Made by a program: the position numbers and the translations under genes. Positions 1 through 64,000 of a stretch of 64,000 bases of DNA are shown here, in pieces. The stretch spans positions 35,234 to 99,233 of the forward strand of contig CACYQB010000005.1 in assembly GCA_902776435.1 (NCBI GenBank). Reading direction: 5' to 3'. How positions within the stretch are numbered: position 1 is the stretch's first letter; every line of letters begins with the position of its first letter. The notes beneath the pieces are model-generated. The model ran no database searches, was not told the DNA's origin, and worked only from the letters and a program-made list of their open reading frames with translations. Origin of the DNA: an uncultured Bacteroidales bacterium (GTDB taxonomy: Bacteria > Bacteroidota > Bacteroidia > Bacteroidales > Muribaculaceae).

Positions 1-1187
1 CAACCGTGGTTAAATGACGAAATCTGGTTATTCTCGACGAGGATGTTGGTCACATCCTGGCAGAAGAACACACCAGCGCCGCGCACGCCATTGCCCGTCA
101 TCGTGTTGCCCGAGATGATGGCATCGGCAAAGACGGTGCCCATGTGCACGCCGTGCATAGCACAGTTCTCGATGGTACAGTCCTTGACATAAAGCCCACC
201 CTCGCCCTGGTCGCTGATGCCATCGAAGGAGGAGTTCATGATCTTGCAGCGCTGAACGATGTGATTGTAGGAGTGCTTGTCATAGGAAATACCATTGACC
301 TGGCTGGTGCCGTAAGCATCAAAGTGGATGCAGCCGTTGGCCCACTCCATCGGTTCATAGGTATAGCCGCTATAAGAAGGTCCGTTCGTCTGACGATTGC
401 CATCGAGGCAGATGTCATGGATATAGACATTGATGCACTCGTCCTGGAACGACCAGGAGCGCAGCAACGGGAATGATGTGGAAAGGAAAGTTCCTGCCGC
501 ATGGCGATAGACGACACCATGCTTCTCGCTGTCATAGGCGCTCTTGAACTTGATTTCATATTTGCCTTGAGAGACGGGAACCTCGTTAATCTCGGCGATT
601 TCGCCGTAGGAGCAGTAACGCGCCCTAGCGTTGGAGGGATCAAAGGGGTTGGTCGAATAAGAGATGTAGCAGTGGTCACCCACATGGTAGCCGCTGATGC
701 CATCGACCTTGATCGTGATGGTGTGATCCTCATCGTTGTTATAGACGCCCGTATTGACGGCATCGGTGAGTTTGTGCCAAGCAGCGGGAAACTTCTTGAG
801 CACAGAGTTGTTTCCGTCACCATAGATTTCCATACCGCTCTTGATGGTGAGCGGGCGGCGAATCATGTAGGTCCCTGAAGGGAAATATATGGCAAGATGA
901 CGCTCGGCAGCAGCGGCAAAAAGGCGTTCCAGAGCCTCGGTATCATCGTTAACGCCGTCGCCAACAGCGCCATAGTCACGGGCCGACAGGTAACCATTAT
1001 ACCAAGTGGCCGTTCCCGTAGAGCCATCGCCAGACAGCAGAAAGTCAATCAAGGCGGTCACGTCCTTAATCGTAGCCACTCCATCACCGTTCACGTCAGC
1101 AAACACGCCCTGGGCTTGGCAGGGCACAAACGACATTGCCAGCATCACCAGGATGCTTGACAACTTAAATTTCAATCCTCTTTTCAT
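1..1187 (-). CDS. Secreted right-handed beta-helix protein (pectate lyase-3/GH55-like N-terminus) with a single N-terminal dockerin-like repeat; 3' end runs off the window
   Basis: Not in the ORF track. Manual translation from ATG 1187 is open to position 1: MKRGLKFKLSSILVMLAMSFVPCQA (signal peptide), DVNGDGVATIKDVTALIDFLLSG (dockerin-like), SARDYGAVGDGVNDDTEAL...IYFPSGTYMI (pectate_lyase_3-type motif), then beta-helix-like repeats. Confidence 0.8.
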   Translation of the reverse strand, partial: MKRGLKFKLSSILVMLAMSFVPCQAQGVFADVNGDGVATIKDVTALIDFLLSGDGSTGTATWYNGYLSARDYGAVGDGVNDDTEALERLFAAAAERHLAIYFPSGTYMIRRPLTIKSGMEIYGDGNNSVLKKFPAAWHKLTDAVNTGVYNNDEDHTITIKVDGISGYHVGDHCYISYSTNPFDPSNARARYCSYGEIAEINEVPVSQGKYEIKFKSAYDSEKHGVVYRHAAGTFLSTSFPLLRSWSFQDECINVYIHDICLDGNRQTNGPSYSGYTYEPMEWANGCIHFDAYGTSQVNGISYDKHSYNHIVQRCKIMNSSFDGISDQGEGGLYVKDCTIENCAMHGVHMGTVFADAIISGNTMTGNGVRGAGVFFCQDVTNILVENNQISSFNHG

Positions 1188-1222
1188 ATCCGTTGGAATT
1201 TAATGATTTGTAATGTTTCTTA

Positions 1223-3322
1223 TTAACTGATAAGACCCCAATTGGTCTGTTTGTCAAAGAGATCGCGGATGTGCAAGGCCATCTTGCGGCCCCAAGTTGA
1301 TTCCATCTCGGGGTCGTCGTGAAGGTAATCCTCGGCAGCGTTACGTGCCATCTGGATAATCTGGCCATCCTGAGCGAGATTGGCAATGTGCAGGTTGAAA
1401 GCGATGCCGCTCTGCTGGGTTCCTTCCATATCGCCGGGGCCACGCAGCTTCATGTCCTCCTCGGCGACGACAAAGCCGTCGTTGGTCTGAGTCATCACCT
1501 GCAAGCGGTGACGTGTATCACGGCCCAGGTCGCTGCGCGCCATGAGGATGCAGTAACTCTGATCGGCCCCACGCCCTACCCTGCCCCTCAACTGGTGCAA
1601 CTGCGAGAGGCCGAAGCGCTCGGCATCCTCGATGACCATGACAGAGGCATTGGGGACATTGACACCCACTTCGATAACAGTGGTTGCCACGAGGATGTGC
1701 GCCCTACCCGTGGCAAAGAGCATCATCTGGTGGTCCTTCTCGGCGGGTTTCATGCGACCATGCACCATGGCCACGTTGTAATGCGGAAAAACATCCTTGA
1801 CCTGCTCAAAGCCCTGCTCCAGGGCATGAAGATCGAGTTTCTCATTCTCCTCGATGAGGGGATATACAATATAGGCCTGACGACCTTGCTTGAGTTGTGA
1901 GCCCACGAACTGGTACATCTTGAAGCGGTCAGGCTCGTGACGCAGCACAGTGGTAACGGGCTTGCGGCCTGGTGGCAACTCGTCGATGATGGACACATCA
2001 AGGTCGCCATAGACCGTCATGGCCAAGGTGCGCGGGATGGGGGTTGCCGTCATCACCAACACATGGGGCGGCGCTACTCGGTTCTTGCTCCACAAGCGAG
2101 CACGCTGGGCCACACCGAAGCGGTGCTGCTCGTCGATGATGGCAAGTCCCAGGTTACGGAACTGCACCGTGTCCTCGATGAGGGCATGAGTGCCAATGAG
2201 AATCTGCAAGTCGCCGTTTATCAGAGCCTCATGGATGGCATTGCGTTCCCGCTTGCGCATCGAGCCTGTCAATAACGCCGCCTTCACTCCGATAGCATCG
2301 GCCAGCGGTTTGATGGTCTCCAAGTGCTGTCCCGCAAGAATCTCGGTAGGCGCCATGATGCAGGCTTGATAACCGTTGTCGAGAGCAATCAGCGCTGTCA
2401 TGAAAGCCACAATCGTCTTTCCGCTGCCCACGTCGCCTTGCAAGAGACGGTTCATCTGCTTGCCACTGCCCATGTCCTGCCGCATCTCGCGAATGACGCG
2501 TTTCTGCGCCCCCGTCAGCGGGAATTGCAGGATATTGTTATAGAAGTCATGGAAATAGGCGCCCACGCGGCTGAACACATGTCCCACCAAGCGGCGGCTA
2601 CTACCTTTTATATAATGCAGGATATTGAGTTCCAGGAAGAACAGTTCCTCGAACTTGAGACGGAACTGTGCACGCTGCAAGGCCTGCTGGTCGCTGGGCA
2701 AATGGATGTTGTGCAGCGCCTCGGCCAACGGCATGAGGTGGTAGCGCTGCATCAATTCTGGTGGCAATGTCTCATCGATTAGTTTCACAGCAGGCGTTTC
2801 AAGCAGGGAGACGACAAGCTTGTGAATGGCCCGCGAAGTGAAGGAGCGATTGCGCAACACCTCGGTCAGGTTATACACGCCAGTGAGGCCCTGTGCCACA
2901 TTCTCGGTCGTGACCACATCCACCTCGGGATGAACGATGTTCATGTGGTTGTTGAACATCGACGGCTTGCCGAAAAGGAGGTATTGGGTGTTGGTGTTAT
3001 AGGTCTTCTGTATCGAGGCCACGCGATTGAACCACACGACTTCGATAGTTCCCGTGCCATCGGAAAACAACGCTTGCAGACGTCGTTTGCGGCCCTCACC
3101 CACCGTGTTAAAAGTCAAGAAACGTCCCCGCAGTTGCACCGCAGCCTCGTCCCCCCTCAGTTCGTTGATATGGTTAATGACACTACGGTCGATGTAACGG
3201 AAGGGGAAGTAATAGAGCAGGTCGTAATAAGAACTGATGTTCAGTTCCTTGCTCAACAGCTCGGCCCGTTTAGGTCCCACACCGTGCAAGTACTGTATGT
3301 CAGTATGGCGCAGGTCAGGCAT
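1223..3322 (-). CDS. recG: ATP-dependent DNA helicase RecG
   Basis: 699 aa; LLQGDVGSGKT Walker A, IIDEQHRFG, MTATPIPRTL, QLHQLRGRVGRG, RGPGD motifs. Confidence 0.97.
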   Translation of the reverse strand: MPDLRHTDIQYLHGVGPKRAELLSKELNISSYYDLLYYFPFRYIDRSVINHINELRGDEAAVQLRGRFLTFNTVGEGRKRRLQALFSDGTGTIEVVWFNRVASIQKTYNTNTQYLLFGKPSMFNNHMNIVHPEVDVVTTENVAQGLTGVYNLTEVLRNRSFTSRAIHKLVVSLLETPAVKLIDETLPPELMQRYHLMPLAEALHNIHLPSDQQALQRAQFRLKFEELFFLELNILHYIKGSSRRLVGHVFSRVGAYFHDFYNNILQFPLTGAQKRVIREMRQDMGSGKQMNRLLQGDVGSGKTIVAFMTALIALDNGYQACIMAPTEILAGQHLETIKPLADAIGVKAALLTGSMRKRERNAIHEALINGDLQILIGTHALIEDTVQFRNLGLAIIDEQHRFGVAQRARLWSKNRVAPPHVLVMTATPIPRTLAMTVYGDLDVSIIDELPPGRKPVTTVLRHEPDRFKMYQFVGSQLKQGRQAYIVYPLIEENEKLDLHALEQGFEQVKDVFPHYNVAMVHGRMKPAEKDHQMMLFATGRAHILVATTVIEVGVNVPNASVMVIEDAERFGLSQLHQLRGRVGRGADQSYCILMARSDLGRDTRHRLQVMTQTNDGFVVAEEDMKLRGPGDMEGTQQSGIAFNLHIANLAQDGQIIQMARNAAEDYLHDDPEMESTWGRKMALHIRDLFDKQTNWGLIS

Positions 3323-3989
3323 CGTGATTCAGCAGATATTCGGCAAGTGCCAAGTCCATGGGACGGGTAATCTTGAGATTATGTGGTTCTCCCTCAACAA
3401 GGGTAACGACATGTCCCGCACGTTCCACCACCGAAGCGTCGTCGGTAAAGGTGGGCTCATAGGGCAACGAGTAAGCGTCCATCAACAATTTGGCCTCAAA
3501 TGCCTGAGGCGTCTGAACCGCACGCAACGACGAACGGTCAAGCGCATGACTGATGTCACCCGTGACCTGTCGTACAGAATCGTTAAGCATGACCACCGGA
3601 ATGGCAGCGCCATCATGACGCGCAGCTTCCAGGACGCGTTCAATCAATGCGGTTGAAGCCAGCGGCCGAACGCCGTCATGCACGGCAATCACGTCAACGT
3701 CCTCAATGGGACCGATGCTGTCCAGGGCATTCTTCACGCTGTGCCAACGGGTATCTCCGCCCGGCACCACTCGATGAGGCATAGTAAAGGCATACTTGTG
3801 ACACAAGTCCTTCCACAAGGTCATTTGGTCGACGGGCAGGGTCACAATGATATCAAAAGATCCGTCCCCGAAGGCCTCGATCGTCCGCATGAGTATGGGC
3901 TTGCCGCCCAATTCAAGGAATTGCTTGGGCAACTGGGCGCCAAAGCGAGTGCCACTACCACCTGCCACTATGATTGCTATCGTTCTCAT
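3315..3989 (-). CDS. ispD: 2-C-methyl-D-erythritol 4-phosphate cytidylyltransferase
   Basis: IIVAGGSGTRFG..LPKQF, VAVHDGVRP, AVQTPQAF, TDDAS, NLKITRPMD; start moved to MRTIA (ATG 3989). Confidence 0.95.
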   Translation of the reverse strand: MRTIAIIVAGGSGTRFGAQLPKQFLELGGKPILMRTIEAFGDGSFDIIVTLPVDQMTLWKDLCHKYAFTMPHRVVPGGDTRWHSVKNALDSIGPIEDVDVIAVHDGVRPLASTALIERVLEAARHDGAAIPVVMLNDSVRQVTGDISHALDRSSLRAVQTPQAFEAKLLMDAYSLPYEPTFTDDASVVERAGHVVTLVEGEPHNLKITRPMDLALAEYLLNHDA

Positions 3990-4125
3990 CTTGCCATTGT
4001 CGTTTAGTGACCACAAAGTTAAGGAAAAATTAAAAAGGAACCTTAAGCCTCGGCTTAAAATTCCTTTTTAGGTTTCAAATAGGTAAAATTTCTAAGGTAA
4101 AAAAGATTGTTTCAGGTTTATGGCG

Positions 4126-4133
4126 CAAAAGTA
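4126..4133 (-). promoter_or_regulatory. Bacteroidetes -7 promoter element (TACTTTTG) for ispD-recG
   Basis: Matches TAnnTTTG about 140 nt upstream of the ispD start. Confidence 0.5.
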
Positions 4134-4253
4134 TAGCCATTTTTTGAACCATGCACACTGATTTTTTATGTTATAAAACATATTTTTCGAAAAAACCTTG
4201 AGAATTCTACCCTATCTCACTGAAAATCAGCAATGCAAACGATTGCGATTTTT

Positions 4254-5015
4254 TCACTCTTTTTCAAAGTACTTGAGGGAGAACTGACCGTCGGGAGTGA
4301 GGACGACATAGGAATTGAGCGAAATCCATTCCCCCAGCAGGATGACGGGCGGCATGGTTTCGCCGGGATAGATACGAGCGATGTGGATGTGACCGAAGAC
4401 ATAGGCTTCGACCTCGGGATGAAGGTGATGGTGACCACTCGCATACTCCACAAGGCGGGTGGCAGCACGCTCCGAGATATCCCGCAGTTGTTCCGGCGAA
4501 CGGCTAGTGCGGTTCTCGCTTGACCATCCTGTGGCAATGGGATAGGTCCAGCGGGGATGGATGGAAGCATATAGCCACTGGCAGACCTTATTATAGAAGC
4601 ACCAACGGGTGAAACGATACATGGCGGGTTGTTCTCCCACGTCATCGCCGTGGGCGATCAGAATCTGCTTATTGCCGGCCTTCACTATCGTGTGGCCATA
4701 GAGCACCGTCATATTGAGCTGGTCGCGCAGGTAATCAAACAGCCACACATCATGGTTACCGGTTACCCACGTGAGTTTGATGCCCGCGTCAGATAGTTCG
4801 GCAAGTTTGCCGAAGAAACGGATATATCCGCGCGGCACCACATACTTGTACTCGTACCAGTAGTCGAGGATATCGCCCAACAAGAAGAGCTCGGCAGCAT
4901 CGTCCCGGATGGAGTCCAGGAATCGGCACACCCGTCGCTCCCGCTCCAGCGGGTCGCTCATGTACTTGGCGCCCAGGTGCAGGTCGGATATAAAATAGGT
5001 GTTCTTGCCAGCCAT
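4254..5015 (-). CDS. lpxH: UDP-2,3-diacylglucosamine diphosphatase
   Basis: YFISDLHLG, LGDILDYW, TGNHD, AHGD, VFGHIH metallophosphoesterase motifs. Confidence 0.9.
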   Translation of the reverse strand: MAGKNTYFISDLHLGAKYMSDPLERERRVCRFLDSIRDDAAELFLLGDILDYWYEYKYVVPRGYIRFFGKLAELSDAGIKLTWVTGNHDVWLFDYLRDQLNMTVLYGHTIVKAGNKQILIAHGDDVGEQPAMYRFTRWCFYNKVCQWLYASIHPRWTYPIATGWSSENRTSRSPEQLRDISERAATRLVEYASGHHHLHPEVEAYVFGHIHIARIYPGETMPPVILLGEWISLNSYVVLTPDGQFSLKYFEKE

Positions 5016-5027
5016 ATATTAAGTCAC

Positions 5028-5055
5028 CCTATAGCCTATAACCTAAAGCCTTAAC
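5028..5055 (-). repeat. Degenerate 7-mer tandem repeat (CCTATAG/CCTATAA/CCTAAAG on +), same family as 13589
   Basis: cctatag cctataa cctaaag ccttaac between DUF59 and lpxH. Confidence 0.65.
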
Positions 5056-5375
5056 TATAACATGCCCAACTCGAGCTTGGCCTCCTCGGTCATCATGCGA
5101 GGGTCCCACTCGGGCTCAAACACCAGGTTGACCGTGGCGCTAGTCACACCGTCAACGCTCTCAACCTTCTGCCTCACGTCCTCGAAGATGAAGTCAGCGA
5201 TTGGGCAGTTGGGCGCTGTGAGCGTCATGTCGATGTCCACATGTCCGTCGTCGTTGAGGTCAATTTTATAGATGAGACCCAGACTGTAAACGTCAACAGG
5301 CAACTCGGGGTCATAGACCGTCTTGAGCATCTTGATGATGTCTTCCTCGATTTTCAATTTCTGTTCTTGTTCCAT
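5055..5375 (-). CDS. DUF59 / SUF-system Fe-S cluster assembly protein
   Basis: LKTVYDPELPVDVYSLGLIY, MTLTAPNCP, LVFEPEWDPRMMTEEAKLELG; start set at MEQEQ. Confidence 0.9.
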   Translation of the reverse strand: MEQEQKLKIEEDIIKMLKTVYDPELPVDVYSLGLIYKIDLNDDGHVDIDMTLTAPNCPIADFIFEDVRQKVESVDGVTSATVNLVFEPEWDPRMMTEEAKLELGML

Positions 5376-5384
5376 ATCTGGGTG

Positions 5385-5392
5385 CAAAATTA
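5385..5392 (-). promoter_or_regulatory. Bacteroidetes -7 promoter element (TAATTTTG) for DUF59-lpxH
   Basis: TAnnTTTG immediately upstream of the start codon. Confidence 0.55.
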
Positions 5393-5708
5393 ATTAAAAA
5401 CTCACAAAACGCACCTATATTTGACTCCAAAAAGCCTCGCGGCAGGTAAAATCAAAGAAATCATCACTTTAGTCAAAGCATCGCCGAAAGAGGTCAAATC
5501 AAAAAAAAATCATAAAAAATGCTGAATATTAGCGCTTAAATAAAAAAAAATGCCGATATTTGCAGTCGCAAAATCGCCAGGGGCTCCACTATGAGCGCTT
5601 TTTCGCTGTCTCCACAACATCGGAAAATGCGCTTAACTTCTTGACGAATAAGCAGTTATTAAGACATTTAATTTTTAATTAACAGTAACAATAAAATTTA
5701 GTAAAGCA

Positions 5709-5981
5709 ATGACTAAAGCAGAAATCGTAAGAGAGATTGCCAACGAAACCGGTCTTGACAAGGCTTCGGTTTTGGAAACTGTAGAGAAGTTCATGGACAC
5801 GGTAAAGGATTCTTTGGCTAAAGGCGAGAACGTTTACCTGCGTGGTTTTGGCAGTTTCATCGTGAAAACCCGTTCCCAGAAGACCGCCCGCAATATCAGC
5901 AAGAACACTGTCATCATTATCCCCGAGCACAAGATCCCGGCTTTCAAGCCCGCTAAGGTGTTCATGGAGCAGGTGAAGTAA
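5709..5981 (+). CDS. hup: DNA-binding protein HU
   Basis: 90 aa; MTKAEIV, GENVYLRGFGSFIVKTR, KTARN, IPAFKP. Confidence 0.93.
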   Translation: MTKAEIVREIANETGLDKASVLETVEKFMDTVKDSLAKGENVYLRGFGSFIVKTRSQKTARNISKNTVIIIPEHKIPAFKPAKVFMEQVK

Positions 5982-6049
5982 TCTGACTTACTGCGTATTA
6001 TCCAGATATCATACAATTATTATCAATTAACTCATAATTTTTTACGACA

Positions 6050-6142
6050 ATGCCAAACGGAAAGAAACGTAAAGGCCACAAGATGGCAACGCACAAGCGT
6101 AAAAAAAGACTGCGCAAGAATCGTCACAAAAACAAGAAGTAA
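6050..6142 (+). CDS. Small basic ribosomal protein bS22 (AURKAIP1/COX24-like, Bacteroidetes type)
   Basis: 30-aa ORF below the track cutoff: MPNGKKRKGHKMATHKRKKRLRKNRHKNKK; AT-rich translation initiation region upstream; matches the recalled Bacteroidetes bS22 sequence pattern. Confidence 0.88.
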   Translation: MPNGKKRKGHKMATHKRKKRLRKNRHKNKK

Positions 6143-6176
6143 TCGCGTAGTCAATCTGTGACGACTGTGAAATAGC

Positions 6177-6420
6177 GGGAACAAACGAATTGGCACGCCT
6201 GATGCGCATCTCTATGAACTAAACGGCAGTCCGCTGCCTACCATAGCTACCGAGGGGTCCGCGTCACGTCAATTGGTTTGTTCCTGTCTTGCTTTTAGAG
6301 AGTAGGCTGTCGTTGAGGCAGCCGGTACGCCAGACTGTAGCGTTCCACTGCTCTTATCCTCGCACTACCTGGCGGCACGTGTCCAGCGGGACACACCGCA
6401 ATAGCCGCCCGAGCCGTGCT
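6177..6420 (+). ncRNA. Candidate structured RNA / 5' leader of rng
   Basis: 17 of 18 pairs (two G-U) between 6177-6194 and 6268-6285, plus hairpins ggcagtccgctgcc, ggctgtc/ggcagcc, gtgtcc/ggacac, ggcggc/gccgcc. Confidence 0.45.
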
Positions 6421-6490
6421 GTTTTATATAATACATTATTAATTATATATAAACCATCAAATTTTTTATAGTATTCATCCATCTTCTGCG

Positions 6491-8137
6491 ATGAAAAGTG
6501 AATTAGTAGTTGACGTCACGCCCCGGGACATGACGACGGCGCTGCTTGAAGACGGCCGCCTCGTGTCCTTGCAAAGGGAGACCAGAGATGCCTCCTATGC
6601 CGTGGGCAACCTCTACCTTGCCAAGGTAAAGAAGCTGATGCCAGGACTGAATGCCGCGTTTGTCAACGTGGGCCACTCCAAGGACGCCTTCCTTCATTAC
6701 CTTGATCTGGGTTCACAATTCAACACTTTTTCTCAATACATCAAGACGGTACGCGAAAATCCCAATAAGCGGCCAACGAGCATCAGCAAGATCAAGAATC
6801 AGTCCGACACCAACAAACATGGCACCGTCAGCGACGTGCTCACCCAGGGTCAGGAACTACTCGTTCAAATCGCCAAAGAGCCCATTTCCACTAAGGGGCC
6901 GCGATTAACCACAGAAATCACCTTCACAGGACGTTTTCTGGTGCTCACCCCGTTCAACGACCGCATCTCGGTATCCCAGAAAATCAAGGACCACGCCGAG
7001 AAGACCCGCCTGAGGCGCCTGATCGAGAGCATGAAGCCGAAGAACTTCGGCATCATCGTCAGGACATCGGCCGAGAACAAGAAAGCCGCCGAGCTCAACG
7101 CCGAGCTCCGCACCTTGCTAAAAGCCTGGGACGACGCGATAGCCAAAGTCCAGCAGGCGACCCCTCCCACCCTCGTCTATGAGGAAGAAAGCCGTGCCGT
7201 CGGTGAGATCCGAGACATCTTCAGTCCCGAGTTCGAGAGCATTCAAGTCAATAATGCCGATGTATATGAGCAAATCCATGACTACGTGAACCTTATCGCC
7301 CCCGACCGCAGTGATATCGTGAAGCTGTACAGCGACGACATGCCGATATTTGACAAGTTCGGCATCACCAAGCAGATCAAGTCGTCGTTTGGCAAGACCG
7401 TATCCTTCAAGTCGGGCGCATACATAATCGTAGAAAGCACCGAAGCGCTTCACGTGATAGACGTGAATTCAGGCAACCGCTCGCGCACGAGCACCGATCA
7501 GGAGAGCAACGCATTGAACGTTAACCTGCTCGCCGCCGACGAGATTGCCCGCCAGTTGCGCTTGAGGGACATGGGCGGAATCATCGTGATCGACTTCATC
7601 GACATGGCCAAGTCCGAACACCGCCAGGAACTGTACCAACACATGCGCGAAGTGATGCAAAAAGACCGTGCGCGTCACAACATCCTGCCGCTGAGCAAGT
7701 TCGGCTTGATGCAGATTACCCGCCAGCGCGTGAGGCCAGCCCTCGATATTGCCACTGCCGAGACATGCCCGTCATGCGGCGGAACCGGCGAAGTGCAACC
7801 CTCACTGCTTTTTACCGACAAGTTGAAAGACAAGATTGATTACCTTGTCCACACGTTGAACGTGAACAACTTCATTATGTATGTCCATCCGTTTGTCGAT
7901 GCCTACCTCAAGAAAGGTCTCATGAGTGAGTACTGGAAATGGCGCAGGGAATTCAAGCGAAAATTCCGTATCATGCCCGACCAGTCACTCAACTACCTGG
8001 AATATAAGGTATTCGACAAAGACCGTAACGAAATTGACCTTAAAGAGGAAAAAGACACCAGCAGCAGCGAGACGAGCAAGAAAGAACGCCGCTCCAAGAA
8101 ACATGCTGCCGAAACCGAAGACGACAGCCAACAGTGA
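6491..8137 (+). CDS. rng: Ribonuclease E/G family (Rne/Rng)
   Basis: S1 domain (AAFVNVG..KDAFLH), TEALHVIDVNSG, LRLRDMGGIIVIDFIDM, CPSCGGTG Zn-link. Confidence 0.95.
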   Translation: MKSELVVDVTPRDMTTALLEDGRLVSLQRETRDASYAVGNLYLAKVKKLMPGLNAAFVNVGHSKDAFLHYLDLGSQFNTFSQYIKTVRENPNKRPTSISKIKNQSDTNKHGTVSDVLTQGQELLVQIAKEPISTKGPRLTTEITFTGRFLVLTPFNDRISVSQKIKDHAEKTRLRRLIESMKPKNFGIIVRTSAENKKAAELNAELRTLLKAWDDAIAKVQQATPPTLVYEEESRAVGEIRDIFSPEFESIQVNNADVYEQIHDYVNLIAPDRSDIVKLYSDDMPIFDKFGITKQIKSSFGKTVSFKSGAYIIVESTEALHVIDVNSGNRSRTSTDQESNALNVNLLAADEIARQLRLRDMGGIIVIDFIDMAKSEHRQELYQHMREVMQKDRARHNILPLSKFGLMQITRQRVRPALDIATAETCPSCGGTGEVQPSLLFTDKLKDKIDYLVHTLNVNNFIMYVHPFVDAYLKKGLMSEYWKWRREFKRKFRIMPDQSLNYLEYKVFDKDRNEIDLKEEKDTSSSETSKKERRSKKHAAETEDDSQQ

Positions 8138-8166
8138 ACAAGCATCACTTGAAGGCCACAGACATC

Positions 8167-8208
8167 AAGGCCGCCCTGCACAATACCTGCAAGGCGGCCT
8201 TTTATTTT
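8167..8208 (+). terminator. Intrinsic terminator after rng
   Basis: aaggccgcc...ggcggcctt stem followed by ttatttt. Confidence 0.75.
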
Positions 8209-8303
8209 CCCATAGATTGTGACCATTCAGCTTAAGAACCACACGTTAATAACTTGAGTGCGTTAAATATTGTGAAACCCATGTGTTTTTCATATTTATA
8301 AAT

Positions 8304-8311
8304 TATATTTG
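8304..8311 (+). promoter_or_regulatory. Bacteroidetes -7 promoter element (TATATTTG) for rocD-pruA
   Basis: TAnnTTTG about 50 nt upstream of ATG 8364. Confidence 0.6.
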
Positions 8312-8363
8312 CAACCAGAATTTCACTTTAACATTAACCATTTAATTACAATCAACTTAACCA

Positions 8364-9632
8364 ATGAAGAAACCGTGTAAGAAAGATTGCAGCAAGCCCG
8401 CACCGCTGGGCGCAAAGACCAAGAGCTATATCTCGATGGAAGAGCGTTACGGCGCTCACAACTACCATCCCCTGCCCGTCGTGCTGAAGAAGGGTAAGGG
8501 CATCTACGTGTGGGACGTCGAGGGCAAGAAGTACTTTGATTTCCTGTCGGCTTACTCTGCCGTGAACCAGGGTCACTGCCATCCCCGCATCGTCAAGGCT
8601 CTGAAGGACCAGACCAACAAGCTGTGTCTGACATCGCGCGCATTCTACAACGAGGCTTTCTGCGAGTACGAGAAATTCATGCACTCCTACTTCGGCTATG
8701 ACAAGGTGCTCCCCATGAACACCGGTGCCGAGGGTGTCGAGACCGCATTGAAACTTGCACGCCGCTGGGGTGTTGCCAAGAAAGGCATCGCCAACGACAA
8801 AGTAAAAATTATCTGCTGTGAGGGTAACTTCCACGGCCGCACTGTGACCGTCATCACCATGAGCGACGATCCCAGCAGCTACGCTGACTACGGTCCCCTG
8901 ACCCCCGGCTTCATCCGTATTCCCTACAACGATCCTAAGGCGCTCGAAGACGCGCTCAAAAAATATGGCGATGAGGTTGCCGCCTTTATCGCAGAGCCCA
9001 TTCAGGGCGAGGCTGGTGTATTCGTTCCCGATGACGGCTATCTGAAGAAATGCTTCGACCTGTGCCACCAGCACAACGTGCTCTTTATCGCCGATGAGGT
9101 GCAGACCGGTATCGCCCGTACGGGTAAGATGCTGTGCTCCCAGCACGACGGTATCCGTCCTGACATCGTGATCCTGGGTAAGGCCCTGGGTGGTGGTGTG
9201 CTGCCCGTTTCGGCTTGCCTTGCCGACGATGACATCATGCTCAACGTGAAGCCCGGCGAGCACGGCTCGACCTTCGGCGGCTTCCCCCTGGCAGCCCGCG
9301 TTGCTGTTGAGGCCTTGAAGGTGGTAAAGGATGAGAAGCTCGTCCAGAACGCCGAGAAGATGGGTAAGATCTTCCGTGAGGAGATTGAGAAGATCAATTC
9401 ACCGTTTATCGTGCAAGTGCGCGGCCGCGGTCTGTTGAACGCCATCGTGACCAAGCCTGTTGAGGGCAAGACCGCTTGGGACATCTGCCTGAAGCTGCGT
9501 GACAACGGTCTGCTCGCTAAGCCGACCCACGACCACATCATCCGCTTCGCTCCCCCCTTGTGCATCACCAAGGAAGAGCTCATGGAAGCCATTGACATCA
9601 TCAAGAAGACCTTCGAACAGATGTTCGGATAA
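8364..9632 (+). CDS. rocD: Ornithine--oxo-acid aminotransferase
   Basis: [53 protein letters not shown]. Confidence 0.95.
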
Positions 9633-9639
9633 ATCTTTA

Positions 9640-9677
9640 TTCAAGCATCGCGAGTGCTAGCACTTGCGATGCTTGAA
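9640..9677. repeat. 38-bp near-perfect palindrome between rocD and pruA
   Basis: ttcaagcatcgcgagtgctagcacttgcgatgcttgaa; one G-U-type mismatch; no U tract. Confidence 0.8.
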
Positions 9678-9697
9678 GTTTAAAGTTTAGAGTTTAG
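9677..9697 (+). repeat. 7-mer tandem repeat (AGTTTAR)x3
   Basis: agtttaa agtttag agtttag; same unit at 25201-25228. Confidence 0.7.
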
Positions 9698-9751
9698 AGA
9701 TTCTGACTCTAACTCTACCCACAAATTAATTATTTTCAACAAAAAAACAAA

Positions 9752-9828
9752 ACTAGAAACTAGGGACTAAGGACTAAAAACTAAGGACTAAAAACTAAGG
9801 ACTAGTGACTAGAAACTAAAAACTCAAT
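9752..9828 (+). repeat. 7-mer tandem array (ACTANNN) x10-11 abutting the pruA start codon
   Basis: actagaa actaggg actaagg actaaaa actaagg actaaaa actaagg actagtg actagaa actaaaa actcaat, then aaa ATG. Confidence 0.9.
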
Positions 9829-9831
9829 AAA

Positions 9832-11457
9832 ATGAATAACGCTGTTATCAATTTTCCCCTTCCCGCCAATGAACCGGTGAAGGCCTATATGCCCGGATCA
9901 CCCGAGCGCGTTGCTCTCGAGGCTGAACTCGAGCGCCAGAGCAAACTCGTAGTTGATATCCCCATCATCATCGGTGGCAAGGAAATCCGCACCGGTGACA
10001 CCGGTACCGTAACCTGCCCCCACGATCACAAGCACGTGCTTGCTACCTACCACAAGGTGGGCAAGAAAGAGATCAAGATGGCTATTGATGCCGCTATGAA
10101 GGCATGGAAAGAGTGGAGCCGCACACCGTGGACCACCCGCGCCGCTATCGTCATGAAGATGGCCGAACTGCTCGCCACCAAGTACCGTCCCATCATGAAT
10201 GCTGCCACGATGCTGGGCCAGAGCAAGAACTTCTATCAGGCCGAAATCGACTCGGCTTGCGAGACCATCGACTTCTTCCGCTACAATGTGCACTATGCCA
10301 GCAAGATTTACGGCATGCAGCCCAAGGATGGCGTTGGCCAGCTGAACCACACCGAGTATCGTCCCCTGGAGGGCTTTATCCTGGCTGTCACCCCGTTCAA
10401 CTTCACCTCGATTGCCAGCAACCTGTGCATGACTCCCGTGCTGATGGGTAACGTGGCCTTGTGGAAACCCTCGACCACTGCCCTGCTGAGCAACTACTAC
10501 CTCATGCAGCTCTACAAGGAAGCCGGTCTGCCCGACGGCGTTATCAACTTCCTGCCCGGTAGCGGTGCCCTCATCGGCGAGGTAGCCACCGACAGCAAGT
10601 ACTTCAGCGGCATCCACTTCACTGGTAGCACCGCCACCTTCAAGAGTCTGTGGAAGCAGGCCAGCCTGAACGTGGACAAGTACATCTCTTATCCTCGTCT
10701 CGTGGGTGAGACCGGCGGTAAGGACTTCATCTTTGTTCATCCCAGCGCAGACAAGAAGGCCGTGGCTACGGCAGCCTTCTGCGGTGCATTTGAGTTCCAG
10801 GGCCAGAAGTGCTCGGCTGCTTCACGCATGTACATCCCCAAGAGCCTGTGGCCCGATGTATTGAAGGACATCAAGGCCATGTGCAAGGAAGTGAAGATGG
10901 GCGATGTCATGGATCCCATGAACTTCATCAACGCTGTGATCGACGAGGCTTCGTTTGACAAGTGCAAGAGCTACATCGACTACGCCAAGAAGGCTGACGA
11001 TGCCAAGATCGTTATCGGTGGCAAGTGCGACAAGAAGAAAGGCTGGTTCGTAGAGCCCACCGTTATCGAGACCACCAATCCTCGCTTCAAGTCGATGGAA
11101 GAGGAAATCTTCGGCCCCGTGCTGACGGTTTACCCCTACGATGACGACAAGGTGAACGAGACCGTGAAGTTGTGTGACGAGACCTCGCCTTATGGCCTGA
11201 CCGGTGCTGTTTGGGGCCGCGACCGCCTCGAGGTGGAGAAGCTGACCGACAAGCTGTGCTATGCGGCAGGTAACTTCTACATCAACGACAAGCCGACTGG
11301 TGCTGTAGTAGGTATGCAGCCCTTCGGTGGTGCCCGTGCCAGTGGTACCAATGACAAGGCTGGTGGTGAGTTCAACCTGATCCGCTGGATTATCCCGCGC
11401 GTAATCAAGGAAACCCTCGTGCCTCCCACCGACTACCGTTACACTTATCTGAAATAA
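9832..11457 (+). CDS. pruA: 1-pyrroline-5-carboxylate dehydrogenase
   Basis: ANEPVKAYMPGSPER, TPFNFTSI, IHFTGST, GETGGKDF, FEFQGQKCSAASR, EEIFGP, QPFGGARASGTNDKAG. Confidence 0.95.
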   Translation: MNNAVINFPLPANEPVKAYMPGSPERVALEAELERQSKLVVDIPIIIGGKEIRTGDTGTVTCPHDHKHVLATYHKVGKKEIKMAIDAAMKAWKEWSRTPWTTRAAIVMKMAELLATKYRPIMNAATMLGQSKNFYQAEIDSACETIDFFRYNVHYASKIYGMQPKDGVGQLNHTEYRPLEGFILAVTPFNFTSIASNLCMTPVLMGNVALWKPSTTALLSNYYLMQLYKEAGLPDGVINFLPGSGALIGEVATDSKYFSGIHFTGSTATFKSLWKQASLNVDKYISYPRLVGETGGKDFIFVHPSADKKAVATAAFCGAFEFQGQKCSAASRMYIPKSLWPDVLKDIKAMCKEVKMGDVMDPMNFINAVIDEASFDKCKSYIDYAKKADDAKIVIGGKCDKKKGWFVEPTVIETTNPRFKSMEEEIFGPVLTVYPYDDDKVNETVKLCDETSPYGLTGAVWGRDRLEVEKLTDKLCYAAGNFYINDKPTGAVVGMQPFGGARASGTNDKAGGEFNLIRWIIPRVIKETLVPPTDYRYTYLK

Positions 11458-11489
11458 GCCGATAGCTACTAACTTTTAGCAATATTAAC

Positions 11490-11525
11490 AACGAGGGTGC
11501 GTCAAGTGATTTGGCCACCCTCGTT
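11490..11525 (+). terminator. Hairpin / probable terminator after pruA
   Basis: aacgagggtg...caccctcgtt stem, short T run. Confidence 0.55.
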
Positions 11526-11553
11526 TAGAATAAAACCCGACAAATCAAGCGTT

Positions 11554-12375
11554 ATGAATGCAATAACCAAAATTTCAGTATCACTTGTCCTGGTTTTTCT
11601 TTGCATCCAGGTGAATGCGCAAGGCTACCAGCAGGTCAACGATATCTCCTATACCAGCAAGACCGACGCCTACTCGCTGGAGCGGCTGAAACTTGACGTC
11701 TACCATCCCGAGGGGGTGACGGGCCGTCCTGCCGTCATTTGGTTCCATGGTGGAGGACTGGAAGGCGGCAACAAGGAAATTCCAGCTCAACTCAGGGAGA
11801 AGGACATGGTGGTTGTCGGGGTAAACTACAGGCTGTTGCCACGTGTAACCGTCAAGGAAATCCTCGACGATGCCGCCGAGGCGGTGGCATGGGTATTCAA
11901 GCACATTGCTGAGTATGGCGGAGACGCCCGCAAGATTGTTGTGTCAGGGCACTCTGCAGGCGGCTACATCTCCATGATGCTCTGTCTGGACAAACATTGG
12001 CTGGCAGCCCATGGCATTGATGCTGATAACGTGATGATGTATGTCCCGTTCAGCGGGCAGGCCATCACCCATTACAACGTGCGCAAGATGCAGGGCATAC
12101 TGCCCTTGCAGGCCACCATCGACGAGTATGCACCACTCTACTGGGTGCGCGGCGATTGCCCGCCTCTGGTGCTGATTTGCGGCGACAGGGAACTGGAACT
12201 CTACGGCCGCTATGACGAGAACCAGTACCTTGCGCGCATGATAAAACTCGCTGGGCACCAGCAGACCTACCTCTACGAGATTGACGGTCACGGTCACGGC
12301 GGCATGGTCGCCCCCGGCTTCCACATTCTCGAGACCCACTTGAAACAGATGCTCGGCATTGCTGTTAACCCTTAA
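11554..12375 (+). CDS. Secreted alpha/beta hydrolase (HSL-type esterase)
   Basis: Signal peptide, WFHGGGL oxyanion motif, GHSAGG nucleophile, GHGHG; start moved to MNAIT. Confidence 0.85.
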   Translation: MNAITKISVSLVLVFLCIQVNAQGYQQVNDISYTSKTDAYSLERLKLDVYHPEGVTGRPAVIWFHGGGLEGGNKEIPAQLREKDMVVVGVNYRLLPRVTVKEILDDAAEAVAWVFKHIAEYGGDARKIVVSGHSAGGYISMMLCLDKHWLAAHGIDADNVMMYVPFSGQAITHYNVRKMQGILPLQATIDEYAPLYWVRGDCPPLVLICGDRELELYGRYDENQYLARMIKLAGHQQTYLYEIDGHGHGGMVAPGFHILETHLKQMLGIAVNP

Positions 12376-12497
12376 CCCTGTTTTGTTTTCTCAATTCCGA
12401 GCAAAGCCGTTAGCTGGTTTATTGGATATACTCACAGTATTGTAATTATTTCTTATTGATTGGGTTTAAAAAGCGGTTCTCTATCAACTATTTTCAT

Positions 12498-12505
12498 TAA
12501 CTTTG
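12498..12505 (+). promoter_or_regulatory. Bacteroidetes -7 promoter element (TAACTTTG) for rlmN
   Basis: TAnnTTTG about 30 nt upstream of ATG 12538. Confidence 0.6.
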
Positions 12506-12537
12506 CAGATTGAACAAACATTTAATCTTCTAGAGAC

Positions 12538-13587
12538 ATGAGCAACGACACTATCTTGCAGCCGATGGCCGGCATGACACTCGAGGAAATGCAGGATGCG
12601 GTAACCGCATTGGGTATGCCACGGTTTGTGGCCAAACAGTTAGCGCAGTGGATTTACCAGAAGCGCGTGAACGACTTTGAGCAGATGTTGAACATCTCCA
12701 AGGCCAACCGCGAATTGCTGGCGAGCCGCTACTGCGTGGGCCTGTACCCGCCCAGTCAGGCAGCAGCCAGTGCCGACGGCACGGTCAAGTACCTGTTCAA
12801 CGTTGGCGGCAAGCATGCTGTCGAATCAGTCTATATCCCCGAAGATGACCGCGCCACGCTGTGTATCTCGTCCCAGAAGGGGTGCAGGATGAACTGCTAC
12901 TTCTGCATGACGGGCAAGCAGGGCTTCCACGGTAATCTGACGTCCAACCAAATCATCAATCAGGTACTGAGCATCCCAGAGAGCGAGACGCTGACCAATG
13001 TCGTGTTCATGGGCATGGGTGAGCCCCTCGACAACCTTGATGAGGTGCTGCGCGTGATTTCCATCCTCACCGAGCCATGGGGCTTGGGCTGGAGTCCCAA
13101 GCGCGTGACAGTTTCGACCGTGGGCAAGAAGCCCGAGTTGAAGATCCTGTGCGAACAAACCAGTGTCCACATTGCTGTGAGCGTCCACAACGCTGTACAG
13201 GAAGAGCGCTCGTCGATGATGCCCATCGAGCGCCTCTACCCCATCGCCGACGTCATGGACATGCTGGGCAACTATGACTTTGCCCACCAGCGCCGCTTGT
13301 CGGTAGAATACATCTGCTGGCAGTGGTTTAACGATGACATCCAGCATGCCGAAAAACTGCGCGAACTGTTGCCTAACGAGCACGTACGCGTCAACCTTAT
13401 CCGCTTCCACCCCATTCCTGGCATCGAGAAGCTGCGCACGAGCAGTGATGAGCGCATGACCTACTTCCGCGACTACTTGAACAGCAAGGGCGTGACTTGT
13501 ACCATCCGCCGCAGCCGTGGCGAGGACATTGCTGCAGCCTGCGGACAACTTGCTGGCCAAGTAAAGAATGCGAAGGGGAAAAAATGA
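12538..13587 (+). CDS. rlmN: Dual-specificity 23S rRNA/tRNA m2A methyltransferase RlmN
   Basis: CISSQKGCRMNCYFC radical SAM motif, VFMGMGEPLDN, RGEDIAAACGQL. Confidence 0.93.
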   Translation: MSNDTILQPMAGMTLEEMQDAVTALGMPRFVAKQLAQWIYQKRVNDFEQMLNISKANRELLASRYCVGLYPPSQAAASADGTVKYLFNVGGKHAVESVYIPEDDRATLCISSQKGCRMNCYFCMTGKQGFHGNLTSNQIINQVLSIPESETLTNVVFMGMGEPLDNLDEVLRVISILTEPWGLGWSPKRVTVSTVGKKPELKILCEQTSVHIAVSVHNAVQEERSSMMPIERLYPIADVMDMLGNYDFAHQRRLSVEYICWQWFNDDIQHAEKLRELLPNEHVRVNLIRFHPIPGIEKLRTSSDERMTYFRDYLNSKGVTCTIRRSRGEDIAAACGQLAGQVKNAKGKK

Positions 13588-13588
13588 T

Positions 13589-13646
13589 TTTAGGCTTTAG
13601 GTTTTAGGCTTTAGGTAATAAAAAACGAGATTTTTAGGTTTTAGGT
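13589..13646 (+). repeat. 7-mer tandem repeat (TTTAGGY)x4, then x2
   Basis: tttaggc tttaggt tttaggc tttaggt at 13589-13616; tttaggt x2 at 13633-13646. Confidence 0.85.
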
Positions 13647-13691
13647 CTGACTACCGTAAACGGACAACTGATAACTGTCAATAAGAAAACT

Positions 13692-15509
13692 ATGAAAAAG
13701 ATGATCCGATTCTCCACGATGCTGGCAGTGGCAATTATTGCCGTGCAGTCCGCGCTTGCAGCAGAGCCAGTCAATTACTATAACAATGCCTTGGGCAAGA
13801 GTGACGAGGCCCTGATGTCCGCATTGAGGAGCATCATTCGCTCACACAAGGAGGTATCTTACAGCAGTGGCCTGCTTAATGCATTTGCCATTGCCGATGT
13901 TGACAATCAAGGCTATATCATCGACATCTATAGCAACTGCCGCTATAGGCCGAGCGACAACGGTTCGTCGGCCTCCCACGTGGGCGAGGGCTATAACCGT
14001 GAGCACAGTTTTCCCCGCAGTTGGTTCGGCGGAGAGGTGTCTCCGATGAACACCGACGTGTTCCACATCTACCCCACCGACATCCGCGTGAACAGTCAAC
14101 GAGGTAACAACCCCTACGGCGTGTGCGCTAACGGCACGCGCTTGTCCTATGGCAGCTATGTCGCCAAGGGCAAATTGGGCAACAGCACCTATCCTGGCTA
14201 CTCAGGTGTTGTGTTTGAGCCCGACGACGAGTATAAGGGAGACCTTGCACGCACCTATTTCTACATGGCGACCTGCTACAAGAACGAACTTCCCTCATGG
14301 CCCGGCAGTGCTCAACTCGACTATGCCAGGAACAAGTATAAAGCCTTCTCGACCTGGACCATCAACATGCTGATGGAATGGACCCGCCTGGATCCCGTCA
14401 GCGAGAAGGAAATCAAGCGCAACGAGGCCGTCTATGGCATTCAGGGCAACCGCAACCCCTTTATCGACCATCCCGAGTTGGCCGAATTCATCTGGGGCAA
14501 CATGCAGGGCAAGCCCTGGAATGGCAGTGGAGAAGTGATTCCCGCATCCATTACCTCTCCCGCCAACGGTTCCGTCTTTGACATGGGCGTGACCGTTGAG
14601 GGCACTGAAATGCATCAGACCATTATCGTCAAGGGCGAAGGCCTGAGCAGAGGCCTGACGCTGTCGATGAGCGATAACGAAAACTTCTACGTGAGCGCCA
14701 ACACCTTCAGCGCTATGGAAGTCAATACAGGCACCAGTTTCGACATCAGCTTTACCGCCGACAACGAGGGCACCTATGAGAACACAGTGACCTTGAGCAG
14801 CAGCGAGGTGACCACCACATTCACCGTCATCGCCACCGCTCAACAGGGCGGTACGCCGCCACCTCCTGTCGTGCTGGGCGACAGCATCGTGGAGGATTGG
14901 GAAGGCTGCACGACCGGCGGTTACTGGACTGACGTCATCGAGGGTAACGCTTGGCTGTGGGAATTTGAAAATGCCGGCATCTGGAATGACAACATGAGTC
15001 ATGGAGAACTGTCTTGCCGCTTGGGTAAGAGCAATAACAGCGCCATTACCATGGCCGAGGATGTGCACGGCGGCACAAGTGCCATTGCCTTCTGGGCTGC
15101 CAGCTTCGGCAACGACAGTGACGCCACATTGCGCGTAGACTTCAGCATCGACAAGGGTTCAACGTGGTTCGAATTGGGCAGTTTCACTGTCACCAGAGGC
15201 ATCTTGCAACAGATCATCATGGATGTACCCCTGAAGGATACTGCCCGTTTCCGCATCGTGCAGACATCTGGTTCACGTGTCAATATCGATGACATCACTA
15301 TCTATGGCCCCACTGATCCGTCACCCATTCTGCCTGGTGATGTAAATGGTGATGGCGAGGTGAATATCGCCGATGTCAATATCGTCATCGACCTGATTCT
15401 GGGCGGCACAGCCGATGAGGGTATCCTCAAGCGAGCAGACGTAAACGGTGATGGAGAAATCGGCATTGCCGACTCCAATTTCATCATCGACATCATCCTC
15501 GGATTATAA
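13692..15509 (+). CDS. Secreted endonuclease I family nuclease with Ig-like and jelly-roll-like domains and a C-terminal dockerin
   Basis: Signal peptide; YNREHSFPRSWFGG, DVFHIYPTD, KGDLARTYFYM, GNRNPFIDHPE; ends GDVNGDGEVNIAD...ADVNGDGEIGIAD. Confidence 0.88.
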   Translation: MKKMIRFSTMLAVAIIAVQSALAAEPVNYYNNALGKSDEALMSALRSIIRSHKEVSYSSGLLNAFAIADVDNQGYIIDIYSNCRYRPSDNGSSASHVGEGYNREHSFPRSWFGGEVSPMNTDVFHIYPTDIRVNSQRGNNPYGVCANGTRLSYGSYVAKGKLGNSTYPGYSGVVFEPDDEYKGDLARTYFYMATCYKNELPSWPGSAQLDYARNKYKAFSTWTINMLMEWTRLDPVSEKEIKRNEAVYGIQGNRNPFIDHPELAEFIWGNMQGKPWNGSGEVIPASITSPANGSVFDMGVTVEGTEMHQTIIVKGEGLSRGLTLSMSDNENFYVSANTFSAMEVNTGTSFDISFTADNEGTYENTVTLSSSEVTTTFTVIATAQQGGTPPPPVVLGDSIVEDWEGCTTGGYWTDVIEGNAWLWEFENAGIWNDNMSHGELSCRLGKSNNSAITMAEDVHGGTSAIAFWAASFGNDSDATLRVDFSIDKGSTWFELGSFTVTRGILQQIIMDVPLKDTARFRIVQTSGSRVNIDDITIYGPTDPSPILPGDVNGDGEVNIADVNIVIDLILGGTADEGILKRADVNGDGEIGIADSNFIIDIILGL

Positions 15510-15553
15510 CAGATCATTTAATCTTTCATAACACATTAACACGACAACCATTC

Positions 15554-17884
15554 ATGAGAAGAATCGCATTAACCCTCGCCGTGACGGCGTTGGCGCTGGC
15601 TGTGTATGCCAAAGACCCAAAGCCGTGTCCCAGCGACTACTATTCTAACGCGCTGAACCTGAGCGGAGAATCCCTGCTCACGGCATTGCACAACATCATC
15701 ACGAGCCACACCAACATCGGCTATGACGGCCTGTGGGCCGCCTATGCCGACACTGACACCGATTCCCAGGGTTACTACATCGACATGTACAGCAACTACG
15801 ACAAGTACACCTATAGTAACAAGTGTGGCAATTACAGTCAAATCGGTGACTGCATTAACCGCGAACACAGTGTACCCAAGAGTTGGTGGGGCGGAAGCCA
15901 GCAACCTCAATACAGCGACATTTTCAATATCGTACCCACCGACGGATACGTCAACAACCAGCGTTCCAACAACCCTTACGGTGTCTGTGAGGGAGGCGTT
16001 CGCCTGACTAACGGCCAGTATGTCGCCAAGGGGCGCAAGGGAGCCAGTACTCATGCTGGATATTCAGGCACCGTGTTTGAGCCTGACGACGAGTACAAAG
16101 GCGATTTCGCCCGTGCCTATTTCTACATGGCAACCTGCTACAACAACGTCATCAGCAACTGGACGCAGTCGGGAGGCAATGTCTTCTTTGCGGGCAACAG
16201 CTATCCCGTATTCACGACCTATGCCATCAACTTGCTGCTGGAATGGCACCGTCTGGACCCGGTGAGTGAAAAAGAGACCACCCGCAACTGCTATGCCCAC
16301 GCTTGGCAAGGGAACCGTAACCCCTATATCGACCACCCCGAGCTGGCCGAGTACATCTGGGGAGATATGCAAGGACAGGTATGGACAGGAGACGGTTCCG
16401 TAGTCACTTGGCCCATGTTGACACAGCCTTCCGCTGGGACTACCATCAATGTGGGCACCATAGCTTTGGACGGCTCGAGCGCGAGCAGCCAAGTTAACGT
16501 CAAGGGTGTCAATCTGACGGAAGCACTCAGCCTCAGTGTGAGCGGAACAGGATTCAGCGTCTCACCCACTACCCTGACTGCCAGCGACGTCAATAGCGGC
16601 ACGACAGTGACCGTGACCTATAACGGTAGCGACCAGAGTGCTACAGGCACATTGACCTTGATGAGCAGCGAGGTGAACCGCACCGTATCCCTCACTGCCG
16701 GCAAGGAACAGCCGGGCGATGATCCCATCACACCCACGGGAGATTACAGCATTGAGACCTGGGAAGGTTGTGCCTCTGGCGGTTACTGGACCAGCGAGGT
16801 ACAAGGTGCCGCCTTCAAGTGGTATTTCACTGACGCAGGCCTCTGGGCACAGAACAATGACCACTGGAATGGCGATATCGGCTGCCGTTTCGGCAAGAAC
16901 AGCAATTCCTCGATTGCCATGCGACAGGATGTTGCAGGCACATCGGGCCTCTCGTTCTATGCCGCCACCTATGGCACCACCGATGCCGACGCTACCCTAC
17001 AGGTGCTCTATAGTACCGATGGCGGCAGCAACTGGACTATGTTTAAGGAGATTGCCCTCACCCGCGAGTTTGTTAAATACACCTATAGCCTGGATGTCAC
17101 CGACAACGTTCGCTTCAAGTTCCAACAGACTGCCGGCAAACGCCTCAATATCGACGATATCGCCATCTATGCCCCTGTGCAAGAGCAATCAGAGCCCAAG
17201 GTATACTTCGGGGAGACCATTGTGGCCATGCAGGCAGTTCAGGATGGTGAGTCCAGCATCAGCGAAGTTACTGTAATCACCGATGACAATGACGAACCCG
17301 TCATCGTGACTGTGGACGGCAACTTTGAGTTGAGCCTTGATCAGCAATCATGGGGAAACAGTCTGACACTGGATGCTAGCGGTGAGACATTCTACGTCCG
17401 CTTGGCCAGCACCGCAACCGCTGGGGAGTATGAGGGCGTGATCACGGCCACCGCCAGTGAAGTAACAGCTTATGCCGAAATTGAGGGCACTGTCTCCCTT
17501 CCCGAGGTTCGCATCGGCGATGTAAACAGGGACGGCTTCGTTACCATCTCAGACGTGACAACGCTCATCGACTACCTGCTGGGCGGTGATGAGTCCATGA
17601 TTGACCTTCTGGCTGCCGATGTGAATCAAAACGAGAGTGTTACCATCGCCGATGTGACAGCACTCATCGACCTGTTGTTAAGCGGCAATAGCGCTGCCAT
17701 GTGGAATGCATTGCCCACCCAGGGCGGCATCCGCATCAACAACCCCATAGGCGAGACGCTTGAAGTCTATAACCTCGATGCCGATGTAGTGGCAAGGGTA
17801 CAAACCTCAGCCTCACTTTCGCTGCCTGCGGGCATCTACATGGTCACCAGCGACACCCGCTCCCGCAAAGTCATCGTCAGATAA
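15554..17884 (+). CDS. Paralogous secreted endonuclease I nuclease with Ig-like domains, dockerin and T9SS-type C-terminal domain
   Basis: INREHSVPKSWWGG, DIFNIVPTD, KGDFARAYFYM, GNRNPYIDHPE; dockerin 17516-17690; tail LEVYNLDA...LPAGIYMV...RKVIVR. Confidence 0.88.
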   Translation: MRRIALTLAVTALALAVYAKDPKPCPSDYYSNALNLSGESLLTALHNIITSHTNIGYDGLWAAYADTDTDSQGYYIDMYSNYDKYTYSNKCGNYSQIGDCINREHSVPKSWWGGSQQPQYSDIFNIVPTDGYVNNQRSNNPYGVCEGGVRLTNGQYVAKGRKGASTHAGYSGTVFEPDDEYKGDFARAYFYMATCYNNVISNWTQSGGNVFFAGNSYPVFTTYAINLLLEWHRLDPVSEKETTRNCYAHAWQGNRNPYIDHPELAEYIWGDMQGQVWTGDGSVVTWPMLTQPSAGTTINVGTIALDGSSASSQVNVKGVNLTEALSLSVSGTGFSVSPTTLTASDVNSGTTVTVTYNGSDQSATGTLTLMSSEVNRTVSLTAGKEQPGDDPITPTGDYSIETWEGCASGGYWTSEVQGAAFKWYFTDAGLWAQNNDHWNGDIGCRFGKNSNSSIAMRQDVAGTSGLSFYAATYGTTDADATLQVLYSTDGGSNWTMFKEIALTREFVKYTYSLDVTDNVRFKFQQTAGKRLNIDDIAIYAPVQEQSEPKVYFGETIVAMQAVQDGESSISEVTVITDDNDEPVIVTVDGNFELSLDQQSWGNSLTLDASGETFYVRLASTATAGEYEGVITATASEVTAYAEIEGTVSLPEVRIGDVNRDGFVTISDVTTLIDYLLGGDESMIDLLAADVNQNESVTIADVTALIDLLLSGNSAAMWNALPTQGGIRINNPIGETLEVYNLDADVVARVQTSASLSLPAGIYMVTSDTRSRKVIVR

Positions 17885-17906
17885 AGACCACAATCAGCAC
17901 TTATAG

Positions 17907-17944
17907 CAAGCAGGACTGATGCCATGTCGCATCAGTCCTGCTTG
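17907..17944. terminator. Bidirectional terminator-like hairpin between convergent genes
   Basis: caagcaggactgatgc / gcatcagtcctgcttg perfect 16-bp stem. Confidence 0.75.
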
Positions 17945-17981
17945 ATTCATTCTATGGTCATTTTGAAATGCTCGTCACAAA

Positions 17982-20936
17982 TCACCAATTACCACTCAGC
18001 AAGAAGTCAATCAGTGCGGTCACGTCGTTAATCCTCACCTGATTGTCTTCGTTGCAGTCGGCTGCACCAACAATGATGTTTGAGTCGTCCCCACTCAACA
18101 GGTAGTCAATGAGCGCCGTTACGTCATTGATTCTCACTTGACCGTCGCCATTCACGTCACCACGAACGAATTGTGGCTTTTCACTGAAGTAACCTGGGTT
18201 ATCGGGGCCACCGTCAATATGGGCGTAGGTCGCGTCCATGTGGTAGGGATCATAGGTTGTTCCCATGCCGCCAACAAGACTCGCGCAACCGGCAAACATA
18301 GCGGGATGTGTTGTCACATTCGACATATCCCATCCTTCTCCAACATAGACAGTAACCAGCTTGGTACAGCCTTGGAACATAGTCGTTGTTCTCGTTACCT
18401 GATGAGTATCGAAGCTTGTCAAGTCCAGTTGAGTCAAGTTACCGCACTGAAAGAACATAGACCAAAGACTTGTCACACGCGACGTATTGAAATTGGACAC
18501 ATCAACACTTGACAGATTGGTGCATAAGGCAAAGAGCCATTCCATGTTTTCTCCAGTTACATTTGCGGTGTTGAAACTGCTTAGGTCAAGACTCTCCAGC
18601 ATAACGCATCCCTGGAACATACGGGTCATATTCTCCAGATTGTCAGTATTGAAATGGCTCAGGTCTAAATGCTGCAGTTTAAAACAGCTTTGGAACATAG
18701 CAGTCATATCGGTCACCTCACTCGTGTTCAAGTTTTCAATACCAACGACTGATTCTAAGTTCTCCATGCCGTAAAACCAGTAACGAGTGCTTGTGGGTCG
18801 CGCGTCAACAAACGACTCATCAATGTCAACCTTATCCACATAAGCATAGCTGTTGTCGGTGTACCATCCTGGATTGTTGTCACCCTCGTTCAAGTAGTAT
18901 GTTGTCTCAGTGTGCAATTCCTTAACGGCATCGTAATAGAACGTGAGCGTCTTACCATCATCAGAGAGGAGCGCATACGGCTCTTTACTGCTGGGGTCAT
19001 AAATAAACTTGAAGTCCTTCCACACCTCGGCTGCCCCATAAATGCCTTTAGTACCATCTGGAACACAAAGTACTTGATTAGCACGATTGGGGAATGCTTC
19101 GGCAGGAACAAAAATGGGAGTTGCCCAATTGACAGTCACCGTCGCCAGATTGTTACAATCAGCAAAGGCACGGCTCTGTATAGAAGTTACCGATGATGGG
19201 ATATTGATTGTTGTAAGCGCAGTGCCTTCAAAAGCGCTCTCTCCAATTAATAGCAAACCATTGGGAAGAGGAATATCGTTCAGTGCAGAGCAATTCTTAA
19301 ACGAGTTATTGATAATGTATTTGACACCAGCCCCTAACGTGACGGTGCTTAATGAAGTGCAACCCTCAAATCCACCAACCGATACCACACTACCAGGAAT
19401 CGAGATTGCAGCTAATGACATACAATCTTTAAAAGCGCCTTCTTGAATGCCAGACACCTTGTTTCCCAAAGTCACGGAGCTAAGGCTTGTGCAGCCCTCA
19501 AAAGTATTGTTCTTGATGGAGGCAGCATTGTAGTTGATTGAAGTCAGTCCCGTACAGCCCTTGAAAGCACTCTTCTCAACTGTTGTATTATTAGCTATCT
19601 CAATTGAAGGCAAACTCGTGCAGCCCTCAAAAGCACTTTCTCCAATTGATGTCAAATTAGAGAAACGATTGACGGAAGCCAAAGCTGAACATCCCTCAAA
19701 TGCACTATTGCCAATAGTTTTCACTGATGTCGGGAAAGCTATAGAAGAGAGGCTTGTACATCCCTGGAAAGCGTTGTTGCCGATGGCGGTAATCTGCTCA
19801 GGCAAGGTGATGGCCGACAGGCTACTGCAACCAGCAAAAGTATTGTCAGGAATCTCACGTAATCCTGTGAAATGTTGCAATTCATTAAAGGACGTGATCT
19901 GCAATCCTTGGAAACTCAGTCCTAGGTCATTGACCATATAAGCCTCCAGCTGGTCGAGATATCCATCTCCATCAGCATCCCAATTAGCTACACAGATAGC
20001 CTCTACTTGAGGGTCGGCAAATAATAATCTGTTCGGTTCCTTGATCTCCTTAAATTTATTCCACTCATCGGCTGATGCATAACTAGATAATGAGCCTGCA
20101 GGGACATAGAGAATCGCTTGACGACAGAATGGGAAAGTTCTGGAGTCAACTTCTGGAGGTGTCACCATTCCGGCAATAACCGTTGTAATATCCGTTATAC
20201 CTTCAAAAGCACCCGAGCCAATGCTGGAAATGCCGCTTGGAAGAGTAATAGATGTCAAATTAACACACTGCCTAAAAGCAAAGTCACCGATACTCGTGAC
20301 ACTTGATGGGATATGGATAGATGCTATCTTACTCGTACTGACAAAATGATTCGGTATATGCTCAACCTCATTACCAATAATCACCTCACAATCACTTGCA
20401 AGGATAAAAGAGCCACAGTATAAGAATGTGTTCTGAATCAAATATGCCTGCACATTGCCCTCGGCATGCCTTGCATTATAATAAAGAGTCTTAATATAAG
20501 AATTTGGTTGAGCGAAATGATCATCTGAGACAGCACTATTAGCGATGTATACCACACTTTCGGGTATAGTTAAAGTATGTATCGCACAATTACCAAAGGC
20601 TTGACTTCCAATGGATGTAATTGTATTGGGAAGTGTGACTGAAGTTACTTTAGTCCCGTTATAAAATGCCTTTTCGCCGATACCTGTTACAGTATAAGTG
20701 ACTCCATTGATGTCAACAGTGCTTGGGATTACATAGTCCCCAGAAAAATACATAGCATAAGAAATTGCTCCAGCATGTGTAACCTCCAAAGTATGAGCGT
20801 CAGAATTCTTAATGTTATAATAGATTCTTACACCATCATCATTCAAAGCAGATACATCATAAGCACAAGCAGCGATGCTTGATATTAGAGCTATCAGTAC
20901 CAGCAGAGCTTGTTTATAAAAATTTTTTGTTCTCAT
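17982..20936 (-). CDS. BspA-type leucine-rich-repeat surface protein with DUF285-like repeats and a C-terminal dockerin
   Basis: Signal peptide; many xTLPxxITxIGxxAFxGCTSL repeats; LDLSxFNTxNVTxMxxMFQxC repeats; ends GDVNGDGQVRINDVTALIDYLL...ADCNEDNQVRINDVTALIDFLLSGNW. Confidence 0.88.
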   Translation of the reverse strand: MRTKNFYKQALLVLIALISSIAACAYDVSALNDDGVRIYYNIKNSDAHTLEVTHAGAISYAMYFSGDYVIPSTVDINGVTYTVTGIGEKAFYNGTKVTSVTLPNTITSIGSQAFGNCAIHTLTIPESVVYIANSAVSDDHFAQPNSYIKTLYYNARHAEGNVQAYLIQNTFLYCGSFILASDCEVIIGNEVEHIPNHFVSTSKIASIHIPSSVTSIGDFAFRQCVNLTSITLPSGISSIGSGAFEGITDITTVIAGMVTPPEVDSRTFPFCRQAILYVPAGSLSSYASADEWNKFKEIKEPNRLLFADPQVEAICVANWDADGDGYLDQLEAYMVNDLGLSFQGLQITSFNELQHFTGLREIPDNTFAGCSSLSAITLPEQITAIGNNAFQGCTSLSSIAFPTSVKTIGNSAFEGCSALASVNRFSNLTSIGESAFEGCTSLPSIEIANNTTVEKSAFKGCTGLTSINYNAASIKNNTFEGCTSLSSVTLGNKVSGIQEGAFKDCMSLAAISIPGSVVSVGGFEGCTSLSTVTLGAGVKYIINNSFKNCSALNDIPLPNGLLLIGESAFEGTALTTINIPSSVTSIQSRAFADCNNLATVTVNWATPIFVPAEAFPNRANQVLCVPDGTKGIYGAAEVWKDFKFIYDPSSKEPYALLSDDGKTLTFYYDAVKELHTETTYYLNEGDNNPGWYTDNSYAYVDKVDIDESFVDARPTSTRYWFYGMENLESVVGIENLNTSEVTDMTAMFQSCFKLQHLDLSHFNTDNLENMTRMFQGCVMLESLDLSSFNTANVTGENMEWLFALCTNLSSVDVSNFNTSRVTSLWSMFFQCGNLTQLDLTSFDTHQVTRTTTMFQGCTKLVTVYVGEGWDMSNVTTHPAMFAGCASLVGGMGTTYDPYHMDATYAHIDGGPDNPGYFSEKPQFVRGDVNGDGQVRINDVTALIDYLLSGDDSNIIVGAADCNEDNQVRINDVTALIDFLLSGNW

Positions 20937-21116
20937 TTTGATTTGGTTTTATTTAAATTATGTTGTACAGGATTTTATCTTGATATTGATTTCACCTAAT
21001 CAATGCAAAGGAATCAAGTTCTATTATGGCAACAAATATACAACAATTAATAGGAAAAAACTAAAAATAGCTCCGATTTTGTTTAAATATAGTAATTATT
21101 GTGATAATATAGTAAC

Positions 21117-21163
21117 AAGATGATGGCTGGCTTTGTGGATTTCACAAAGCCAGCCATCATCTT
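21117..21163 (-). terminator. Long hairpin downstream of rpiB
   Basis: aagatgatggctggctttgtg / cacaaagccagccatcatctt perfect 21-bp stem. Confidence 0.7.
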
Positions 21164-21192
21164 GATGTCACAACACTATATGTTGTGTTTTT

Positions 21193-21651
21193 TTACTTGA
21201 CGGGAATCTTGTCGATGCGGCGCTGGTGACGGCCACCCTCGTAAGGGGTCGTCAGGAAGGCCTCGACCATAGCGATGGCTTCCTCATCGGTGACGAAGCG
21301 GCCAGGCATGGCCAGGACGTTGGCATCGTTGTGCTGACGGGCCAAGCGGGCGACAGCAAGCCGCCAGCACAGGGCTGAACGGATACCCTGGTGCTTGTTG
21401 AGGGTGATGTTGATGCCCTCGCCACTGCCACACACGGCAATGCCAGGATAGCACTCGCCCTGCTCCACTGCAAGCGCACAGGGATGGGCAAAATCGGGAT
21501 AGTCACAACTGTCCTCGTTATAGGTGCCAAAGTCCTTGCAGGCAATACCCTGCCCCTCGAGCCAGCGCTTGACGGCTTCCTTGACGGGATAGCCTGCGTG
21601 GTCGCTGCACAGGGCAACGGGAATGCCGGGTTTCAAAATCGAATTATCCAT
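21193..21651 (-). CDS. rpiB: Ribose-5-phosphate isomerase B
   Basis: CSDHAGY, DYPDFA, CGSGEG, ARQHNDANVL, YEGGRHQRRIDKI. Confidence 0.95.
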   Translation of the reverse strand: MDNSILKPGIPVALCSDHAGYPVKEAVKRWLEGQGIACKDFGTYNEDSCDYPDFAHPCALAVEQGECYPGIAVCGSGEGINITLNKHQGIRSALCWRLAVARLARQHNDANVLAMPGRFVTDEEAIAMVEAFLTTPYEGGRHQRRIDKIPVK

Positions 21652-21653
21652 CT

Positions 21654-21681
21654 CACTAATCTCTAATCATTAATCACTAAT
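21654..21681 (-). repeat. 7-mer tandem repeat (CAYTAAT-like) x4 directly upstream of the rpiB start
   Basis: cactaat ctctaat cattaat cactaat on +. Confidence 0.7.
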
Positions 21682-21713
21682 CAAATAATTGCGCCCATGT
21701 GGGGCGCAATTAT

Positions 21714-24428
21714 TTATCTCTTAAGTGCCTGGAGTGCTTGCTCCATCGTGGCAATCTTGCTCTCGGCGTCGGCTTTCTTCTTGCGCTCGCCCTCGACAAC
21801 TGCTGCGGGAGCATTGGCAACGAAACGCTCGTTGTTCAACTTCTTCTCGACACTGGCGAGGAAGCCACGGGTATATTCCAGATCAGCCTCAAGCTTCGCA
21901 ATTTCGGCTTCTACGTCAATGCTGCCAGCTACCGGCACGGCAAACTCGGTGGTACCGACCATAAAGGCGGCTGCCGTAGGATCCTTCTCGGTCACTGTCT
22001 CTATCTTGTCAAGACCAGCGAGCTTGATGATGATGGCCTCCAGAGGGTTGTTCAAGCCACCGACCACCTGCAGGGTGAGTTGCTCCTTGTTGGGGAGATT
22101 CTTCTGCTTGCGGACATTGCGCACACCAGCGACAATTTCCTTGACATCGGCCATGGCCTTGAGCAACGCCTGGTCGGCATCCTCTGCCTCGGGGATGAGG
22201 GCATACATGATGCTCTCGCCATCCTTGCGCTCATCAAGGTGCTGCCAGAGTTCCTCGGTGATAAACGGCATGAAGGGATGCAGCAGACGCAGCAACATGT
22301 CGAAGAACTCGAGCGTGGCTTTCATTGTGGCGCGATCCATCGGCTGGCCATAGGCAGGCTTCACTGCCTCAAGATACCAAGCTGAGAACTCTTCCCAGAA
22401 CAAGCGGTAGAGCACCATCATGGCATCGCTCAAGCGGAACTTGGTGAAGTGGTCCTTGACAGTTGCCAGAGCGTCGTTGAGCGTGTGGCGGAACCACAGC
22501 ACAGCCTGACGGCTGGCCTCGGGCTGCTCAACATCGGCCACCTCCCAACCCTTCACGAGACGGAAGGCGTTCCAAATCTTGTTGTTGAAGTTGCGACCCT
22601 GCTCACACAAGGCGTCATCATAAAGGATATCGTTGCCAGCAGGGGCAGCCAACATCAGACCCATGCGGACGCCGTCGGCACCGAATTTCTCGATGAGCTT
22701 CAACGGGTCGGGCGAGTTGCCGAGCGACTTGGACATCTTGCGGCCCAACTTGTCACGCACGACGCCAGTGAAATAGACGTTGCGGAATGGCATATCACCC
22801 ATGTATTCGTAACCCGACATGATCATGCGAGCCACCCAGAAGAAGATGATATCGGGGGCAGTCACCAGGTCATTGGTGGGATAGTAATACTTGATTTCCT
22901 CGTTGCCGGGGTTGTTGATGCCGTCAAACAGCGAGATGGGCCACAGCCACGAACTGAACCAGGTGTCGAGAGCGTCCTCGTCATGGCGCAGCTCACTGGC
23001 TTGGATATTCTCGTAACCGGGAATCTTGCGGGCCTTCTCCAGAGCCTCTTCCTCGTTGAGGGCAACTACATAAACCTCCTTTTCCTCGTCGTCGGTGGGC
23101 AGGAAGTAGGCGGGGATGCGGTGGCCCCACCACAGCTGGCGCGAGATGCACCAGTCCTGAATCTCCTCGAGCCATGCCTTGTAGGTGTTCTTGTATTTGG
23201 AAGGATAGAACTTGAGTTCATCGTTCATGACACAGGGCAGGGCGATGTCGGCAAAGTGCCTCATCTTCAAGAACCACTGCATGCACAGGCGCGGCTCGAC
23301 AGCGGTGTCGCTGTTGCGCTCGCTGTAGCCCACCTTGTTCTCGTAATCCTCGATACGTTCCATCAGACCAGCGGCCTTGAGGTCCTCAACTATCACCTTG
23401 CGGCACTCCATACGGTCCATGCCGACATAGAGCGGCGACTGCTCACTGATAGTGGCATCGGCATTGAAGATGTCGATGGTCTCCAGGTTGTGAGTCTTGC
23501 CCAGAACGTAGTCGTTGGGGTCGTGTGCGGGGGTCACCTTCAAGCAACCCGTTCCGAACTCGATATCCACATAACGGTCCTCAATCACATTGATGACGCG
23601 GCCCACCAGAGGAACGATAACCTTGCGGCCCTTGAGCCACTGGTTCTTTGGGTCCTTGGGATTGATGCACATGGCGGTGTCACCCATGATGGTCTCGGGA
23701 CGCGTAGTGGCCACAACGGCATAGTAGCCCTTCTCATCCTTGTGGATGATGTTGCCCTCGGCACGCAGCTGCTCCTCGTTCTCAAGGGTCTGCAGGCCGT
23801 CAACATAATATTTAAGGTGGTAGAGGTGACTCTTCTCCTCGTGGTAGATTACCTCCTCGTTGCTCAAGGCGGTCTGGGCCTTGGGATCCCAGTTCACCAT
23901 GCGCAGGCCACGGTAGATATAGCCCTTGTCATAGAGGTCAACAAAGACCTTGAGAACGCTCTTGCTGCGCGTCTCGTCCATCGTGAAAGCGGTGCGGCTC
24001 CAATCACAGGAGGCGCCCAACTTGCGCAACTGCTGCAGGATGATGCCACCGTGCTCGTGGGTCCAGTCCCAAGCATGCTTGAGGAACTCGTCGCGGGTGA
24101 GGTCACGCTTGCGGATGCCCTGCTCGGCAAGTCGCTTTACGACCTTGGCCTCGGTAGCAATCGATGCGTGGTCGGTACCAGGCACCCACAGGGCGTTCTT
24201 GCCCTCCATGCGCGCGCGGCGAATGAGGATGTCCTGAATGGTATTGTTGAGCATGTGTCCCATGTGCAACACACCCGTCACATTGGGGGGCGGTATCACG
24301 ATGCAATAAGGCTCACGCTCATCGGGCACGCTCTTGAACAAGTCATGCGATTCCCAATACTTATACCACTTATCCTCGACCTCTTTAGGGTCGTATTTGG
24401 TTGCCAATGTATTCTCTTTCTCGCTCAT
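21714..24428 (-). CDS. valS: Valine--tRNA ligase
   Basis: [13 protein letters not shown] (HIGH-like), [23 protein letters not shown]-terminal coiled coil; start moved to MSEKENT (ATG 24428). Confidence 0.97.
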
Positions 24429-24468
24429 TGTTTTGGTTATAATTATGTTTTTATTTCCATTTAAACGG

Positions 24469-24476
24469 CAAAGGTA
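24469..24476 (-). promoter_or_regulatory. Bacteroidetes -7 promoter element (TACCTTTG) for valS
   Basis: TAnnTTTG about 40 nt upstream of the revised start, supporting that start. Confidence 0.6.
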
Positions 24477-24603
24477 ATGAAAAACCGCCAAACTGCAAAA
24501 CGGCAATGCAGTTTTTAGTTTCGGAACGCAATATTGTCTAAAATCGGGTACGGGAACGAAGAAAATGAGTACTTTTGTCTCTTGAAAAAAATATGCTTTG
24601 ATT

Positions 24604-25182
24604 ATGGGAACGATAAATTTCACACAGATTCTGAGTGCTACGCTGGTTTTACTGAGTATTATCGACATTGTGGGTTCGATACCTATCATCCTGCAGTTGA
24701 GGGAAAAAGGACGCCATGTCGATGCGCTGAAGGCTACCCTCTACTCCACCCTGCTGATGGTGGGCTTCTACTATGGCGGCCACTGGTTGCTGCGCATCTT
24801 CAACTGCGATATCCACTCGTTTGCCACGGCAGGCGGTTTCCTGATGTTCCTGATGGCGCTGGAGATGATTCTCGATGTGGAAATCTTCAAGAACAACACG
24901 CCCAACAAGGGGGCTACGATGGTGCCGATGGTGTTCCCGCTCATTGCAGGCGCCGGCGTGCTGACAACGCTGATTTCGCTCAAAGCGATGTATGACGATG
25001 TGAACATCTTCATCGGCCTGGCCATCAACATGATTTGGGTGTTCCTGGTGATTAAGAGCACAGGAAAGATTCAGCAACTGCTGGGCGAAGGCGGCATGAT
25101 GTTCTCGCGCAAATTCTTCGGCATCATCCTGCTGGCGATGAGCGTGAAGATGATGACGGAGAATATTGCTCATCTGTTCTGA
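24604..25182 (+). CDS. MarC family integral membrane protein
   Basis: Six hydrophobic segments; [34 protein letters not shown]. Confidence 0.88.
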
Positions 25183-25200
25183 GCAAAAAGCTCAGAACAA

Positions 25201-25228
25201 AGTTTAGAGTTTAGAGTTTAAAGTTTAG
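25201..25228 (+). repeat. 7-mer tandem repeat (AGTTTAR)x4
   Basis: agtttag agtttag agtttaa agtttag. Confidence 0.85.
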
Positions 25229-25238
25229 AGAGGATAAA

Positions 25239-25276
25239 GGCGACAGCCGCTCCCGTGTGATGGGGCGGCTGTCGCT
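25239..25276. terminator. GC-rich hairpin between convergent marC and the GHL10 gene
   Basis: ggcgacagccgctcc / ggggcggctgtcgct stem. Confidence 0.65.
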
Positions 25277-25301
25277 GGTATTGGATATGAGAGGATAAGG
25301 G

Positions 25302-26813
25302 TTACTTCCAGGAGGGGTCGCTCTCGTTCCAGCAGCGGTCGAGTGCGGTGACGGCATATTGCCACTTGCCCTTGCCTTCATCGGGCAGAGCGTAGGTAGT
25401 CTCTCCCGTGATGGCAAGAATATTGTCGGGGTTGTCAAGGTGGCCTTTCTTGCCCTTGGGATAGCGGTAAATGACATAGCGGACAGCATGCTGCATCGGG
25501 TTATCGTCCTCGTGAGGACGCCAAACCAGACATTTTTTGCCGCCGACCTTCTTGATATTGAGGTCATGCACACGATGAGGCTTCTCGCTATCCAGCCAAG
25601 TGTAAGCAGGAATGAGTGCCGGATGGCTCATCTGATTGCTTGACAGCGAGTCGAGCACACCCTTGTAGTTGCTCGTGATGCTGTAAGCGGGCCACCAGGT
25701 GACACCGTGCACGTCATCCATTGCACGTTGCAGGCGCAACTTGTGGTCGAGCTGAGTGGGATTGGTGGGATCACCACCCTCGGCAGCGATATCCTGATGG
25801 GACATCACGTTGTTGACCGCCTGGCCATAGTACATATGACGGCCGTAGGCATGGTCGTTCCACCAGTGCATGAGTGTCAAGTCGCTGGCACGTTCATGCT
25901 CCAGTTCCCAATAGAGTTGAGGCACCATATAGTCCACCCAACCTTCGCCAGTCCACTTGATGCAGTCAGCAAACAAGGCGTCATAACATTGCAGGCCATT
26001 GGTCTCGCTTCCATCGGGGTCACTGGTACGGTTGCGCCAGATACCAAACGGGCTGATGCCAAAGCGCACCCAGGGCTTTACTTCCTGAATGGTATTGTGC
26101 AATTGTTCGATGAGCAAGTCCACGTTGTGGCGGCGCCAGTCATTCTTATCCCACCCGATGCCGTACTCGTTATAGGAAGTCGTGTCGGGGAACTCCACGC
26201 CCGTCACGGGATAGGGATAGAAATAGTCGTCCATGTGCAGGGCGTCGATATCATAGCGCGTGAGGATGTCCCTTACGACCGTGTCGATGAAGTCTCGGCT
26301 CTCGGGCAGGCCAGGATCAAAGTAGAGTTTGCCATCGGCATACTTGAGGAACCACTCGGGATGCTCATAGTAGATGTGGCCTGGCGCGGGCTTATCCTCC
26401 TCACTGCTGGTCACACGATAGGGATTGATCCAGGCATGAAGTTCCATGCCGCGCTTGTGGGTTTGGTCAATCATGAACTGCAGAGGGTCCCACACGGGAT
26501 TGGGGGCCTTGCCCGGTTCACCCGTTAGCCAGCGGGTCCAAGGCTCAAGATCGCTCAGATAGGCAGCATCAGCCTGCGGACGTATTTGCCAGATAACGGC
26601 ATTACAATTGGCACGCTGCAGCAAGTCCAGTTGCTCGATAAGATACTGCCGTGTCTGCTCGGGCGTCATCTGAGCATACTGTTTCTGCCCGATGATGTGC
26701 ATCCACGCGCCTCGAAACTCATATTTGGGCGCTCCTGACAGCAGTGGCTCTTGAGCAGTCAAGCAACTTGCCAATGAGCCAAGCAGCAGAACCATGAAAA
26801 AAATACGTTTCAT
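25302..26813 (-). CDS. Glycoside hydrolase family 10-like (GHL10/UPF0748, YngK/DigH-type) protein with FN3-like tail
   Basis: EFRGAWM, WQIRPQADA, ELHAWINPYR, LHMDDYFYPYP, FGISPFGIW, DYMVPQLYW. Confidence 0.88.
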   Translation of the reverse strand: MKRIFFMVLLLGSLASCLTAQEPLLSGAPKYEFRGAWMHIIGQKQYAQMTPEQTRQYLIEQLDLLQRANCNAVIWQIRPQADAAYLSDLEPWTRWLTGEPGKAPNPVWDPLQFMIDQTHKRGMELHAWINPYRVTSSEEDKPAPGHIYYEHPEWFLKYADGKLYFDPGLPESRDFIDTVVRDILTRYDIDALHMDDYFYPYPVTGVEFPDTTSYNEYGIGWDKNDWRRHNVDLLIEQLHNTIQEVKPWVRFGISPFGIWRNRTSDPDGSETNGLQCYDALFADCIKWTGEGWVDYMVPQLYWELEHERASDLTLMHWWNDHAYGRHMYYGQAVNNVMSHQDIAAEGGDPTNPTQLDHKLRLQRAMDDVHGVTWWPAYSITSNYKGVLDSLSSNQMSHPALIPAYTWLDSEKPHRVHDLNIKKVGGKKCLVWRPHEDDNPMQHAVRYVIYRYPKGKKGHLDNPDNILAITGETTYALPDEGKGKWQYAVTALDRCWNESDPSWK

Positions 26814-26824
26814 CTATACTTGAA

Positions 26825-28276
26825 TTATCGGTCGTCTTCGGGAATTTCGTTCCAAACGTAGGCTCCGAGGTCCACAGCCCCCTTAGCCAAGCGGTCATAT
26901 CCATAGCGGTCATAGCGTGCCTCGGCCGGACATAGAGCGGGATTGCCCTTGCCGATGGCATCGCTCTCGTTGTCCAAGCGGTAATCAAAGAAATGATCAT
27001 CACGCACAGTGAGGAACATGGGGTCGCCTTTCCACACGCAGTTGATGAAATGAGCGTCATCAGTACCGTCACTCCTGAGCAGGCAGTAACGCAGATAGAC
27101 GTCAAAATTTTTCAGGTCGCCCTCATTAATGTCAGACGATAGACCGTAAATGATGCTGTTGTCGAAGTAAGCCTTGATTTTGCGGGTTGTGCCATCGCTA
27201 AACTCCACGTCAAAGACATTCAAGATGGGCAGCGAGGGCACCTTGAAAAGGTAATTGTTAGCAAAGGTGCACTGGCTCATCATGACCTTTCCTCCAGCGA
27301 AGTAGGCAACCTCCTCGGCAGCATCGCTGAATTCCGTGCCGATGGCCTGCACATAGCAAGTCGCTGTCGCCAGGCAGGTCGAAGCCGAGTTGGTGAGGAC
27401 ACAATTCACGAGTTTGAGGGCACAATTCACCGTGTCGCCATAGCCAGTCTCGCCATAGGCCGAGCAATGCATACCGATGCTGCTGCCCTTCATGATGACA
27501 TGCTTGAGCACATTGCCCATGGTGGGCGGCGTAAAGATGACGCCACCCCACTGGCCCGACATGACATCAAAGCTGGTGGAGCCCACCACATGATCCAGGC
27601 GGTCACCACGGAAGGTGATCGGTTCTTCAACCGTGCCATTGGCCAGCATACGGCCGGCACAGCGCAGCGTAGCCTTGTCATGGAAGAGCAGTGTAGCGCC
27701 CGCATCCAGCGTGAGTGTCACACCCGGCGAGACAAACAACGTGTCATAGATCAGGTAGGGCTTGGCAGCCGTCAATCGGGTATTGCTTGAGATGGTATCC
27801 CTCTCAATGCGCACCACATCCTGTCCCCAAGCGGTGAGCACCACTTTCTGGTTCATACCATTGGTTACAAACTCCAACCTGTCCTCTATCAGAGTGGGCT
27901 CATTCTTCTCCATCTCGTCGAGATAGGCCTCGATGAAGATAAAGATGGAGTCATTGCCGCGGATCTCCACATTCTGGAAAGAGTCTCCACGAACGCCGTC
28001 AACATTGAGGTGGAAACGGCCCTTGTCGGCAAGACCAGCGACCTTGATTGAGGAAATATTGATCTGCTTGTTGCTGCGGTTATAGACCACCATCTGCTTG
28101 GTGGCAGTGCCCTGTAATGTGATGACCGTGTCAAACGCCACGGTGTCCTTGCTAAACGCCAGCACATCACTTGACGAGGTCGTGAAGCCGTCCTCGATAC
28201 AAGACGACAATAATGTGCAGGCCACCAACATCGTTGTGGCTAACCACAAGGTGATTCTTGAATGATTCATTGTCAT
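26825..28276 (-). CDS. Conserved Bacteroidales lipoprotein (Ig-like plus beta-helix-like)
   Basis: Lipobox LLSSC; FSKDTVAFDTV, ITFRGDRLD, GQWGGV, DLGAY. Confidence 0.7.
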   Translation of the reverse strand: MTMNHSRITLWLATTMLVACTLLSSCIEDGFTTSSSDVLAFSKDTVAFDTVITLQGTATKQMVVYNRSNKQINISSIKVAGLADKGRFHLNVDGVRGDSFQNVEIRGNDSIFIFIEAYLDEMEKNEPTLIEDRLEFVTNGMNQKVVLTAWGQDVVRIERDTISSNTRLTAAKPYLIYDTLFVSPGVTLTLDAGATLLFHDKATLRCAGRMLANGTVEEPITFRGDRLDHVVGSTSFDVMSGQWGGVIFTPPTMGNVLKHVIMKGSSIGMHCSAYGETGYGDTVNCALKLVNCVLTNSASTCLATATCYVQAIGTEFSDAAEEVAYFAGGKVMMSQCTFANNYLFKVPSLPILNVFDVEFSDGTTRKIKAYFDNSIIYGLSSDINEGDLKNFDVYLRYCLLRSDGTDDAHFINCVWKGDPMFLTVRDDHFFDYRLDNESDAIGKGNPALCPAEARYDRYGYDRLAKGAVDLGAYVWNEIPEDDR

Positions 28277-28353
28277 GGGATTCTTCTGTTATCTATACTA
28301 TATAGAACGAGAGAGATGCCTTTTTAGTGTGCATGGCACGAGAATCAAGGTGG

Positions 28354-29409
28354 CTAACGCTCAAAAACGGCGACCAGCGGGTAATGGTCGCTCTCACCCT
28401 CCTTGTCACGACGGCACGACAGCACACGCAGGTTGCCGCGATAGAAAATGTGGTCAATCTTGACATAGAGGTGATGGGCATGGAAGGTATAAGTGGGGCC
28501 GAATCCAGCCTCGACCCACGCATCCAACAAGTCGTCACCACACAGGGTGCGGTAAGCATAAGAACCAGGCGTGTCGTTCATGTCGCCCATGACCACGACA
28601 TCACCCACGGTTTCATCAAGAAGGTCGCGCATGGCCTGTACTTGACGTACATGGGTGCGGAAACCGTAATCCAACTTGTTGACAACCGACTTGACGCGCC
28701 TCTTGCGGTCAGAGGGTTTGTTCATCTTCTCAATGATGCGCGCGTCGTTGGCCGTGAAACGCAACGAACTCAAGTGCATGCTGACCACCCGGATATCGCC
28801 ACCAGGAGCCTCTACGTCCCAAGCCTTGATAAAATAACTGATTGAATCAGAGGCAAGCGCCGGGGATTTCACATCAGTGTAAGGGTACTTGGAGAGAATA
28901 CCCACATCAAAAAAGGCCTTCTTGCGATAGGGATATTTTTTATACAATTCCTGCAGCATGGGCTGCACAGTCTTGAGCTGCTCATAAGAGAAATCGACCA
29001 GACCCTCCTGGATGACCACGACATCGGCATCCTGGTCAAGGATGTAGCGCATGGACTTGTTGGGCTTATCGCCCTCGGTCCAGTTAAACTGTGTAACGTT
29101 CATCGTCAAGACCTTGAGTTGGGTTTTGGATGGGTCAGCATCGGAATTGTGGAACAGGTTGAACGGTGATATCAAGCGCAGTGTTGGCCACGAGAGAAAT
29201 AATGCCCCCACCAGGACAACCGCTGCGCGCCACTGCCTGAAAATGGCCAACACTACCAACAAAGCCAGTACGCTAATGGCTATGACGGGCAGCGCCAAAG
29301 TCGCCATTGACGGCAGGGTCCAGATATTGGGATCTACACGTCCGCCATAGGCCGCAAAGAGCAATACAAAGGCTGCGACTATCGATATGAGACGAAAGAT
29401 ATATTTCAT
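28354..29409 (-). CDS. Endonuclease/exonuclease/phosphatase family protein with N-terminal membrane segments
   Basis: VLTMNV, VVVIQE, VMGDMND, KIDHIFY, SDHYPL; start moved to MKYIF. Confidence 0.88.
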   Translation of the reverse strand: MKYIFRLISIVAAFVLLFAAYGGRVDPNIWTLPSMATLALPVIAISVLALLVVLAIFRQWRAAVVLVGALFLSWPTLRLISPFNLFHNSDADPSKTQLKVLTMNVTQFNWTEGDKPNKSMRYILDQDADVVVIQEGLVDFSYEQLKTVQPMLQELYKKYPYRKKAFFDVGILSKYPYTDVKSPALASDSISYFIKAWDVEAPGGDIRVVSMHLSSLRFTANDARIIEKMNKPSDRKRRVKSVVNKLDYGFRTHVRQVQAMRDLLDETVGDVVVMGDMNDTPGSYAYRTLCGDDLLDAWVEAGFGPTYTFHAHHLYVKIDHIFYRGNLRVLSCRRDKEGESDHYPLVAVFER

Positions 29410-29425
29410 GTAACGAAATTGGTGA

Positions 29426-30451
29426 TTAAATGAGTTTCCATCCCGGTTTAAAGAATGGTTCTTGGGCGGTGAAGCGCGGGGCATAGGTCTTGAGTAGCCA
29501 GATTACAGGCCACAAGACCAGCATGGTTAACGCGAAAACGATTAGAGTCAATCCGATGCCAGGCTCCATACCGCCGCGCAGGATGAACCATGAGCGGATG
29601 GGCAGGAAGAGCACCATGTGGGTGCCCAATATAATGAGTGAGTAGCGCCCGTAGTGACACAGGACCGGGATGCGGGGAAGTGGCTTGCAAGCCCAGAAGA
29701 GTGACAGGATGGCCACAAAGGGTAAGACGTAGAGTTTCCAGTAGGCCGGCAATACCTGGAGGTGGAGATTCATGTAATCGCTCAAGTAATAGATGGGCAA
29801 CGCCACCACAGCCAGAACAAGAACGCCCCACTTGTCATAACGGGAGGGCTCCAAAACACCCAGGCGCTTTATCCCCCACCCTAAAACAAAATAAGGCAAT
29901 GCCACCATCGACGTATCGAGCATGAGCGGCAACTCCACTTTATGGCTACCCAACCAATAGCCTACGGCAGAAATGGCTATGGTCGCCAAGAGCAGCCCCC
30001 ATAGCGGTTTAATCAGGCGTTGCAGAGCATAGAAGATAATGTTTACCCAGAACAGGCTCAACAGAAACCAGAGCGGCGAGGTCAACAGCCAGGAGCGCAT
30101 GTAGAATGGTTCAATGAGGATACTCGGGTTGATATCGATGGGCTGGGCACCGATGAGATAACGGGCGCCAAATTCCACCAACCTTAATCCATAGGCCAGC
30201 ACCACAAAAAAAACGAACGGCACAAGGATGTTATTGACCTTGCGCCGCGTGAAATCGGCAAAGCCGCCATATAGCTTAAAGAAAATACCTGATATGAAAT
30301 AATACATCGGCAAGCGGAAAGCCTGCAGGGCATTATTCAGATTGGGAGCAAGATAGTTGAAAAACTCATGATCGATATGGTACATCACGATGAGCATGAT
30401 GCACAGGCATTTCATGAAGTCGATGTAGGCAATGCGCTGTGGTTGTGCCAT
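29426..30451 (-). CDS. Acyltransferase family 3 (membrane O-acyltransferase)
   Basis: RIAYIDFMKCLCIMLIVMYH, FRLPMYYFISG, PLWFLLSLF; about 10 TM segments. Confidence 0.88.
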   Translation of the reverse strand: MAQPQRIAYIDFMKCLCIMLIVMYHIDHEFFNYLAPNLNNALQAFRLPMYYFISGIFFKLYGGFADFTRRKVNNILVPFVFFVVLAYGLRLVEFGARYLIGAQPIDINPSILIEPFYMRSWLLTSPLWFLLSLFWVNIIFYALQRLIKPLWGLLLATIAISAVGYWLGSHKVELPLMLDTSMVALPYFVLGWGIKRLGVLEPSRYDKWGVLVLAVVALPIYYLSDYMNLHLQVLPAYWKLYVLPFVAILSLFWACKPLPRIPVLCHYGRYSLIILGTHMVLFLPIRSWFILRGGMEPGIGLTLIVFALTMLVLWPVIWLLKTYAPRFTAQEPFFKPGWKLI

Positions 30452-30675
30452 CAGATTTTTGACTCCAGCATAGCAATAACGCGGGAGAAGTCGGTCATCT
30501 CGGCAATCTCCTCGGGTTCCAGCTCGATGTCAAAGGCCTCCTCTAGTTCAGAAGCCAACGAGAGATGATGCAACGAGTCCCAGCGCTCACAATTCTTCTG
30601 AGATGCGTCGGTCGAGACCTCCTCCATGTCAAACACCTCACGCATGATTTCCAGCACTTTTTCTTCTAAGTTCAT
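30451..30675 (-). CDS. Acyl carrier protein (FkbH-associated type)
   Basis: 74 aa acidic; WDSLHHL phosphopantetheine site. Confidence 0.9.
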   Translation of the reverse strand: MNLEEKVLEIMREVFDMEEVSTDASQKNCERWDSLHHLSLASELEEAFDIELEPEEIAEMTDFSRVIAMLESKI

Positions 30676-32267
30676 AATACTCTGATATTGTAACAGTTCT
30701 TAATTTCAAACATTTCATTTAAATCCAAGCTATAATGCTTGGCGCACGAATCATCGGTTCTCACACAGGTCAAGCCCATGCGGTCATAGAAATCGGCCGT
30801 CTGGCCGTTCTTGGCCGTTGGCAGATATTCGGCTGTGATGTGGCGATAGCCATCCAGCCTCAACAGATTGAAGACCGTCTTAATGAAAGCCTCCTCAATC
30901 CCCTTACCGAGAATGCGGCAACTGAGCAGCAGCGAGTCGATATTGACAGTGACATCATCACTAGGCTCAAGGAAAACCGCAGCCGTAATTCCACTGTCAC
31001 CAAAACGGTCTCTCACGCTCATGCAAAAAACGCGCCAACCCTGGTCAATACGCTGTTGCACATCGGTCTCGGTATAGCGGCGAGTCGTGAGATTGAACTG
31101 GTTGGTCTTCTGAGTCATCTGCGCGATGCGCGGCAAGTTGTGCTCGTCAGCAGGGATGATATCGAGTTCCATATCCAGGCTATAGAGATAGGTCTCGAGG
31201 TCGGCAAAATGGGACTGCTCAGCCTGTCGCAAAGCGTTGGCACGGTACTGTTCGGTCTTGGTACGGTCCTCACTGGTCACGGCATAGATGCGGAAATATT
31301 TCTCAACCAGTTGCTTGAAGAACGGCATGAGTTCATAGGGCTTTGCCGGGAAATCCGGGACCTCGACCTGGGGAAGCACCTGCTTAATCAATTCACGTTC
31401 AGTGGGATTGTCATCGACAAAAACCATGCTGTCCAACCCGATATTGAGTTCGGCGGCTATCTCGCGGATGTTGGTCGCCTTGTCCTGCCAGTTAATACGT
31501 AGAGAACTGAAATGTTCGCGCTTGAGCACCATGAACGGATTGTGCTGCCATGCCTCATCGACGTCGGCCTCGTTGTTCTTGCTACAGACTGCCAAGATCA
31601 CGCCATTGTTCGCCAGCTGCAGCAATGAGCGCTGCCAATAGGCAAAGGCCTTGCCAGGATAGTCACCGCCCAACTTGATGCCGTCGACTCCATCCTCACC
31701 GAGCACGCCACCCCACAGGGTGTTGTCAAGGTCAAGGATTAGACACTTCTTGCGTTGCAGGGCCAACTCACCCTCGATGCGCTGCCACCAAGTCTGGAAA
31801 TCGCGAGCCAACTTGGGGTTGAGTAGCGTCTGTGACATGAGATAATATTTCCAATTAACCAGTGTTTCAGCATCATAACGGCCCAAGAACTCCGAGAAGT
31901 CCACCCACTTGACATGGGCACGCGTCGCCGCCAATTCGGCAGCATGATTGTTGAAAGCAGCAATCGCCTGGCTCACAGCGGTCTCGTCACCAGTAAGCCT
32001 CAAGGGGAAGAGGTTTTCAAGAGAGAAAATGACAAAGGGTTTGCCAGAATCGGCAGTTGCCAAAACCAAATCCAGTTTATCCCTGTAGGAATCAATTTCC
32101 TGAGCCAGTTGGGCGCTATCGGGATTCACGGGAACCTGATAGAACCAAATATAACGGTCCACCTCGGCGGGGATTACACTGATGTCGTCATAACCTGAAT
32201 AGGTCACGCCATCATATCCCAAGAAGGCTTCAACCGTCTGATTGCGAAAGACAAAAGTAGTCATCAT
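30672..32267 (-). CDS. FkbH-like HAD-IIIC glyceryl-ACP synthase with C-terminal GNAT-like domain
   Basis: LILDLDNTLWGGVLGEDG, CSKNNE, FVDDNPTER, QKTNQFNLTTRRY, DRFGDSG, LLSCRILG. Confidence 0.92.
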   Translation of the reverse strand: MMTTFVFRNQTVEAFLGYDGVTYSGYDDISVIPAEVDRYIWFYQVPVNPDSAQLAQEIDSYRDKLDLVLATADSGKPFVIFSLENLFPLRLTGDETAVSQAIAAFNNHAAELAATRAHVKWVDFSEFLGRYDAETLVNWKYYLMSQTLLNPKLARDFQTWWQRIEGELALQRKKCLILDLDNTLWGGVLGEDGVDGIKLGGDYPGKAFAYWQRSLLQLANNGVILAVCSKNNEADVDEAWQHNPFMVLKREHFSSLRINWQDKATNIREIAAELNIGLDSMVFVDDNPTERELIKQVLPQVEVPDFPAKPYELMPFFKQLVEKYFRIYAVTSEDRTKTEQYRANALRQAEQSHFADLETYLYSLDMELDIIPADEHNLPRIAQMTQKTNQFNLTTRRYTETDVQQRIDQGWRVFCMSVRDRFGDSGITAAVFLEPSDDVTVNIDSLLLSCRILGKGIEEAFIKTVFNLLRLDGYRHITAEYLPTAKNGQTADFYDRMGLTCVRTDDSCAKHYSLDLNEMFEIKNCYNIRVL

Positions 32268-32269
32268 TA

Positions 32270-33277
32270 TTACTTCTTTAACATGCGATAGAGCTTACTC
32301 ATCATGGACCACAGGCGAGGATGCATCATCAAGCGGTGAATCAACTTCCATTTTGTGCTGCCATAATTGGCTTCCGGCCCCACGCAGGGGAAAGGATACA
32401 AGCCCACAGCACGCATGCGGTCCAGCACATCATCGACCAAACCAGCAGAGAATGCCCGAGTCAAAGCAAAGTAGAGATACACATTCCTCAAACCGGCCAC
32501 GCTGGCGGGTGCCACCTGACGTGAGGTCTCATTGAAACGCTTGATTGTGCCATCGATTGAAGAGGCTGAATCAACCTGGCTGAAAAGTCGATTCCTCAAG
32601 TGATTGATATCCGTATTGTTCATCGCGCTGCCTGCACGCTTCACATAACAGTAGGGGGCAGCATCATGATGTGCCACGCGGGAGGCCTGGAGCATGAATT
32701 GCGCGATGACTTCCCCATCCTCGCACACGATGAGCGAAGGATCAAAACGCCAGTTGTGATGTTTAAAAAACTCACGTCGAATGAGATAACGCCAGATGTA
32801 GGGCGTCATGCTGTGACCTTCAAGGTATTCAACTCCCGTCATGACGCCAGTCGTTGCACTGGCATTCTCAGAGGCTATAGTCACCGTGCCATCGGGGAAT
32901 GCCATCCTGTTGTTCAAAACCATCACATCCAGGTCCAGTTCAATCGCACGCGTAATCAGCGATGCCATCGACTGTTCAATCAGGTAGTCATCACTATCGA
33001 CAAACTGAATGTAACGGCCACGGGCATGATCCAACGCCAAATTGCGCGCGCTGCTCACCCCCGCATGGGACTGGCAGAGGATGCGTACAACAGGATGCTC
33101 TCTGGCAAACGAATCCACTACGGCTACAGTGCCGTCGGTTGACTCATCATCTACAGCGATGATTTCGTATTGTTCAGGATTTAGCCCTTGATTGACAAGA
33201 GACTGCAAGCACTTGAGCACATAAGGCTCAGTGTTATATAGTGGTACAATATATGTTAGGAGGATATCACTCATCAA
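32270..33277 (-). CDS. Glycosyltransferase family 2
   Basis: IVPLYNTE, VDDESTD, SARNLAL, FVDSDD. Confidence 0.9.
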   Translation of the reverse strand: MMSDILLTYIVPLYNTEPYVLKCLQSLVNQGLNPEQYEIIAVDDESTDGTVAVVDSFAREHPVVRILCQSHAGVSSARNLALDHARGRYIQFVDSDDYLIEQSMASLITRAIELDLDVMVLNNRMAFPDGTVTIASENASATTGVMTGVEYLEGHSMTPYIWRYLIRREFFKHHNWRFDPSLIVCEDGEVIAQFMLQASRVAHHDAAPYCYVKRAGSAMNNTDINHLRNRLFSQVDSASSIDGTIKRFNETSRQVAPASVAGLRNVYLYFALTRAFSAGLVDDVLDRMRAVGLYPFPCVGPEANYGSTKWKLIHRLMMHPRLWSMMSKLYRMLKK

Positions 33278-33672
33278 GAGAGCGTCTCGACCAATTCAAT
33301 AAGGCCGGTGTTTTTCTGGAACAGAAATGCCACTCGCCTATCCTGCATGGCACAGGCAGGAACTGGGCCGCTCACGAGCAAGAAGCGCTTTCCTCGCAGC
33401 ATAGCAATAGCGGCTTCAATGTCCTGTACCTTATAGCAGATGTGATAAGGCGATACCCCGACGGCCGAAAGCGTTCGCAGCACTGGACTCTGCTCGTCCA
33501 GAGGCTCAAGCAGTTCCAAGCAGGGTTCCCCTTCCTTGTTCAAAAAACAAATGCGGACGTGCTGTAACACGTCCTCGACAGTTGCCGATGTCTCATAACC
33601 CATCGACAAGTAAAAAAGCTTAGTCTTTTCGATATCTCGGCAGGCAATGCCGATGTGGTCAAAGGTAAGCAT
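33274..33672 (-). CDS. VOC family protein, methylmalonyl-CoA epimerase-like
   Basis: FDHIGIAC, CLELLEP, YHICYKV, LIELVE: four H/E metal ligands. Confidence 0.85.
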   Translation of the reverse strand: MLTFDHIGIACRDIEKTKLFYLSMGYETSATVEDVLQHVRICFLNKEGEPCLELLEPLDEQSPVLRTLSAVGVSPYHICYKVQDIEAAIAMLRGKRFLLVSGPVPACAMQDRRVAFLFQKNTGLIELVETLS

Positions 33673-33695
33673 GACAAATGGTTATGTGCCAGTGG

Positions 33696-34745
33696 TTAAT
33701 ACTCGATGACGGGCGACACGTTGCAGTCGCGCATGTTCATGATGGCGGAGCCCCAGCTCAAGCCAGCGCCAAAGCCACTCATCAGCACCAAATTGTCACC
33801 CGCAAGGCGTCCACTCAATTCACTCGAGATGGTCAAGGGCACCGAAGCGCTGCTGGTGTTACCGAACTTGTGGATGCAATAAGGAACCTTGTCAGGAGAA
33901 ACCTTAAGCTTCTTGACAAAGAAGTCCATCATGAAACGGTTGGCCTGGTGGAAGACCAAATAATCCAGGTCCTCAACTGAGCGTTCGGTCTCCTTGAGGA
34001 GCTGCTTCACGCTCTTAGGCACCTTGCTGATGGCAAAGTTGAAGACATCCATGCCGTCCATATACACTTCGAGGTCGGTGCGGATGTTTCCATCCTCGCG
34101 CTCACGCTCCACACAGGACTCGGCGGTGATGGGATTGCGCATACCCGCATGAATCTTCAACGTGTCCTCTCCGCTGCCATCGGTATTGAGAATAAACGTG
34201 GAATCGCCATATTCGCCTTTCTCGATAAGCGTTGCCGTTCCTGCGTCACCATAGAGGGGCCAATCGACCTTGTCGCGACGATTGACAATCTTAGAGAACG
34301 TCTCGCCATCGAGCAGGAGTACACGGTTCACGCCCTCCATCGACGCATAGGCAAAAGCGGCACTCAAGGCAAACAGGTAGCCCGAGCATCCTAACGTAAT
34401 GTCAAAGCACAAGGTTTCACGAGGTAGCCCCAAACGGTGCTGGAGCAGACAGGATGTCGCGGGAATGCGGTAATCGGCCGTCTGACTCATGAATAACAAG
34501 ACGTCAATGCTGTCTGGCTCAATATTGTTGTCGGCAAACAACTGCTGAGCAGCCTTGAAACAAAGGTCGCTCGCTGTCACATCGGGAGCGGCAATACGTC
34601 GCTGCTCAATGCCAATGTTGTTGATGGTTTTCTCGATTTCCTCCTCAGGAATAAGATAACCCAGGTCCTTGTTATAAACAATGTCCTGGGGTACACATGC
34701 AGTGAGGGCTTTGATGCCCACACCATGATAGGTTATTTTTGCCAT
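33696..34745 (-). CDS. Ketoacyl-ACP synthase III (FabH-like, locus-specific)
   Basis: Catalytic triad LGCSG, FHQAN, FGNTSSAS; GFGAGLSWG. Confidence 0.92.
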   Translation of the reverse strand: MAKITYHGVGIKALTACVPQDIVYNKDLGYLIPEEEIEKTINNIGIEQRRIAAPDVTASDLCFKAAQQLFADNNIEPDSIDVLLFMSQTADYRIPATSCLLQHRLGLPRETLCFDITLGCSGYLFALSAAFAYASMEGVNRVLLLDGETFSKIVNRRDKVDWPLYGDAGTATLIEKGEYGDSTFILNTDGSGEDTLKIHAGMRNPITAESCVEREREDGNIRTDLEVYMDGMDVFNFAISKVPKSVKQLLKETERSVEDLDYLVFHQANRFMMDFFVKKLKVSPDKVPYCIHKFGNTSSASVPLTISSELSGRLAGDNLVLMSGFGAGLSWGSAIMNMRDCNVSPVIEY

Positions 34746-34795
34746 ACGTTTAAATATGTTGGCCGTCAGACGGCGAAATCGTCAGGGCTATCAAA

Positions 34796-35029
34796 TCATT
34801 CAACCCTAGACTTTACAATATTATAAAGGTCTTCGACGGTGTTGCTGTTGCGTATGTCTTCTCCACGGAATTCCACATCATACTCCTCGTCAATCATCGC
34901 GATTACCGACAACGCGAGAAGGGATGACCACTCTTCCAAATCCTTAAACGATGTGGTTTCATTTATGGTATCAGGGTCTGTTTCGTCAAACAGATCCGTA
35001 AAGTTCTCTATAAATTGGTCTATACTCAT
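34796..35029 (-). CDS. Acyl carrier protein
   Basis: 77 aa acidic; EEWSSLLALSV site; TVEDLY. Confidence 0.88.
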   Translation of the reverse strand: MSIDQFIENFTDLFDETDPDTINETTSFKDLEEWSSLLALSVIAMIDEEYDVEFRGEDIRNSNTVEDLYNIVKSRVE

Positions 35030-35113
35030 ACTGTATATCTATATTTCTTGAATTAATCTAGAATCATTTTTGCCATTTAAACGTAAATACACCTATGGTA
35101 TTTTAACGGGGGG

Positions 35114-35121
35114 CAAAAATA
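35114..35121 (-). promoter_or_regulatory. Internal -7 promoter element (TATTTTTG) for the ACP-FabH-VOC-GT2-FkbH-ACP-AT3 block
   Basis: TAnnTTTG in a 287-nt AT-rich gap, about 85 nt upstream of the ACP start. Confidence 0.4.
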
Positions 35122-35316
35122 ATCAAAAAAAATCATATCGACACATCTAGGCAGAATATTTAACGAGAAAAAGCCGAAAACGGGTGAAAAAATGGACTTT
35201 TGGGCAAATAATATGCTCTAAATATGTCTGGAATGGAATCTAAAGGCGGTCAACGCCACCAGCACCATAGATTGTAAATTATGCAAGATTTGGATTTCAG
35301 ATATTATACTTGATGA

Positions 35317-36456
35317 TCACTTGCAGCAAGCGATAATCTCTTTTGCAACCAGTTCTACCTGTTCATCGGTCACCCAGGGGCCACTGGGCAGACAAAGCCC
35401 CTTGGTGAACAAATCCTCGCTTACACCGTTGACATAGGCTGGTGCGCCGGAGAAGACGGGCTGGGTGTGCATGGGCTTCCACAAGGGACGTGACTCGATG
35501 TTGCAGGCATCGAGATGTTGCCTAACGGTCTCATAATCGGTTCCCGTCTTAACAGGGTCAATCAGGATGGTGTTAAGCCAGTAGTTACTGTCAGAACGTT
35601 CATCAAAGTTGACATGCACGTCAATACCGTCAACTTCGGCAAAGAGTTCGACGTATCGGTCACACAGGTGCCTGTGGTGAGCCAAGTGCTCATCGAGGAC
35701 GGTCATCTGTCCGCGACCGATGCCAGCACAGATGTTGCTCATGCGGTAGTTGTAGCCGATCTCCTTATGGAGATAATAGGGCATGGGCTCACGTGCCTGC
35801 GTCGCATAGAACATGATTTTCTTTTTGGTCACCTCATCAGGGCAAATGAGCGCACCACCGCCACTGGTGGTGATCATCTTGTTACCATTGAAACTCATGA
35901 TGCCATAGTCGCCAAAGGTGCCACACAACTGTCCACGATAACGGGAGCCGAAGGCCTCGGCCGAATCCTCAACAACGGGAATCTCGTATCGACGGGCGAT
36001 TTCCATAATATCATCAATCTTGGCTGGCATGCCATACAGATAAACGGGAATAATGGCCTTGGGCTTGCGGCCAGTATTGGCAATACGGTCCTTGATGGCA
36101 TCTTCGAGCAGATTGGGATCCATGTTCCAGGTGTCTGGCTCACTATCGACGAAGACAGGGACACCGCCTTGATAGGTGATGGGATTGGCGCTTGCCGAGA
36201 AAGTCATCGACTGGCAGATCACCTCATCATCACGGCCAACGCCTAAGTTTACGAGAGCCAGATGAATGGCAGCAGTGCCAGAACTGAGCGCGACAACCTT
36301 CTTATTTTCACCACACAACTGTTCAAGATCCTCTTCAAAGGCATTCACATTGGGACCCAGGGGCACCACCCAATTGGTATCAAAAGCCTCTTGAATATAC
36401 TTCATCTCTTGGCCACTCATGTGAGCGAGACATAACAAAATCTTATCGTTTGCCAT
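35317..36456 (-). CDS. DegT/DnrJ/EryC1/StrS sugar aminotransferase (PglE/EpsN-like)
   Basis: SSGTAAIHLAL, EDSAEAFG, SFNGNKMITTSGGG, GYNYRMSN, ESRPLWKPMH. Confidence 0.93.
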   Translation of the reverse strand: MANDKILLCLAHMSGQEMKYIQEAFDTNWVVPLGPNVNAFEEDLEQLCGENKKVVALSSGTAAIHLALVNLGVGRDDEVICQSMTFSASANPITYQGGVPVFVDSEPDTWNMDPNLLEDAIKDRIANTGRKPKAIIPVYLYGMPAKIDDIMEIARRYEIPVVEDSAEAFGSRYRGQLCGTFGDYGIMSFNGNKMITTSGGGALICPDEVTKKKIMFYATQAREPMPYYLHKEIGYNYRMSNICAGIGRGQMTVLDEHLAHHRHLCDRYVELFAEVDGIDVHVNFDERSDSNYWLNTILIDPVKTGTDYETVRQHLDACNIESRPLWKPMHTQPVFSGAPAYVNGVSEDLFTKGLCLPSGPWVTDEQVELVAKEIIACCK

Positions 36457-36472
36457 AAAAAATTATTTACTG

Positions 36473-37057
36473 TTATATGATTTCATCATTTTCTGGAGCA
36501 TGGCCTGGATAGACGGTGCGATGCTCTGCTAATTGCTTGATAATAGTTTCACTGCAAGCCGCCTGCTCTTTGTTGCAGTGAGGTAAATTGGTCACGGTCT
36601 TTACCCCCGGAATGTAACTGTCACCGGTGAACATAACGTCATCGAGCACCCATGTCACGCAGCATGGACTATGACCTGGTGTGAAAACTGCCTTCACGTT
36701 CACACCATCGAACAGTTCAAACTGTTCTCCGTCTTGCAGTATTCTGATGTTTTTAACGGGTTGTATTTGGAGAGTATTGCCGTAAAACTTAGAAAAATTC
36801 AACTTGTCGTTATATAAGGTCTCATAGCCGCTGTCATTGGTATAGATGGCCACATCTGGATACATGTTCAACAACTGATTGAGACCATAGATGTGGTCAA
36901 AATGGCCATGGGTGAGCAGGACGCCGCAAAGGGTACCTTCAATAAGAGGCAGAATCTGGTCTAGGTCCCCACAATCAACAAGCCATGAACAACCATCCTG
37001 AGTCACGATATAACTACAGGAACGGAAGATGGAATTGACAACCTGACGGATGATCAC
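36473..37057 (-). CDS. Metallo-beta-lactamase fold hydrolase (glyoxalase II-like)
   Basis: LLTHGHFDHIYG, TPGHS, FTGDS, YPGH; likely GTG start at 37057. Confidence 0.85.
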   Translation of the reverse strand: MIIRQVVNSIFRSCSYIVTQDGCSWLVDCGDLDQILPLIEGTLCGVLLTHGHFDHIYGLNQLLNMYPDVAIYTNDSGYETLYNDKLNFSKFYGNTLQIQPVKNIRILQDGEQFELFDGVNVKAVFTPGHSPCCVTWVLDDVMFTGDSYIPGVKTVTNLPHCNKEQAACSETIIKQLAEHRTVYPGHAPENDEII

Positions 37058-37070
37058 CGGGTAAGGAAAA

Positions 37071-37823
37071 CTATAGGGAGAAGCCGCCGTCAAGAACCAG
37101 ATCATGACCTGTCATCCACGCCGAAGCGTCGCTCAATAGGTAGATAGCGGCATTGGCGACATCCGTGGGTTCGCCATAGCGGCCCAGCGGGTAACGTTTA
37201 GCGTCCTCGGCCAGTTGTTCCTCGGTGATTGTGCCATCATGGATGAGCGGTGTGTTGACCATGCCAGGGCAGATGCTGTTGACGCGTACCATGCGGGCAG
37301 CATACTCGCGGGCAGCATAACGCATGATTGAATTCAACGCAGCCTTGGATGCGCCATACACGCCATTGCCCGGCATGAAGCTATGGGTACCGCCAATGGA
37401 GGCGATTAATACCACAGACGCACCTTTAAGAAGCACTTTCTTCTTGTACATCAAGCGCAGCAACTCGACAGGGGCAAAGAAATTGATGTCAAACATGCTA
37501 TCGAATTTCTCGCGCGTGCCGAATTGCAACGGCAACGTCATCGAGTTACCAGCACACAGCACTGCTCCATCGAGTTTAGGCAGCTCGCCCACGAGGCGCT
37601 CCACATCCTGCTGGACAGTCATATCAGCAAGCAACTGCATGTGGCCCTCGACCTCGGGATTCAATTGGTCAAAAGTAGCATGCAGACGTTCCTGATTGCG
37701 GGCTGTTATGACAACTTTCGCACCCATTCGCGAGCAAGCGATGGCCGATTCTTGGCCGATGCCAGAAGATGCGCCAGTCACCAGAACGGTCTTACCCGTT
37801 AGCGTGAAAGGATTATATTCCAT
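37071..37823 (-). CDS. SDR oxidoreductase (3-oxoacyl-ACP reductase-like)
   Basis: TGASSGIG, YGASK, RVNSICPG, DGGFS. Confidence 0.9.
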   Translation of the reverse strand: MEYNPFTLTGKTVLVTGASSGIGQESAIACSRMGAKVVITARNQERLHATFDQLNPEVEGHMQLLADMTVQQDVERLVGELPKLDGAVLCAGNSMTLPLQFGTREKFDSMFDINFFAPVELLRLMYKKKVLLKGASVVLIASIGGTHSFMPGNGVYGASKAALNSIMRYAAREYAARMVRVNSICPGMVNTPLIHDGTITEEQLAEDAKRYPLGRYGEPTDVANAAIYLLSDASAWMTGHDLVLDGGFSL

Positions 37824-37864
37824 TTTTATATTTTATTCAATTAATCAAAATTGGTCTCAGATTC

Positions 37865-39139
37865 TTATTCAAATTCAAATTTCTTGGCGGGGACACCGAT
37901 ATACGTTTGTCCATCCTTCGGTTTAGTCATGAGCACGCTGCCAGCACCGAGGGTGACATTGTCTCCGACATGGATCTTCTGCAGCACGACGCTGTCAACA
38001 CCGAACAAGTTGCAGCAGCCCACACGAACAGCCCCAGACAGACGAACAGCAGGCATGAGCACATTGAAATCCCCGACGACCACATCGTGGCCCAGCACAT
38101 TGGACCCATTCAGCACATTGAAATTACCCACCGTCACGTCACAAGTAGCACTGCACCCCTCCTGGATGATATTGCCCTGGCCAATCTTGAACGTACTAGG
38201 ATCCAATATCTTGAACGAAGGAGCAATCAGATTCGGATAATAGATATTCGGGTTAGTAATACGGCTCTGAATGTTATAACGCGTCCTAGGATCTCCAATA
38301 GCAATCGCTAACGCAAGAGGTTCACTCACCGAATTGAGATCCTCCATTCCTCCCAAAACTTCCCCATAGTGAGAAACCGATGAACCTACCTGCTTATTGT
38401 CATCAAAGAAACCAATGAAATTCCACCTTTCTTTCCCAAACTTGTTAATCTTTTCGATTCCACCAGCCACTTCACGGCCTAATCCGCCTGCTCCATAGAC
38501 AGCTATCCGCTTTGCACTATCATCAGCAATATCATGATTACCGGAACAGCAGCCTTGTTGTGACCTGATTCGGCAAGGATTGCCATAAGCAATCGCGCCA
38601 TCGGGCACGTCTTGGACAACAACACTACCAGCGCCTACTATACTCCACTTGCCAATCCTTACTCCAGGAATCACTACAGCCGCTGCGCCGATCCATGCGC
38701 CCTCTCCGACATGAACGTTTCCGCACAGGGTGGCCTGAGGTGAAACATGGACGAAGTCCTCAATAATACACTCGTGATCGACCGATGCTCCTGTGTTCAA
38801 AATGCAATGTGAACCTATTGTCGCTCCGCTCTGGATAATTGCTCCTTGCATCACGACTGTACCCTTCCCCATTCTAACATTGGGAGAGATAATCGCTGAC
38901 GGATGGCGAACTGTAGCAAAATCGCATTGCTGAAGTTTGTCAACAATCTGCTTGCGAACTGTATTATTTCCAATGCTCACAATGACAGGAGACTCGCCTT
39001 GCCACTGATGCTTGACAGGTGTTGATAACAACTCGTTGATGGTAATATCATCATCAAAGAGGGCATCAATCTTAATATTTAAGGCCTTAAGAATGTCAAT
39101 AATGACCTTAGCGTGGCCACTGGCTCCGTAAAGATACAT
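37865..39139 (-). CDS. Tandem-fused double PglD/NeuD-family LbH acyltransferase
   Basis: Domain 1 LYGASGHAK...DHEC...GNPCR; linker; domain 2 VYGAGGLGRE...GHDVVVG...GVPAKK. Confidence 0.88.
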   Translation of the reverse strand: MYLYGASGHAKVIIDILKALNIKIDALFDDDITINELLSTPVKHQWQGESPVIVSIGNNTVRKQIVDKLQQCDFATVRHPSAIISPNVRMGKGTVVMQGAIIQSGATIGSHCILNTGASVDHECIIEDFVHVSPQATLCGNVHVGEGAWIGAAAVVIPGVRIGKWSIVGAGSVVVQDVPDGAIAYGNPCRIRSQQGCCSGNHDIADDSAKRIAVYGAGGLGREVAGGIEKINKFGKERWNFIGFFDDNKQVGSSVSHYGEVLGGMEDLNSVSEPLALAIAIGDPRTRYNIQSRITNPNIYYPNLIAPSFKILDPSTFKIGQGNIIQEGCSATCDVTVGNFNVLNGSNVLGHDVVVGDFNVLMPAVRLSGAVRVGCCNLFGVDSVVLQKIHVGDNVTLGAGSVLMTKPKDGQTYIGVPAKKFEFE

Positions 39140-39144
39140 AACGC

Positions 39145-39759
39145 TTAATTATTTCCGTTAAATGCTTCCATTGTTGCTTGACCGTCCTGAGATATGCCAT
39201 CACGGACAATCACTTTTTTTATCGTGGTGAGAATCACCTCTATGTCTGTCTTGAAACTGCAGTGGTCAACATACCACACATCAAGTTTAAACTTCTCAGT
39301 CCAAGACAATGAGTTGCGGCCATGACATTGAGCCCAACCTGAAATGCCTGGCCTCACTTCATGGCGCCGAGCTTGCTCTGGAGAATACAAAGGCAAATAC
39401 TGCACCAAAAGAGGCCTTGGGCCAATAATGGCCATGTCACCTTTGAGCACATTGAAAAGCTGTGGTAGCTCATCTATACTGGTTGAGCGAACGAAACGCC
39501 CTACCCTAGTTAACCGCACTTCGTCTGGCAGGAGTTCTCCATTGGCGTCTCGCTCATCAGTCATTGTCTTATATTTGATAATCTTGAAAATCTTGCCATT
39601 CTTGCCAGGGCGCTCCTGAAAGAAAAACGCACCAGCGCCCTTGTTGGCAAAATGAAGCCAAATGGTCACCACTAAAAACAATGGTGACAGACAAATGATG
39701 GCAATGAGGGAAATACAGAATCCCAACACACGTTTGATATGGTCACGGTATATCTTCAC
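39145..39759 (-). CDS. Initiating phosphoglycosyl transferase (PglC-like)
   Basis: FFQERPG, KYKTM, SIDELPQLFNVLKGDM, IGPRP, RPGISGWAQ. Confidence 0.93.
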   Translation of the reverse strand: MKIYRDHIKRVLGFCISLIAIICLSPLFLVVTIWLHFANKGAGAFFFQERPGKNGKIFKIIKYKTMTDERDANGELLPDEVRLTRVGRFVRSTSIDELPQLFNVLKGDMAIIGPRPLLVQYLPLYSPEQARRHEVRPGISGWAQCHGRNSLSWTEKFKLDVWYVDHCSFKTDIEVILTTIKKVIVRDGISQDGQATMEAFNGNN

Positions 39760-39768
39760 TGCAATTTC

Positions 39769-40884
39769 TTAATCTTTCAGAATCTCATGGTAGAAATCAT
39801 AAAGACACTGTCGGACATAACCCTGTTCGTAGCGTGAGGCAATCAGAGGACGGGCATTTGCTGCTAAAGACTGTGTCAACTCGGAATCCTCCACAAAACG
39901 CTTCATGGCTTGATATAAAGCCTCCTCATTTTGAGGGGGAACAATAACGCCATTCTGGCCATCGATAATGATTTCGCGGGAGCCGTTGATATCCGTGACA
40001 ATGCTAGGTAAACCCATCGCGCCAGCCTCGATCACCACGTTGGGGAAGCCCTCACGATAGCTCGGGAAAACCAACGCATCGGCATTGGCATAATAAGACT
40101 TCACATCGCTTTGTTTCCCCACCGCTTCAATGCCCTCGCCACGGTCGATACGCTCCAGGGTCTCAGGCAAAACGGGATCAAGGTCATCCTCACGTGGACC
40201 GACCAATACCAAGCGAACATCGTTGTGCTCCTGATGCAAGCGGTCAAACGCCTTGACCAATTCATTGATGCCCTTGTCGCGGACAATGCGGCCCACGAAT
40301 ACGAAAGTAAAGCCTTGATGACTCTTGCTGGTTGTCTCAGCAGGTTTGAAGTAATCTAAATCTATGCCTTTCACATTGCCATACCCCAAAACCTTAAGGG
40401 GTTTGCGTGTAATGTGATGATTGAGCAGGTCAGATTTCACGCCTTCGCCCTCGGGGATGATGTGTGTCGCACAAGCGCATGTCAACCAATCGGTCGCCAT
40501 AAGAACGCGGCGTTTCAATCCTGTGGAAGTGGGCCAGACAAGACCTGTAAACGTGTGGACCCGCACTGGGACACCTGTTAGCCATCCAGCCATCATGCAG
40601 ATGAGGCCAGCCTTGGGCGTCATCGAGTGAATCATGTCGGGTTTCTCTTTTCGCAATACACGCCACATCCGCCACAAGGATTTCAAGTCCTTCAACAGAG
40701 AGATGTGTCGCTCCATTGGCACAGCAATCGTCCGGACGCCCTCACGAGCGCCCACCTCGTCAAGAACTTTGCCAGGTGAAGAAACCGCCACAACCTCATA
40801 GTCCCGCGACAATTCCCTCAACATGTCCCGGCAAAACGCCTCCAACGACAACGGCACGGTAGCCGCCCTAACAACCTTCTTCAT
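39769..40884 (-). CDS. Glycosyltransferase family 4 (PglA-like)
   Basis: HSMTPKAG, HTFTG, GRIVRDKGINE, FPSYREGFPNVVIEA. Confidence 0.92.
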   Translation of the reverse strand: MKKVVRAATVPLSLEAFCRDMLRELSRDYEVVAVSSPGKVLDEVGAREGVRTIAVPMERHISLLKDLKSLWRMWRVLRKEKPDMIHSMTPKAGLICMMAGWLTGVPVRVHTFTGLVWPTSTGLKRRVLMATDWLTCACATHIIPEGEGVKSDLLNHHITRKPLKVLGYGNVKGIDLDYFKPAETTSKSHQGFTFVFVGRIVRDKGINELVKAFDRLHQEHNDVRLVLVGPREDDLDPVLPETLERIDRGEGIEAVGKQSDVKSYYANADALVFPSYREGFPNVVIEAGAMGLPSIVTDINGSREIIIDGQNGVIVPPQNEEALYQAMKRFVEDSELTQSLAANARPLIASRYEQGYVRQCLYDFYHEILKD

Positions 40885-40905
40885 TGATTATAATGATCTT
40901 AGAAG

Positions 40906-40997
40906 TAAAAAAGTCACAGATAGATTCCTTATGCTACTTGTATTTAATCAACTACAGCAAATCGAAATATCTAAAACAATTACATAAAAAAGTCACA
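40906..40997. repeat. 13-bp direct repeat taaaaaagtcaca (40906-40918 and 40985-40997)
   Basis: Two exact copies 79 bp apart in the intergenic gap at a GC-content boundary. Confidence 0.7.
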
Positions 40998-41046
40998 ACA
41001 ACCCGCATTTCAAAAATGATTCTTCATTATTACATATGATCCATAA

Positions 41047-41976
41047 TCATTCCTCAAACTTCTCTCCAATCATACTATCTACTTTTTTCATCTTTGAATT
41101 CCGTTTTACTTTTGACCAAATCAAAACAGATAAAGCGAAACCACTAGGGATGCAAAGAACGGTCAACAATTTTTCCGGACTTTCACTAATAAAATGAAAA
41201 TTTTTGCTGATGATACTACTGGAAACATAATGCGTACAAATTTGTAATTTCCGAATTAGTTTCGTAGCTGTTTTCATCTCCGTCTTTCTGAAAAAAGCGA
41301 ATCCCCTAGGATTATTCCAATATTGCTTATACATATTGTAACTAGAACCTTCTGTCTGATAATCAACAATTACCAACGGATGATTCAGCGTCACTAATGT
41401 ATAATCATGATCGATAAGCATATATTTATATGCGAGACCAACGTATTTCTCGCCCTCAAATAGCGGATATTCTGGATACCGAGTAATAACATCTGTTCGA
41501 TAAACCATTTTCTTGTCACCTTTTCCACCAGCTTCGTAAAATCCATACAATGTTGTTGTTTTCATGCCTAATGGGAATTTAGTTCCTAATAATTGTCCTT
41601 CTGTTGTGATATCAAGTCCAATTATTCCAGCTACATGTTCATCATGCGACTCTTTCCAACAGACCAGGATACGTTCCACAGCATCATCTGGCATATAATC
41701 ATCACTGTCAATGCAAACATTAAGCTCTGTATCAATATTTCTATAAGCTGTATTGTGGGCTCCATGCATACCTTGGTTTTGTTGATAAATATAGCGGATA
41801 GGTATAACCCTATCATCAATCCATTCTTTCACCACTTGACGAGTGTTATCTGTTGAGCCATCGTCAATTATCAACCAACAAAAATCTTTGCATGTCTGCC
41901 GGCACAAACTATCATAAGTTCTTTTCAATGTATGAGCCCGATTATAAGCGGGTGTAAAAACAGTCAACATTGCCAT
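41047..41976 (-). CDS. Glycosyltransferase family 2 (paralog of 44079-45008)
   Basis: LTVFTPAYNRAH, IDDGSTD, CIDSDD. Confidence 0.92.
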   Translation of the reverse strand: MAMLTVFTPAYNRAHTLKRTYDSLCRQTCKDFCWLIIDDGSTDNTRQVVKEWIDDRVIPIRYIYQQNQGMHGAHNTAYRNIDTELNVCIDSDDYMPDDAVERILVCWKESHDEHVAGIIGLDITTEGQLLGTKFPLGMKTTTLYGFYEAGGKGDKKMVYRTDVITRYPEYPLFEGEKYVGLAYKYMLIDHDYTLVTLNHPLVIVDYQTEGSSYNMYKQYWNNPRGFAFFRKTEMKTATKLIRKLQICTHYVSSSIISKNFHFISESPEKLLTVLCIPSGFALSVLIWSKVKRNSKMKKVDSMIGEKFEE

Positions 41977-42019
41977 AATATCACTTCTTATTTATCTAGC
42001 AAAAGATATATCAGGTTGA

Positions 42020-43108
42020 TTACACAATTGATTTATACAGATTACTATAATTCTCGGCCATGACAGTTATATCATAACGTTTTGCACGTTCTTGACATCG
42101 TTCTGCTATTTCATGATACTCATCTGGGTGTTCACAAAGCCATTGTATTTTAACAGCAAGCTCTTTGTCATCTCCTTGTGGAAAGAGAACGCCTGCACCT
42201 CTCACCACATCTCGTAATCCTCCCACATCACTCGCTACCAATGGCCTTCCTGAAGCCATTGCCTCTACGGCGGCCAAACCAAAGCCTTCCCAATGAGAAG
42301 ACAAGACCACTACATCACTTTTCTCTAACAATTCTGGAACATCTGAGCGTGCTCCTAAAAAATCGACTTGGTTTTGGATACCAAGATCAACACACATCTG
42401 TTTGAGCGCGGGGACCTTTTCATCAAAATCACGACCAGCCAGCTGCAATCTATAATTATTTGGCAATCTTGATACAGCTCTTAGCAATGTCTCGTGATCC
42501 TTCTGTTTTCTAAAAGCAGAAATCATTGAAATCACATAGTTGCTCTTCTTTGAGATAACTGATATTGGCTTTAAAAACCTACTTATATTGACACCATTAT
42601 GAATTGTTATAATTTTTCCTGAATTACCAATGTAATCGCTTAGATTTCTCCTAGTCTGCTCAGATATACACACAATGGACGAATAATTATTATAAATCCA
42701 TCTATCAATCTTTTTAAACCATTTCAAAGAACGCCTGCGATTAAACGTATTATGTTCCGTTGTCACTAACTTAGATTTCGCATTTTGCAACAATACAGCC
42801 AACGCCACATAAAGTTGGCATGCAGTATTGTGAGTATGAATGATATCATATTTCTTTAAATACTTCTTCAGACGAAAAATATTAATTGGATTATAGACTT
42901 CATAGTGATGCTTTATACCCTTCCAGCAGGACAATTGATAGATGTGGACACCTTTCCTCATCAACTCCTCCTTAAATGGCGTATCAACTCCATTGAACAA
43001 CAACAGATCTACTTGGTTACCATTTTGTTGTAACAATGGGAGCAGATCAACCATTAATCGTTCCGCCCCTCCAATGTCCAGCGTCGTAATCACATGGAGT
43101 ATCTTCAT
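42020..43108 (-). CDS. Glycosyltransferase family 4 (paralog of 45005-46090)
   Basis: MKILHVITTLDIGGAE, VTTEHN, SSHWEGFGLAAVEAMASG; start moved to 43108 (ATGA overlap). Confidence 0.92.
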   Translation of the reverse strand: MKILHVITTLDIGGAERLMVDLLPLLQQNGNQVDLLLFNGVDTPFKEELMRKGVHIYQLSCWKGIKHHYEVYNPINIFRLKKYLKKYDIIHTHNTACQLYVALAVLLQNAKSKLVTTEHNTFNRRRSLKWFKKIDRWIYNNYSSIVCISEQTRRNLSDYIGNSGKIITIHNGVNISRFLKPISVISKKSNYVISMISAFRKQKDHETLLRAVSRLPNNYRLQLAGRDFDEKVPALKQMCVDLGIQNQVDFLGARSDVPELLEKSDVVVLSSHWEGFGLAAVEAMASGRPLVASDVGGLRDVVRGAGVLFPQGDDKELAVKIQWLCEHPDEYHEIAERCQERAKRYDITVMAENYSNLYKSIV

Positions 43109-44082
43109 AACTTCAAAATATAATTCGGAATATGTATATATTCCCGTGATTTCACCATCCTCATCCCATCTCTGATACCCATGCAATAGAAATAAAGGAC
43201 TTTCGGCGAACGAAAATAAACCGAAGCACCAATATGTGATAAGAACAGCCACATAGTTTTAAAAATAAAAGCCAATATAGCCCTCAACTTCTTATAGGTT
43301 GGCAAGTTGTCAAGATTATAACAGATCCTGTGCCAAACCATTAACGAAGCCATCGAACGGGTGTAGAACTTCTTGGGATCACGCTGGAATGCTGCGCTTG
43401 ATGATTTACCGTCAAGGTGGTTAATGCCGCAATTGTAGTGCATTCCTAATCGGTAGCCATTCTTATAGAGTTTATTGAAAATGAGGTTATCGTCGCCAAA
43501 AGAGAAACCAAATCTGTCAATCCAAAGCTCATCTTCGTAATGCAAATCCCGAAAAACCTTTTTACGCCATAACGCGGCTGGACCAGCAGCACTTTGGGAA
43601 AGATATATATCTTTTGTAACTCGATTGTTATAACTGAAACTGCCGTTACTGTGTATCTTCACAGCCCAGGTATCACTCCAATGAGGGAACACCAAATTTG
43701 TTACCGCAATATAAACTTTCTTTGGAAACGAAATCATATAATTTCTAAAAGTAACTGCGGCAATGCAATCGAAGTTGTTCTCCTCTAATGCCTCTATCAA
43801 TTTATGTGCACTATCATCTGCCAGTTCCACATCGTCATCAAGCATTAGAATCAAGGGGGTATCAATTTCATCATATGGCAAAACGCGCTGTGCCATCATC
43901 CCTTTCTTGACCCAAACATATTCTTCTTTGCCAATCGTATAATCAGGACGATCATATCCTTCAGCAATATAGATGACAACCTTTTCAGGCTGAACAGTCT
44001 GCCGCTTTATGGACTCTAGTTCCCTGACAAATTTTTCGCCCGAAGTCCCCAACGTCCGTATTGCAATAGAGTATTTCGTCAT
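43105..44082 (-). CDS. GT-A fold glycosyltransferase (GT2-like)
   Basis: SIAIRTLG, LMLDDDVEL DxD motif, FGDD. Confidence 0.75.
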   Translation of the reverse strand: MTKYSIAIRTLGTSGEKFVRELESIKRQTVQPEKVVIYIAEGYDRPDYTIGKEEYVWVKKGMMAQRVLPYDEIDTPLILMLDDDVELADDSAHKLIEALEENNFDCIAAVTFRNYMISFPKKVYIAVTNLVFPHWSDTWAVKIHSNGSFSYNNRVTKDIYLSQSAAGPAALWRKKVFRDLHYEDELWIDRFGFSFGDDNLIFNKLYKNGYRLGMHYNCGINHLDGKSSSAAFQRDPKKFYTRSMASLMVWHRICYNLDNLPTYKKLRAILAFIFKTMWLFLSHIGASVYFRSPKVLYFYCMGIRDGMRMVKSREYIHIPNYILKL

Positions 44083-45008
44083 CCGGCTTTATGTTTGATA
44101 TACATTGACAAGGCTAAACCTATAGGTGCTGCTACCATTACGAGCAACTTGTTCGGAGTCTTCTTAAGCCACAGTTTATCTTTAGCAAGAATGCAACTCG
44201 AAACATAGTGAATTGCAGAACGAAAACGGTTCTTGAACGTATTGCGCTTCAGTTGCATCTCTAATAAACGAAGTTTTGCAAAACTCCTAGGGCTGTTCAT
44301 ATACTGACGATAAATGCTTCGAGACATGCTATCATCCTGCTGGTACTCCACAATGCATAGGTTCTCGTTTAACACCAATAAAGGATAATCATCACACACC
44401 TGAAGTAGCATATAGACTGGGTTGAAATTCTTTTCGCCATCAAACCCCACTTGGGGAGCTACTTTTTTCATAAGATCTGTACGCATCACCTCTTTTGTGT
44501 CCGCCCTATGTATATTCTTGATATACATATCAAGGAAATAGGTCTCTGCCAAGTCTTCAGGGAAATAGCCACCAAGAGGGTTCCCTTTTGTGTCAAAGTC
44601 AAGCCCCATGATGCCCGCATATTGACTTCCCCCTTTCTGGGTCCAGCACTTCAGTATCTTTTCCACGGCATCATCTGGCATCCAATCATCGCTATCAATG
44701 CAAACGCAAAGGTCTGTATCTATGTTGGCATATGCAGTGTTATATCCCGTATGCAAACCGCCATTTGCTTTCCAAATATACTTTATTTTAAATCCTGCTT
44801 CACATTGTCCTTCAAAAACCTTACCTGGATCATCTTGATGATGAACAAGCCATGAGGCAACTAAAGAACGCGTGTTATCTGTGCTCCCGTCATCAATAAC
44901 CAGCCATTCAAACTCCTTACACGTCTGGCGGCACAAACTCTCATAAGTTCGCCAAATGGTGTGAGCCCGATTATATGTTGGGGTAAAGACAGTTAATGTG
45001 ACCATCAA
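44079..45008 (-). CDS. Glycosyltransferase family 2
   Basis: LTVFTPTYNRAH, IDDGSTD, CIDSDD. Confidence 0.92.
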   Translation of the reverse strand: MMVTLTVFTPTYNRAHTIWRTYESLCRQTCKEFEWLVIDDGSTDNTRSLVASWLVHHQDDPGKVFEGQCEAGFKIKYIWKANGGLHTGYNTAYANIDTDLCVCIDSDDWMPDDAVEKILKCWTQKGGSQYAGIMGLDFDTKGNPLGGYFPEDLAETYFLDMYIKNIHRADTKEVMRTDLMKKVAPQVGFDGEKNFNPVYMLLQVCDDYPLLVLNENLCIVEYQQDDSMSRSIYRQYMNSPRSFAKLRLLEMQLKRNTFKNRFRSAIHYVSSCILAKDKLWLKKTPNKLLVMVAAPIGLALSMYIKHKAG

Positions 45009-46090
45009 TTCTTGTTGCTGATTAGAGAATTATAGAGAGTAAGATAATTCTCAGCCATTTTTGATATGTCATATTGGCGAGCTCGTTCTTGACAACGTTG
45101 AGCGACCGACTTGTATTCATCAGGATTCTCACTCAAACGTTTTATGATGTTAGCTAGTTCAACATCATCCTCGTGTGCGAAGAGTACCCCTGCGCCACCG
45201 ACTATTTCCCTAAGACCGTCAACATCGCTTGCAATAAAAGGCCGACCTGAAGCCATGCCCTCGACGCTTGATAAGGATAGCCCTTCCCAATGCGAAGACA
45301 ACACCACAAAATCACTTTGTTCTAAAAACTCAGGCACATCATTGCGAACACCCATGAAATCGATACGATCATCGAGATCAAGATGATGGCAACAGGAACG
45401 AAGCCGCTGCTCATCTTCTTTCTCGCCGCCTCCGACAAACTGAAGTCGGAACATCTCAGGAAGATGCTTCATTGCCCGCATTAGAGTCTCATGATCTTTC
45501 TGGACCCTGTAAGTAGATACCATCGTAATCACAAAGTAATCTTTCCCAGTGATATCATTAATTGGCCTGACAAAACGATTAATATCAATGCCGTTGTAAA
45601 TGGTATGAATCTTATTCTGTTTGCCAAGATATTCTTCGAGATTTAGGCGGGTTTGGTCCGCTATGCAGATGATGGCATCATAGTGTTTGTACATCCACCT
45701 GTCAACTGGTTTAAGCCATCTGTTTTGACGTCTTCGGTTGTTGGCATTATGTTCAGTCGTCACCAACACAGGATGAGCCGAACTACACGACAGTGCCAAA
45801 GGAACAAACAATTGGCAGGCAGTATTATGAGTATGTATTACATCATATTGCGCCAGATAAGGCCGCATTCTGATGATATTTCGTGGATGGTAGACATCAT
45901 TAGTTGATGACAAAGCGAACACCCTGATTCCGCGCTCTTGAACAATAGCCTTGAATGGTGTTTCCACACCATTGATGAGAAGTAAATCAACCTGGTTCTT
46001 TCCATTATCACACAACCGAGGCAACAAGTCAACCATCAGTCGCTCGGCCCCTCCTGTATATAATGATGTGATAACGTGAAGAATTCTCAT
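45005..46090 (-). CDS. Glycosyltransferase family 4
   Basis: MRILHVITSLYTGGAE, VTTEHN, SSHWEGLSLSSVEGMASG. Confidence 0.92.
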   Translation of the reverse strand: MRILHVITSLYTGGAERLMVDLLPRLCDNGKNQVDLLLINGVETPFKAIVQERGIRVFALSSTNDVYHPRNIIRMRPYLAQYDVIHTHNTACQLFVPLALSCSSAHPVLVTTEHNANNRRRQNRWLKPVDRWMYKHYDAIICIADQTRLNLEEYLGKQNKIHTIYNGIDINRFVRPINDITGKDYFVITMVSTYRVQKDHETLMRAMKHLPEMFRLQFVGGGEKEDEQRLRSCCHHLDLDDRIDFMGVRNDVPEFLEQSDFVVLSSHWEGLSLSSVEGMASGRPFIASDVDGLREIVGGAGVLFAHEDDVELANIIKRLSENPDEYKSVAQRCQERARQYDISKMAENYLTLYNSLISNKN

Positions 46091-46136
46091 TGTAGTAGCA
46101 AAAAGCTATCAAATTATTGTTTTATTCAATTATTCT

Positions 46137-47303
46137 TTAGTCTCTCCACCAATACAAATCGAGACCTCGATAGCCATTACCAGTACCGAAATAGTAAATG
46201 AAGAACATGAAAAACACAAAGCCTGAATAAAAGAAAAGGATTAAAGCTGTACGGCGGTCTTGGTCTTTCCAAAGGTTCATTCGCAATAAAGGATATGCCA
46301 TGACAACTGGATAAATAAACCAGGATAAGTATGCAAAACGATTGGAGAACGAAGAGCGTATAACCATTAACCAGAAGGCATTGCACAACAAATACACATT
46401 TGAAATAGTATTATACGTCACATCATTGAACTTTCGATGCCGAGTAACATACCAAATCATGATCACAGGGAAGCCACTATATAACAAAAAATCCCACCGA
46501 AAGCCCGTGTGAGAAAAATACTCATCAGTTGCTTCAAAAGAATAGTTTGCCATGCGATCGTCAAAACCAAGTGAGGCAAAGAACTGAGTAATCGCCGAAC
46601 CTGCAACTAAAGAAAGAAAGATAGAAGAGACCCAAAAAGCCAGAGTCCATCTCGTTTCTTTGATGAAATAGATAGAAGAGATGGCTGCGGCAGTTGGTAG
46701 CATAGTAGAACGATGAATGCCAGAAGCAAGAAACATCAACAATAGAGCCAAGGCCCGTTTAGGTCCTTTTTCTACAACCAAAGCTATCGCAACCAGTTCA
46801 ATACTACATGCTAGTCCGTTTCTAATGCCATTAGTGCCAAATGTGAACGTCTGGAAAGCAGTAAAGAAAAAGAGCATGGCAATCCATAAATTCTTTCTCA
46901 TCAAAATTAATGAGCAAATAAACATGCCCCCAATATAGAAAACCTCAATAAAGAGGAAATACTCATTGACATTGAAGCCCATTCGACGGCAGAAATCTGA
47001 TATGAAGCCCCAAAGCCACTCATTCGACACATCTACATCAATTTTAGCGTATCCTCCTTCATAATCAAATGCATATAACCAACAATCACCGAATTCCAAT
47101 GATACTTGTCGCAAGCCAAGAAAAAAAGTAATAATTACTGTTAATATAAACGCTGCTGTTTGAACTGGGGAGCCCTCAGCGTGCAGAATTCTTTGTGAAG
47201 CGGCACCAATATAGTAAAGAACCGTGAACCAACAAATGACAAGTAATGATGTGTAATAAACTGTAGTGTAATAATATGCAGGTATAAATTCAATTCCTTC
47301 CAT
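46137..47303 (-). CDS. wzy: EpsG-family polysaccharide polymerase (Wzy)
   Basis: About 10 TM segments; GLRQVS..GD..Y, NGIRNGLA, IHRS, RFAYLSW. Confidence 0.8.
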   Translation of the reverse strand: MEGIEFIPAYYYTTVYYTSLLVICWFTVLYYIGAASQRILHAEGSPVQTAAFILTVIITFFLGLRQVSLEFGDCWLYAFDYEGGYAKIDVDVSNEWLWGFISDFCRRMGFNVNEYFLFIEVFYIGGMFICSLILMRKNLWIAMLFFFTAFQTFTFGTNGIRNGLACSIELVAIALVVEKGPKRALALLLMFLASGIHRSTMLPTAAAISSIYFIKETRWTLAFWVSSIFLSLVAGSAITQFFASLGFDDRMANYSFEATDEYFSHTGFRWDFLLYSGFPVIMIWYVTRHRKFNDVTYNTISNVYLLCNAFWLMVIRSSFSNRFAYLSWFIYPVVMAYPLLRMNLWKDQDRRTALILFFYSGFVFFMFFIYYFGTGNGYRGLDLYWWRD

Positions 47304-47322
47304 TCTATGAATCTTTGAATGA

Positions 47323-48327
47323 TTATAATTTTAGCAAGAATGCTAGTGGAGTGTGACGGATTGCCTCGGACAGGGCTGCAGAGGCGATTGTATAGAAAAT
47401 AGCTATCATGATAGCGAGTGCTGGGTGTACCGTCAACTCGTTGAGTACAGGGAAAATCCATCCTAGTACAATCATGAGAACTAAATGGAAAATATAAATG
47501 CCTAAGGCGTTATTGGCGAGAAACGAGACGAATCGCTTGAACCAATTTACACTTGTATCATAATCCTTGATGAACAAAAATAACGCCATCGATAGGAACA
47601 ATGCGCCAAAGGTGGGGAAACAGTAATTTCCGCCCTCGAACTGGAAGTGAGTGACATTGACAGTTGCGATTACTTCAATCACAAGCAAGGAGAGACCTGC
47701 TAATGCCAGTGCAATGGCCATCCACGTCTTGCCCTGGTAATCTTTTAGGTAATCACCCATGTACAAATACACCACACCATACAAGGTAAACAAACCTGTT
47801 CGCCAGCAAGGCAAGGTCGTTTCAGGATTGTGTAAGATGACCAAATCCCATCCCAAATTGGCGGCAAATGGATAAATCAACAATGCTGCAACTAAAGCCC
47901 ATCGACACCACTTAGGCAAGTAACTCAACATGTGATTAATCAAATACATGAGAGCCAGCGAAAACAGGAACCAATAAAAGCCCAATGCCGAGATGGAGAA
48001 TTCAGACAAGTCATGGTTGCTCATGGCCTTGAGACACATGATGACCAATGCCCAAAATATGCCTGCCACAATCAACCGTCCGGCCTTAGTGACCGACTTC
48101 TTCAGGTCGTAGTTACGACTAACTGTCAGCGCGCCATTAACCATGAAGAACAAGGGTACACCACAAGCACAGAAGAGCCACAACACCTGCCAAATCGTTG
48201 GATAAAAATAAACGCCGTCTTGGTAGCCAAAATCCACCATCCCAACATGATAGAGGACAACAAAAAAAGCAGCAAGGGCTTTTAACGCGTCATAGCCGAA
48301 AATGCGTTTTTTGCTCACCATTTCCAT
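47323..48327 (-). CDS. Acyltransferase family 3
   Basis: YDALKALAAFFVVLYH, VPLFFMVNG, YWFLFSL, GIYIFH; start at MEMVS. Confidence 0.88.
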   Translation of the reverse strand: MEMVSKKRIFGYDALKALAAFFVVLYHVGMVDFGYQDGVYFYPTIWQVLWLFCACGVPLFFMVNGALTVSRNYDLKKSVTKAGRLIVAGIFWALVIMCLKAMSNHDLSEFSISALGFYWFLFSLALMYLINHMLSYLPKWCRWALVAALLIYPFAANLGWDLVILHNPETTLPCWRTGLFTLYGVVYLYMGDYLKDYQGKTWMAIALALAGLSLLVIEVIATVNVTHFQFEGGNYCFPTFGALFLSMALFLFIKDYDTSVNWFKRFVSFLANNALGIYIFHLVLMIVLGWIFPVLNELTVHPALAIMIAIFYTIASAALSEAIRHTPLAFLLKL

Positions 48328-48331
48328 TTTC

Positions 48332-49255
48332 TCACAGAGTGAATCTCGATAAGTGCCTGGCCAAAAAGTAACTCCTTGAAACCATAAAGGCATACAAACT
48401 CATCTTCATTGACGAGATACCAGTTTTACTTATCAGATGTCCATAACGGCGAACCACCTCCTGAAGCAGTTTGACGCTCGTATTGCGCTTATACCCACTC
48501 AGTGCTGCTGCTCTAAGAATCTGCGTCATCTCACAAGCAAACCTCGCATAAACGATATCTCTGTATTCTGGTTTTGCTTCATCCACATCACGGCAGATCG
48601 CGTCCCAAACAGTATATGCCGAAAATTTCTTGCCATTAAACGATTGACGCGACAGACTGTCCGGGTTTACGCGGTAGTGGTAAAATGATTTGTCAAGCAC
48701 ACAAACACTATCCACACGTTGGAGCACTTGCCATACCATTAATGCGTCTTCGCCGTAACTAACAGTGCTGTCAAATGATAAACCATCAAACAACGATCGC
48801 CTGATCAACTTGTCGCATAATGAACCCCTGAATGTCGTATGCTCAAGGAACAATTTAATGATCTGCTCCTTGGAATAAGTTTCAACTTTGTCGGTGGATT
48901 CTCCATCCAATTTATAAGAGACAATGTCGTAATCGCCTACTGATTGTGCTTGCACCAACGACTCTACTGTATTCAACTCAATCCAGTCGTCACTATCCAC
49001 AAACAGCACCCATTCACCCCTTGCCTTGTCCAACAAGGAATTACGCGTCGAAGCAACGCCGCCATTGGCTTTGCTATATGCCTCAATGCGCTTATCCTCT
49101 CTTGCCAATTCCTGGATGATTTCCCATGAATTGTCAGTAGATCCGTCATTGATGAGGACAATCTGCAGGTCACGATAAGTCTGGCTTGTGAGCGACTGCA
49201 CACATTCCCTCAGGTACGGACCCACATTGTAAACAGGCACAAGAATAGATACCAT
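48332..49255 (-). CDS. Glycosyltransferase family 2
   Basis: VSILVPVYN, INDGSTD, FVDSDD, YGED. Confidence 0.92.
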   Translation of the reverse strand: MVSILVPVYNVGPYLRECVQSLTSQTYRDLQIVLINDGSTDNSWEIIQELAREDKRIEAYSKANGGVASTRNSLLDKARGEWVLFVDSDDWIELNTVESLVQAQSVGDYDIVSYKLDGESTDKVETYSKEQIIKLFLEHTTFRGSLCDKLIRRSLFDGLSFDSTVSYGEDALMVWQVLQRVDSVCVLDKSFYHYRVNPDSLSRQSFNGKKFSAYTVWDAICRDVDEAKPEYRDIVYARFACEMTQILRAAALSGYKRNTSVKLLQEVVRRYGHLISKTGISSMKMSLYAFMVSRSYFLARHLSRFTL

Positions 49256-49256
49256 G

Positions 49257-50468
49257 TCAATCTTTAGATTTGGGGTGTTCAGAAAGCCAACGCTGCTGAG
49301 CCTCCAGTAGGTTATTCAGCAAAGACTCGGCAGCCGCCTTACCATTGAAGTGTGAACGCACGTATTCACAACCAGCATTAGCTATGGATTCCAGTTCTTG
49401 CTGGTGCTCTGGCTGCTGATAGTAACTGATTTTGGCCTTCAGGTCTTCGAGCGTGCCATCATATCCGATGTAATGCACGCCTTCCTTCATGCCATAGTCC
49501 TCATAATAACCGACCGTCTGTCCGATATATGCACAACCGCTCGCCATACCCTCAACAAATCCGATACCCGGAAGGCCAATAATATCTTCCCCGACCACGC
49601 ACATCTTGTAGTCATTAAACTTTTCAACCATGTCAAAAGAATAGTACTTCTTTTGATGGCCAAGGAAGAACTTATCGTGTAACCTATTGATGAATTTGCG
49701 TAATGGGTTGGCCGATGCATTAGTATTAAGAGGCTTGTCCTCAGCAAGATAATCACTATTGTTACAATCCACCCAAGGCTTTAACTCTTCAGCATTATCG
49801 TAAATCTGTTTGCGAGTGGGTTGCAAGCATTGGGTACCGTAATACTTGAGCAGGTATAGCGGATAGGTTATCGTTCCCACCGATACAGCCTTATTTAAAC
49901 GCTCTGCAAACGGCTTAACAGGCTTAAACCTCTCGGCAAAAACAAAGGGAATAACCAAATACTGCTTATTGAACCAGCCAAAGTGCTCATCAAACGCTAT
50001 AAACCGCTTCTGCATGTTGCTCTCATTATACATCAAATCCGGATCCAAAGCTTGGACCTTGGCTGAATTGTCCAAAGAGAAATGCAACTGGCTTGAAGCG
50101 ATAAAAGCGTCAGGACGTTGAGCAAACTCAAATTGAGAGCCGAATAACTGGTAAACAATGACGATATCGTCATGCCTGATATCCTTTTCGTTTTTCAGCA
50201 CCTTTATCTTCCTTTGCGGAATGCCATTTTTCCACAAAGTGATCTTGTGTTCAAGGAAACGGAATGATTGCAGAAAAGGGTTTTGTGTGCTATAGGACAA
50301 TGACAATCCTCGTTTGTTAATATATGAGCATACTTCCACATCTTCACGTGAAAGCAGATAATCCAATATATATTTATGCTTAATGGCAACCGACTGCTTG
50401 AAGATGTACTTATTCAACGTCTTCACCAGAAATTCATTGCCATGCAGATTTACAAAAACAATACGCAT
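49257..50468 (-). CDS. Putative GT-B fold glycosyltransferase (CgeB/Glyco_trans_1_2-like C-terminus)
   Basis: C-terminal FVEGMASGCAYIG...EGVHYIGY...IANAGCEYV; N-terminus not recognised. Confidence 0.6.
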   Translation of the reverse strand: MRIVFVNLHGNEFLVKTLNKYIFKQSVAIKHKYILDYLLSREDVEVCSYINKRGLSLSYSTQNPFLQSFRFLEHKITLWKNGIPQRKIKVLKNEKDIRHDDIVIVYQLFGSQFEFAQRPDAFIASSQLHFSLDNSAKVQALDPDLMYNESNMQKRFIAFDEHFGWFNKQYLVIPFVFAERFKPVKPFAERLNKAVSVGTITYPLYLLKYYGTQCLQPTRKQIYDNAEELKPWVDCNNSDYLAEDKPLNTNASANPLRKFINRLHDKFFLGHQKKYYSFDMVEKFNDYKMCVVGEDIIGLPGIGFVEGMASGCAYIGQTVGYYEDYGMKEGVHYIGYDGTLEDLKAKISYYQQPEHQQELESIANAGCEYVRSHFNGKAAAESLLNNLLEAQQRWLSEHPKSKD

Positions 50469-50521
50469 ATACCTGATTTAAAAATTCATCCAAACTTGAA
50501 TATTAGATTCAAAATCTCTAG

Positions 50522-51262
50522 TCATGCTTTTTCACCAAATTCTTTTCTCAACAGGTCCTCATATTCGGTGGGAACGCCTGAGAAGATCACATCGTTGCGG
50601 TCGATGACGTGAATATGAACCTTTTGTGACTTGGCTATCATGTAATTATACAGAGGCGCAACATAGAGTTCGGCCACGCCAGCGATGGGATGCTCCTGAT
50701 TCTCAAAATAGGCAGCTTGGAACATTTCTGCACTCTTGAAATAGTAGAGCCCTGTAGAGCAGTACTTGGAGATCTCCTTCTTTTCGGCCGTCTCGACAAC
50801 CCGAGTGGAGTTCTCGGACTCTGTTTTGGCATAAGACCAATTCTTACCTGAGCCTACAAACACTTCAAGGTAACCATCCCAATCATCCATGCCTTGCGGG
50901 AACGTGAAGCCTGGACGGAAAGTGTCGATATTAAAAATCAAGATGGGCTCATCATCAGAGATGGATGCCCCTTCAATTCCCTTGAGCACAGTTTCGGCCT
51001 GGCCTTTGGTCGGTGCGGGCAGAATCACAACCTGGAAGTCCTTGATACCCATCAATTCACACTCTTTTTCGATGAATGTTTTGGTATCAAAAACGTCCCT
51101 TGCCACAAACACAAAACGACACGAGTCAAAATAATCCTTGAAACTCGAGACCGCCAGGTTAAACAAACTCCGGTTCTTGATATATAGCATGTACTTGGGC
51201 AGCACATATCCCGCTTGGGTAAAACGGGAACTAAGGCCCGCCATTGGGATGATAATCGTCAT
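50522..51262 (-). CDS. Sugar-phosphate nucleotidyltransferase-like capsule protein (BcbG/KfoH-like)
   Basis: IIIPMAGLSSRF...LPKYML, TKGQAETV, NIDT, EKKEIS, GLYYF. Confidence 0.8.
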   Translation of the reverse strand: MTIIIPMAGLSSRFTQAGYVLPKYMLYIKNRSLFNLAVSSFKDYFDSCRFVFVARDVFDTKTFIEKECELMGIKDFQVVILPAPTKGQAETVLKGIEGASISDDEPILIFNIDTFRPGFTFPQGMDDWDGYLEVFVGSGKNWSYAKTESENSTRVVETAEKKEISKYCSTGLYYFKSAEMFQAAYFENQEHPIAGVAELYVAPLYNYMIAKSQKVHIHVIDRNDVIFSGVPTEYEDLLRKEFGEKA

Positions 51263-52812
51263 TATTTCGTCGATTTTAGTTCAATATACAATCGTAAAGC
51301 ATTGGCCAACATGGCTTTCTGTCGTTCGGGGTTATCCCGATGCAGAGGGAGCATTGACAGAAACAGATGCACCATGATTGGATAGACGTTTAGTTCCTCT
51401 ATATTACAACCTGCAAAGAGCAATGACTTGAACAGTTCTTGTGTCGCCAGGACAGAATCGGTCGTTTCTAATTTCAGGTTGATATCGTAAGGTGCCGACT
51501 CACTGTAATCAAACATTCCAGCGATAATCAGGTCATACAAGCCGACAATCGAATGAGCGAGTTTTGCCACATCATACCTCATGTCGCCATACATCGTGAA
51601 ATTACCGTCATTATCTATGCCACGAGGATCTATCACCTTCACACTCTTAGACTTAAAGTCATAGAGTATATTACTGAAACAAAAGTCTCCATGCATCATG
51701 GTGACAAATTCACGTTTGTCGCGTGCTATCATTTCACCCGTCTCCTGAACAATCTGCAGCAACGAAGGCGTCTGCGTCCCGTTCAGTTTCCACGGTTGGT
51801 CTAAAGAGATGCCAGTTTCTTTTGCATACTCAGTCAGTCGCTTAAGTGTCTTGGGCAAGTACAGTTCATCGTTATTCCTGGCGATTCTTGAGAGTTCCTC
51901 ATCAGAATCAGGTCGGTACTTCGCCAAATCATCGATAAAGAGCCTACACGCGTTCAGGATATCGTTCCATACGAATTGCGGATGCTGGCAGAAGACAAAC
52001 AGATTGGCCAAGGAACTCAAGTAATAATACTCCATCTCATAGAAACCGGTATCACCATTGATGCCGCTGTCCCAAACTGCAGGAGCATAATGCCTCAAGT
52101 TTTTGGGCAAGTTCTGCATCCATTGAGCCTCTGCCATCATCTTATTGATGTCATGGCTGGACTTTTTGAGCGAGAATCGCCCTATATTCAAATCGTTGAA
52201 CACACGTTGAGTAGTCAAGTTTGAAATCGACCGGTAATACGTATTCACCAGGCCGAAATCCATCCAAGAGTCGCTCATGATCCGTTCAAGCGAACGGGTT
52301 TTGCCATATAGTTCAACACCTGCAATGAAAGAACTGTTCTGCTGCGTGATGCACTTGATGAGGTGGGACTGGGAAGAGAAAGCAAAGAACCCTGCAAATA
52401 CCGAACCGCTATCAACCGATGCCCACGCATAGTTATCTTCGGCACGGGCTATCACATAACTGTCGGGCACAAATGACAGATGCCCAAAAAGTGTATCACC
52501 ATGCAGGATATACAACGGCTCGTCAAAATGTCCAGCGCTATTCAGACAATAAATCACAGACTGGCCCAACGACAAACCATCAGGAACCATGATGAGATTC
52601 ACTTGTCCATTTTCAAGCTGCTTCTTGTCATAAGCCGACAACTCGTAAGATTCAGGCAACGAAAGATATATGGGCTCTTCCCTGTCCTTAAACAGCGAGA
52701 GCTGATGCATGTACAGGCGCTTGTTCTGCACCGGCAACATGCATGGTGGCAGCATGCCTAACTCTGAGGCAAGGCTCGGATTAACGTATGCCGCCGATGT
52801 GATGAGAATCAT
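51262..52812 (-). CDS. Capsule protein with degenerate nucleotidyltransferase N-terminus and APH/choline-kinase-like C-terminus (BcbE/KfoE-like)
   Basis: LPPCMLPVQNKRLY; HGDFCFSNIL and VIDPRG kinase motifs; YDVAKL; FLSMLPLH. Confidence 0.75.
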   Translation of the reverse strand: MILITSAAYVNPSLASELGMLPPCMLPVQNKRLYMHQLSLFKDREEPIYLSLPESYELSAYDKKQLENGQVNLIMVPDGLSLGQSVIYCLNSAGHFDEPLYILHGDTLFGHLSFVPDSYVIARAEDNYAWASVDSGSVFAGFFAFSSQSHLIKCITQQNSSFIAGVELYGKTRSLERIMSDSWMDFGLVNTYYRSISNLTTQRVFNDLNIGRFSLKKSSHDINKMMAEAQWMQNLPKNLRHYAPAVWDSGINGDTGFYEMEYYYLSSLANLFVFCQHPQFVWNDILNACRLFIDDLAKYRPDSDEELSRIARNNDELYLPKTLKRLTEYAKETGISLDQPWKLNGTQTPSLLQIVQETGEMIARDKREFVTMMHGDFCFSNILYDFKSKSVKVIDPRGIDNDGNFTMYGDMRYDVAKLAHSIVGLYDLIIAGMFDYSESAPYDINLKLETTDSVLATQELFKSLLFAGCNIEELNVYPIMVHLFLSMLPLHRDNPERQKAMLANALRLYIELKSTK

Positions 52813-53216
52813 ACGAGAGAATGGGTATATTCCTTTTCTTTCTTAAGCATCTCCTTGATTTCCTCATAACTCATGTTATGGAACTCAGAGGGGCGGATGC
52901 TCTTGTCGTCGATATAGAATCCTTCGAAGCCACACCAGGGTTTGCCGACGATCACTTCATCAAAGGGCACATCATTCTTCTGCAGCCAGTTGATGATATT
53001 GGGCAGGGTGTAGATATTGATTTTGCCGACATTCGCCTCATAGGTGCGCATCTGGCGACTCGAGTGGATAATAATCTGGAACCCTTCGGCCTGGTATTTC
53101 TTCAACAGGTCAATGGTGGGTTGTATCGGCTTGCTGTTGAAGTAATCACCATTTTCAGTTACCGAAATCGTATCATCCAGATCGACGATGAGTTTTTTGA
53201 CTTTATTCAAATCCAT
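52809..53216 (-). CDS. Capsule biosynthesis phosphatase, HAD-IIIC (EcbF/BcbF family)
   Basis: LIVDLDDTI, HSSRQMRTY, GKPWCGFEGFYIDDKSIRPSEF. Confidence 0.88.
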   Translation of the reverse strand: MDLNKVKKLIVDLDDTISVTENGDYFNSKPIQPTIDLLKKYQAEGFQIIIHSSRQMRTYEANVGKINIYTLPNIINWLQKNDVPFDEVIVGKPWCGFEGFYIDDKSIRPSEFHNMSYEEIKEMLKKEKEYTHSLV

Positions 53217-53235
53217 ATTAGTTTCTTGTTTTGTT

Positions 53236-54312
53236 TTAATTCAGACTATTTGCCAGGAATTCCATGCTTTTCTTGCGCTCGGAGGCCAATGAAATCCGCA
53301 CCTGGTTCCAATTGATATCATGTGAAGTGATATCCGCTGCCTTCAAATCTGTCACTAGCCTAGTTTCCAATCCTAGGGATTGCAGCATGCCATGAATTCT
53401 CGTGTTGCCCCTATCAGCGTTGCCAATGGTGTAGAAATCACGTCCGAACAGGATACTGAAAACTGTGCCGTGGAACGAGTCGGTCACCACGACCGCAGCT
53501 TTTCTCAGCATAGCCAGCCATTGCTCAACGGTCAAGGTAGAATTCCAACCCGCCGAAAATTGACGAACTTTCAAGCCTCGTTCTGCAGCCAACTGGTTAA
53601 TAAAGGCTTCTTTCTCAGGAGTGACATCCAGGCAATAAACGGCTAAATAGGGCTCTCCCCCATCCCAGCCAGAATCAATGACGGGTTGATAGTCCTTTGC
53701 TTCTAGCAGCATTGTGGGGTCGAGCACACACTGGGCCTCAACATTCAAATGTTCTCGACACAGGTTGACACCACTTAATTCGCGGACCGACACCGCATCG
53801 AACCGCTGCGCCAGCCCAGCACATCCAGCAGTCTGCTCCGCGGTATATTCCCAATTGTCTATACCGAATGATGCAGCATAGGCCACACGTTTCAAATCCA
53901 GCCCTTCGGCAAAACGCAGATACATGTCCTCGAGATGGTCGCCATTGTACTTGGCGCGCCACACCTGGTCACTACCGACAACCAGCGCGTCAAGGCCATA
54001 TTGCTTAACGACTCTGCGCTTATAATGCCACATCACCTTGGTTTTGTTGATATTCTGTTCGATAAAGCGTCCCATCAGTTCGTTGCGCAAGGCCCCTTTA
54101 TAGGGATTCGGCATGTAAGCCTTCTGACCCGTCATGCGCTTGATGATAGCACGCAAACTGTTGAACAAATAGCGAGTCGTGGAATAGCGCTGGTAGGCGT
54201 CAATCGTGATGGGTTCATGCCCTAGTTTCTTGAGCGCCTGCTGCAACGCCCAGTTCTGCAAGATGCCGCCGTAATTCATCTCTAACGGCTGTGTCACGAT
54301 TCCCACACGCAT
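53236..54312 (-). CDS. Polysaccharide pyruvyltransferase family protein
   Basis: NYGGILQNWAL, VGSDQVW, YAASFG, VSVRE, LDPTML, TDSFHGTVFS. Confidence 0.92.
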   Translation of the reverse strand: MRVGIVTQPLEMNYGGILQNWALQQALKKLGHEPITIDAYQRYSTTRYLFNSLRAIIKRMTGQKAYMPNPYKGALRNELMGRFIEQNINKTKVMWHYKRRVVKQYGLDALVVGSDQVWRAKYNGDHLEDMYLRFAEGLDLKRVAYAASFGIDNWEYTAEQTAGCAGLAQRFDAVSVRELSGVNLCREHLNVEAQCVLDPTMLLEAKDYQPVIDSGWDGGEPYLAVYCLDVTPEKEAFINQLAAERGLKVRQFSAGWNSTLTVEQWLAMLRKAAVVVTDSFHGTVFSILFGRDFYTIGNADRGNTRIHGMLQSLGLETRLVTDLKAADITSHDINWNQVRISLASERKKSMEFLANSLN

Positions 54313-54340
54313 ATCGCCCTTGTAACGAAGTTCTCAATTT

Positions 54341-55342
54341 CTAGCTCTGCTTATAACCCTCGCGCTCAAACTGTGAGGCACATTTTTTGGCATGGGCCGA
54401 ATAAATCGGGGCATACAAGGCGGGCACATGATAGAAACAGAGCAATGCCCATTTCTTTGGGAAGCCCAAGTCGGAGTGGAGCAGTTCTTGGGCCGTTTGT
54501 TTATATATATTCCGCGCTTTGGCCTTCACCTGGTTGTAAAGGTTTGTTCCACGAAACTGCAATCGAGTCGTGAGCAGGTACTTGTAAGTATAAAGCAGGC
54601 ACCATGAGCGGTATTTGCGGCATGTTGCCGGTATCTCATCGAGGCACTTCAGATATGTGTCAAGTCGGTTGGCAATAGCAGGGTTCACGCCCTTAGCCTC
54701 TCGGGTGACCGAGGTGGAACGTATGCGGTAGCCATACAACTGACGTTCTATCAGAGAAATCTTCTTCGCCCTCATGGTCACCCGAGTTGTCCACTCGATA
54801 TCCTCGGCAGCAACCGATGCAAACGTCATGCCTTCAATCAGTCCCCGACGATATAACTTGTTCCACACCACGGGATAACCAAATTCGTTCCTTTCGAACA
54901 GGCACCGCATGTAATCCTCCTGGGTAATGATGCGTGTATCGCGTTGCTCGTCAACTGCGGGCGTTGTCACAATGCCATCCTCATCTATTGTATAAGCACG
55001 CACCATTGCCAAGTCGTTGTCTGATGAATCCAGAGCCTGCAGCATCGTTTCCAGCATTTCAGGCTTGATCACATCGTCACCATCGATGAAAATCACATAG
55101 TCTCCATGTGCTTTTTCCAGCCCGTGATTCCTCGCGATACTGATGCCGCCGTTCTCCTGATGGATGACAGTAATGCGTTCATCCCTTGTGGAATAGTCGT
55201 CACATATCGAACCTGAACTGTCTGTAGAGCCATCATCAACGAGAATCAGCTCAAAGTCGGTCAACGTCGAGTTCAAGACGCTGTCGATGCAGTGGGCAAG
55301 GTACTTCTCAATGTTATAGATCGGAACGATGATGGAAATCAC
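54341..55342 (-). CDS. Glycosyltransferase family 2 (first gene of the locus; GTG start uncertain)
   Basis: ISIIVPIYN, VDDGSTD, ARNHGL, FIDGDD, VWNKLY. Confidence 0.9.
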   Translation of the reverse strand: MISIIVPIYNIEKYLAHCIDSVLNSTLTDFELILVDDGSTDSSGSICDDYSTRDERITVIHQENGGISIARNHGLEKAHGDYVIFIDGDDVIKPEMLETMLQALDSSDNDLAMVRAYTIDEDGIVTTPAVDEQRDTRIITQEDYMRCLFERNEFGYPVVWNKLYRRGLIEGMTFASVAAEDIEWTTRVTMRAKKISLIERQLYGYRIRSTSVTREAKGVNPAIANRLDTYLKCLDEIPATCRKYRSWCLLYTYKYLLTTRLQFRGTNLYNQVKAKARNIYKQTAQELLHSDLGFPKKWALLCFYHVPALYAPIYSAHAKKCASQFEREGYKQS

Positions 55343-55573
55343 GGAATCATCACTTTTGGGGCTGATTGGGGCTCAATTCTGCCTCAAGTCAGCAGTAATC
55401 GAAGGTATAGCACAAGGGTCACCGACCCTGAAAGGATCAGCGAACCTGTGGAGATCGGGTAAAGCTGTGGACACTATCGCAGTAGTCATTATCAGCAAGT
55501 TACCTGTGCTATGTCTTGAATAACAGGTTTTCTTTACACGTACGCGCGAACAAAATTCCCATTATTCAAGTTG

Positions 55574-55605
55574 CAAAATTAGGTTTTTTCCGCGACATCT
55601 GCAAA
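55574..55605 (-). promoter_or_regulatory. Bacteroidetes sigma-A promoter of the polysaccharide locus (-33 TTTG, -7 TAATTTTG)
   Basis: TTTG at 55605-55602 and TAATTTTG at 55581-55574, 20-nt spacer. Confidence 0.65.
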
Positions 55606-55928
55606 TTTGCTATCAAAAAAGCACATCCCTGTCATCAATTGTTAAGCCATCTACCTGGCATAAACCTAGCAACACCCCTAATGCAGTTATAAATATTCAA
55701 CAATCGGTCATTCTTAAACCATATTTTCCACGACACAAGAAGCCACCCCATTCAAGTTACAATACCTTCGGTTTCCATGAGGAGCTGTGCCGACGGGAGT
55801 ATAATCATAGTTAATGGTTTCACACCACATAGCCTGCTCGCCTTAATGACCACATGTATTTACAGCCCATTCGCTGATTATTAATTAATTTTTAACACAA
55901 AAATGTTGCAAATCACCAACACGAGGAT

Positions 55929-55936
55929 TAATTTTG
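55929..55936 (+). promoter_or_regulatory. Bacteroidetes -7 promoter element (TAATTTTG) for the LRR gene
   Basis: TAnnTTTG about 135 nt upstream of ATG 56072. Confidence 0.55.
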
Positions 55937-56071
55937 CGTGTTGTACTAATTATAACTTGGGCAAACGAGTGGTAGCTGTATTTTAGTCATTATTCGTTAA
56001 GCCAATTCTTGTTGCTAAAAGAACTTATTAATATCAGTATAAATTTTCAACTATTTTAAAAATCAATTGTT

Positions 56072-59000
56072 ATGATGAAACGATTACTATTTCGAACAGG
56101 CTTTGCCGTGCTGCTGGTATTTTTATCCAGCATCTCGGCACAAGCAAACGTAACGCTCAACGAGAACAACTTTCCAGACGAAACTTTCAAGAATGCGGTC
56201 TCACAAGCTACTGGTGTACCTGTAAATGGTACGATTACAGACGCACAAATCAGTGCTTTGACCACACTGGACGTACACGACATGGGTATCCAAAGCTTAA
56301 GAGGCTTGGGATATCTTACTGGCCTTATCTACCTGGACATCAGTGGCAACAACAATCTGACCACAGGTGCCGACATCACAGGATTAACGGCGCTCACTAC
56401 TCTCAAGGCCAGCAATTGTAATTTGGTCACCTTAGCGGGAATTACAGGAACAAGCAGTATAACTAATGTCACAGGATCAGGATTTACAATTAGTGCCAAC
56501 AATGCCAATCTAACTTATCTAGACATTTCTAACAACCCTGATTTCTACTCCAGCAGCAATCTTCAATACCTTACAAGGCTGGAAACATTAATACTTACTA
56601 ATTGTACGCATTATGACGGCTGGAGCGCAACGGTAGGAAACGCTTTGACCAAGCTTAAGTATCTAGATGCCAGTCATTGTTATTTAAACTTCGTGTCTTT
56701 ATCCGGTCCTGCCACATTGGAGCACTTTGACGTTAGTTACAACACACGTCTAGCTGGCATTACAACAGCATCTGCAGGCTCTAGCAATCACTATATTAAA
56801 TTAAATTCCAATTGTTCGAATCTTAAATATGTTGATGTCAGTTATTGCACCAACATGGATCGCATTTTCTTGTACTCGGCCACTCATTTAGTGCATCTTA
56901 ATGCCGCAGGCACAAAAATTAAGGGATTTAGTTCGAACCTATCTACGAGTGACGCCACTCAATATTATATAACATTGAGTAACACCCTGGGCAATAACGG
57001 CACTCTGAAATATCTTAATCTTTCAAATTGCAGCAATTTGAATAGTTTTAGAGCACTTGCCAATGCATATCATGTCACATCATTAGATTCGCTGATATTG
57101 ACCAATGACACCGAGTTGGGATGGTCTAATGACGGCATTGAGGCCCAAACCAATATGACATACCTTGACGTGACTCATTGTGCCATCTCGACTGCAGGCC
57201 CTAACTATATCCCCAATTTCGACAACTTAAAGCATTTGGAGACTCTACTTTATGGCGAGAATCCCAATGTAGGTTACTTAAGAATTACTGGCAACAGCAA
57301 CCTGAAGACGCTTGACCTGCATAATAATACGGGGTTGACAATGCTTGCTTTAGACAACTGCGGGCTACCTCGAAATAACCTTAGCATTAACGACACAAAC
57401 TGTCCAGCATTTACGGGCCTCAAACTCAATAATAACGGTTATACTTCAGTTGGCGAAGCAATGAACAACGCTTCTACATGGGGACTAAACAACGTCAAGT
57501 TCTTGTATCTGGAGAAAAATAACTTTGGTGGTGCTTTAACACTTACTAGTAACGAGTGTAATGGTTTGACTGGCTTGGACTTGAGCAACAATAACTTCAC
57601 TAGTTTTGCTGCTCCAAGTCTGCCCGAGAATCTGACAGCCCTCATGATTGGTAAGAACCCGAACATGAAGCGCCTAGAGATGCATCACAATCCTGGCATC
57701 ATAACCATGGCTGCCGATACCGTGATGAGTGATGGCAGTGGATTGTATTTGTTGGGCAATACGGGGTTGACCTATATGGACATCAGCGGCACAGCCGATC
57801 AACCTAACTACTTCCAACGCATTGGTAACAATTTCTCACTTGCCAATGTGCCCATTGACACGCTGAAAGCCAGCCACAACCAGTTCTACACCTTCAGGAA
57901 CCTGTCGGTGGTCAGCACCCGTAACGGATGGGAAGTCTGGAAAAATGGTCAATATGGATGGATTGAATACAATGAGCATTATAGTCCAGCTTCTGATGGC
58001 TATGTTTATGGCTACTGGCCGCCCTCTCCCGCCCAGCCTGACAGCGCATCTCTCGAACAGTTGACCAACCTCAAGTATCTCGACTTGAGTTACTGCAACC
58101 TGAAGGACTCAGTACATCTGCACAAAAACCGCGAACTGCGTTACCTTGACGTGAGCCACAACCGCACCATCGAACGCATCTACGAAAAGCCGGAGCATGA
58201 TAAGGGATGGGATTACCGCAACGCTCCGGACGACGGCACAGCCGATAAACGTTCTTTCCCCGACTACAAGAAATATCTGTGGTTGAAAGATCCTAATTCC
58301 ACTGGTCTTGAGCCCTTTACCGGGGAATATAATGATACTACAGGCCTCTATGACCTAGACCTAGCATACAACAACAAGCTCGAGTACCTAGACATCAGTT
58401 ATACTGGCATTGAGCAAACAGCAGCACAGCATTGTTATGTCGCCAACGCTCGTTACGTGTGGATTCAGGACCTCCCCAACTTGAAGTATCTCTACGCTGA
58501 TTACAATGGTATGCGCTCGATGGGTATCGGAACTAAGAACGGCAGATTCTATCAGGAAGGCCTTAAATCCCTTGAACGATTATCTGTCATTGGCATGCGA
58601 GGCACTGACAACAAGACCATGAAAGGCTCCATCAATTTCAGATCACCGGATGATCCTGTTAGTCCTTCACCCTGCGTGAATCTGCATTACATCAATGCCT
58701 CCTATGCCAATTTTGACTCCATCGGCATCTACAACCCCACCGTAGACACTATAATCATCAAGGGCAATCCGTTGCATTATGTGAATGTTCAGTCATTACC
58801 ACTCATCACCTATGTTGATGCCCGAGAGTGTGCCTTCAAGATGCGTGGTTATGACGTTGAAACCGAAAGGACCTATCCGCCTGATGTCGATGTGTACAAA
58901 AATGGCGCACGCAATGGTGGATGGTACAACGATGCTAACACCAATGACTTCCCAAATAATGATCCTAATAACTATAAGGTTAAGTCCCCGTTTAGCGGAC

Positions 59001-60493
59001 TACGTGGCGTGATGGCCTACGACCGTCCTGAACTGACCACGTTACTGCTTGACAACTGCAACGCATTGACCAATGTATATGCTCACCATAATCCCAAATT
59101 GACTAAGATTAACGGTTTTGATAATCTGGCTTATCCCAAACCCGAAGTTGATGCCACGTTCGGCTATGATCTCGTGGATGCCGACTCACTGACACTGGTC
59201 TATGTCAATGACAACAAGGTGTTTAATAACTTGGATCTGACCCACAATGTAAACTTGAAGTACCTGCATGCCTATAATGACAGCACATTAGGCACTACCC
59301 TGGGCGGTACTGGTATGGACTTAACCGCCAACAAGAACCTGGTTAGTGCTTGGGTATCTAACTCACGTCTGGAAAGATTTGTCAATGACGCGGGCCAACA
59401 TCTTGACACTCTGAAGATTTGGCAGAATCCCGAACTGGATTATCTGGATGTGAGTGACAATGGCAACCTCAGGTACTTCGACCTGCGTAACTGCATGATC
59501 AGGACGTTGAATCTTGATAATAACAAGAAACTCACCTACTTTGACTGCAGCAACAGGGACAGCATCTGGACTAATTACGAACATTTCACATTCAACATGC
59601 CTGGCAGTGTGCCTACTGTCATCGATGACCCAGGCAAGAACAGTATCGCTGACTTGCACTTCAAGAGCGATAGCTTGAGGGTTGTTCATGCCGACAACAA
59701 TGACCTGTATTGCATGGACGGTTTGAGCACCAACCACAAACTATACAAACTGACCTATAGTTATAACCATATCAACGCTATTGACTTGAGCGGATGCGAT
59801 AGCCTTGTGAATGATAACTATTATAACTGCTATCACAATGTGAGAGGTCTGATTCCAGGTGAGCTATCGTCATGGAAAACGACAGTGAACAACGTGACAA
59901 CAGAGCATAATCTATACTACTTCCAGCTTGAAGAGGACGCTGGAGACGGTTTGAATGGCCATAACACGTTCTTAGGCATCAAGTGTGGACAAGACTCGTT
60001 GTTGTCCGATCAAACTTCAGGCTACGAACGGCAGCTTGCTGCTGACGGATTTGATCCAAACAAAGTTTTGGTATTCACCACGAATGCATCCGGTCCGCAC
60101 CACGGCTCCAGGACTCCCGCGTCAGGAGCGCCCATGAGGGTTAATGTTGATCCAAGTGAGCAACTTGATCCAGATTCGTTCTATGGCACTATCGCCATCC
60201 TCGACAAGTATGATCTCGTGCGTAACTATATCGAGTATATTTACGATGACCAACGTCCCAGCCATCGAAATCGAGACGGAGGCGGTTCGGCATTCGGTAT
60301 CGCATGGAATCCACCCGGCATACCGACCGTCGTTGATGAAACAGCGGCCGATGACTTGGGCGAACTCACTGTCGTGAGCGAGCGTTACTTTGACGCTGCC
60401 GGCGCCGAGCACAGTGAGCCCGTAAGCGGCGTGAACATCATCGTGCGCCAGATGAGTGACGGTTCGACCGAGACCGTTAAGGTCATCAAGTGA
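56072..60493 (+). CDS. 1473-aa secreted internalin-like leucine-rich-repeat protein with T9SS-type C-terminal domain
   Basis: Signal peptide; LNENNFPDETF cap; many LKYLDxSxN/C repeats; tail VVSERYFDAAG...PVSGVNIIVRQMSDGSTETVKVIK. Confidence 0.85.
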   Translation: MMKRLLFRTGFAVLLVFLSSISAQANVTLNENNFPDETFKNAVSQATGVPVNGTITDAQISALTTLDVHDMGIQSLRGLGYLTGLIYLDISGNNNLTTGADITGLTALTTLKASNCNLVTLAGITGTSSITNVTGSGFTISANNANLTYLDISNNPDFYSSSNLQYLTRLETLILTNCTHYDGWSATVGNALTKLKYLDASHCYLNFVSLSGPATLEHFDVSYNTRLAGITTASAGSSNHYIKLNSNCSNLKYVDVSYCTNMDRIFLYSATHLVHLNAAGTKIKGFSSNLSTSDATQYYITLSNTLGNNGTLKYLNLSNCSNLNSFRALANAYHVTSLDSLILTNDTELGWSNDGIEAQTNMTYLDVTHCAISTAGPNYIPNFDNLKHLETLLYGENPNVGYLRITGNSNLKTLDLHNNTGLTMLALDNCGLPRNNLSINDTNCPAFTGLKLNNNGYTSVGEAMNNASTWGLNNVKFLYLEKNNFGGALTLTSNECNGLTGLDLSNNNFTSFAAPSLPENLTALMIGKNPNMKRLEMHHNPGIITMAADTVMSDGSGLYLLGNTGLTYMDISGTADQPNYFQRIGNNFSLANVPIDTLKASHNQFYTFRNLSVVSTRNGWEVWKNGQYGWIEYNEHYSPASDGYVYGYWPPSPAQPDSASLEQLTNLKYLDLSYCNLKDSVHLHKNRELRYLDVSHNRTIERIYEKPEHDKGWDYRNAPDDGTADKRSFPDYKKYLWLKDPNSTGLEPFTGEYNDTTGLYDLDLAYNNKLEYLDISYTGIEQTAAQHCYVANARYVWIQDLPNLKYLYADYNGMRSMGIGTKNGRFYQEGLKSLERLSVIGMRGTDNKTMKGSINFRSPDDPVSPSPCVNLHYINASYANFDSIGIYNPTVDTIIIKGNPLHYVNVQSLPLITYVDARECAFKMRGYDVETERTYPPDVDVYKNGARNGGWYNDANTNDFPNNDPNNYKVKSPFSGLRGVMAYDRPELTTLLLDNCNALTNVYAHHNPKLTKINGFDNLAYPKPEVDATFGYDLVDADSLTLVYVNDNKVFNNLDLTHNVNLKYLHAYNDSTLGTTLGGTGMDLTANKNLVSAWVSNSRLERFVNDAGQHLDTLKIWQNPELDYLDVSDNGNLRYFDLRNCMIRTLNLDNNKKLTYFDCSNRDSIWTNYEHFTFNMPGSVPTVIDDPGKNSIADLHFKSDSLRVVHADNNDLYCMDGLSTNHKLYKLTYSYNHINAIDLSGCDSLVNDNYYNCYHNVRGLIPGELSSWKTTVNNVTTEHNLYYFQLEEDAGDGLNGHNTFLGIKCGQDSLLSDQTSGYERQLAADGFDPNKVLVFTTNASGPHHGSRTPASGAPMRVNVDPSEQLDPDSFYGTIAILDKYDLVRNYIEYIYDDQRPSHRNRDGGGSAFGIAWNPPGIPTVVDETAADDLGELTVVSERYFDAAGAEHSEPVSGVNIIVRQMSDGSTETVKVIK

Positions 60494-60518
60494 CCCACTT
60501 GACGCTGCAACTAAGCTA

Positions 60519-60557
60519 ACAGGGATGCCTCAATCGTGGGCATCCCTGTGTTTTTTT
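60519..60557 (+). terminator. Intrinsic terminator after the LRR gene
   Basis: acagggatgcc / ggcatccctgt stem followed by a T7 tract. Confidence 0.85.
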
Positions 60558-60577
60558 GCAGATTTAAGAATCGTAGA

Positions 60578-62008
60578 TTAGTCGAAAGAGCGGCCGCCCA
60601 GGGGAACGGAGATGCCGACAAGGGCATTGCAACACTTGGTGTTCTTACCCATATACAAATAATCGGTACCGATAAAGAGAGGTCCCAACTTCATCGCCAA
60701 GCCAATGGATTGTCCACTACACAAGATGGGTGAATAGCTCAAGGTGAAGTCCAACAGACTCCTGGGATGATAATTAAAAGAAAAAGTGAGCTCACTCTGA
60801 TTCTCAGGCTTAGAGAAACGATTTGTAAATAAGGCACCAATGTGCATCCTGTTTTCCATCAGTCGGCACTCGGCACCCAAGGCCATAGTTGAAGTGATAT
60901 TAGTGGTCCTGGCCTTTGCCTCCTGCTCATCGATATACAAGCGCATCATGTCCAAGTTGAGCGCCTTTCCAGTCGCCACAACATCGGTGAAGCGCATGAG
61001 GTCACCGGGATTATTACTGTCATAATTGAGGTCTGAGGTGTTCGAGTAGGCCCTGACGGTGTTGCCCTTGCTCCATCTGATAAAACCCAAATCAGTTACT
61101 GCTGCCGACAACGAAAACATGTCGTTGGGACTATACTCAAGACCCAAATCCATCGCAGCACCCAGTCCGCAAACTCCCATTTTGCCAGCCTTGAACTCCA
61201 CATCATCAATATAGCCGTCACGGCTGAGTTTGTAGTTCAAGCCATGAGCTGAACTTTCGAGGGTAGCCTTGACATCGACCGATGCCGAGCCAGTCGCCTT
61301 GGCTAACATGATGGGATCAGCAGTCGTCCAATCCAAATCAGGGTCCAGTCCCTCAAGGTTGGTCTTAATCACTGCTTTTTCCATCTTGAGGCTCACGTTG
61401 CCGTGCCCCAGGAGGCCCTTGATACGTCCACCCAGTGAGACATGGTCGTTGATGACGCGAGTGTATCCAAAGCCCAATTCGGTGTACACATTCACATTCA
61501 GGTCTCCGCCATTGATATCGCGCAGGTAGTTGGAATAGTCATTATGGTTCATGCCCTTCATGTCGCGCATAAAGGAGAACATCTCACGGGGAACACTGAG
61601 GTTGCCATCAGCTTTAACCGTCATGTTTAACGACATGAAACCCTTGCCGTGCCAGAAACCCGCCGCAATCACATCAGTGGCTGCTGTAGCACTCGCATGG
61701 TTCATGTCCTTGAGCTTTCCGTAAAACTTATCAGTTGTGAAATAGTCGGCATCATCGGAATTCTTAATGATGTCAACCACATCGTTCAAGCCCATAGTAT
61801 TGGAACGAACAGAGGCTTCGGTGTGGCCGATGACAGGGAGATTGATATAGCCCCTTTCTGGGGCAAGGGCCGGGTTAAGCTGCAAGCGGTATTGCGCCCC
61901 CTCCATGAAATAGGTCGAGCGCACTGACTGGGCATTGCCCATGGCGGCGGCAAGCACCAACAGGGCAACAATCGCGGCACGCATGCATGCCGGGCGTAAT
62001 CGTTTCAT
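60578..62008 (-). CDS. DUF5723-like outer-membrane beta-barrel protein
   Basis: Signal peptide; QSVRSTYFM..QLNPALAP; alternating beta-strand pattern; GALFTNRF, GPLFIGTDY; start moved to MKRLR. Confidence 0.7.
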   Translation of the reverse strand: MKRLRPACMRAAIVALLVLAAAMGNAQSVRSTYFMEGAQYRLQLNPALAPERGYINLPVIGHTEASVRSNTMGLNDVVDIIKNSDDADYFTTDKFYGKLKDMNHASATAATDVIAAGFWHGKGFMSLNMTVKADGNLSVPREMFSFMRDMKGMNHNDYSNYLRDINGGDLNVNVYTELGFGYTRVINDHVSLGGRIKGLLGHGNVSLKMEKAVIKTNLEGLDPDLDWTTADPIMLAKATGSASVDVKATLESSAHGLNYKLSRDGYIDDVEFKAGKMGVCGLGAAMDLGLEYSPNDMFSLSAAVTDLGFIRWSKGNTVRAYSNTSDLNYDSNNPGDLMRFTDVVATGKALNLDMMRLYIDEQEAKARTTNITSTMALGAECRLMENRMHIGALFTNRFSKPENQSELTFSFNYHPRSLLDFTLSYSPILCSGQSIGLAMKLGPLFIGTDYLYMGKNTKCCNALVGISVPLGGRSFD

Positions 62009-62191
62009 CGTAAAACAGTATTCAATAAAAAAACAACATCTAATGCACATTAACAGGTTACTTGTGATGCCGAGAAGAGCACCACTGTAACAGTCGGCAA
62101 ATATATATAATTTTTTTCAATTGAGACACAGATAGTCACACAATTAACTATAGAGCGCCACGTTGATATTGCATGAGAACAAAAAAAAGTG

Positions 62192-62199
62192 TAACTTTG
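62192..62199 (+). promoter_or_regulatory. Bacteroidetes -7 promoter element (TAACTTTG) for pdxA
   Basis: TAnnTTTG 35 nt upstream of ATG 62235. Confidence 0.6.
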
Positions 62200-62234
62200 C
62201 AGTTTGAATTGAATTTTCTAAAACTGAATTTATC

Positions 62235-63335
62235 ATGAGCCAACAAAATAAGAAATTAAGGGTGGGCATCACTATCGGTGACACCAACGGAATCGGAATC
62301 GAGGTAACAATGAAGGCCGTTGGCGTGCCTGAAATGATAGACATGTGCACGCCGGTCATTTATGGTTCCAGCAAGGTGGTAAGCTATCACCGGAACGCCT
62401 GCAACCTACCCGGTTTCCAAATCAACCACACCAAGAGCGCTGAACACCTGAAAGATAACATGCCCAACCTGGTGGAATGCATCGAGCAGGAAATCAAGGT
62501 CGAGTTAGGTCAGCCCAGCAAGCAGGCTGGTCAGGCTGCGTTCATTGCCCTTGAGGCCGCTGTCCGGGATCTCAAGGCTGGCCTTATCGATGTGCTGGTC
62601 ACCGCCCCCATCAGCAAGGACAATATCCAGAGTGAGCAGTTCAAGTTCCCTGGCCACACCGAGTATCTTGAGAGTGCGGCTGGCGAAGGCGAGAAAGCCC
62701 TCATGCTCATGTGCACCGAGAATCTGCGCATCGCATTGGTAACCGCCCACTTGCCCCTGTCCCAAGTGCCTGCAGCCTTGACGATTGAAGGTATCCGAGA
62801 GAAACTGCACCAGCTCAACATGTCGCTGAAACGCGACTTCAACATAGATGGTCCCCGCATTGCCGTGCTGTCGCTCAACCCCCATGCGGGCGAAAACGGT
62901 ATCCTCGGTTCCGAGGAGCGCGACATCATCCAGCCCGCCATCCAGCAGTCACTCGAAGAGGATGGCGTGCAGTGCTTCGGCCCCTATGCAGCTGACGGTT
63001 TCTTCGGTGCCCGTCACTACAGGCGTTTTGACGGTGTGCTCGCGATGTACCATGACCAGGGCCTTGCCCCGTTCAAGACCATCGCCATGGACGAGGGCGT
63101 GAATTTCACAGCAGGCCTCCCCATCGTGCGCACCAGTCCCGACCACGGCACCGGCTATGACATTGCGGGCCAAGGCATTGCTAACGAGTCCTCGATGCGC
63201 CATGCCATCTATACTGCGATTGACGTTTGGCGCAACCGCATGCGCTATGACGAGTCCATCAAGAACCCACTGCCCAAGCTGTTCCAGGACCGTGGCCGCG
63301 ACAACGTGAAACTCGACCTGACCAAGGGAGAATAA
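62235..63335 (+). CDS. pdxA: 4-hydroxythreonine-4-phosphate dehydrogenase
   Basis: ITIGDTNGIGIE, VTAPISK, FPGHTEYL, LNPHAGE, MYHDQGL, RTSPDHGT. Confidence 0.95.
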   Translation: MSQQNKKLRVGITIGDTNGIGIEVTMKAVGVPEMIDMCTPVIYGSSKVVSYHRNACNLPGFQINHTKSAEHLKDNMPNLVECIEQEIKVELGQPSKQAGQAAFIALEAAVRDLKAGLIDVLVTAPISKDNIQSEQFKFPGHTEYLESAAGEGEKALMLMCTENLRIALVTAHLPLSQVPAALTIEGIREKLHQLNMSLKRDFNIDGPRIAVLSLNPHAGENGILGSEERDIIQPAIQQSLEEDGVQCFGPYAADGFFGARHYRRFDGVLAMYHDQGLAPFKTIAMDEGVNFTAGLPIVRTSPDHGTGYDIAGQGIANESSMRHAIYTAIDVWRNRMRYDESIKNPLPKLFQDRGRDNVKLDLTKGE

Positions 63336-63400
63336 GTCTGCGTTGAAAAAGCATGCTCAAGCGTATCTCTTGACAAAAGACAAACTATAAACACTCAACA

Positions 63401-64000
63401 ATGATAAAGGGAATCATCTTTGATTACGGGGGCACACTCGACAGCCGTGGTGTGCACTGGAGCGAAGTGCTGTGGCAAGGTTACCAGCAAGCCGGAGTAC
63501 CCATAGACAAGGAGACGTTCCGTAATGCCTATGTCGAGGGCGAACGTGCCCTAGCACGCGAACGCATTATCCTGCCGCAGGACAATTTCCACACCCTGTT
63601 ACGCAAAAAGGTGGCGCTTGAAATCAGCTACCTGCCAGTGCAGCCCGATGAAACCACGTGCGAACGATGGGTGGACGAGATTGCCACCTATTGTGACAAC
63701 GCCGCCCACTCGTGCATTGACGAAGCCCGCCCTATGCTAGAAACACTGCATGAGCGTTTCCCGATGATGCTTGTGAGCAACTTCTATGGCAACATCGACG
63801 AGGTGTTGCGCGATTACGGTATCAGGCATCTGTTTAAGGGCATCATCGAGAGCGCTGTGGTGGGAGTCCGCAAACCCAACCCTACCCTATTCCGCCTGGG
63901 TGTTGATGCACTGGAGCTTGAACCGCATGAGGTACTTGTCGTTGGTGACAGCCTGCGCAAGGACATAGAGCCGGCCGAGAAGTTGGGATGCCATGTCCTA
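63401..64000 (+). CDS. HAD-superfamily hydrolase; runs off the window end
   Basis: Not in the ORF track; manual translation MIKGIIFDYGGTLD...VSNFYG...RKPNP...VVGDSLRKDI. Confidence 0.9.
   Translation, partial: MIKGIIFDYGGTLDSRGVHWSEVLWQGYQQAGVPIDKETFRNAYVEGERALARERIILPQDNFHTLLRKKVALEISYLPVQPDETTCERWVDEIATYCDNAAHSCIDEARPMLETLHERFPMMLVSNFYGNIDEVLRDYGIRHLFKGIIESAVVGVRKPNPTLFRLGVDALELEPHEVLVVGDSLRKDIEPAEKLGCHVL

Follow-up and report, generated by a model that had tools for sequence, protein, structure and literature searches.

A predicted, cellulosome-sized cohesin–dockerin system for surface assembly in a rumen Muribaculaceae genome

Introduction

Cohesin–dockerin assembly is regarded as a Gram-positive (and archaeal) device that serves mainly in fibre degradation. 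Type I pairs of Clostridium thermocellum include the Xyn10B dockerin with the CipA cohesin, and the OlpA cohesin with the Cthe_0918 dockerin (3ul4). Non-cellulosomal pairs are also known, such as the GH84C/NagJ cohesin and the mu-toxin dockerin of Clostridium perfringens, or the cohesin 2xdh of Archaeoglobus fulgidus. Dockerin-like modules that have no known partner are also widespread outside cellulosomes. The cellulosome of Ruminococcus flavefaciens has about 220 dockerins, which fall into several groups, and includes adaptor scaffoldins, the cell-wall-anchored ScaE and truncated group 2 dockerins (PMC12270676). Bacteroidetes account for 8.8% of rumen dockerins, including a C10 peptidase–dockerin protein, and many non-fibre functions were noted (Bensoussan et al. 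2016, PMC6487960). In Muribaculaceae C941, dockerins were found to be prevalent in a lineage described as "without" cohesin (Lin et al. 2023, PMC9863278).

Here, a window of 64,000 nucleotides (the whole stretch of DNA that was analysed) was examined together with its host genome, a metagenome-assembled genome of a rumen Muribaculaceae bacterium, which is Sodaliphilus-like and 3.45 Mb in size. We consider it likely that four genes in the window are cargo of a genome-wide cohesin–dockerin surface-assembly system, cellulosome-sized and probably anchored by the type IX secretion system (T9SS), in a diderm bacterium, with binding between the two modules predicted.

Results

Dockerin-tagged genes in the window

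A pattern scan of the six-frame translation returned exactly seven dockerin repeats in the window, spread over four secreted proteins (Table 1), and each of them falls within the ranges given in the earlier note. The isoleucine at position 10 and the I-D at positions 17–18 described there are present in 7/7 repeats. The proposed consensus D-V-T-A-L-I-D-x-L-L holds for five repeats and fails for both repeats of the first nuclease, which read D-V-N-I-V-I-D-L-I-L and D-S-N-F-I-I-D-I-I-L. A chance origin of the repeat pattern is excluded: 331 matches were counted in the dockerin ORFs of the genome, compared to 1 in a residue-shuffled ORF set.

Table 1. Features of the four dockerin-bearing genes, in window coordinates
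Feature	Position	Strand	Evidence
Secreted beta-helix protein (pectate-lyase/rhamnogalacturonase-like), 5' part of gene	3–1187	−	PF12708 E 8e-19; PF13229 E 2e-7
Single N-terminal dockerin repeat (half-dockerin, T class), DVNGDGVATIKDVTALIDFLLS	1032–1097	−	Pattern scan and custom HMM match, residues 30–64
First nuclease: secreted endonuclease I, C-terminal N-class dockerin	13692–15509	+	PF04231 E 4e-67; PF00404 E 5.6e-10, residues 548–600
Dockerin repeats, first nuclease	15339–15404, 15438–15503	+	Pattern scan
Second nuclease: secreted endonuclease I paralog, internal T-class dockerin	15554–17884	+	PF04231 E 5e-72; PF00404 E 8.1e-11, residues 655–709
Dockerin repeats, second nuclease	17519–17584, 17618–17683	+	Pattern scan
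T9SS type A sorting-domain-like tail of second nuclease	17729–17878	+	TIGR04183, sub-threshold score
BspA-type leucine-rich-repeat (LRR) + DUF285 surface protein, C-terminal T-class dockerin	17982–20936	−	PF13306 E 1e-95; PF03382 E 6e-29; PF00404 E 8.7e-10, residues 926–980
Dockerin repeats, LRR/DUF285 protein	17994–18059, 18093–18158	−	Pattern scan

Pfam Dockerin_1 (PF00404) is above the cut-off in the three two-repeat proteins, with 39.7, 42.4 and 39.1 bits in the order of Table 1 (gathering threshold 22.9). The single repeat of the beta-helix protein is detected by the custom HMM but not by Pfam. This half-dockerin sits directly behind a signal-peptide-like N-terminus, and the gene extends beyond the window (full ORF C5_34864_36420_-, 518 aa). 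About 20 further single-repeat dockerins occur elsewhere in the genome; truncated single-repeat dockerins of R. flavefaciens are still able to bind cohesins (PMC12270676). The first nuclease ends 2 residues past its dockerin and has no T9SS tail, while the second nuclease continues for 67 residues behind its dockerin. The earlier note had named the cargo as nucleases, an LRR adhesin and a beta-helix enzyme, in agreement with the Pfam assignments (Endonuclease_1 twice, LRR_5 with DUF285, and a pectate-lyase-like beta helix).

The S-T (positions 10–11) and K-R (positions 17–18) that the note gave for C. thermocellum are indeed seen in PDB sequences aligned to the query, e.g. 4fl4_A (...KVNSTDLTLLKRYVL...). 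In the present dockerins, these positions are I-(A/S) and I-D, and the clostridial residues are not present. The clostridial residues define the C. thermocellum specificity group, not the dockerin family.

Dockerins and their cargo across the genome

PF00404 gave more than 151 matches in the 3.45 Mb genome, and an iterated custom HMM identified 189 dockerin ORFs, which make up about 11% of the genome and mean that ~6% of all genes are tagged. The dockerin lies 10 residues or fewer from the C-terminus in 145/189 ORFs. Approximately 167 of the 189 carry a plain SPI-like signal and neither a T9SS tail nor a lipobox, as judged by a heuristic.

Among 313 repeats in the genome, D1, N/D3, D5 and D12 are conserved, and the I10/I17/D18 signature is nearly invariant, being present in about 90% (I10 in 299, I17 in 291 and D18 in 277). 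A role of I-D at positions 17–18 as recognition determinant is putative, and I10 and I17 might just belong to the core. At position 14, the two repeats of a dockerin agree: 98 proteins have TT, 43 have NN and 0 have a mixed pair. From these sequences, position 14 appears to behave like a specificity switch, and the TT/NN symmetry is what would be expected of dual-binding-mode dockerins with two specificities (PMC12270676). A three-helix fold was obtained in the AlphaFold2 model of the genome paralog C17_45347 (helices 168–178, 188–191 and 201–212, pLDDT 84–93). The dockerins of C17_45347 and the second nuclease share 78% identity; the modelled protein is this paralog, not one of the window proteins.

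The tag occurs on dozens of unrelated cargo families. A domain scan of 127 dockerin proteins gave LRR_5 (33), C10 (18), M6 (7), alpha-amylase (3), GH53 (2) and GHL10 (1), and the bulk of the cargo is BspA-type LRR adhesins together with proteases of the C10, M6 and S8 families; carbohydrate-active enzymes are few. The view that a Bacteroidales genome encodes a dockerin-tagged secretome of a non-cellulosomal kind is supported, with cargo that is chiefly adhesins, proteases and nucleases. The features of a cellulosome sensu stricto, a multi-cohesin scaffoldin and mainly plant-cell-wall-degrading enzymes, were not found together in the genome.

Divergent cohesins encoded elsewhere in the genome

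Searches with Pfam PF00963 and a custom cohesin HMM found no cohesin in the window, as the earlier note had said. In the rest of the genome, a genome-derived HMM identified 13 ORFs with 18 divergent cohesin modules. PF00963 matched 3 of the 18 (two exceed the gathering threshold of 24.1 bits, the third reaches 21.6), and the other 15 come solely from the genome-derived HMM. When the module profile was compared with the PDB, the seven best matches were cohesins, with weak E-values (2e-4 to 0.02); lower ranks also include a phage Hoc protein and chains of endonuclease I. The AlphaFold2 model of an SP-Coh-Doc protein (signal peptide, cohesin, dockerin) has a pLDDT of 87.6 overall and >90 over the cohesin module, and cohesins make up all of its top 50 Foldseek matches in the PDB (target TM-scores 0.7–0.81), including 2xdh (E 1.5e-9, target TM-score 0.79). 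For a Coh-Doc*-Coh model (pLDDT 83.9), the best match is the cohesin dyad 3l8q (E 8e-12), to which both modules align. AlphaFold and Foldseek together confirm the predicted nine-stranded beta-sandwich (jelly-roll) cohesin fold.

The cohesin modules are acidic (pI 4.05–5.9), as are the dockerins overall, and retain conserved basic residues and histidine (R71, K72, H76 and R90; alignment A4). The large cohesin proteins have the architecture LRR-(Big_2)-Coh-Doc*-Coh-tail or LRR-Doc-Coh-tail. A small Coh-Doc gene lies directly downstream of the large Coh-Doc*-Coh gene in 4/4 cases here, and in many relatives too. The cohesins are fused to the same dockerin classes as the cargo. Three or more classes of dockerin (T14/T14, N14/N14 and the internal Doc*) and two types of cohesin can be told apart, pointing to more than a single specificity. 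No protein in this genome has more than two cohesins, while metagenomic relatives include proteins with 8–14 modules.

The partner had been envisaged as an unidentified, possibly basic or non-cohesin receptor. This view is not supported, given the 18 modules on 13 proteins, which match the cohesin fold, are acidic and co-occur with dockerins (see below). The other possibility raised, a canonical cohesin scaffoldin, is probably right as to the class of the partner, a cohesin; the limit of two cohesins per protein, the Coh-Doc fusions and the T9SS-like tails are not canonical.

T9SS machinery and sorting tails

SprA (2662 bits) and GldM (544 bits) are encoded in the genome, and SprA was found in 151/151 genomes of the family. 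CTD-like tails are present in 7/13 cohesin proteins versus 2/176 dockerin-only proteins (Fisher p 4e-8). The type B tails of cohesin proteins reach 21.7 bits with DUF6383 (cut-off 23.7), and in jackhmmer they fall together with four tails above the TIGR04183 cut-off. The short type C tails matched no library family, and their hhalign probability against type B is 8%, with low model confidence. The tail of the second nuclease in the window scores 19.3 bits with TIGR04183 in the genome search and 20.5 bits when used alone (cut-off 23), with weak matches to DUF6383 and PF18962, and is connected by jackhmmer with tails that pass TIGR04183. From these sequence similarities, the tails are tentatively assigned to T9SS.

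We hypothesize that ~190 Sec-exported proteins, namely adhesins, proteases, nucleases and few glycosidases, are tagged with a type-I-like dockerin, usually at the extreme C-terminus, and would be bound, presumably in a Ca2+-dependent manner, by the divergent cohesin modules on ~13 proteins. The large cohesin proteins end in T9SS-type sorting tails and are therefore probably exported and anchored by T9SS; they would act as anchoring scaffoldins fixed to the outer membrane. The small SP-Coh-Doc proteins would be adaptors, and the tail-less dockerin proteins would cross the outer membrane to reach a predicted surface location. Speaking against this model are the roughly tenfold excess of dockerin proteins over cohesin modules, the maximum of two cohesins per protein, the weak T9SS assignment of the tails, the ~167 dockerin ORFs that have an SPI-like signal but neither T9SS tail nor lipobox, and the genome G061 described below.

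It is rather unlikely that the dockerin is instead mainly an export or sorting tag that replaces the T9SS CTD, through direct recognition or periplasmic docking on cohesin-bearing T9SS substrates. In favour of such a role, C10 peptidases with I69 prodomains (18), BspA LRR proteins (33), Cleaved_Adhesin, DUF2436 and PAD_porph, which are classical T9SS cargo of Porphyromonas and Tannerella, carry a dockerin here in place of the expected CTD. All three states, a CTD-like tail by itself, a dockerin with a tail and a dockerin by itself, are represented among the five endonuclease I paralogs. An SPI-like signal is all that most dockerin proteins have, and tails are kept on the cohesin proteins. However, ordinary cellulosomal dockerins are also normally C-terminal, carriers are few relative to passengers, and we know of no precedent for T9SS hitch-hiking or a dockerin-type export signal. 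In one version, to which we likewise assign a low probability, tail-less proteins would fold in the periplasm, dock on tail-bearing cohesin carriers, pass the SprA translocon and be displayed on the surface; if true, such hitch-hiking would be a third route to the Bacteroidota surface, after lipoprotein export and the CTD.

Co-occurrence of cohesins and dockerins in relatives

Within the genus, 37 genomes contain both cohesins and many dockerins, 4 contain neither, and 0 are discordant (p 1e-5; the counts ignore phylogeny). The number of cohesins correlates with that of dockerin candidates (Spearman rho 0.67). In G061, a genome of another genus with at least 31 dockerins, no cohesin of this type was detected at E ≤ 1e-8.

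This joint presence and absence argues against dockerins that bind a non-cohesin receptor (e.g. a basic protein or a glycan), with cohesin-like modules unrelated to them, a reading we hold to be very improbable. It would accommodate the dockerins of G061, the approximately 10:1 ratio of dockerin proteins to cohesin modules, and the conservation of D18 where clostridial dockerins have R. However, conserved cohesins do occur in the genome, joined to the same dockerin classes, and no basic partner is evident, the cohesins being acidic overall though with conserved R, K and H. Least probable of all, and barely tenable, is that the dockerins are structural Ca2+-binding EF-hand pairs or linkers without a partner, spread by duplication of secreted genes: I10 and I17 as possible core residues and the wide occurrence of partnerless dockerin-like modules (in the control set, PF00404 also matches Bacteroides thetaiotaomicron and M. 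acetivorans) would allow it, but duplicating a few genes would not be expected to spread a tag over dozens of unrelated families, and the strict symmetry at position 14 and the co-occurrence and fusion of cohesins with the tag also speak against it.

Discussion

In the proposed cohesin–dockerin surface assembly, ~11% of the genome of a Gram-negative rumen genus codes for dockerin-tagged proteins, in a number that rivals the largest cellulosomes, and nearly all of these proteins are adhesins, proteases or nucleases. If the predicted binding is true, it would provide a new model of surface building in abundant rumen Bacteroidales and a large set of orthogonal cohesin–dockerin pairs for protein engineering. 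It would also pose a concrete T9SS question, namely the exit route of ~170 proteins that lack a T9SS tail. A lineage "without" cohesin was reported (Lin et al. 2023, PMC9863278), probably because the cohesins escape standard annotation; here, cohesins were found, with their architectures and T9SS-like tails.

The system shares with R. flavefaciens a rumen host, a comparable number of dockerins in several classes, Coh + Doc adaptors, single-repeat dockerins, and non-cellulosomal cargo on the cell surface, a location that is predicted here. Unlike R. flavefaciens, the host is a Gram-negative Bacteroidales bacterium, in which sortase anchoring is impossible and anchoring is probably via T9SS tails. 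Proteins here have at most two cohesins, the cargo is adhesins, proteases and nucleases with few glycosidases, and Pfam sees only 3/18 cohesins owing to their divergence.

As in the T9SS CTD (type A, TIGR04183) sorting systems of Porphyromonas, Tannerella and Flavobacterium, the cargo includes C10 peptidases, BspA-like LRR proteins, PAD and adhesins, the machinery is present, and some proteins have CTD-like tails. In contrast to those systems, most cargo here ends in a dockerin and lacks a CTD, and it is mainly the cohesin proteins that bear CTD-like tails.

Like the C. perfringens and A. fulgidus pairs, the modules lie outside cellulose degradation. A. fulgidus 2xdh gives the best match by fold, and the best matches of the profile search include the NagJ cohesin. 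However, those pairs involve a handful of proteins, compared to ~6% of genes here, in a T9SS-bearing diderm.

C. thermocellum differs at the contact positions described above, and there is no CBM3 scaffoldin here and the cargo is not cellulase-centred. Its type I dockerins resemble those studied here in having two Ca2+-loop/helix repeats of 22 residues each and in their internal symmetry. By sequence, 3ul4_B is the nearest solved dockerin (E 2.8e-6), and the best fold matches of the cohesins include 3ul4_A (target TM-score 0.81).

Dockerin repeats in the window and in the genome

A repeat pattern searched in all six translated frames of the entire window returned exactly seven dockerin repeats, all within the intervals reported in the earlier note and all seven with the signature described there, I10 and I17-D18. 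The same pattern gave 331 matches in the dockerin ORFs of the genome, compared to 1 in a residue-shuffled ORF set. The window repeats are carried by four long ORFs, all with signal-peptide-like N-termini. Both position-14 classes occur in the window: NN in the first nuclease, TT in the second nuclease and the leucine-rich-repeat (LRR) protein, and a lone T repeat in the beta-helix protein. The dockerin ORFs have housekeeping genes as neighbours (RecG, IspD, RNase G, an aminotransferase, RlmN, RpiB and ValRS); the dockerin genes therefore do not form an operon, and the window shows a local portion of a gene set that is scattered.

The genome assembly (43 contigs, 3.45 Mb, 95% complete) contains more than 151 six-frame matches to PF00404. 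A genome-wide count, as the earlier note had proposed, was made using a hidden Markov model (HMM) seeded with three window dockerins and then iterated, and identified 189 dockerin ORFs. Their combined length is 380 kb, which is 11% of the genome; 127 of them are clustered in 40 stretches, none longer than 20 kb. The dockerin lies no more than 10 residues from the C-terminus in 145 of the 189 and near the N-terminus in 17. Among 313 repeats, I10 is found in 299, I17 in 291 and D18 in 277, so the whole family shares the signature. Either T or N occupies position 14; the two repeats of a pair are TT in 98 proteins, NN in 43 and mixed in none, which suggests two dockerin specificity classes. Internal repeat symmetry is a trait of dual-binding-mode dockerins, and the true single-repeat dockerins, present in about 20 proteins, have a precedent in the R. 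flavefaciens group 2 dockerins (PMC12270676).

Three N-terminal half-dockerin proteins were also noted. In C2_126440, a single N-terminal repeat is followed by a stretch that by eye resembles the start of the FGE-sulfatase domain of the cohesin ORF C14_15296, while the sequence after the repeat looks different in the two on contig C29.

Coordinates of the features discussed. Window positions are given as such; C numbers are contigs of the genome to which the window belongs (G000).
Feature	Location	Strand	Remarks
Pectate-lyase-like beta-helix protein	window 3-1187	-	gene runs off window; full ORF 518 aa
First endonuclease I paralog	window 13692-15509	+	Dockerin_1 above Pfam threshold, E about 1e-10; dockerin only
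Second endonuclease I paralog	window 15554-17884	+	Dockerin_1 above Pfam threshold, E about 1e-10; dockerin plus tail
BspA-type LRR plus DUF285 protein	window 17982-20936	-	Dockerin_1 above Pfam threshold, E about 1e-10
GHL10, untagged copy	window 25302-26813	-	
Low-GC block	window about 38000-52000	-	
1473-aa leucine-rich-repeat protein	window 56072-60493	+	no dockerin; ends in type C tail (…RYFDAAGAEHSEPVSGVNIIVRQMSDGSTETVKVIK)
GHL10, dockerin-tagged copy	C1:78595-81162 (L081:1-2568)		
Endonuclease I C1_143431	C1:143431-145137		tail only
Endonuclease I C5_109283	C5:109283-111586		dockerin plus tail
Endonuclease I C3_5796	C3:5796-7616		dockerin only
Coh-Doc*-Coh cassette	C16:29924-33550		
Coh-Doc*-Coh cassette	C17:41613-45176		
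Coh-Doc*-Coh cassette	C25:56860-59067		
Coh-Doc*-Coh cassette	C7:124046-127921		
Coh-Doc*-Coh cassette	C14:12941-15181		
C14_15296	C14:15296-16696		cohesin, dockerin and FGE-sulfatase domain (Pfam)
N-terminal half-dockerin protein C2_126440	C2:126440-127345		
N-terminal half-dockerin protein	C29:2715-3497		
N-terminal half-dockerin protein	C29:7721-8482		

Divergent cohesins encoded by the genome

A search with PF00963 gave three matches in the genome, none of them inside the window and each within an ORF also bearing a dockerin. An HMM built from these matches and then iterated identified 18 cohesin modules in 13 ORFs, and the modules were aligned (alignment A1). The seven best matches of the cohesin profile in the PDB were all cohesins, at weak scores (5n5p, 2jh2/2ozn and 6kgc; E 2e-4 to 0.02). 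Cohesin-like folds were then sought by structure prediction and Foldseek, the route proposed in the earlier note. The AlphaFold2 (AF2) model of a 216-aa protein consisting of signal peptide, cohesin and dockerin (SP-Coh-Doc; pLDDT 87.6) is a nine-strand sandwich with three helices, and its top 50 PDB matches were all cohesins. The best was the non-cellulosomal cohesin 2xdh of A. fulgidus (E 1.5e-9, target TM-score 0.79); the target TM-score against 3ul4_A was 0.81.

The cohesin ORFs show the architectures LRR-(Big_2)-Coh-Doc*-Coh-tail (five genes), SP-Coh-Doc (three genes, about 215 aa), LRR-Doc-Coh-tail (two genes), SP-Coh-Doc-FGE, SP-Coh-tail and LRR-Coh-Doc*. Doc*, the dockerin internal to the large cohesin proteins, is a distinct class with V10 and A17 and without D18; between two cohesins it reads GDAN..., and a P-x-P-F linker is present. 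The Coh-Doc*-Coh-tail cassette was modelled with a pLDDT of 83.9 (both sandwiches and the dockerin above 90), its best alignment being to the cohesin dyad 3l8q, and the first cohesin runs into the dockerin with no low-confidence break. The two are thus modelled as one rigid unit, which may reflect intramolecular docking or chain formation. In all 4 cases here a small Coh-Doc gene lies directly downstream of a large Coh-Doc*-Coh gene, an arrangement that recurs in many relatives. The FGE-sulfatase domain, as in C14_15296, has the same fold as PorK/GldK of the type IX secretion system (T9SS), perhaps by coincidence.

The earlier note had favoured an unidentified, possibly basic or non-cohesin receptor. 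Its observation of the repeats was correct, and its reading of them as a non-cellulosomal dockerin secretome stands; its idea of the partner is not supported, since the genome encodes divergent cohesins. The cohesin modules (pI 4.05–5.9) are acidic like the dockerins (mean net charge -9), so global charge complementarity is absent and there is no basic receptor in a global sense. The only lead on charge pairing is a local one, namely the R, K and H residues conserved in the cohesins.

C-terminal tails and export

Two kinds of C-terminal tail were found in the genome. Type B occurs in 12 ORFs, among them four cohesin proteins and the second window nuclease; type C occurs in 27, among them three cohesin proteins and the window LRR protein that has no dockerin. 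Attempts to name them failed. Type B tails were grouped by jackhmmer with four tails passing TIGR04183, and alone they score just under the curated cut-offs of NCBIfam and Pfam. The type C tail, a 40-residue motif (Y-Y-N-x-x-G-Q...G-x-N-I-V-V-T-T-Y-x-D-G-T...K-V-x-K), has no family match in NCBIfam or Pfam, bears only a faint likeness to type B (hhalign probability 8%), and was modelled by AF2 at pLDDT 35–59. The motif may serve as a sorting or anchoring signal that has not been described.

When proteins with and without such tails were compared, as proposed in the earlier note for T9SS C-terminal domains, a type B or C tail was present in 7 of 13 cohesin proteins, compared to 2 of 176 dockerin-only proteins (p 4e-8). 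SprA and GldM are encoded in the genome; SprA occurs in all 151 family genomes, and T9SS presence therefore cannot discriminate within the family. About 167 of the 189 dockerin ORFs have, by a heuristic, an SPI-like signal without a lipobox. All tag states are represented among five endonuclease I paralogs, two of them within window 13692-17884, which offer a natural series for the study of tag replacement.

Cargo of the dockerin proteins

BLAST single-linkage clustering of the cargo merged 98–130 proteins into one cluster and was discarded, as was a simple LRR motif count, which was too crude; instead, 127 of the 189 dockerin proteins were scanned with Pfam. The scans gave LRR_5 (33 proteins), Peptidase_C10 with Inhibitor_I69 (18), DUF285 (10), Peptidase_M6 (7), CotH (6), Peptidase_S8 (4), Cleaved_Adhesin, FGE-sulfatase and alpha-amylase (3 each), GH53 (2), Endonuclease_1 (2, both window nucleases) and PAD_porph (1). 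The genome has four dockerin-bearing endonuclease I paralogs by BLAST, and the lower Pfam count arises because the others fell outside the scanned set. Over the 127 proteins scanned, the dockerin cargo is not a fibre-degrading set. In Porphyromonas and Tannerella, many of the families listed here belong to the classical T9SS cargo. GHL10 (glycosyl-hydrolase-like 10) is a further family with tagged and untagged paralogs.

If the cohesins and dockerins pair as predicted, the system would work like a cellulosome-type plug-and-socket display; by the test for a cellulosome proper, it is not one. Three features set it apart from all described systems: its host envelope, its probable T9SS anchoring and its cargo. 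In the open-access literature, no description was found of cohesins, Coh-Doc cassettes or T9SS-linked or anchored scaffoldins in Muribaculaceae. In the 2016 study of Bensoussan et al., Bacteroidetes accounted for 8.8% of rumen dockerins ("not documented before"), a C10 peptidase-dockerin among them, and many non-fibre functions were noted (PMC6487960). Lin et al. (2023) described dockerins as prevalent in Muribaculaceae C941, a lineage they call "without" cohesin (PMC9863278).

Distribution in relatives and metagenomes

A1 cohesins were found in 34 of 36 genomes of the same genus (of which C941 is presumably an earlier name), in 47 of 151 genomes and 22 of 35 genera of the family, in 19 of 301 genomes across the order, these 19 lying in at least 14 other families, and in 1 of 24 genomes when other Bacteroidales families were represented by one genome each. 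Dockerin numbers in relatives, which are first-look candidates, are 44–323 per genome in the genus versus 4–39 elsewhere. All 37 genus genomes with cohesins have many dockerins, and the four without (G009, G026, G076 and G201) have 5–10 candidates and no match, with no discordant case. In other genera the few dockerins mostly adjoin cohesins in Coh-Doc cassettes. The Coh-Doc cassette is likely to be old, with a later explosive expansion of the dockerin tag at the level of the genus. Outside the genus, the only genome with large dockerin numbers is G061, from another genus in the family (85% complete), which has at least 31 dockerin matches and no A1-type cohesin at E ≤ 1e-8; its cohesins are either absent from the assembly or of yet another type.

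In metagenome protein collections, the SP-Coh-Doc family forms 845 clusters (90% identity) whose sole annotation is PF00404. The Coh-Doc*-Coh cassette accounts for at least 317 clusters, which bear the name "leucine-rich repeat protein". At E ≤ 1e-10 the cohesin profile matched 6,377 representative proteins, of which some have 8–14 modules.

The window ValRS shares 92–96% identity with its counterparts in rumen MAGs labelled Sodaliphilus sp. or uncultured Prevotellaceae/Bacteroidales RUG bins, and 81–82% with those in MAGs labelled Muribaculaceae. The window also contains a low-GC block (0.39–0.45, versus 0.50–0.56 elsewhere) of co-directional genes, including one for a PglD-like hexapeptide acetyltransferase, which is probably a surface-glycan biosynthesis locus.

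Follow-up and report, generated by a model that had tools for sequence, protein, structure and literature searches.

Endonuclease I and dockerins in known systems

The Endonuclease I enzymes (PF04231) of Proteobacteria, among them E. coli EndA, Vibrio vulnificus Vvn and Aliivibrio salmonicida EndA (structures 1ouo, 1oup and 2pu3), are single-domain proteins of ~210-235 amino acids that are periplasmic or released, E. coli EndA and Vibrio Vvn being periplasmic. An Endonuclease I of Riemerella anatipestifer, EndoI (AS87_RS02625), is secreted by the T9SS by way of a C-terminal domain and has both DNase and RNase activity; it is described together with another T9SS nuclease of this species, AS87_RS02955, in PMC12398890, which cites Shen 2023 and Zhu 2022. 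The Riemerella enzymes are studied there for their part in the virulence of this bird pathogen, and no dockerin is reported. Type I cohesin-dockerin pairs were described from the cellulosomes and amylosomes of Firmicutes (C. thermocellum, R. flavefaciens, R. bromii; 6kgf, 3ul4, 5n5p). Dockerin proteins have also been assigned to rumen Bacteroidetes, with a rumen 'Muribaculaceae C941' rich in dockerins and GH13 (Bensoussan 2016, PMC6487960; Lin 2023, PMC9863278), and Lin 2023 refers to dockerin-rich Muribaculaceae 'without cohesin' (PMC9863278). The available portions of PMC6487960 and PMC9863278 do not tie dockerins to T9SS tails, nucleases or an architecture of dockerin plus CTD.

The window analysed here, 64,000 nucleotides from the genome of a rumen Muribaculaceae bacterium related to Sodaliphilus, contains two adjacent Endonuclease I genes, nuc1 and nuc2, that resemble Riemerella EndoI in family and phylum, nuc2 also in its C-terminal domain for the T9SS. 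They differ in belonging to a rumen commensal, in being multi-domain and in that nuc1 is without a CTD. Like the proteobacterial enzymes they belong to PF04231 and keep the His-Me finger motif, but 340-510 additional residues give them surface-type modules and tags for anchoring, and their similarity to the solved Endonuclease I structures is low (E about 1e-3). Since only nuc2 of the pair retains the usual Bacteroidota export tail, the two genes offer a natural experiment on how dockerin proteins lacking such a tail get to the surface of a Gram-negative cell.

The tandem nuclease genes

Both ORFs, nuc1 at 13692..15509 (605 aa) and nuc2 at 15554..17884 (776 aa), lie on the + strand and match exactly the coordinates given in the first-pass annotation. 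Pairwise alignment showed them to be paralogs with 45% identity over residues 1-540 and 41% between their dockerins, sharing a signal peptide, an Endonuclease_1 domain, an Ig-like module, a choice-of-anchor-J-like beta domain and a type I dockerin, beyond which nuc2 has an extra module of ~100 aa and a 60-aa tail. A hairpin scan of the 44-nt spacer (15510..15553, +) found no terminator-like hairpin, and the genes are probably co-transcribed. From sequence reading, the signal peptides are of SPI type, with cleavage predicted between MKKMIRFSTMLAVAIIAVQSALA and AEP in nuc1 (13692..13760), where the type was scored by a crude hydrophobicity rule and a lipobox cysteine is absent, and between MRRIALTLAVTALALAVYA and KDP in nuc2 (15554..15610).

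The first-pass reading of both proteins as secreted Endonuclease I with genuine dockerins was borne out. The Endonuclease_1 domains, at residues 40-262 of nuc1 (13809..14477) and 38-263 of nuc2 (15665..16342), scored 226.7 and 242.8 bits against a PF04231 cutoff of 25. Residues N102-R103-E104-H105, N134, R137, E176-R187 and N253-P256 are invariant in the full-length orthologs of nuc1 (118 clusters, identity 66-99%), as are N102-R103-E104-H105, D122, N134 and R137 in 41 aligned orthologs of nuc2; the catalytic NREH...N motif is fixed in both sets. The putative Ig-like module of nuc1 (residues ~279-385, 14526..14846) gave a weak choice-of-anchor D match (E 0.014); the first such putative module of nuc2 (~285-385, 16406..16708) was placed by alignment to it, and a choice_anch_D match was found in 6/41 nuc2-type orthologs (best E 2.2e-10).

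The choice-of-anchor-J-like beta domain of nuc1 (~398-540, 14883..15311) was delimited by alignment to that of nuc2 (408-543, 16775..17182), and both contain the motif ExWEGCxxGGYW (VEDWEGCTTGGYW and IETWEGCASGGYW). In nuc2 this domain matched the NCBIfam model NF038128 (choice-of-anchor J) at 22.9 bits, under the cutoff of 30, and positions 37-172 of 251 of NF052644 (T9SS_DNase_Rie), the family model of AS87_RS02955, at 29.2 bits; NF038128 matched 27/41 nuc2-type orthologs at E<0.01 and NF052644 matched 24/41. The extra module of nuc2 (~548-650, 17195..17503), an insertion relative to nuc1 that is kept in the alignment of orthologs, is presumed Ig-like. Its hhalign probability against the first Ig-like module was 20%, and the precomputed Pfam annotation of longer relatives includes PF22073 and PF15780, both Ig-like (ASH-type) families.

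Both dockerins passed the PF00404 cutoff of 22.9 bits. That of nuc1 (15333..15503; Dockerin_1 at residues 548-600, 39.7 bits) is of an N/N subtype, with segments ADVNIVIDLIL and ADSNFIIDIIL, and is the final module: the protein ends one residue past it, as the first-pass annotation had it, and 117/119 ortholog clusters likewise finish 0-2 residues past the dockerin. The subtype is found in 117/119 clusters and the Ca-ligand positions are invariant. The nuc2 dockerin (17516..17680; residues 655-709, 42.4 bits) is of a T/T subtype, with segments DVTTLIDYLL and DVTALIDLLL, and its AF2 model superposed on solved dockerins in Foldseek with a TM of 0.82-0.84 and an rmsd of 1.3 A. The N/N and T/T subtypes are each conserved separately.

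The tail of nuc2

Beyond its dockerin nuc2 has 66 residues, of which ~717-776 (17702..17881, +) make up the tail that had been proposed to be a T9SS CTD. Of the HMMER checks suggested, those for Endonuclease_1 and Dockerin_1 gave the matches above, whereas the tail scored 15.6-19.3 bits, under the TIGR04183 cutoff of 23. The identification was nevertheless upheld on other grounds. When residues 651-776 were modelled with AF2 (pLDDT 88.5), the three helices of the dockerin led into a beta sandwich of 7 strands, and the PDB matches of the model, dockerins aside, were T9SS CTDs (RgpB CTD 7pq4/5ag8, 5hfs, RemA CTD 8gl6_D, PorZ 5m11). An iterated profile built from the ortholog tails retrieved the TIGR04183-positive CTDs of the same genome, and the tail is present in 120/120 ortholog clusters with a near-invariant ...SRKVVVK. 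Predicted fold, profile links, homology and context together identify it as a T9SS type A CTD, although a divergent one.

Tail states in the nuclease family

The genome encodes five Endonuclease_1 paralogs, among which CTD only, dockerin plus CTD and dockerin only are all represented. A dockerin followed directly by a CTD is confined within the genome to two nucleases; nuc2 and a further nuclease, nuc3, keep the CTD beside the dockerin under strong constraint. A tree placed a dockerin-plus-CTD clade (19 rows, support 99) as sister to a dockerin-only clade (40 rows, support 100), with a CTD-only clade of dockerin-free Muribaculaceae outside both, and a genome of the same genus (G016) has 0 dockerins, 32 CTDs and nucleases of the CTD type only. 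These sequence relationships support an order in which nucleases with a CTD only, as in dockerin-poor Muribaculaceae, would have acquired a dockerin before the CTD (nuc2), the CTD then being lost (nuc1). A nuc1-type gene lies immediately upstream in 17/18 nuc2-type loci, and nuc1-type genes also occur without any nuc2-type gene in >20 species-level genomes.

Dockerins, cohesins and T9SS in the genome

The genome contains 189 dockerin ORFs, in 150 of which the dockerin lies <=20 aa from the protein end, and 127 of these 150 have SPI-like leaders. Dockerins are borne by C10 peptidases, BspA-type LRR proteins, CotH, GH53, GHL10 and amylase, among others, and gingipain-type adhesin domains are also found among the ~150 proteins with an SPI leader and a terminal dockerin. 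Elsewhere in the Bacteroidota the T9SS typically brings BspA-type LRR proteins, C10 peptidases and gingipain-type adhesin domains to the surface.

A genome profile search identified 18 cohesin-like modules in 13 proteins, to be set against the Muribaculaceae 'without cohesin' of Lin 2023 (PMC9863278). Two pass the Pfam Cohesin cutoff, and hmmscan of the scaffoldin C-terminal halves listed no Pfam Cohesin at E<0.1, so the cohesins are very divergent. The genome's cohesin profile nonetheless matches solved cohesins, and the top 50/50 PDB matches of an AF2 model (pLDDT 90.7) were cohesins. Several cohesin-bearing proteins have T9SS CTD tails, which share homology with the other CTDs of this genome (hhalign 97%, E 4.6e-11), and these proteins would be expected on the cell surface. 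T9SS components are present, including SprA (2662 bits), PorV (464 bits) and four PorU paralogs (543-942 bits), while a genome search found no secretin. With this machinery and with cohesin-fold receptors, several on CTD proteins, the cohesin-dockerin pair is plausible as a surface docking system. Cohesin-like modules tend to be found in genomes that also have dockerins: of 41 genomes of the family, 7 contain both, 2 have dockerins alone, 3 have cohesin-like modules alone and 29 have neither (Fisher p 1.6e-4); one genome (G001) has 32 dockerins and zero modules matching the cohesin profile built here.

In the Firmicutes systems, as in this genome, secreted enzymes end in a duplicated Ca-binding dockerin, scaffoldins bear receptors of cohesin fold, adaptor proteins combine cohesin and dockerin, and dockerins far outnumber cohesins. 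The putative scaffoldins here differ in ending in T9SS CTDs and not in SLH or sortase signals, and most of the cargo consists of adhesin-like LRR proteins, peptidases and nucleases, not cellulases. The host is also Gram-negative, unlike the Firmicutes, and the outer membrane must therefore be crossed.

Possible export routes of nuc1 and nuc2

On balance it is probable that the nucleases are two among the ~190 clients of a cohesin-dockerin display that spans the genome and is anchored by the T9SS. They would be old tandem paralogs of a secreted multi-domain Endonuclease I, delivered to the periplasm by Sec/SPI. There nuc2 would act as ordinary T9SS cargo, its type A CTD taking it through SprA/PorV, and if the CTD is then removed as in T9SS cargo elsewhere the dockerin would become its last module. 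Having presumably lost its CTD, nuc1 ends in the other dockerin subtype, and the expected partners of both dockerins are the cohesin modules of the 13 proteins. Our preferred guess is that nuc1 attaches in the periplasm to a cohesin+CTD protein, the likely kind of carrier on the present evidence, and is taken along when this protein passes through the T9SS. Of the partners that the first-pass proposal of co-export would allow, nuc2 is an unlikely one, because nuc1-type genes exist in so many genomes without it. To our knowledge T9SS export of a carrier-bound CTD-less protein has never been demonstrated, and the retention by nuc2 and nuc3 of their own CTD stands against this route. The likely job of the enzymes, judging from their family, is to cut extracellular DNA and RNA on the cell surface, so that the bacterium can scavenge nucleotides and phosphate in the rumen.

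It is unlikely, if less so than the routes considered below, that nuc1 is a periplasmic nuclease like E. coli EndA and Vibrio Vvn, degrading nucleic acid after its uptake across the outer membrane, with a dockerin that is left over or serves in the periplasm only. Its SPI signal peptide, the lack of CTD and lipobox, the missing secretin and the periplasmic location of proteobacterial family members, of which 1ouo and 2pu3 were matched, would all fit. However, the dockerin is not a relic, since its Ca ligands and N/N residues are kept in 117/119 clusters; the Ig-like and choice-of-anchor-J-like modules common to CTD-bearing surface-bound relatives are retained; and ~150 other proteins have the same layout, including kinds typical of the surface. 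Somewhat less probable again is an exit of nuc1 through outer-membrane vesicles or lysis, followed by docking onto the cohesins of kin cells as a shared good. There is no known path for a CTD-less soluble protein, and cohesin+CTD proteins exist that could catch free dockerin proteins, but such a route would be inefficient for ~150 different proteins kept under selection.

It appears quite doubtful that the dockerin is itself an export signal, replacing the CTD in function as well as in position and read by a dedicated part of the T9SS, for instance one of the four PorU paralogs. The dockerin occupies the position of the CTD of relatives in the nuclease family, and TIGR04183 matches number 7 in this genome against 32 in the dockerin-free congener G016. 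A small helical Ca-binding dockerin is structurally unlike a beta-sandwich CTD, however, and since nuc2 and nuc3 keep a CTD beside the dockerin, the dockerin alone is arguably not its equivalent. The dedicated surface DNA-degrading complex of the first-pass annotation, with CTD-bearing nuc2 exporting or anchoring nuc1, is very improbable: the conserved tandem order and probable co-transcription speak for it, but neither protein contains a cohesin, nuc1-type genes so often stand alone, the dockerins belong to two distinct subtypes, each of them conserved, and the tag is genome-wide.

The downstream flank

A G+C-rich hairpin of 16 bp (17907..17944, no strand assigned) lies between nuc2 and a convergent gene and is likely a bidirectional terminator. 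The convergent gene (17982..20936, -) encodes a BspA-type LRR / DUF285 protein of 984 aa (LRR_5 316.8 bits, DUF285, Dockerin_1 39.1 bits) with a T/T dockerin at its end, and is a further client of the dockerin system common to nuc1 and nuc2.

The nuclease pair and its locus

The two co-directional ORFs called in the first-pass annotation were found precisely where it had placed them, nuc1 at 13692-15509 (+, 605 aa) and nuc2 at 15554-17884 (+, 776 aa), with a spacer of 44 nt between them that contains no hairpin. A G+C-rich hairpin of 16 bp is located 3' of nuc2 at 17907-17944, and beyond it, convergent with nuc2, lies the gene for a 984-aa BspA-type LRR/DUF285 protein found with Pfam to have a C-terminal dockerin. 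The sigma-70 consensus is uninformative for Bacteroidota promoters and only the terminator result was used at this locus. No PUL-like or uptake locus was found around the nucleases, the flanking genes being housekeeping ones (RNase E/G, an aminotransferase, ALDH, an esterase, RlmN and ValRS). A GHL10 protein (window 25302-26813, -) and a 376-aa protein of the Exo_endo_phos family (window 28354-29484, -) are encoded ~10 kb downstream of the nucleases; both are without a dockerin by the custom profile.

Both proteins match the Pfam family Endonuclease_1 (PF04231), nuc1 with 226.7 bits (E 4e-67) and nuc2 with 242.8 bits (E 5e-72) against a cutoff of 25. They are 45% identical over residues 1-540, with dockerins that share 41% identity, and their leaders resemble SPI signal peptides lacking a lipobox, as judged by reading of the sequence and a crude heuristic rule. 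Residues N102-R103-E104-H105, N134 and R137 were found to be invariant in 118 nuc1-type and 41 nuc2-type sequences, as was the DNA-binding stretch; 'VNSQRGN' aligned to 'VNGDRSN' of the solved EndA 2pu3. The conserved residues are presumably those of a His-Me finger, with E-H as the general base pair and an Asn that binds Mg, roles assigned as in Vvn. With the catalytic NREH...N motif and the Ca ligands of the dockerin invariant, both nuc1 and nuc2 are under constraint.

The ExWEGCxxGGYW domain of nuc2 gave a weak match to choice-of-anchor J (NF038128; 22.9 bits, cutoff 30), which was also detected at E<0.01 in 27 of 41 orthologs, the best at 9.8e-7. The same domain matches the central part of a model for a Riemerella 'T9SS-dependent surface endonuclease', as do 24/41 orthologs. 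Between the first Ig-like module and the extra, presumably Ig-like one of nuc2, hhalign gave a probability of only 20%, so that no duplication of the one from the other is claimed.

The tail of nuc2

The first-pass annotation had read the tail of nuc2 as resembling a T9SS type A C-terminal domain (CTD) and proposed HMMER as a check, and on that check the reading fell short: scores against TIGR04183 (Por_Secre_tail) were 15.6-19.3 bits, below the curated cutoff of 23, and only 8 of 41 nuc2-type orthologs matched TIGR04183 at E<0.01. The reading itself stood on conservation, homology, fold and genomic context. A tail was present in 120/120 nuc2-type ortholog clusters, running 65-76 residues past the dockerin (89 in one) to a near-invariant ending, ...SRKVVVK. 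When a profile of the ortholog tails was iterated on the genome it retrieved the TIGR04183-positive CTDs (E 1e-9 to 1e-20), a link that is supportive rather than decisive, iterated profiles being prone to drift. An AF2 model of nuc2 residues 651-776 (pLDDT 88.5) has a three-helix dockerin followed by a sandwich of seven strands, which cover residues 718-775 and end one residue short of the C-terminus. Foldseek matched this sandwich to the RgpB CTD (7pq4, E 1.5e-3; 5ag8), to a generic cargo CTD (5hfs), to the CTD of RemA (8gl6_D, in the translocon complex 8gl6) and to PorZ (5m11). The genome encodes T9SS machinery, all above cutoff, comprising SprA (2662 bits), PorV (464 bits) and four PorU paralogs. 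Despite the failure of the curated test these four lines agree that the tail is a divergent type A CTD.

Dockerins of the two nucleases

Matches to Dockerin_1 (PF00404, cutoff 22.9) were 39.7 bits for nuc1 and 42.4 bits for nuc2, and both dockerins have two Ca-binding repeats with D/N at the loop positions, invariant among orthologs. In a comparison of folds made on nuc2 alone, the AF2 model of the dockerin (module pLDDT ~90) matched solved dockerins with TM 0.82-0.84 and an rmsd of 1.3 A. The subtypes of the nuc1-type and nuc2-type dockerins differ at helix positions after the Ca loop, N/N being found in 117/119 nuc1-type clusters and T/T in 97 of the 120 nuc2-type clusters; genome-wide there are ~48 N-type and ~116 T-type dockerins. 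These distinct subtypes suggest that the paralogs may have different cohesin partners.

The nuclease family and its history

Five Endonuclease_1 paralogs are encoded in the source genome. Two are dockerin-only (nuc1 and a ~606-aa protein on contig 3), two have a dockerin and a CTD (nuc2, and nuc3 at C5:109283-111700 on the - strand, ~10 kb past the end of the window) and one, a 574-aa frame on contig 1, is CTD-only. In the whole genome only nuc2 and nuc3 have a dockerin with a CTD immediately after it. The relatives found among public genomes come from rumen MAGs that bear the label Muribaculaceae or Sodaliphilus.

Gene neighbourhoods were counted in 80 related loci. A nuc1-type gene lay directly upstream of the nuc2-type gene in 17/18 loci, the 18th nuc2-type gene being at a contig end, with a nuc1-type gene on another contig of the same MAG. 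More than 20 of the 80 loci had a nuc1-type gene alone, and 26 had a single nuclease of ~800 aa with a CTD and no dockerin; the latter include mouse and human gut Muribaculaceae (Paramuribaculum, Duncaniella and 'Bacteroides sp. CAG:927'). In a maximum likelihood tree of the shared 520 residues the CTD-only proteins formed one clade and the dockerin proteins the other; the latter split into two sister groups, one with dockerin+CTD (19 rows, support 99) and one with the dockerin alone (40 rows, support 100). A genome of the same genus (G016) has 0 dockerins and 32 TIGR04183 matches, compared with 7 in the source genome, and its nucleases are all of the CTD type. The simplest history would be a CTD-bearing T9SS nuclease as ancestor, insertion of a dockerin before the CTD, duplication, and loss of the CTD from one copy.

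Dockerins and cohesins across the genome

The source genome (3.45 Mb) has at least 150 Pfam dockerin matches, and the custom profile found dockerins in 189 ORFs, the ORF sets being stop-to-stop frames and not curated genes. In 150 of the 189 the ORF ends within 20 residues of the dockerin, and by a heuristic 127 of these 150 have SPI-like leaders. Representatives of the set include a C10 peptidase with an I69 propeptide and LRR_5 repeats, CotH, GHL10, a DUF2436 + Cleaved_Adhesin protein and GH53. With ~190 dockerin proteins of such varied families, dockerin tagging is a property of the genome at large rather than a feature of the nucleases.

Pfam Cohesin found three modules in the whole genome, two of them above cutoff (31.4 and 30.4 bits; cutoff 24.1), and a Pfam hmmscan of the C-terminal halves of six scaffoldins, the cohesin-fold proteins of this genome, found no Cohesin at E<0.1, so that a custom profile and a structure model were used instead. 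The iterated profile identified 18 modules across 13 proteins. A joint profile of the modules matched solved cohesins at E ~1e-3, and one module was modelled with AF2 (pLDDT 90.7), its top 50 PDB matches all being cohesins (TM 0.58-0.76). Architectures among the 13 proteins include X-cohesin-dockerin-cohesin-tail and X-dockerin-cohesin-tail. There are also very small, secreted, adaptor-like proteins made up only of a signal peptide, a cohesin and a dockerin, and one anchor-like protein of a cohesin and a CTD-like tail; small cohesin proteins include C17:45337-45997 and frames of 214 aa on contig C7, 225 aa on C17 and 207 aa on C8.

The scaffoldin tails are absent from the list of TIGR04183 matches of the genome. 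Five tails, from four cohesin proteins and a cohesin-free ORF (o3626), were nevertheless homologous to the type A CTDs of the genome (hhalign 97%, E 4.6e-11), which predicts that the scaffoldins would be displayed at the surface. A search of PDB sequences with the scaffoldin-tail profile returned chance matches alone, such as L,D-transpeptidases; the CTDs are too divergent for a PDB sequence search.

Among 41 Muribaculaceae genomes, seven had both a cohesin-like module and dockerins, two had dockerins only, three cohesins only and 29 neither, a significant co-occurrence (Fisher p 1.6e-4). One exception is G001, a related genome with 32 dockerins and no match to the custom cohesin profile, whose cohesins have either diverged further or are absent from an assembly that is 85% complete. 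G001 also encodes at least six paralogs of the nuclease, including a tandem of three on a single contig.

Proposed export of the nucleases

From the known behaviour of these families it would be expected that nuc2 crosses the outer membrane via the T9SS and that removal of its CTD by PorU-type processing leaves the dockerin as the C-terminal module, so that mature nuc2 would resemble nuc1. Both nucleases would then dock on surface cohesins. For nuc1 and the ~150 proteins like it the route ranked first, as a tentative choice, is a carrier-mediated one, in which dockerin proteins lacking a tail would be bound in the periplasm by cohesin+CTD carriers and then cross the T9SS as a complex. No secretin is encoded in the source genome. 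Residence of nuc1 in the periplasm is doubtful, and its departure by vesicles or lysis followed by docking is a little more doubtful still. That the dockerin acts as a direct export signal is highly improbable. The DNA-degrading complex of nuc1 with nuc2 proposed in the first-pass annotation is unlikely, since neither protein contains a cohesin and nuc1-type genes are often found alone.

Carrier-mediated passage on cohesin+CTD proteins raises the possibility, to be held loosely, that for most exports of rumen Muribaculaceae the T9SS CTD has given up its role to a terminal dockerin. The nuclease family appears to retain three steps of such a takeover: CTD only, dockerin+CTD and dockerin only.

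Relation to described systems

A Riemerella T9SS EndoI is described in PMC12398890 as cutting both DNA and RNA, and nuc1 and nuc2 are by analogy predicted to do the same to extracellular nucleic acids. T9SS-secreted Endonuclease I is already published, and nuc2 shares with it the T9SS-type tail and the Endonuclease I domain. Dockerins in rumen Bacteroidetes are noted in PMC6487960, and PMC9863278 notes that dockerins 'without cohesin' are prevalent in rumen Muribaculaceae. Searches of the literature for dockerin together with Muribaculaceae, type IX secretion or outer membrane found no T9SS-linked dockerin system and no dockerin nucleases; in the literature searched, a dockerin directly before a T9SS CTD, a sister paralog without the CTD and CTD-tailed cohesin proteins were all undescribed. 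Each component, the T9SS Endonuclease I and the dockerin-tagged enzyme, is known separately, and what the pair adds is the three-state nuclease series with its unique dockerin+CTD intermediate.

Together with the cohesin+CTD proteins, nuc1 and nuc2 pose the question of how ~150 soluble proteins without a CTD pass the Gram-negative outer membrane to a scaffold in the style of a cellulosome. The nuclease family lends itself well to this question, having the same enzyme body in all three tail states and a DNase activity easily assayed in fractions and on intact cells; if the dockerin has indeed taken over from the CTD, the family would be a matched and easily assayed set of reporters. The five Endonuclease I paralogs suggest a heavy investment of rumen Muribaculaceae in surface nucleases, which is relevant to how nucleic acids are turned over, and nitrogen and phosphorus recycled, in the rumen.

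Other secretion genes of the source genome

One copy of the T9SS sortase PorU would be expected per genome. The four PorU paralogs found here (543-942 bits, cutoff 420) all lie outside the window, at C8:4319-7624, C8:82-2490, C14:106180-109488 and C14:102759-106028, and they occur alongside few canonical CTD proteins (the 7 TIGR04183 matches) and ~190 dockerin proteins. The position directly upstream of porV, usually taken by porU, is occupied by a dockerin gene (C14:93209-95338, -; porV at C14:91928-93106, -). This gene was considered as a T9SS component and rejected; from the appearance of its sequence its product resembles a GH13-type alpha-amylase with a T-type dockerin at its end.

Follow-up and report, generated by a model that had tools for sequence, protein, structure and literature searches.

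A candidate FkbH-dependent glycerate cassette for sugar acylation in a Bacteroidales capsule locus

Gene content of the block

The window, by which we mean the whole stretch of 64,000 nucleotides that was analyzed, includes a capsule locus of ~26 kb. Five tightly packed minus-strand genes (29426-33672), encoding VOC, GT2, FkbH, ACP2, and AT3, are situated at the 3′ end of this locus. The host of the locus is a gut or rumen Bacteroidales. The features discussed below are as follows.

47323-48393: second AT3 of the locus
39145-39759, minus strand: PglC-like initiating phosphoglycosyl transferase (Bac_transf, E 6.8e-59)
37865-39139, minus strand: fused double PglD/NeuD-type transferase ORF, 424 aa, matched twice by TIGR03570
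37868-38503, minus strand: C-terminal half of the PglD ORF (residues 213-424), cassette-type N-acyltransferase and predicted outlet
37071-37823, minus strand: SDR, FabG-like short-chain reductase (adh_short_C2, E 3e-54)
36473-37105, minus strand: MBL-fold (metallo-beta-lactamase) hydrolase, glyoxalase-II-like (Lactamase_B)
35317-36456, minus strand: DegT-type sugar aminotransferase (PF01041, E 1.5e-92)
35030-35316, minus strand: AT-rich gap of 287 nt upstream of ACP1, possible internal promoter
34796-35029, minus strand: ACP1, 77 aa (PP-binding, WSSL)
33696-34745, minus strand: KAS III, FabH-like (PF08541/PF08545)
33274-33672, minus strand: VOC, 132 aa (Glyoxalase_4, E 2.8e-19)
32270-33277, minus strand: GT2, 335 aa (PF00535, E 1.6e-28)
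30672-32267, minus strand: FkbH-like HAD-IIIC phosphatase/glyceryl transferase, 531 aa (TIGR01686, 296 bits; HAD-IIIC, 79 bits)
30451-30675, minus strand: ACP2, 74 aa (PP-binding; ERWDSLHHL, with the Ser in WDSL)
29426-30451, minus strand: AT3 membrane acyltransferase, 341 aa (PF01757, 98 bits)

The domain matches of the five genes are far above chance. When GT2 is read from ATG, the VOC/GT2 junction (...TCTTGATGAGT) is a one-base TGATG overlap, and when it is read from TTG the overlap is 4 nt; GT2 and FkbH are separated by 2 nt (TAA-ta-ATG), FkbH and ACP2 share an ATGA overlap, and ACP2 and AT3 share a TGATG overlap. Start/stop overlaps of this kind are expected of an operon, and the coordinates, domains, and junction sequences bear out the description, in a first-pass annotation, of five linked genes joined by overlaps and one 2-nt gap. 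ACP1 and KAS III are located directly upstream in the same conserved block, with 23 nt between KAS III and VOC, and the order of the block is double PglD, SDR, MBL, DegT, ACP1, KAS III, VOC, GT2, FkbH, ACP2, AT3. This larger conserved acyl-decoration block has the five genes as its downstream half. The motif TATTTTTG in the AT-rich gap fits, as a pattern match only, the Bacteroidetes promoter element TAnnTTTG, and an internal promoter at this position is possible.

FkbH, ACP2, and VOC

The FkbH protein is a confident member of TIGR01686 (296 bits; cut-off, 147 bits). Its catalytic motifs are intact, with D179xD181, S229-K230-N231, D285-D286, and S449-C450-R451 invariant among 25 diverse homologues, and its HAD part matched PDB 3SLR (B. 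fragilis BF1531) with an E value of 1e-42. The established chemistry of FkbH enzymes is the transfer of D-glycerate from 1,3-bisphosphoglycerate onto an ACP. An ACP was found directly 3′ of FkbH in 69 of the 98 FkbH loci that make up the comparison set, as in the window, and ACP2 is of the same type as the ACPs that immediately follow FkbH in every lineage, sharing only 25% identity with ACP1. On the basis of its family membership, FkbH is probably a loader that would take D-glycerate off 1,3-bisphosphoglycerate, supplied by glycolysis, and place it on ACP2, its predicted dedicated carrier. The family, the motifs, and the position of the ACP agree with the earlier view of FkbH and ACP as a putative glyceryl-ACP pair, polyketide synthase chemistry borrowed for a capsule. 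The window resembles FkbH/FkbJ-type systems, namely the FK520 methoxymalonyl-ACP pathway and Mad14/Mad12 and Mad7/Mad8 in tetromadurin (PMC7489565), in the HAD motifs, the C-terminal S-C-R cysteine, the dedicated ACP directly after FkbH, and the predicted substrate 1,3-bisphosphoglycerate. In contrast to these systems, it lacks the FkbK/FkbI dehydrogenases, the FkbG methyltransferase, and a polyketide synthase; its genes share a capsule locus with DegT, PglD, PglC, and glycosyltransferases, and the product is predicted to reside on a sugar.

The assignment to VOC of the H-E-H-E ligands of methylmalonyl-CoA epimerases was confirmed: H6, E53, H77, and E126 were invariant, and C79 nearly so, among 20 aligned VOC proteins, and the same set is present in the genome's own methylmalonyl-CoA epimerase and in other Bacteroidota epimerases. 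In a Streptomyces epimerase structure, Q occupies the second ligand position. VOC scored 66 bits with the methylmalonyl-CoA epimerase model TIGR03081, below the cut-off of 115 bits. A role as the housekeeping methylmalonyl-CoA epimerase was rejected because a bona fide epimerase is encoded elsewhere in the genome and the VOC clade (YHxCY) is distinct. Across 301 genomes of the phylum, among the listed matches whose sequences were read, the YHxCY type occurred beside FkbH only, and the VOC matches not beside FkbH were canonical epimerases. VOC was within three genes of FkbH in 30 of the 98 loci, in 19 of them directly upstream on the same strand, and the FkbH-linked proteins were spread over Bacteroidota, Verrucomicrobiota, Acidobacteriota, Planctomycetota, Pseudomonadota, Bacillota, Saccharibacteria, and Asgard archaea. 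With methylmalonyl-CoA epimerase (PDB 6WF6, 3RMU, 1JC4) and C. acetobutylicum glyoxalase I (3HDP/2QH0), the latter being its best solved relative, VOC has in common the fold family, the H-E-H-E metal site, and chemistry at a thioester alpha-carbon or on a 2-hydroxyacyl thioester, but it differs in its YHxCY clade, its score below the epimerase cut-off, its position beside FkbH, and its predicted carrier-bound substrate. It is plausible that VOC tailors a carrier-bound 2-hydroxyacyl (glyceryl) thioester; its simplest activity would be that of a C2 epimerase, inverting D to L via a metal-bound enediolate. The first-pass annotation had VOC epimerizing glyceryl-ACP; the distinct clade and the 30 loci support the partnership with FkbH, and the epimerization itself we infer, as no sequence feature separates an epimerase from other enediolate chemistry in VOC.

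If the genes were unrelated to the capsule, VOC and the MBL hydrolase might act as glyoxalase I and glyoxalase II, or a tetronate or butenolide might be the product of FkbH, ACP, and the FabH-like enzyme. These schemes are in keeping with the glyoxalase I relative of VOC, with a weak match of the MBL hydrolase to the glyoxalase II model GSH_gloB, and with the core of tetronate pathways, which consists of FkbH, ACP, and a FabH-like enzyme. We nevertheless regard them as highly improbable because VOC and FkbH are neighbors in many phyla, the surrounding locus being in every case a glycan locus that also has PglD, DegT, and GT genes, and because a FabG-type reductase with a PglD transferase fits sugar acylation. 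No polyketide synthase, Agg4/Agg5-type genes, or FkbK/I/G were found in the window, which counts against the tetronate reading. Homologues of the MBL hydrolase occurred in nine comparison loci, all of which also had KAS III, and the protein is possibly a thioesterase or editing enzyme.

Transfer and extension of the acyl unit

Cassettes within the genus are built on a PglD-FkbH-ACP core, to which VOC may be added and which is combined with 0 to 2 rounds of KAS III and reductase, the variants being PglD-FkbH-ACP, PglD-VOC-FkbH-ACP, PglD-ACP-SDR-KAS III-FkbH-ACP, and PglD-ACP-KAS III-SDR-KAS III-VOC-FkbH-ACP. The PglD-type N-acyltransferase was the only transferase constant throughout this series and was likewise the sole transferase of homologous cassettes in other phyla. 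A Verrucomicrobium has a seven-gene PglD-ACP-SDR-KAS III-VOC-FkbH-ACP cassette as a lone same-strand run between opposite-strand genes, and the order is identical in ACP-SDR-KAS III-VOC-FkbH-ACP, the part of the cassette that is visible on a short Lachnospiraceae contig. The C-terminal half of the window PglD is 50-58% identical to the PglD proteins heading FkbH cassettes, and PglD of this type stands with FkbH-ACP alone in loci L048 and L185. We infer that this half uses acyl-ACP.

A different outlet was proposed in the first-pass annotation, according to which VOC epimerizes the D-glyceryl-ACP2 made by FkbH and AT3 O-glyceroylates the polysaccharide from the phosphopantetheine arm, a Dlt-like arrangement with AT3 replacing MBOAT. 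The location of AT3 immediately 3′ of ACP2, with a TGATG overlap, favors this route, as the position after FkbH-ACP in other lineages often holds an acyltransferase (MBOAT in 13 loci, GNAT, or PglD). The MBOAT loci show FkbH-ACP paired with a membrane O-acyltransferase, and the route would share with them and with Dlt D-alanylation the use of a carrier-protein thioester as the acyl donor for a surface glycopolymer. Moreover, CoA and holo-ACP offer the identical phosphopantetheine thioester, the second AT3 could cover plain acetylation, and in one genome of the genus an AT3 paralogue (47% identity) lies divergently beside FkbH-ACP-MBOAT. Against this route, AT3 follows FkbH-ACP in the window's own lineage only, and every close homologue of AT3 whose context was examined is in the same orthologous block; the same-genus genome G436 keeps the whole block without AT3; eight of nine paralogues (38-51% identity) have no ACP or FkbH nearby; and homologous cassettes without AT3 need another outlet, which is PglD. 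Unlike Dlt and the FkbH-ACP-MBOAT loci, the window has neither MBOAT nor a DltD-like partner, and a link of AT3 to a carrier is unsupported by the comparison. We know of no AT3 that takes acyl-ACP. Glyceryl transfer by AT3 is unlikely in our judgment, and this lineage has probably added AT3 as an ordinary O-acetyltransferase. The suggested survey of co-occurrence of FkbH, VOC, and AT3 showed a recurrent VOC-FkbH link across phyla but an AT3 link in one lineage only. GT2 lies between VOC and FkbH in the window's lineage only, VOC directly adjoining FkbH in related cassettes, and homologous GT2 genes were within three genes of the cassette in 17 of the 98 loci.

ACP1 shares 40-78% identity with the ACPs that precede FkbH by four to six genes in cassette loci and belongs, by its sequence, to the type of carrier paired with PglD and KAS III; SDR is 44-54% identical to cassette reductases, and the Cys-His-Asn triad of KAS III is intact. 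PglD of the same type (56-60% identity) also heads PglD-ACP-KAS III-SDR cassettes that lack FkbH in other genomes, which suggests that a 3-hydroxyacyl group could be produced by the KAS III part by itself, without FkbH. The block might then serve two decorations: an N-(3-hydroxybutanoyl) amino sugar would be made by KAS III and the reductase together with ACP1 and PglD, and glyceryl-ACP2 would supply another acceptor via the N-terminal domain of PglD or via a transferase elsewhere. A comparable set in the P. syringae viosamine island (vioA, vioS, vioR, acp, vioB) was assigned, in part from mutants and in part from homology, to N-(3-hydroxybutanoyl)viosamine, in which a 4-amino sugar carries a 3-hydroxyacyl amide (PMC3927599), and the window matches it in the aminotransferase, KAS III, 3-oxoacyl-ACP reductase, small ACP, and ~213-aa VioB/PglD-type transferase. 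The different carrier types of ACP1 and ACP2 and the fused second PglD domain, which was seen in the window alone, also suit two decorations. However, a single PglD serves two carriers in the seven-gene cassettes elsewhere, close relatives with both carriers lack the N-terminal PglD domain, and nearly all KAS III of FkbH-less cassettes are contained in a supported clade to which the VOC-adjacent KAS III proteins do not belong; the window KAS III falls with the other VOC-adjacent KAS III, from three phyla, where the tree is unresolved. We consider separate decorations doubtful. Unlike the viosamine island, the window also has FkbH, a second ACP type, and VOC, and the starter may thus be glycerate rather than acetate.

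Predicted pathway and known glyceroyl sugars

The reading that we prefer, to which we attach about an even chance, is that a glycerate unit, perhaps after epimerization and perhaps after one round of extension by KAS III, is N-linked to a DegT-made amino sugar, with AT3 most likely acting as an O-acetyltransferase; the overall interpretation in the first-pass annotation is partly supported. The glycerate unit would reach the PglD-type N-acyltransferase directly or after extension. For extension, the VOC-adjacent KAS III would be primed with the glycerate unit and add malonyl-ACP1 once, and the reductase would reduce the product to a C5 trihydroxyacyl group. We know of no reported glycan with a C5 trihydroxyacyl amide. 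DegT is predicted to make the amino group to be acylated, and gene-order comparison suggests that the acyl group would end as an amide on this 4-amino sugar, which the PglC-like enzyme would place on the lipid carrier. FabH-like enzymes have been proposed to accept glyceryl-ACP in tetronate pathways (PMC7489565).

Glycerate-derived amides on amino sugars, as predicted for the window, are present in Pse5Am7Gra of Tannerella forsythia, an N-glyceroyl pseudaminic acid (PMC5378307), and in the di-O-methylglyceroyl pseudaminic acid of C. jejuni 11168 (PMC3068675). The acceptor in these two organisms is a nonulosonic acid, whereas a bacillosamine-type first sugar is predicted for the window. The C. 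jejuni 11168 flagellar locus also has ACP (cj1299), "epimerase" (cj1301), and FkbH-domain (cj1302) genes (PMC7099621, PMC6109747), which are together as in the window; no experiment ties cj1299, cj1301, and cj1302 to the modification. N-Glyceroyl sugars occur in Bacteroidota, with a genetic basis that was called open (PMC5378307). The cassette represents a testable genetic source for "glyceroyl" sugar decorations of so far unexplained origin.

Organization of the capsule locus

The window was placed on contig C5 of the 3.4-Mb source genome (G000:C5), and the capsule locus extends from ∼55.3 kb down to 29.4 kb with every gene on the minus strand. It starts with glycosyltransferases, a pyruvyl transferase, a first AT3 gene, and an EpsG-type polymerase, which are followed by two transferase genes, listed here with three genes from further along the locus.

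39145-39759, minus strand, PglC-like initiating transferase, after the EpsG-type polymerase part of the locus
37865-39139, minus strand, fused double PglD/NeuD-type transferase, next after the PglC-like gene in locus order
34796-35029, minus strand, ACP1
33696-34745, minus strand, KAS III
30451-30675, minus strand, ACP2, the partner of FkbH

Downstream of the double PglD gene are a FabG-like reductase (SDR), an MBL-fold hydrolase, and a DegT aminotransferase, and the 3' part of the locus comprises ACP1, KAS III, VOC, GT2, FkbH, ACP2, and a second AT3 (hereafter AT3). The five genes from VOC to AT3 that the first-pass annotation had placed at 29426-33672 matched our positions exactly, and their tight linkage was confirmed (a TGATG overlap between VOC and GT2, 2 nt between GT2 and FkbH, an ATGA overlap between FkbH and ACP2, and TGATG again between ACP2 and AT3). 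The gap ahead of ACP1 (35030-35316) is 287 nt long and AT-rich and contains the TATTTTTG motif. The genes from ACP1 to AT3 may form a separate sub-operon; the promoter/terminator scan was uninformative because the sigma-70 consensus is unsuited to Bacteroidetes promoters. The capsule-locus ORFs (29400-55400) include no recognizable Wzx flippase, Wza, or Wzc, and the segments 43253-44078 and 48394-48972 hold no ORF of at least 70 amino acids on the locus strand.

Directly past AT3, at 25302-29409, lie three genes that travel with the block in all relatives checked and that are kept even where the outer flanks differ between relatives. They encode, in order, a membrane-anchored protein of the endonuclease/exonuclease/phosphatase (EEP) family, a protein of ∼480 residues with a faint beta-helix match seen in a relative only, and a GHL10 lipoprotein-type hydrolase; all three may act in capsule processing or anchoring.

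Predicted carrier loading by FkbH and the linked VOC protein

The predicted loader, of 531 residues, is an FkbH family member as judged by its TIGR01686 score of 296.1 bits (cut-off 146.65) over residues 173-498, which span the HAD part and the C-terminal domain. On comparison with 25 homologues of 32-47% identity, Asp179, Asp181, Thr183, Ser229, Lys230, Asp285, and Asp286 were invariant or nearly so, as was the C-terminal Ser449-Cys450-Arg451 segment, and the HAD part matches an uncharacterized Bacteroides fragilis structure (3SLR). ACP2 overlaps the stop codon of FkbH and is of the FkbH-partner type, which is the same in every lineage, whereas ACP1 represents the other carrier type, the partner of PglD and KAS III, and is only 25% identical to ACP2. 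In 69 of the 98 loci compared (19 from the phylum sample, 80 from the one-genome-per-species scan, and the rest being the window and a close relative), the gene immediately after FkbH encodes an ACP. The FkbH-ACP pairing of the first-pass annotation is thus well founded in family score, intact motifs, and gene order, and we infer from family membership that FkbH charges ACP2 with glycerate from 1,3-bisphosphoglycerate. The family is very large, with 14,085 clusters at the 50% identity level, and 18 (∼6%) of the 301 genomes sampled from the phylum have a copy above the model cut-off.

In six comparison loci (L063, L068, L071, L102, L105, and L109) from Asgard, Nanoarchaeota, Saccharibacteria, and Dehalococcoidia, FkbH is preceded, at a distance of one or two genes, by a gene for a 4'-phosphopantetheinyl transferase, an arrangement that fits a self-sufficient carrier-protein module.

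The VOC protein carries the H-E-H-E set that had been noted from the sequence: His6, Glu53, His77, and Glu126 align with ligand positions and are invariant, and a Cys two residues past His77 (the YHxCY motif) is nearly so. We rejected the assignment of this protein as the housekeeping methylmalonyl-CoA epimerase (66.4 bits on TIGR03081, cut-off 114.95) because the true copy, scoring 143.9 bits, is encoded elsewhere in the genome, on another contig (C3:75716-76108). The best structural matches, 2QH0/3HDP (E 8e-18), are Clostridium acetobutylicum glyoxalase I, which has the YHICY motif in common with VOC, and epimerases are the next solved relatives. This closest solved relative and the H-E-H-E site would suit a glyoxalase I; the conserved FkbH context argues against a detoxifying role. 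In 19 of the 98 loci a VOC homologue immediately precedes FkbH on the same strand, and in 30 the distance is no more than three genes; eight phyla are represented, among them archaea. Among the listed matches in the 301 phylum genomes whose sequences were read, YHxCY-type proteins occurred only beside FkbH, and all those away from FkbH were canonical epimerases of the GEGIHHIAF type. The gene is optional: one genus has cassettes that differ only in whether VOC is present. Its variable presence and the two-glutamate metal site, common to enzymes that move a thioester alpha-proton, are consistent with, rather than proof of, an epimerase. The searchable literature contained no link between FkbH and glyoxalase-type proteins.

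Acyltransferases downstream of the FkbH-ACP pair

AT3 matches PF01757 over its full length (98 bits, cut-off 31, residues 7-317), and a 99%-identical copy is present in a Muribaculaceae metagenome-assembled genome. The first-pass annotation had made this protein the transferase that passes glycerate from the FkbH-charged carrier to the glycan. Such a route draws on the position of AT3, as the gene directly past FkbH-ACP is often an acyltransferase in other lineages: an MBOAT follows the pair in 13 other loci (at the exact position in 10 of the 13), a PglD-type protein in 4 to 6, and GNAT acetyltransferases in several. Membrane O-acyltransferases fed by the FkbH-partner carrier clearly exist, and in the window AT3 takes that position. 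The comparison did not, however, bear out AT3 as one of them, since it trails FkbH-ACP only in the window and orthologous blocks. Of 274 detectable AT3 homologues, the 120 listed were all at least 67% identical, and every context checked was the same block. The orthologous block occurs in 14 genomes of the genus and also in a further one, G436, in which it is otherwise complete (VOC 70% identical, 92 nt from ACP2 to the next gene) but lacks AT3. Nine AT3 paralogues (38-51% identity) are encoded elsewhere in the genus, eight of them with no ACP or FkbH nearby and the remaining one divergent from, and adjoining, an FkbH-ACP-MBOAT cassette. A search of 401 genomes of the phylum gave no support for ACP dependence of the AT3 clade outside the lineage; it returned one 26%-identical match and one paralogue in the source genome itself, neither near an ACP. 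VOC accompanies FkbH in the 30 loci mentioned, and AT3 accompanies FkbH-ACP in a single lineage. Gene context gives weak hints as to whether AT3 would use acetyl-CoA or acyl-ACP, and we consider it unlikely that the FkbH-charged carrier feeds this protein.

Several other arrangements were recorded. The G436 locus (L181; G436:C4:36000-53999) is a natural AT3-less variant with the order MBL-DegT-PglD-ACP1-KAS III-VOC-GT2-FkbH-ACP2 and then directly the phosphatase-family gene. At another locus of the genus (L174; G412:C161), a different FkbH of 577 residues is followed by ACP, MBOAT, and a gene encoding 309 residues, and an AT3 paralogue (47% identity) lies upstream in divergent orientation. In seven Acidobacteriota loci (L062, L070, L079, L092, L095, L115, and L120) the FkbH-ACP pair precedes a conserved protein of ∼376 residues that belongs to no Pfam family and may be a so far unclassified acyltransferase. 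Genes for a sulfotransferase and a FemAB-like GNAT are close by, and VOC lies upstream of the pair in L062, L070, L095, and L120.

PglD cassettes and a candidate glycerate-primed assembly line

A PglD-type transferase accompanies FkbH-ACP throughout a series of modules found in the genus, from PglD-FkbH-ACP and PglD-VOC-FkbH-ACP to PglD-ACP-SDR-KAS III-FkbH-ACP and PglD-ACP-KAS III-SDR-KAS III-VOC-FkbH-ACP. Such a series within a single genus suggests that the antigen is diversified through the shuffling of modules. The seven-gene cassette PglD-ACP-SDR-KAS III-VOC-FkbH-ACP is also present in other Bacteroidales, forms the sole same-strand run at its site in a Verrucomicrobium, and is matched in order from ACP onward on a short Lachnospiraceae contig; its second ACP is followed by glycosyltransferases, by a LicD protein, or by nothing. 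In the fused PglD of the window, the C-terminal half is of the cassette type (50-58% identity to PglD from cassette loci), and the same type also leads PglD-ACP-KAS III-SDR-KAS III cassettes that lack FkbH. Because it occurs with and without FkbH, this PglD is best read as a predicted N-acyltransferase with acyl-ACP as donor and a tolerance for various acyl groups.

The window gene itself (37865-39139) consists of two complete PglD/NeuD-type units, whereas close relatives have a single gene of 213 residues; the N-terminal unit is not of the cassette type and shares 34% identity with a PglD from a deltaproteobacterium. For DegT, an iterated profile drifted to 124 matches and was dropped, and the result of the single-sequence search was used.

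The KAS III triad (Cys120, His266, and Asn296) was kept in all 24 aligned KAS III proteins. In the KAS III tree, the VOC-adjacent genes fell outside a supported clade comprising almost all KAS III proteins of FkbH-less cassettes, but their own region lacks resolution and includes one KAS III from such a cassette, so that the separation is suggestive, not decisive. One locus has one KAS III of each kind. A FabH-like enzyme has been proposed to use glyceryl-ACP in tetronate pathways (PMC7489565), and a KAS III, reductase, ACP, and VioB-type transferase of the Pseudomonas syringae viosamine island were assigned to a 3-hydroxyacyl amide (PMC3927599). On the basis of the KAS III evidence and these precedents, two sub-models remain, which we regard as about equally likely: PglD may use glyceryl-ACP2 directly, or glyceryl-ACP2 may prime a KAS III/reductase round on ACP1 that yields a C5 trihydroxyacyl amide.

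Loci L036 and L123, from Chitinophagales and relatives, carry a separate type of cassette made up of SDR, MBL, a very divergent KAS III, a methyltransferase, a MaoC-dehydratase/reductase fusion, FkbH, ACP, an AMP-ligase, GNAT, and DegT, which resembles a glycerate-containing N-acyl line of greater complexity. The same divergent KAS III clade occurs with MBL, SDR, FkbH, and ACP in a different gene order in three loci of other phyla (L116, L072, and L090).

Put together, and tentatively given that we hold the whole scheme to be possible but rather doubtful, the block could be a glycerate-primed type II line for sugar N-acyl groups. The KAS III next to VOC would use VOC-epimerized glyceryl-ACP2 as primer, extension with malonyl-ACP1 and reduction would give a 3,4,5-trihydroxypentanoyl group, and an acyl-ACP-using PglD-type enzyme would move this group to an amino sugar. 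The genus would vary its capsule antigen by shuffling modules, with zero, one, or two KAS III rounds and with or without VOC and AT3. We know of no report of 3,4,5-trihydroxypentanoyl as a glycan substituent.

Since the partner genes that define methoxymalonyl, tetronate, and Dlt systems are missing, the block belongs to none of the three. For the methoxymalonyl-ACP pathway (FkbG-K), no FkbK, FkbI, or FkbG Pfam family was found in any gene of the locus, and a 3HCDH-type (3-hydroxyacyl-CoA dehydrogenase) gene neighbors FkbH in only four comparison loci. The tetronate glycerate utilization cassette shares FkbH, ACP, and a FabH-like enzyme with the window, but was ruled out by the lack there of a polyketide synthase, which would supply a 3-oxoacyl chain, and of Agg4/5-type genes for an acyltransferase and a dehydratase. 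Dlt-like acylation needs an MBOAT and a DltD-like or SGNH partner beside the carrier, and the window has no MBOAT.

In Campylobacter jejuni, cj1303 is presumably fabH2 and cj1298 a gene for a PglD-like transferase. Strain 11168 carries di-O-methylglyceroyl pseudaminic acid (PMC3068675), and the flagellar glycosylation locus includes ACP, 'epimerase', and FkbH-domain genes (PMC7099621, PMC6109747); we found no experimental link of these genes to the glyceroyl modification in the three papers. Bacterial surface sugars, among them the nonulosonic acids of Tannerella and Campylobacter, are known to carry glyceroyl and methylglyceroyl groups (PMC5378307, PMC3068675), and the genetic and biochemical basis of N-glyceroyl groups was still called a major challenge in 2017 (PMC5378307). 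In the literature searched, FkbH and glyceroyl appeared together in a polyketide context only, and FkbH was mentioned with polysaccharide only rarely. As a concrete and testable candidate source of glyceroyl decorations, we point to the FkbH-ACP cassettes of glycan loci. The VOC clade would represent a new type of enzyme, in which a metal site serves to act on a 2-hydroxyacyl thioester bound to a carrier, and the presence or absence of VOC may predict L- versus D-glyceroyl decorations.

Follow-up and report, generated by a model that had tools for sequence, protein, structure and literature searches.

The window analyzed here, a 64,000-nt stretch of DNA from an uncultured Bacteroidales bacterium, carries a rumen Bacteroidales capsule/exopolysaccharide locus. 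The four open reading frames of 135, 516, 246 and 403 aa described in the original prediction are all present, co-directional on the minus strand and with unchanged boundaries. In gene order, they encode a HAD phosphatase of the BcbF/EcbF type (52809-53216; TIGR01689), a 516-aa protein of the KfoE/BcbE family (P0002; 51262-52812; assigned by homology to K4 kfoE and by fold), a sugar-phosphate nucleotidyltransferase (NTase) of the KfoH/BcbG type (P0003; 50522-51262) and a GT-B, GT4-like glycosyltransferase (P0004; 49257-50468). The coupling proposed for the first three genes, the trio, was confirmed: the stop of the phosphatase gene overlaps the start of the 516-aa gene by 4 nt (ATGA), and the stop of the latter overlaps the NTase start by 1 nt (TAATG). 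A gap of 53 nt separates the NTase gene from the glycosyltransferase gene. Directly upstream of the trio, on the same strand, lies a gene for a polysaccharide pyruvyl transferase (53236-54312; PF04230, E 6.8e-34), and the locus also encodes an EpsG/Wzy-like polymerase, a Bac_transf initiating transferase and at least eight glycosyltransferases besides the 403-aa protein.

The 135-aa protein scored 199.9 bits against TIGR01689 (EcbF-BcbF; curated cut-off 162), covering profile positions 1-124 of 126, which bore out the family assignment suggested earlier; its gene is the single match to this model in the source genome. HAD motif I (DxDxT) reads DLDDT at residues 12-16, and the protein matches PDB 1XPJ (E 4e-45). 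It did not fall among GmhB-type phosphatases, scoring 21.5 bits against the HAD-IIIA model with a cut-off of 44.6. The 246-aa NTase matches PDB 4EVW, a nucleoside-diphosphate-sugar pyrophosphorylase, over residues 3-240 (E 9.5e-71), retains an intact NTP-binding signature (PMAGLSSRF...LPK) and is closest to sugar-1-phosphate NTases; no Pfam or NCBIfam model reached its cut-off against this protein.

The 516-aa protein had been read as an APH-type kinase. Both quoted motifs (HGDFCFSNIL, residues 374-383; DPRG, residues 395-398) and the fold agree with that reading, but the protein is not a kinase only. The AlphaFold2 (AF2) model (pLDDT 95) and Foldseek indicated a fusion, in which an NTase-like N-terminal domain (residues 1 to ~205; 52198-52812, minus strand) precedes an APH-fold kinase domain (residues ~206-516; 51262-52197, minus strand). 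The kinase scored 23.7 bits against Pfam APH (cut-off 23.2; E 4.6e-5), and Foldseek matched its domain to APH(3'), APH(2'') and APH(4), making aminoglycoside kinases rather than anomeric sugar kinases its nearest relatives in the PDB. Invariant residues in this domain include K217/K224, E228, H374-G-D376, N381 and D395; in all, 35 positions are invariant in 52 kinases, including those of K4 and K52, and the window protein keeps all 35. Foldseek matches of the N-terminal domain include GMPPA/B, RmlA, MurU, UGPase and HddC, and hhalign linked it to the P0003 NTase family (probability 94.7, E 6e-8). In this alignment, PMAGLSSRF of the NTase lies opposite TSAAYVNPS and PK lies opposite PP. The domain lacks the GxGxR and PK signatures, yet it is strongly conserved, with G19, L33, P53, G105, D106, G141 and W183 invariant in 52 sequences. 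Such a pseudo-NTase domain probably binds the substrate or product, or else docks the true NTase.

The predicted homology to Kfo proteins holds over the full length of the trio: the E. coli K4 locus, whose identity was verified by its chondroitin synthase (PDB 2Z86 match, 1455 bits), encodes the same three proteins with the same lengths and gene order. The phosphatase is 58% identical to the K4 HAD protein, the 516-aa protein 36.5% identical to the product of the gene in the kfoE position (residues 1-509 against 1-514, E 2e-116), with which it shares the KfoE/BcbE two-domain architecture and the HGDxxxxN and IDPRG motifs, and the NTase 45% identical to the product of the 241-aa gene after kfoE. 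We take the small K4 HAD ORF to be orf3/kfoI and the 241-aa ORF to be orf1/kfoH. A direct blastn comparison of the window genes with complete E. coli genomes gave no match, and these E. coli loci were reached by way of a trio in a Haemophilus MAG (L066). Similar identities were obtained with a probable K52 locus, another kps locus and an O-antigen locus. K4 differs from the window in being a proteobacterial capsule exported by an ABC transporter (kps), whereas the window encodes a polymerase and initiating transferase, and in lacking a homologue of P0004. The second known relative is the bcbE-bcbF-bcbG (ecbE/F/G) set of Pasteurella multocida B/E. TIGR01689, which the window phosphatase passes, was built on EcbF/BcbF, and homology to BcbE and BcbG runs via the K4 homologues and the TIGR model; P. 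multocida differs from the window in host, export pathway and acceptor (ManNAcA).

The link of these genes to fructose, part of the original prediction, is documented in both systems. Deletion of kfoE, which is needed for the beta-fructofuranose branch of K4, yields unfructosylated chondroitin (PMC8858990), and P. multocida bcbE and bcbG mutants lose their fructose branch (PMC13552107). KfoE was named a fructosyltransferase on the strength of this deletion phenotype (PMC8858990). Because the protein appears to combine a signature-less NTase-like domain with an APH-fold kinase, that label is probably wrong. Transfer of fructose by the N-terminal domain itself would fit the deletion, the relatedness of NTase and GT-A folds, the strong conservation of a domain missing its NTase signatures and the scarcity of other candidate transferases in some minimal E. 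coli region-2 clusters. We nonetheless regard it as very improbable: the domain is closest to the true NTase paralogue rather than to glycosyltransferases, the 516-aa protein contains no DxD motif, the phenotype fits lost donor synthesis equally well, and a variable candidate transferase gene adjoins the trio in most loci.

Fructose also occurs in the K52 capsule, according to a title cited in PMC5566550, and K52 predominates in CC69 (PMC13171598). Routes to this sugar other than the trio exist, since in Campylobacter jejuni HS1 fructose is added by HS1.08 and the 11-gene locus has no trio (PMC7901785). C. jejuni IA3902 carries genes of 240, 507 and 132 aa, sizes like those of the trio, and an extra polysaccharide was not seen in that strain (PMC7901785).

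Across genomes, the trio behaves as a conserved cassette. The order HAD-kinase-NTase is kept in 74-79 of 80 genome loci from several phyla, covering Bacteroidota and Alpha-, Gamma- and Epsilonproteobacteria, and the family is very large, exceeding 900 clusters at E<=1e-30. The trio is also found in the core loci of Vibrio, Photobacterium, Shewanella and Aeromonas, and about 30 loci of Proteobacteria have WavE (PF07507) as the gene that follows the NTase. The Vibrio LPS-core (wav) locus supplies the structural relatives of the window phosphatase and NTase, 1XPJ and 4EVW, both presumably from V. cholerae; there, however, the NTase is followed by WavE, to which P0004 shows no relation (hhalign probability 0.3). 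Fructose is a constituent of the V. cholerae core; our literature search on this point returned nothing usable. By hhalign, WavE was linked to three trio-neighbour families, and P0004 was unrelated to KfoD, to a 456-aa E. coli protein and to 20 other trio-neighbour families. A single hidden transferase family common to all trio-adjacent genes was considered and rejected, with P0004 linked to none of them. No Pfam or NCBIfam family covers KfoD, the 456-aa protein or the O-antigen-locus proteins.

The 403-aa protein, which had been called GT-B-like from its sequence, indeed adopts a GT-B fold with two Rossmann-like domains in its AF2 model, which is of moderate quality (pLDDT 78). Foldseek matched the model to 6KIH (E 7.5e-10) and, at TM ~0.5, to PimB', MshA, BshA and HepE, with sucrose-phosphate synthase also among the matches. 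It scored 20.5 bits against PF13524 (cut-off 25) and gave no NCBIfam match and no PDB sequence match; because of this, we call P0004 an unclassified GT-B family. The family is Bacteroidales-specific. Searching 400 genomes of the order for P0004 returned only the window's own copy, so the association of P0004 with the cassette was tested on metagenome contigs; TIGR01689 is likewise above its cut-off in only 1 of 301 genomes of the order. Of the 35 well-flanked P0004-family loci, 33 have a donor cassette no more than ~7 kb away. The association holds for glycosyltransferases down to 35% identity and through varied gene order and distance.

The cassette in these loci takes one of two forms: the fused trio or a split version that replaces it near the same glycosyltransferase, with the NTase, HAD phosphatase, APH kinase and a pseudo-NTase encoded by separate genes. 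At least 6-7 switches between the two types are required on the P0004 tree (forced by starred branches), and this repeated swapping supports the idea that they are interchangeable. The split-cassette kinase shows a weak Choline_kinase match, and the split-cassette NTase matches NF045761 at E 0.006. The 228-aa protein of the split cassette was examined as an orthologue of the 516-aa N-terminal domain and rejected as such (direct hhalign probability just 0.6); since its hhalign link is with the true NTase family (probability 96.5), the two appear to be analogous, degenerate NTase-fold units and not orthologues. We found no solved relatives of the split-cassette kinase or of the 228-aa protein.

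The original prediction cast the 403-aa protein as the transferase of the cassette product. Together, the presence of a cassette in 33 of 35 loci and its repeated exchange on the glycosyltransferase tree support this role, with the amendment that P0004 is not a universal partner: 74 of 80 trio loci lack it, and Proteobacteria mostly have WavE-like genes instead. Given this absence, the association could also reflect a step adjoining the ketose. In that case, the cassette would still make the donor, but the GT-B enzyme would add a neighbouring sugar of the backbone or a branch, perhaps the acceptor or one atop the ketose, and another of the glycosyltransferases in the locus would add the ketose itself. 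The pyruvyl transferase gene and a GT2 gene likewise flank the cassette in both locus types, and co-occurrence is unable to separate use of the donor from an adjacent step. We consider this arrangement distinctly unlikely, as it sits poorly with a near-obligate association that outlasts repeated cassette replacement and shifting gene order, and with the position of the gene: in the window and its near relatives P0004 comes directly after the NTase, a slot held in Proteobacteria by WavE-like candidate transferases.

All predictions of the first reading that could be put to computational tools were borne out. Combining the homology, architecture, gene order, coupling and co-occurrence computed here with a link to fructose taken from the literature, we propose, at roughly 60% probability, that the four genes constitute a self-contained module for a side branch: the trio makes a nucleotide-activated sugar, most likely a ketofuranose, with D-fructofuranose as the most probable choice, and the GT-B enzyme transfers it. 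The identity of the substrates, intermediates and nucleotide is inferred, as is the occurrence of fructose in the host glycan. If the steps parallel those of NDP-heptose synthesis, the APH-fold kinase would add a phosphate to the anomeric O-2 of fructose-6-phosphate or a similar sugar phosphate, possibly giving fructose-2,6-bisphosphate; the small HAD phosphatase would strip the distal phosphate; the 246-aa NTase would couple the anomeric phosphate to an NMP, yielding NDP-fructofuranose; and the GT-B enzyme would place the activated sugar on the growing repeat unit.

The parallel with NDP-heptose synthesis (HldE/HddA, GmhB, HldC/HddC), drawn in the original prediction, stands for the logic of the steps, from anomeric kinase to distal phosphatase to NTase, and is echoed by a weak HAD-IIIA/IIIC similarity of the window phosphatase and by HddC among the fold matches of the N-terminal domain. 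It fails at the level of families: NDP-heptose kinases are GHMP- or ribokinase-like whereas the window kinase is APH-fold, and the phosphatase is outside the GmhB type, leaving a functional analogy. The AmgK/MurU pathway, in which an anomeric MurNAc kinase works with a uridylyltransferase, resembles the window in pairing an APH-fold sugar kinase with a MurU-like NTase fold, MurU being a top-ranking match of the N-terminal domain. It differs in having no phosphatase step, the window domain lacks the catalytic signature, and there is no membership at the sequence level.

The sugar might be another one, such as sorbose, xylulose, tagatose, psicose or something more unusual, with specificity varying across this very large family. 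The window proteins share just 36-58% identity with their fructose-linked E. coli counterparts, and other ketoses do occur in capsules, L-sorbose and D-xylulose of C. jejuni among them (PMC10919079). We judge a different sugar unlikely, though worth keeping in view. The identity between the fructose-linked K4 and probable-K52 kinases (37%) is no higher than that of either with the window protein, many of the 35 invariant positions lie outside the catalytic core, which argues for one substrate, and fructose is found in every trio-bearing locus of known structure. An activated non-glycosyl group, such as a phospho-alcohol, an alditol phosphate or a choline-like head group transferred as a phosphodiester, seems extremely doubtful. 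APH-fold kinases do include choline and ethanolamine kinases, the Choline_kinase match of the split-cassette kinase points the same way, and two trio-bearing E. coli loci make sugar-phosphate polymers. However, the K4 and P. multocida B/E repeats have fructose and no phosphodiester substituent, the partner enzyme is an NDP-sugar-type GT-B rather than a LicD or TagF type, and the NTase has sugar-1-phosphate NTases as its nearest relatives.

Fructofuranose branches decorate glycans of medical and industrial importance, including the K4 chondroitin precursor, the K52 capsule and the capsules of haemorrhagic-septicaemia Pasteurella. Our literature searches returned no description of an activated fructose donor or its enzymes, and no relevant biochemistry of UDP-, GDP-, CDP-, ADP- or CMP-fructose synthesis for bacterial glycans. 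That the trio is linked to fructose was already known from mutants; the first reading is extended here by the fusion architecture of the 516-aa protein, the conservation of the cassette across phyla, the restriction of the glycosyltransferase family to Bacteroidales and the swapping of cassettes. In this locus, a compact and translationally coupled set for donor synthesis is paired with a putative dedicated, soluble GT-B partner, and the split cassette beside the same transferase provides a natural control, making the donor question testable in vitro. As a bolder and quite tentative extension, the fused trio and its split, four-gene counterpart may be interchangeable routes to a single, hitherto undescribed bacterial nucleotide sugar, NDP-beta-D-fructofuranose, via fructose-2,6-bisphosphate and fructose-2-phosphate, with P0004 founding a family of GT-B ketofuranosyltransferases that fructosylate the capsules of abundant rumen and gut Bacteroidales. 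Ketose-branched capsules are also predicted to be common in rumen and gut Bacteroidales, which would be relevant to recognition by phages and the immune system and would mean acid-labile epitopes missed by standard composition analyses.

The pyruvyl transferase accompanies the module across the rumen clade: it is 68% identical in syntenic loci carrying the split cassette, and in most loci of the P0004 family, genes related to it are found close to the P0004 homologue.

The ORF listing of the window placed four co-directional ORFs on the minus strand at 49257-53216, exactly where the original prediction had put them. They encode a HAD phosphatase (P0001, 135 aa), a KfoE/BcbE-family protein with an NTase-like domain and an APH-fold kinase (P0002, 516 aa), a nucleotidyltransferase (NTase; P0003, 246 aa) and an orphan GT-B glycosyltransferase (P0004, 403 aa). 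The P0001 and P0002 genes are joined by an ATGA overlap, the P0002 and P0003 genes by a TAATG overlap, and the P0004 gene is preceded by a 53-nt gap. All four lie inside a long minus-strand polysaccharide locus with an EpsG/Wzy-like gene, a Bac_transf initiating transferase, many GT2 and GT4 genes and acyltransferases, and the flanks are higher in G+C. The reading that the HAD-kinase-NTase trio activates a ketose, likely as NDP-fructofuranose, and that P0004 transfers it was supported to the limit of what computation can show. The trio joins, as a new member, a cassette whose genetics are known but whose biochemistry is unsolved; what is new here is a dedicated GT-B partner family, that of P0004, and the recurrent switching between a fused and a split form of the cassette. 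A 1473-aa leucine-rich-repeat protein (56072-60493, plus strand; L096:1-1543 in a rumen metagenome locus) forms the divergent flank of the polysaccharide locus, a position kept in related contigs.

P0001 carries HAD motif I, matches PDB 1XPJ and scored 199.9 bits against the curated TIGR01689 EcbF-BcbF family (cut-off 162), as had been anticipated; a distant relative (E 9e-8) is PDB 9IQW, a 134-aa 'capsule biosynthesis protein' whose structure was solved recently. P0003, for which no Pfam family was found, matches the nucleoside-diphosphate-sugar pyrophosphorylase PDB 4EVW (E 9.5e-71) and keeps the PMAGLSSRF...LPK signature. P0002 gave only a marginal APH match in Pfam, and its AlphaFold2 model, built with 40 diverse homologues as input, was very confident (pLDDT 95). 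Foldseek indicated that its first ~205 residues resemble sugar-1-phosphate NTases (GMPPA/B, RmlA, MurU, UGPase, HddC) and that the rest resembles aminoglycoside kinases. Profile comparison (probability 94.7) identified the N-domain as a divergent paralogue of P0003-family proteins, in which the NTP-binding Gly/Arg loop (PMAGLSSRF to TSAAYVNPS) and the Lys of the signature (PK to PP) have been replaced. Seven of its residues are nevertheless invariant across 52 sequences, indicating that the domain is constrained rather than decaying. The kinase domain likewise keeps its Lys/Glu pair, HGDxxxxN and Mg-binding Asp without variation across the P0002-family sequences compared.

Window DNA had no match in E. 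coli genomes, and the E. coli loci were reached using the trio of a Haemophilus MAG as the query. Its matches included the K4 kfo locus, with the gene order epimerase, 546-aa gene, 686-aa GT2, IS, 477-aa gene, HAD, 522-aa gene, 241-aa gene, dehydrogenase and GT2; the 686-aa protein matches chondroitin synthase PDB 2Z86 with 1455 bits over the entire solved chain. The resemblance to this locus stated in the original prediction was borne out: against the K4 HAD, kfoE-position and 241-aa proteins, the identities of P0001, P0002 and P0003 are 58, 36.5 (E 2e-116, full length) and 45%, and gene order is shared. In Pasteurella multocida B, the fructose branch is lost in bcbE and bcbG mutants (PMC13552107), and chondroitin is unfructosylated after kfoE deletion (PMC8858990). 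KfoE has been labelled a "fructosyltransferase" (PMC8858990), but this conflicts with the fold evidence, and the deletion phenotype is better read as lost donor synthesis. By the folds and heptose precedent, the kinase would act first, followed by a distal phosphatase and then the NTase, and the route might pass through fructose-2,6-bisphosphate; a literature search for bacterial NDP-fructose synthesis found no paper. Two observations count against the trio as a universal rule: Campylobacter jejuni HS1 adds fructose without it, and C. jejuni IA3902 has 240-, 507- and 132-aa genes, the sizes of the trio, and a second polysaccharide was not detected (PMC7901785).

Three E. coli loci besides K4 carry the trio. 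One, in an O15:H18 ST69 strain, is a kps locus and probably K52, since K52 predominates in CC69 (PMC13171598) and has rearranged kpsM/kpsT; a reference title in PMC5566550 describes K52 as fructose-containing. The second is another kps locus. The third (L091:8806-14136, strain 720632) is an ABC-transporter O-antigen locus beside galF with the trio and a WavE gene, from which an E. coli O-antigen bearing the trio's unusual sugar is predicted. Among the trio-bearing E. coli loci, the kps region 2 of strain NMBU_W05E18 (L089:8901-16422) is minimal, with five genes only: the three of the trio, one for a 1157-aa multidomain protein annotated HAD-IA and one for an unknown protein of 456 aa; it would make a good minimal system for transferase hunting. 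Among themselves, the kinases of the E. coli loci resemble each other no more closely than they do P0002.

At E<=0.001, the P0002 kinase family numbers 3096 cluster representatives, almost all of them 500-550 aa long, and a species-genome scan returned at least 574 kinase relatives. Of the best 80 of these loci, 74 have a HAD gene immediately upstream and 79 an NTase gene immediately downstream; a small stand-alone HAD gene was not found in the other six. In two of these six, L062 and L083, the small HAD is replaced by a ~712-aa protein upstream of the kinase, possibly a fusion containing the phosphatase. Hosts include Bacteroidota, Acetobacteraceae, Vibrionaceae, Shewanella, Aeromonas, Campylobacter and Haemophilus, and the nearest genome locus to the window trio is that of an uncultured Prevotellaceae MAG. 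The trio is rare in the window's own order, where 1 of 301 genomes passed the TIGR01689 cut-off.

No curated family reaches its cut-off for P0004, whose model adopts a GT-B fold with GT4-type enzymes as its nearest matches. Homologues occur in only six of the 80 trio loci, all Bacteroidales, and none was found in 400 other genomes of the window's order. Homologues 79-83% identical in syntenic rumen metagenome loci adjoin not the trio but a four-gene split cassette, located between a pyruvyl transferase and the P0004 homologue (L096:4033-6937, L092:3996-6948). Its genes encode a 243-aa NTase (29% identical to P0003), a 184-aa beta-PGM-type HAD, a 295-aa APH-fold kinase and a 228-aa NTase-fold protein that, like the P0002 N-domain, lacks the signature. 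Split cassette and trio thus have four modules in common, but in the former these are separate genes and highly diverged. The gene for the polysaccharide pyruvyl transferase (window 53236-54312; L096:2926-4002; 68% identical) immediately precedes the cassette in trio and split-cassette loci alike, and most P0004 homologues have a weaker relative of it within a few kb. A third, more divergent cassette version is found downstream of the transferase in human-gut contigs. In the capsule locus of C. jejuni GP013 (L027:2013-7476), genes resembling those for the 184-aa HAD and 228-aa NTase-fold protein lie just upstream of the trio, placing parts of both cassette types side by side.

A metagenome scan with the P0004 family yielded 80 loci (35-99% identity to P0004), and cassettes were counted in the 35 that are flanked by 7 kb or more on both sides. 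The trio was present in five, a divergent fused version in two, the split cassette in 16 and a divergent split cassette in 10; one further locus had a partial cassette at its edge and one had none. With P0004 missing from the 400 other genomes of the order, this association is beyond chance. Going by its starred branches, the maximum-likelihood transferase tree needs no fewer than 6-7 switches between trio and split cassette, and sister pairs of opposite cassette type are present. We conclude that the two cassettes are interchangeable and therefore probably make the same donor, and that P0004 and its homologues have a functional tie to what the cassette makes, the simplest reading being that they transfer it.

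Proteobacterial loci most often have WavE (PF07507) or a remote relative of it in the position that follows the NTase, and it may be WavE-like proteins that usually transfer the sugar from the trio's donor. Comparisons with hhalign linked WavE to neighbour genes in Cytophaga (L022) and Rhodospirillales (L062/L083) and to the 456-aa E. coli protein (L089:12394-13764). P0004 itself was ruled out as a WavE relative, the families being unrelated. WavE lies directly 3' of the NTase gene in ~30 proteobacterial loci among L032-L087 (e.g. L052:10321-11244, L068:10257-11249), and many WavE-bearing trio loci are LPS-core clusters with heptosyltransferase, WaaA and ligase genes.
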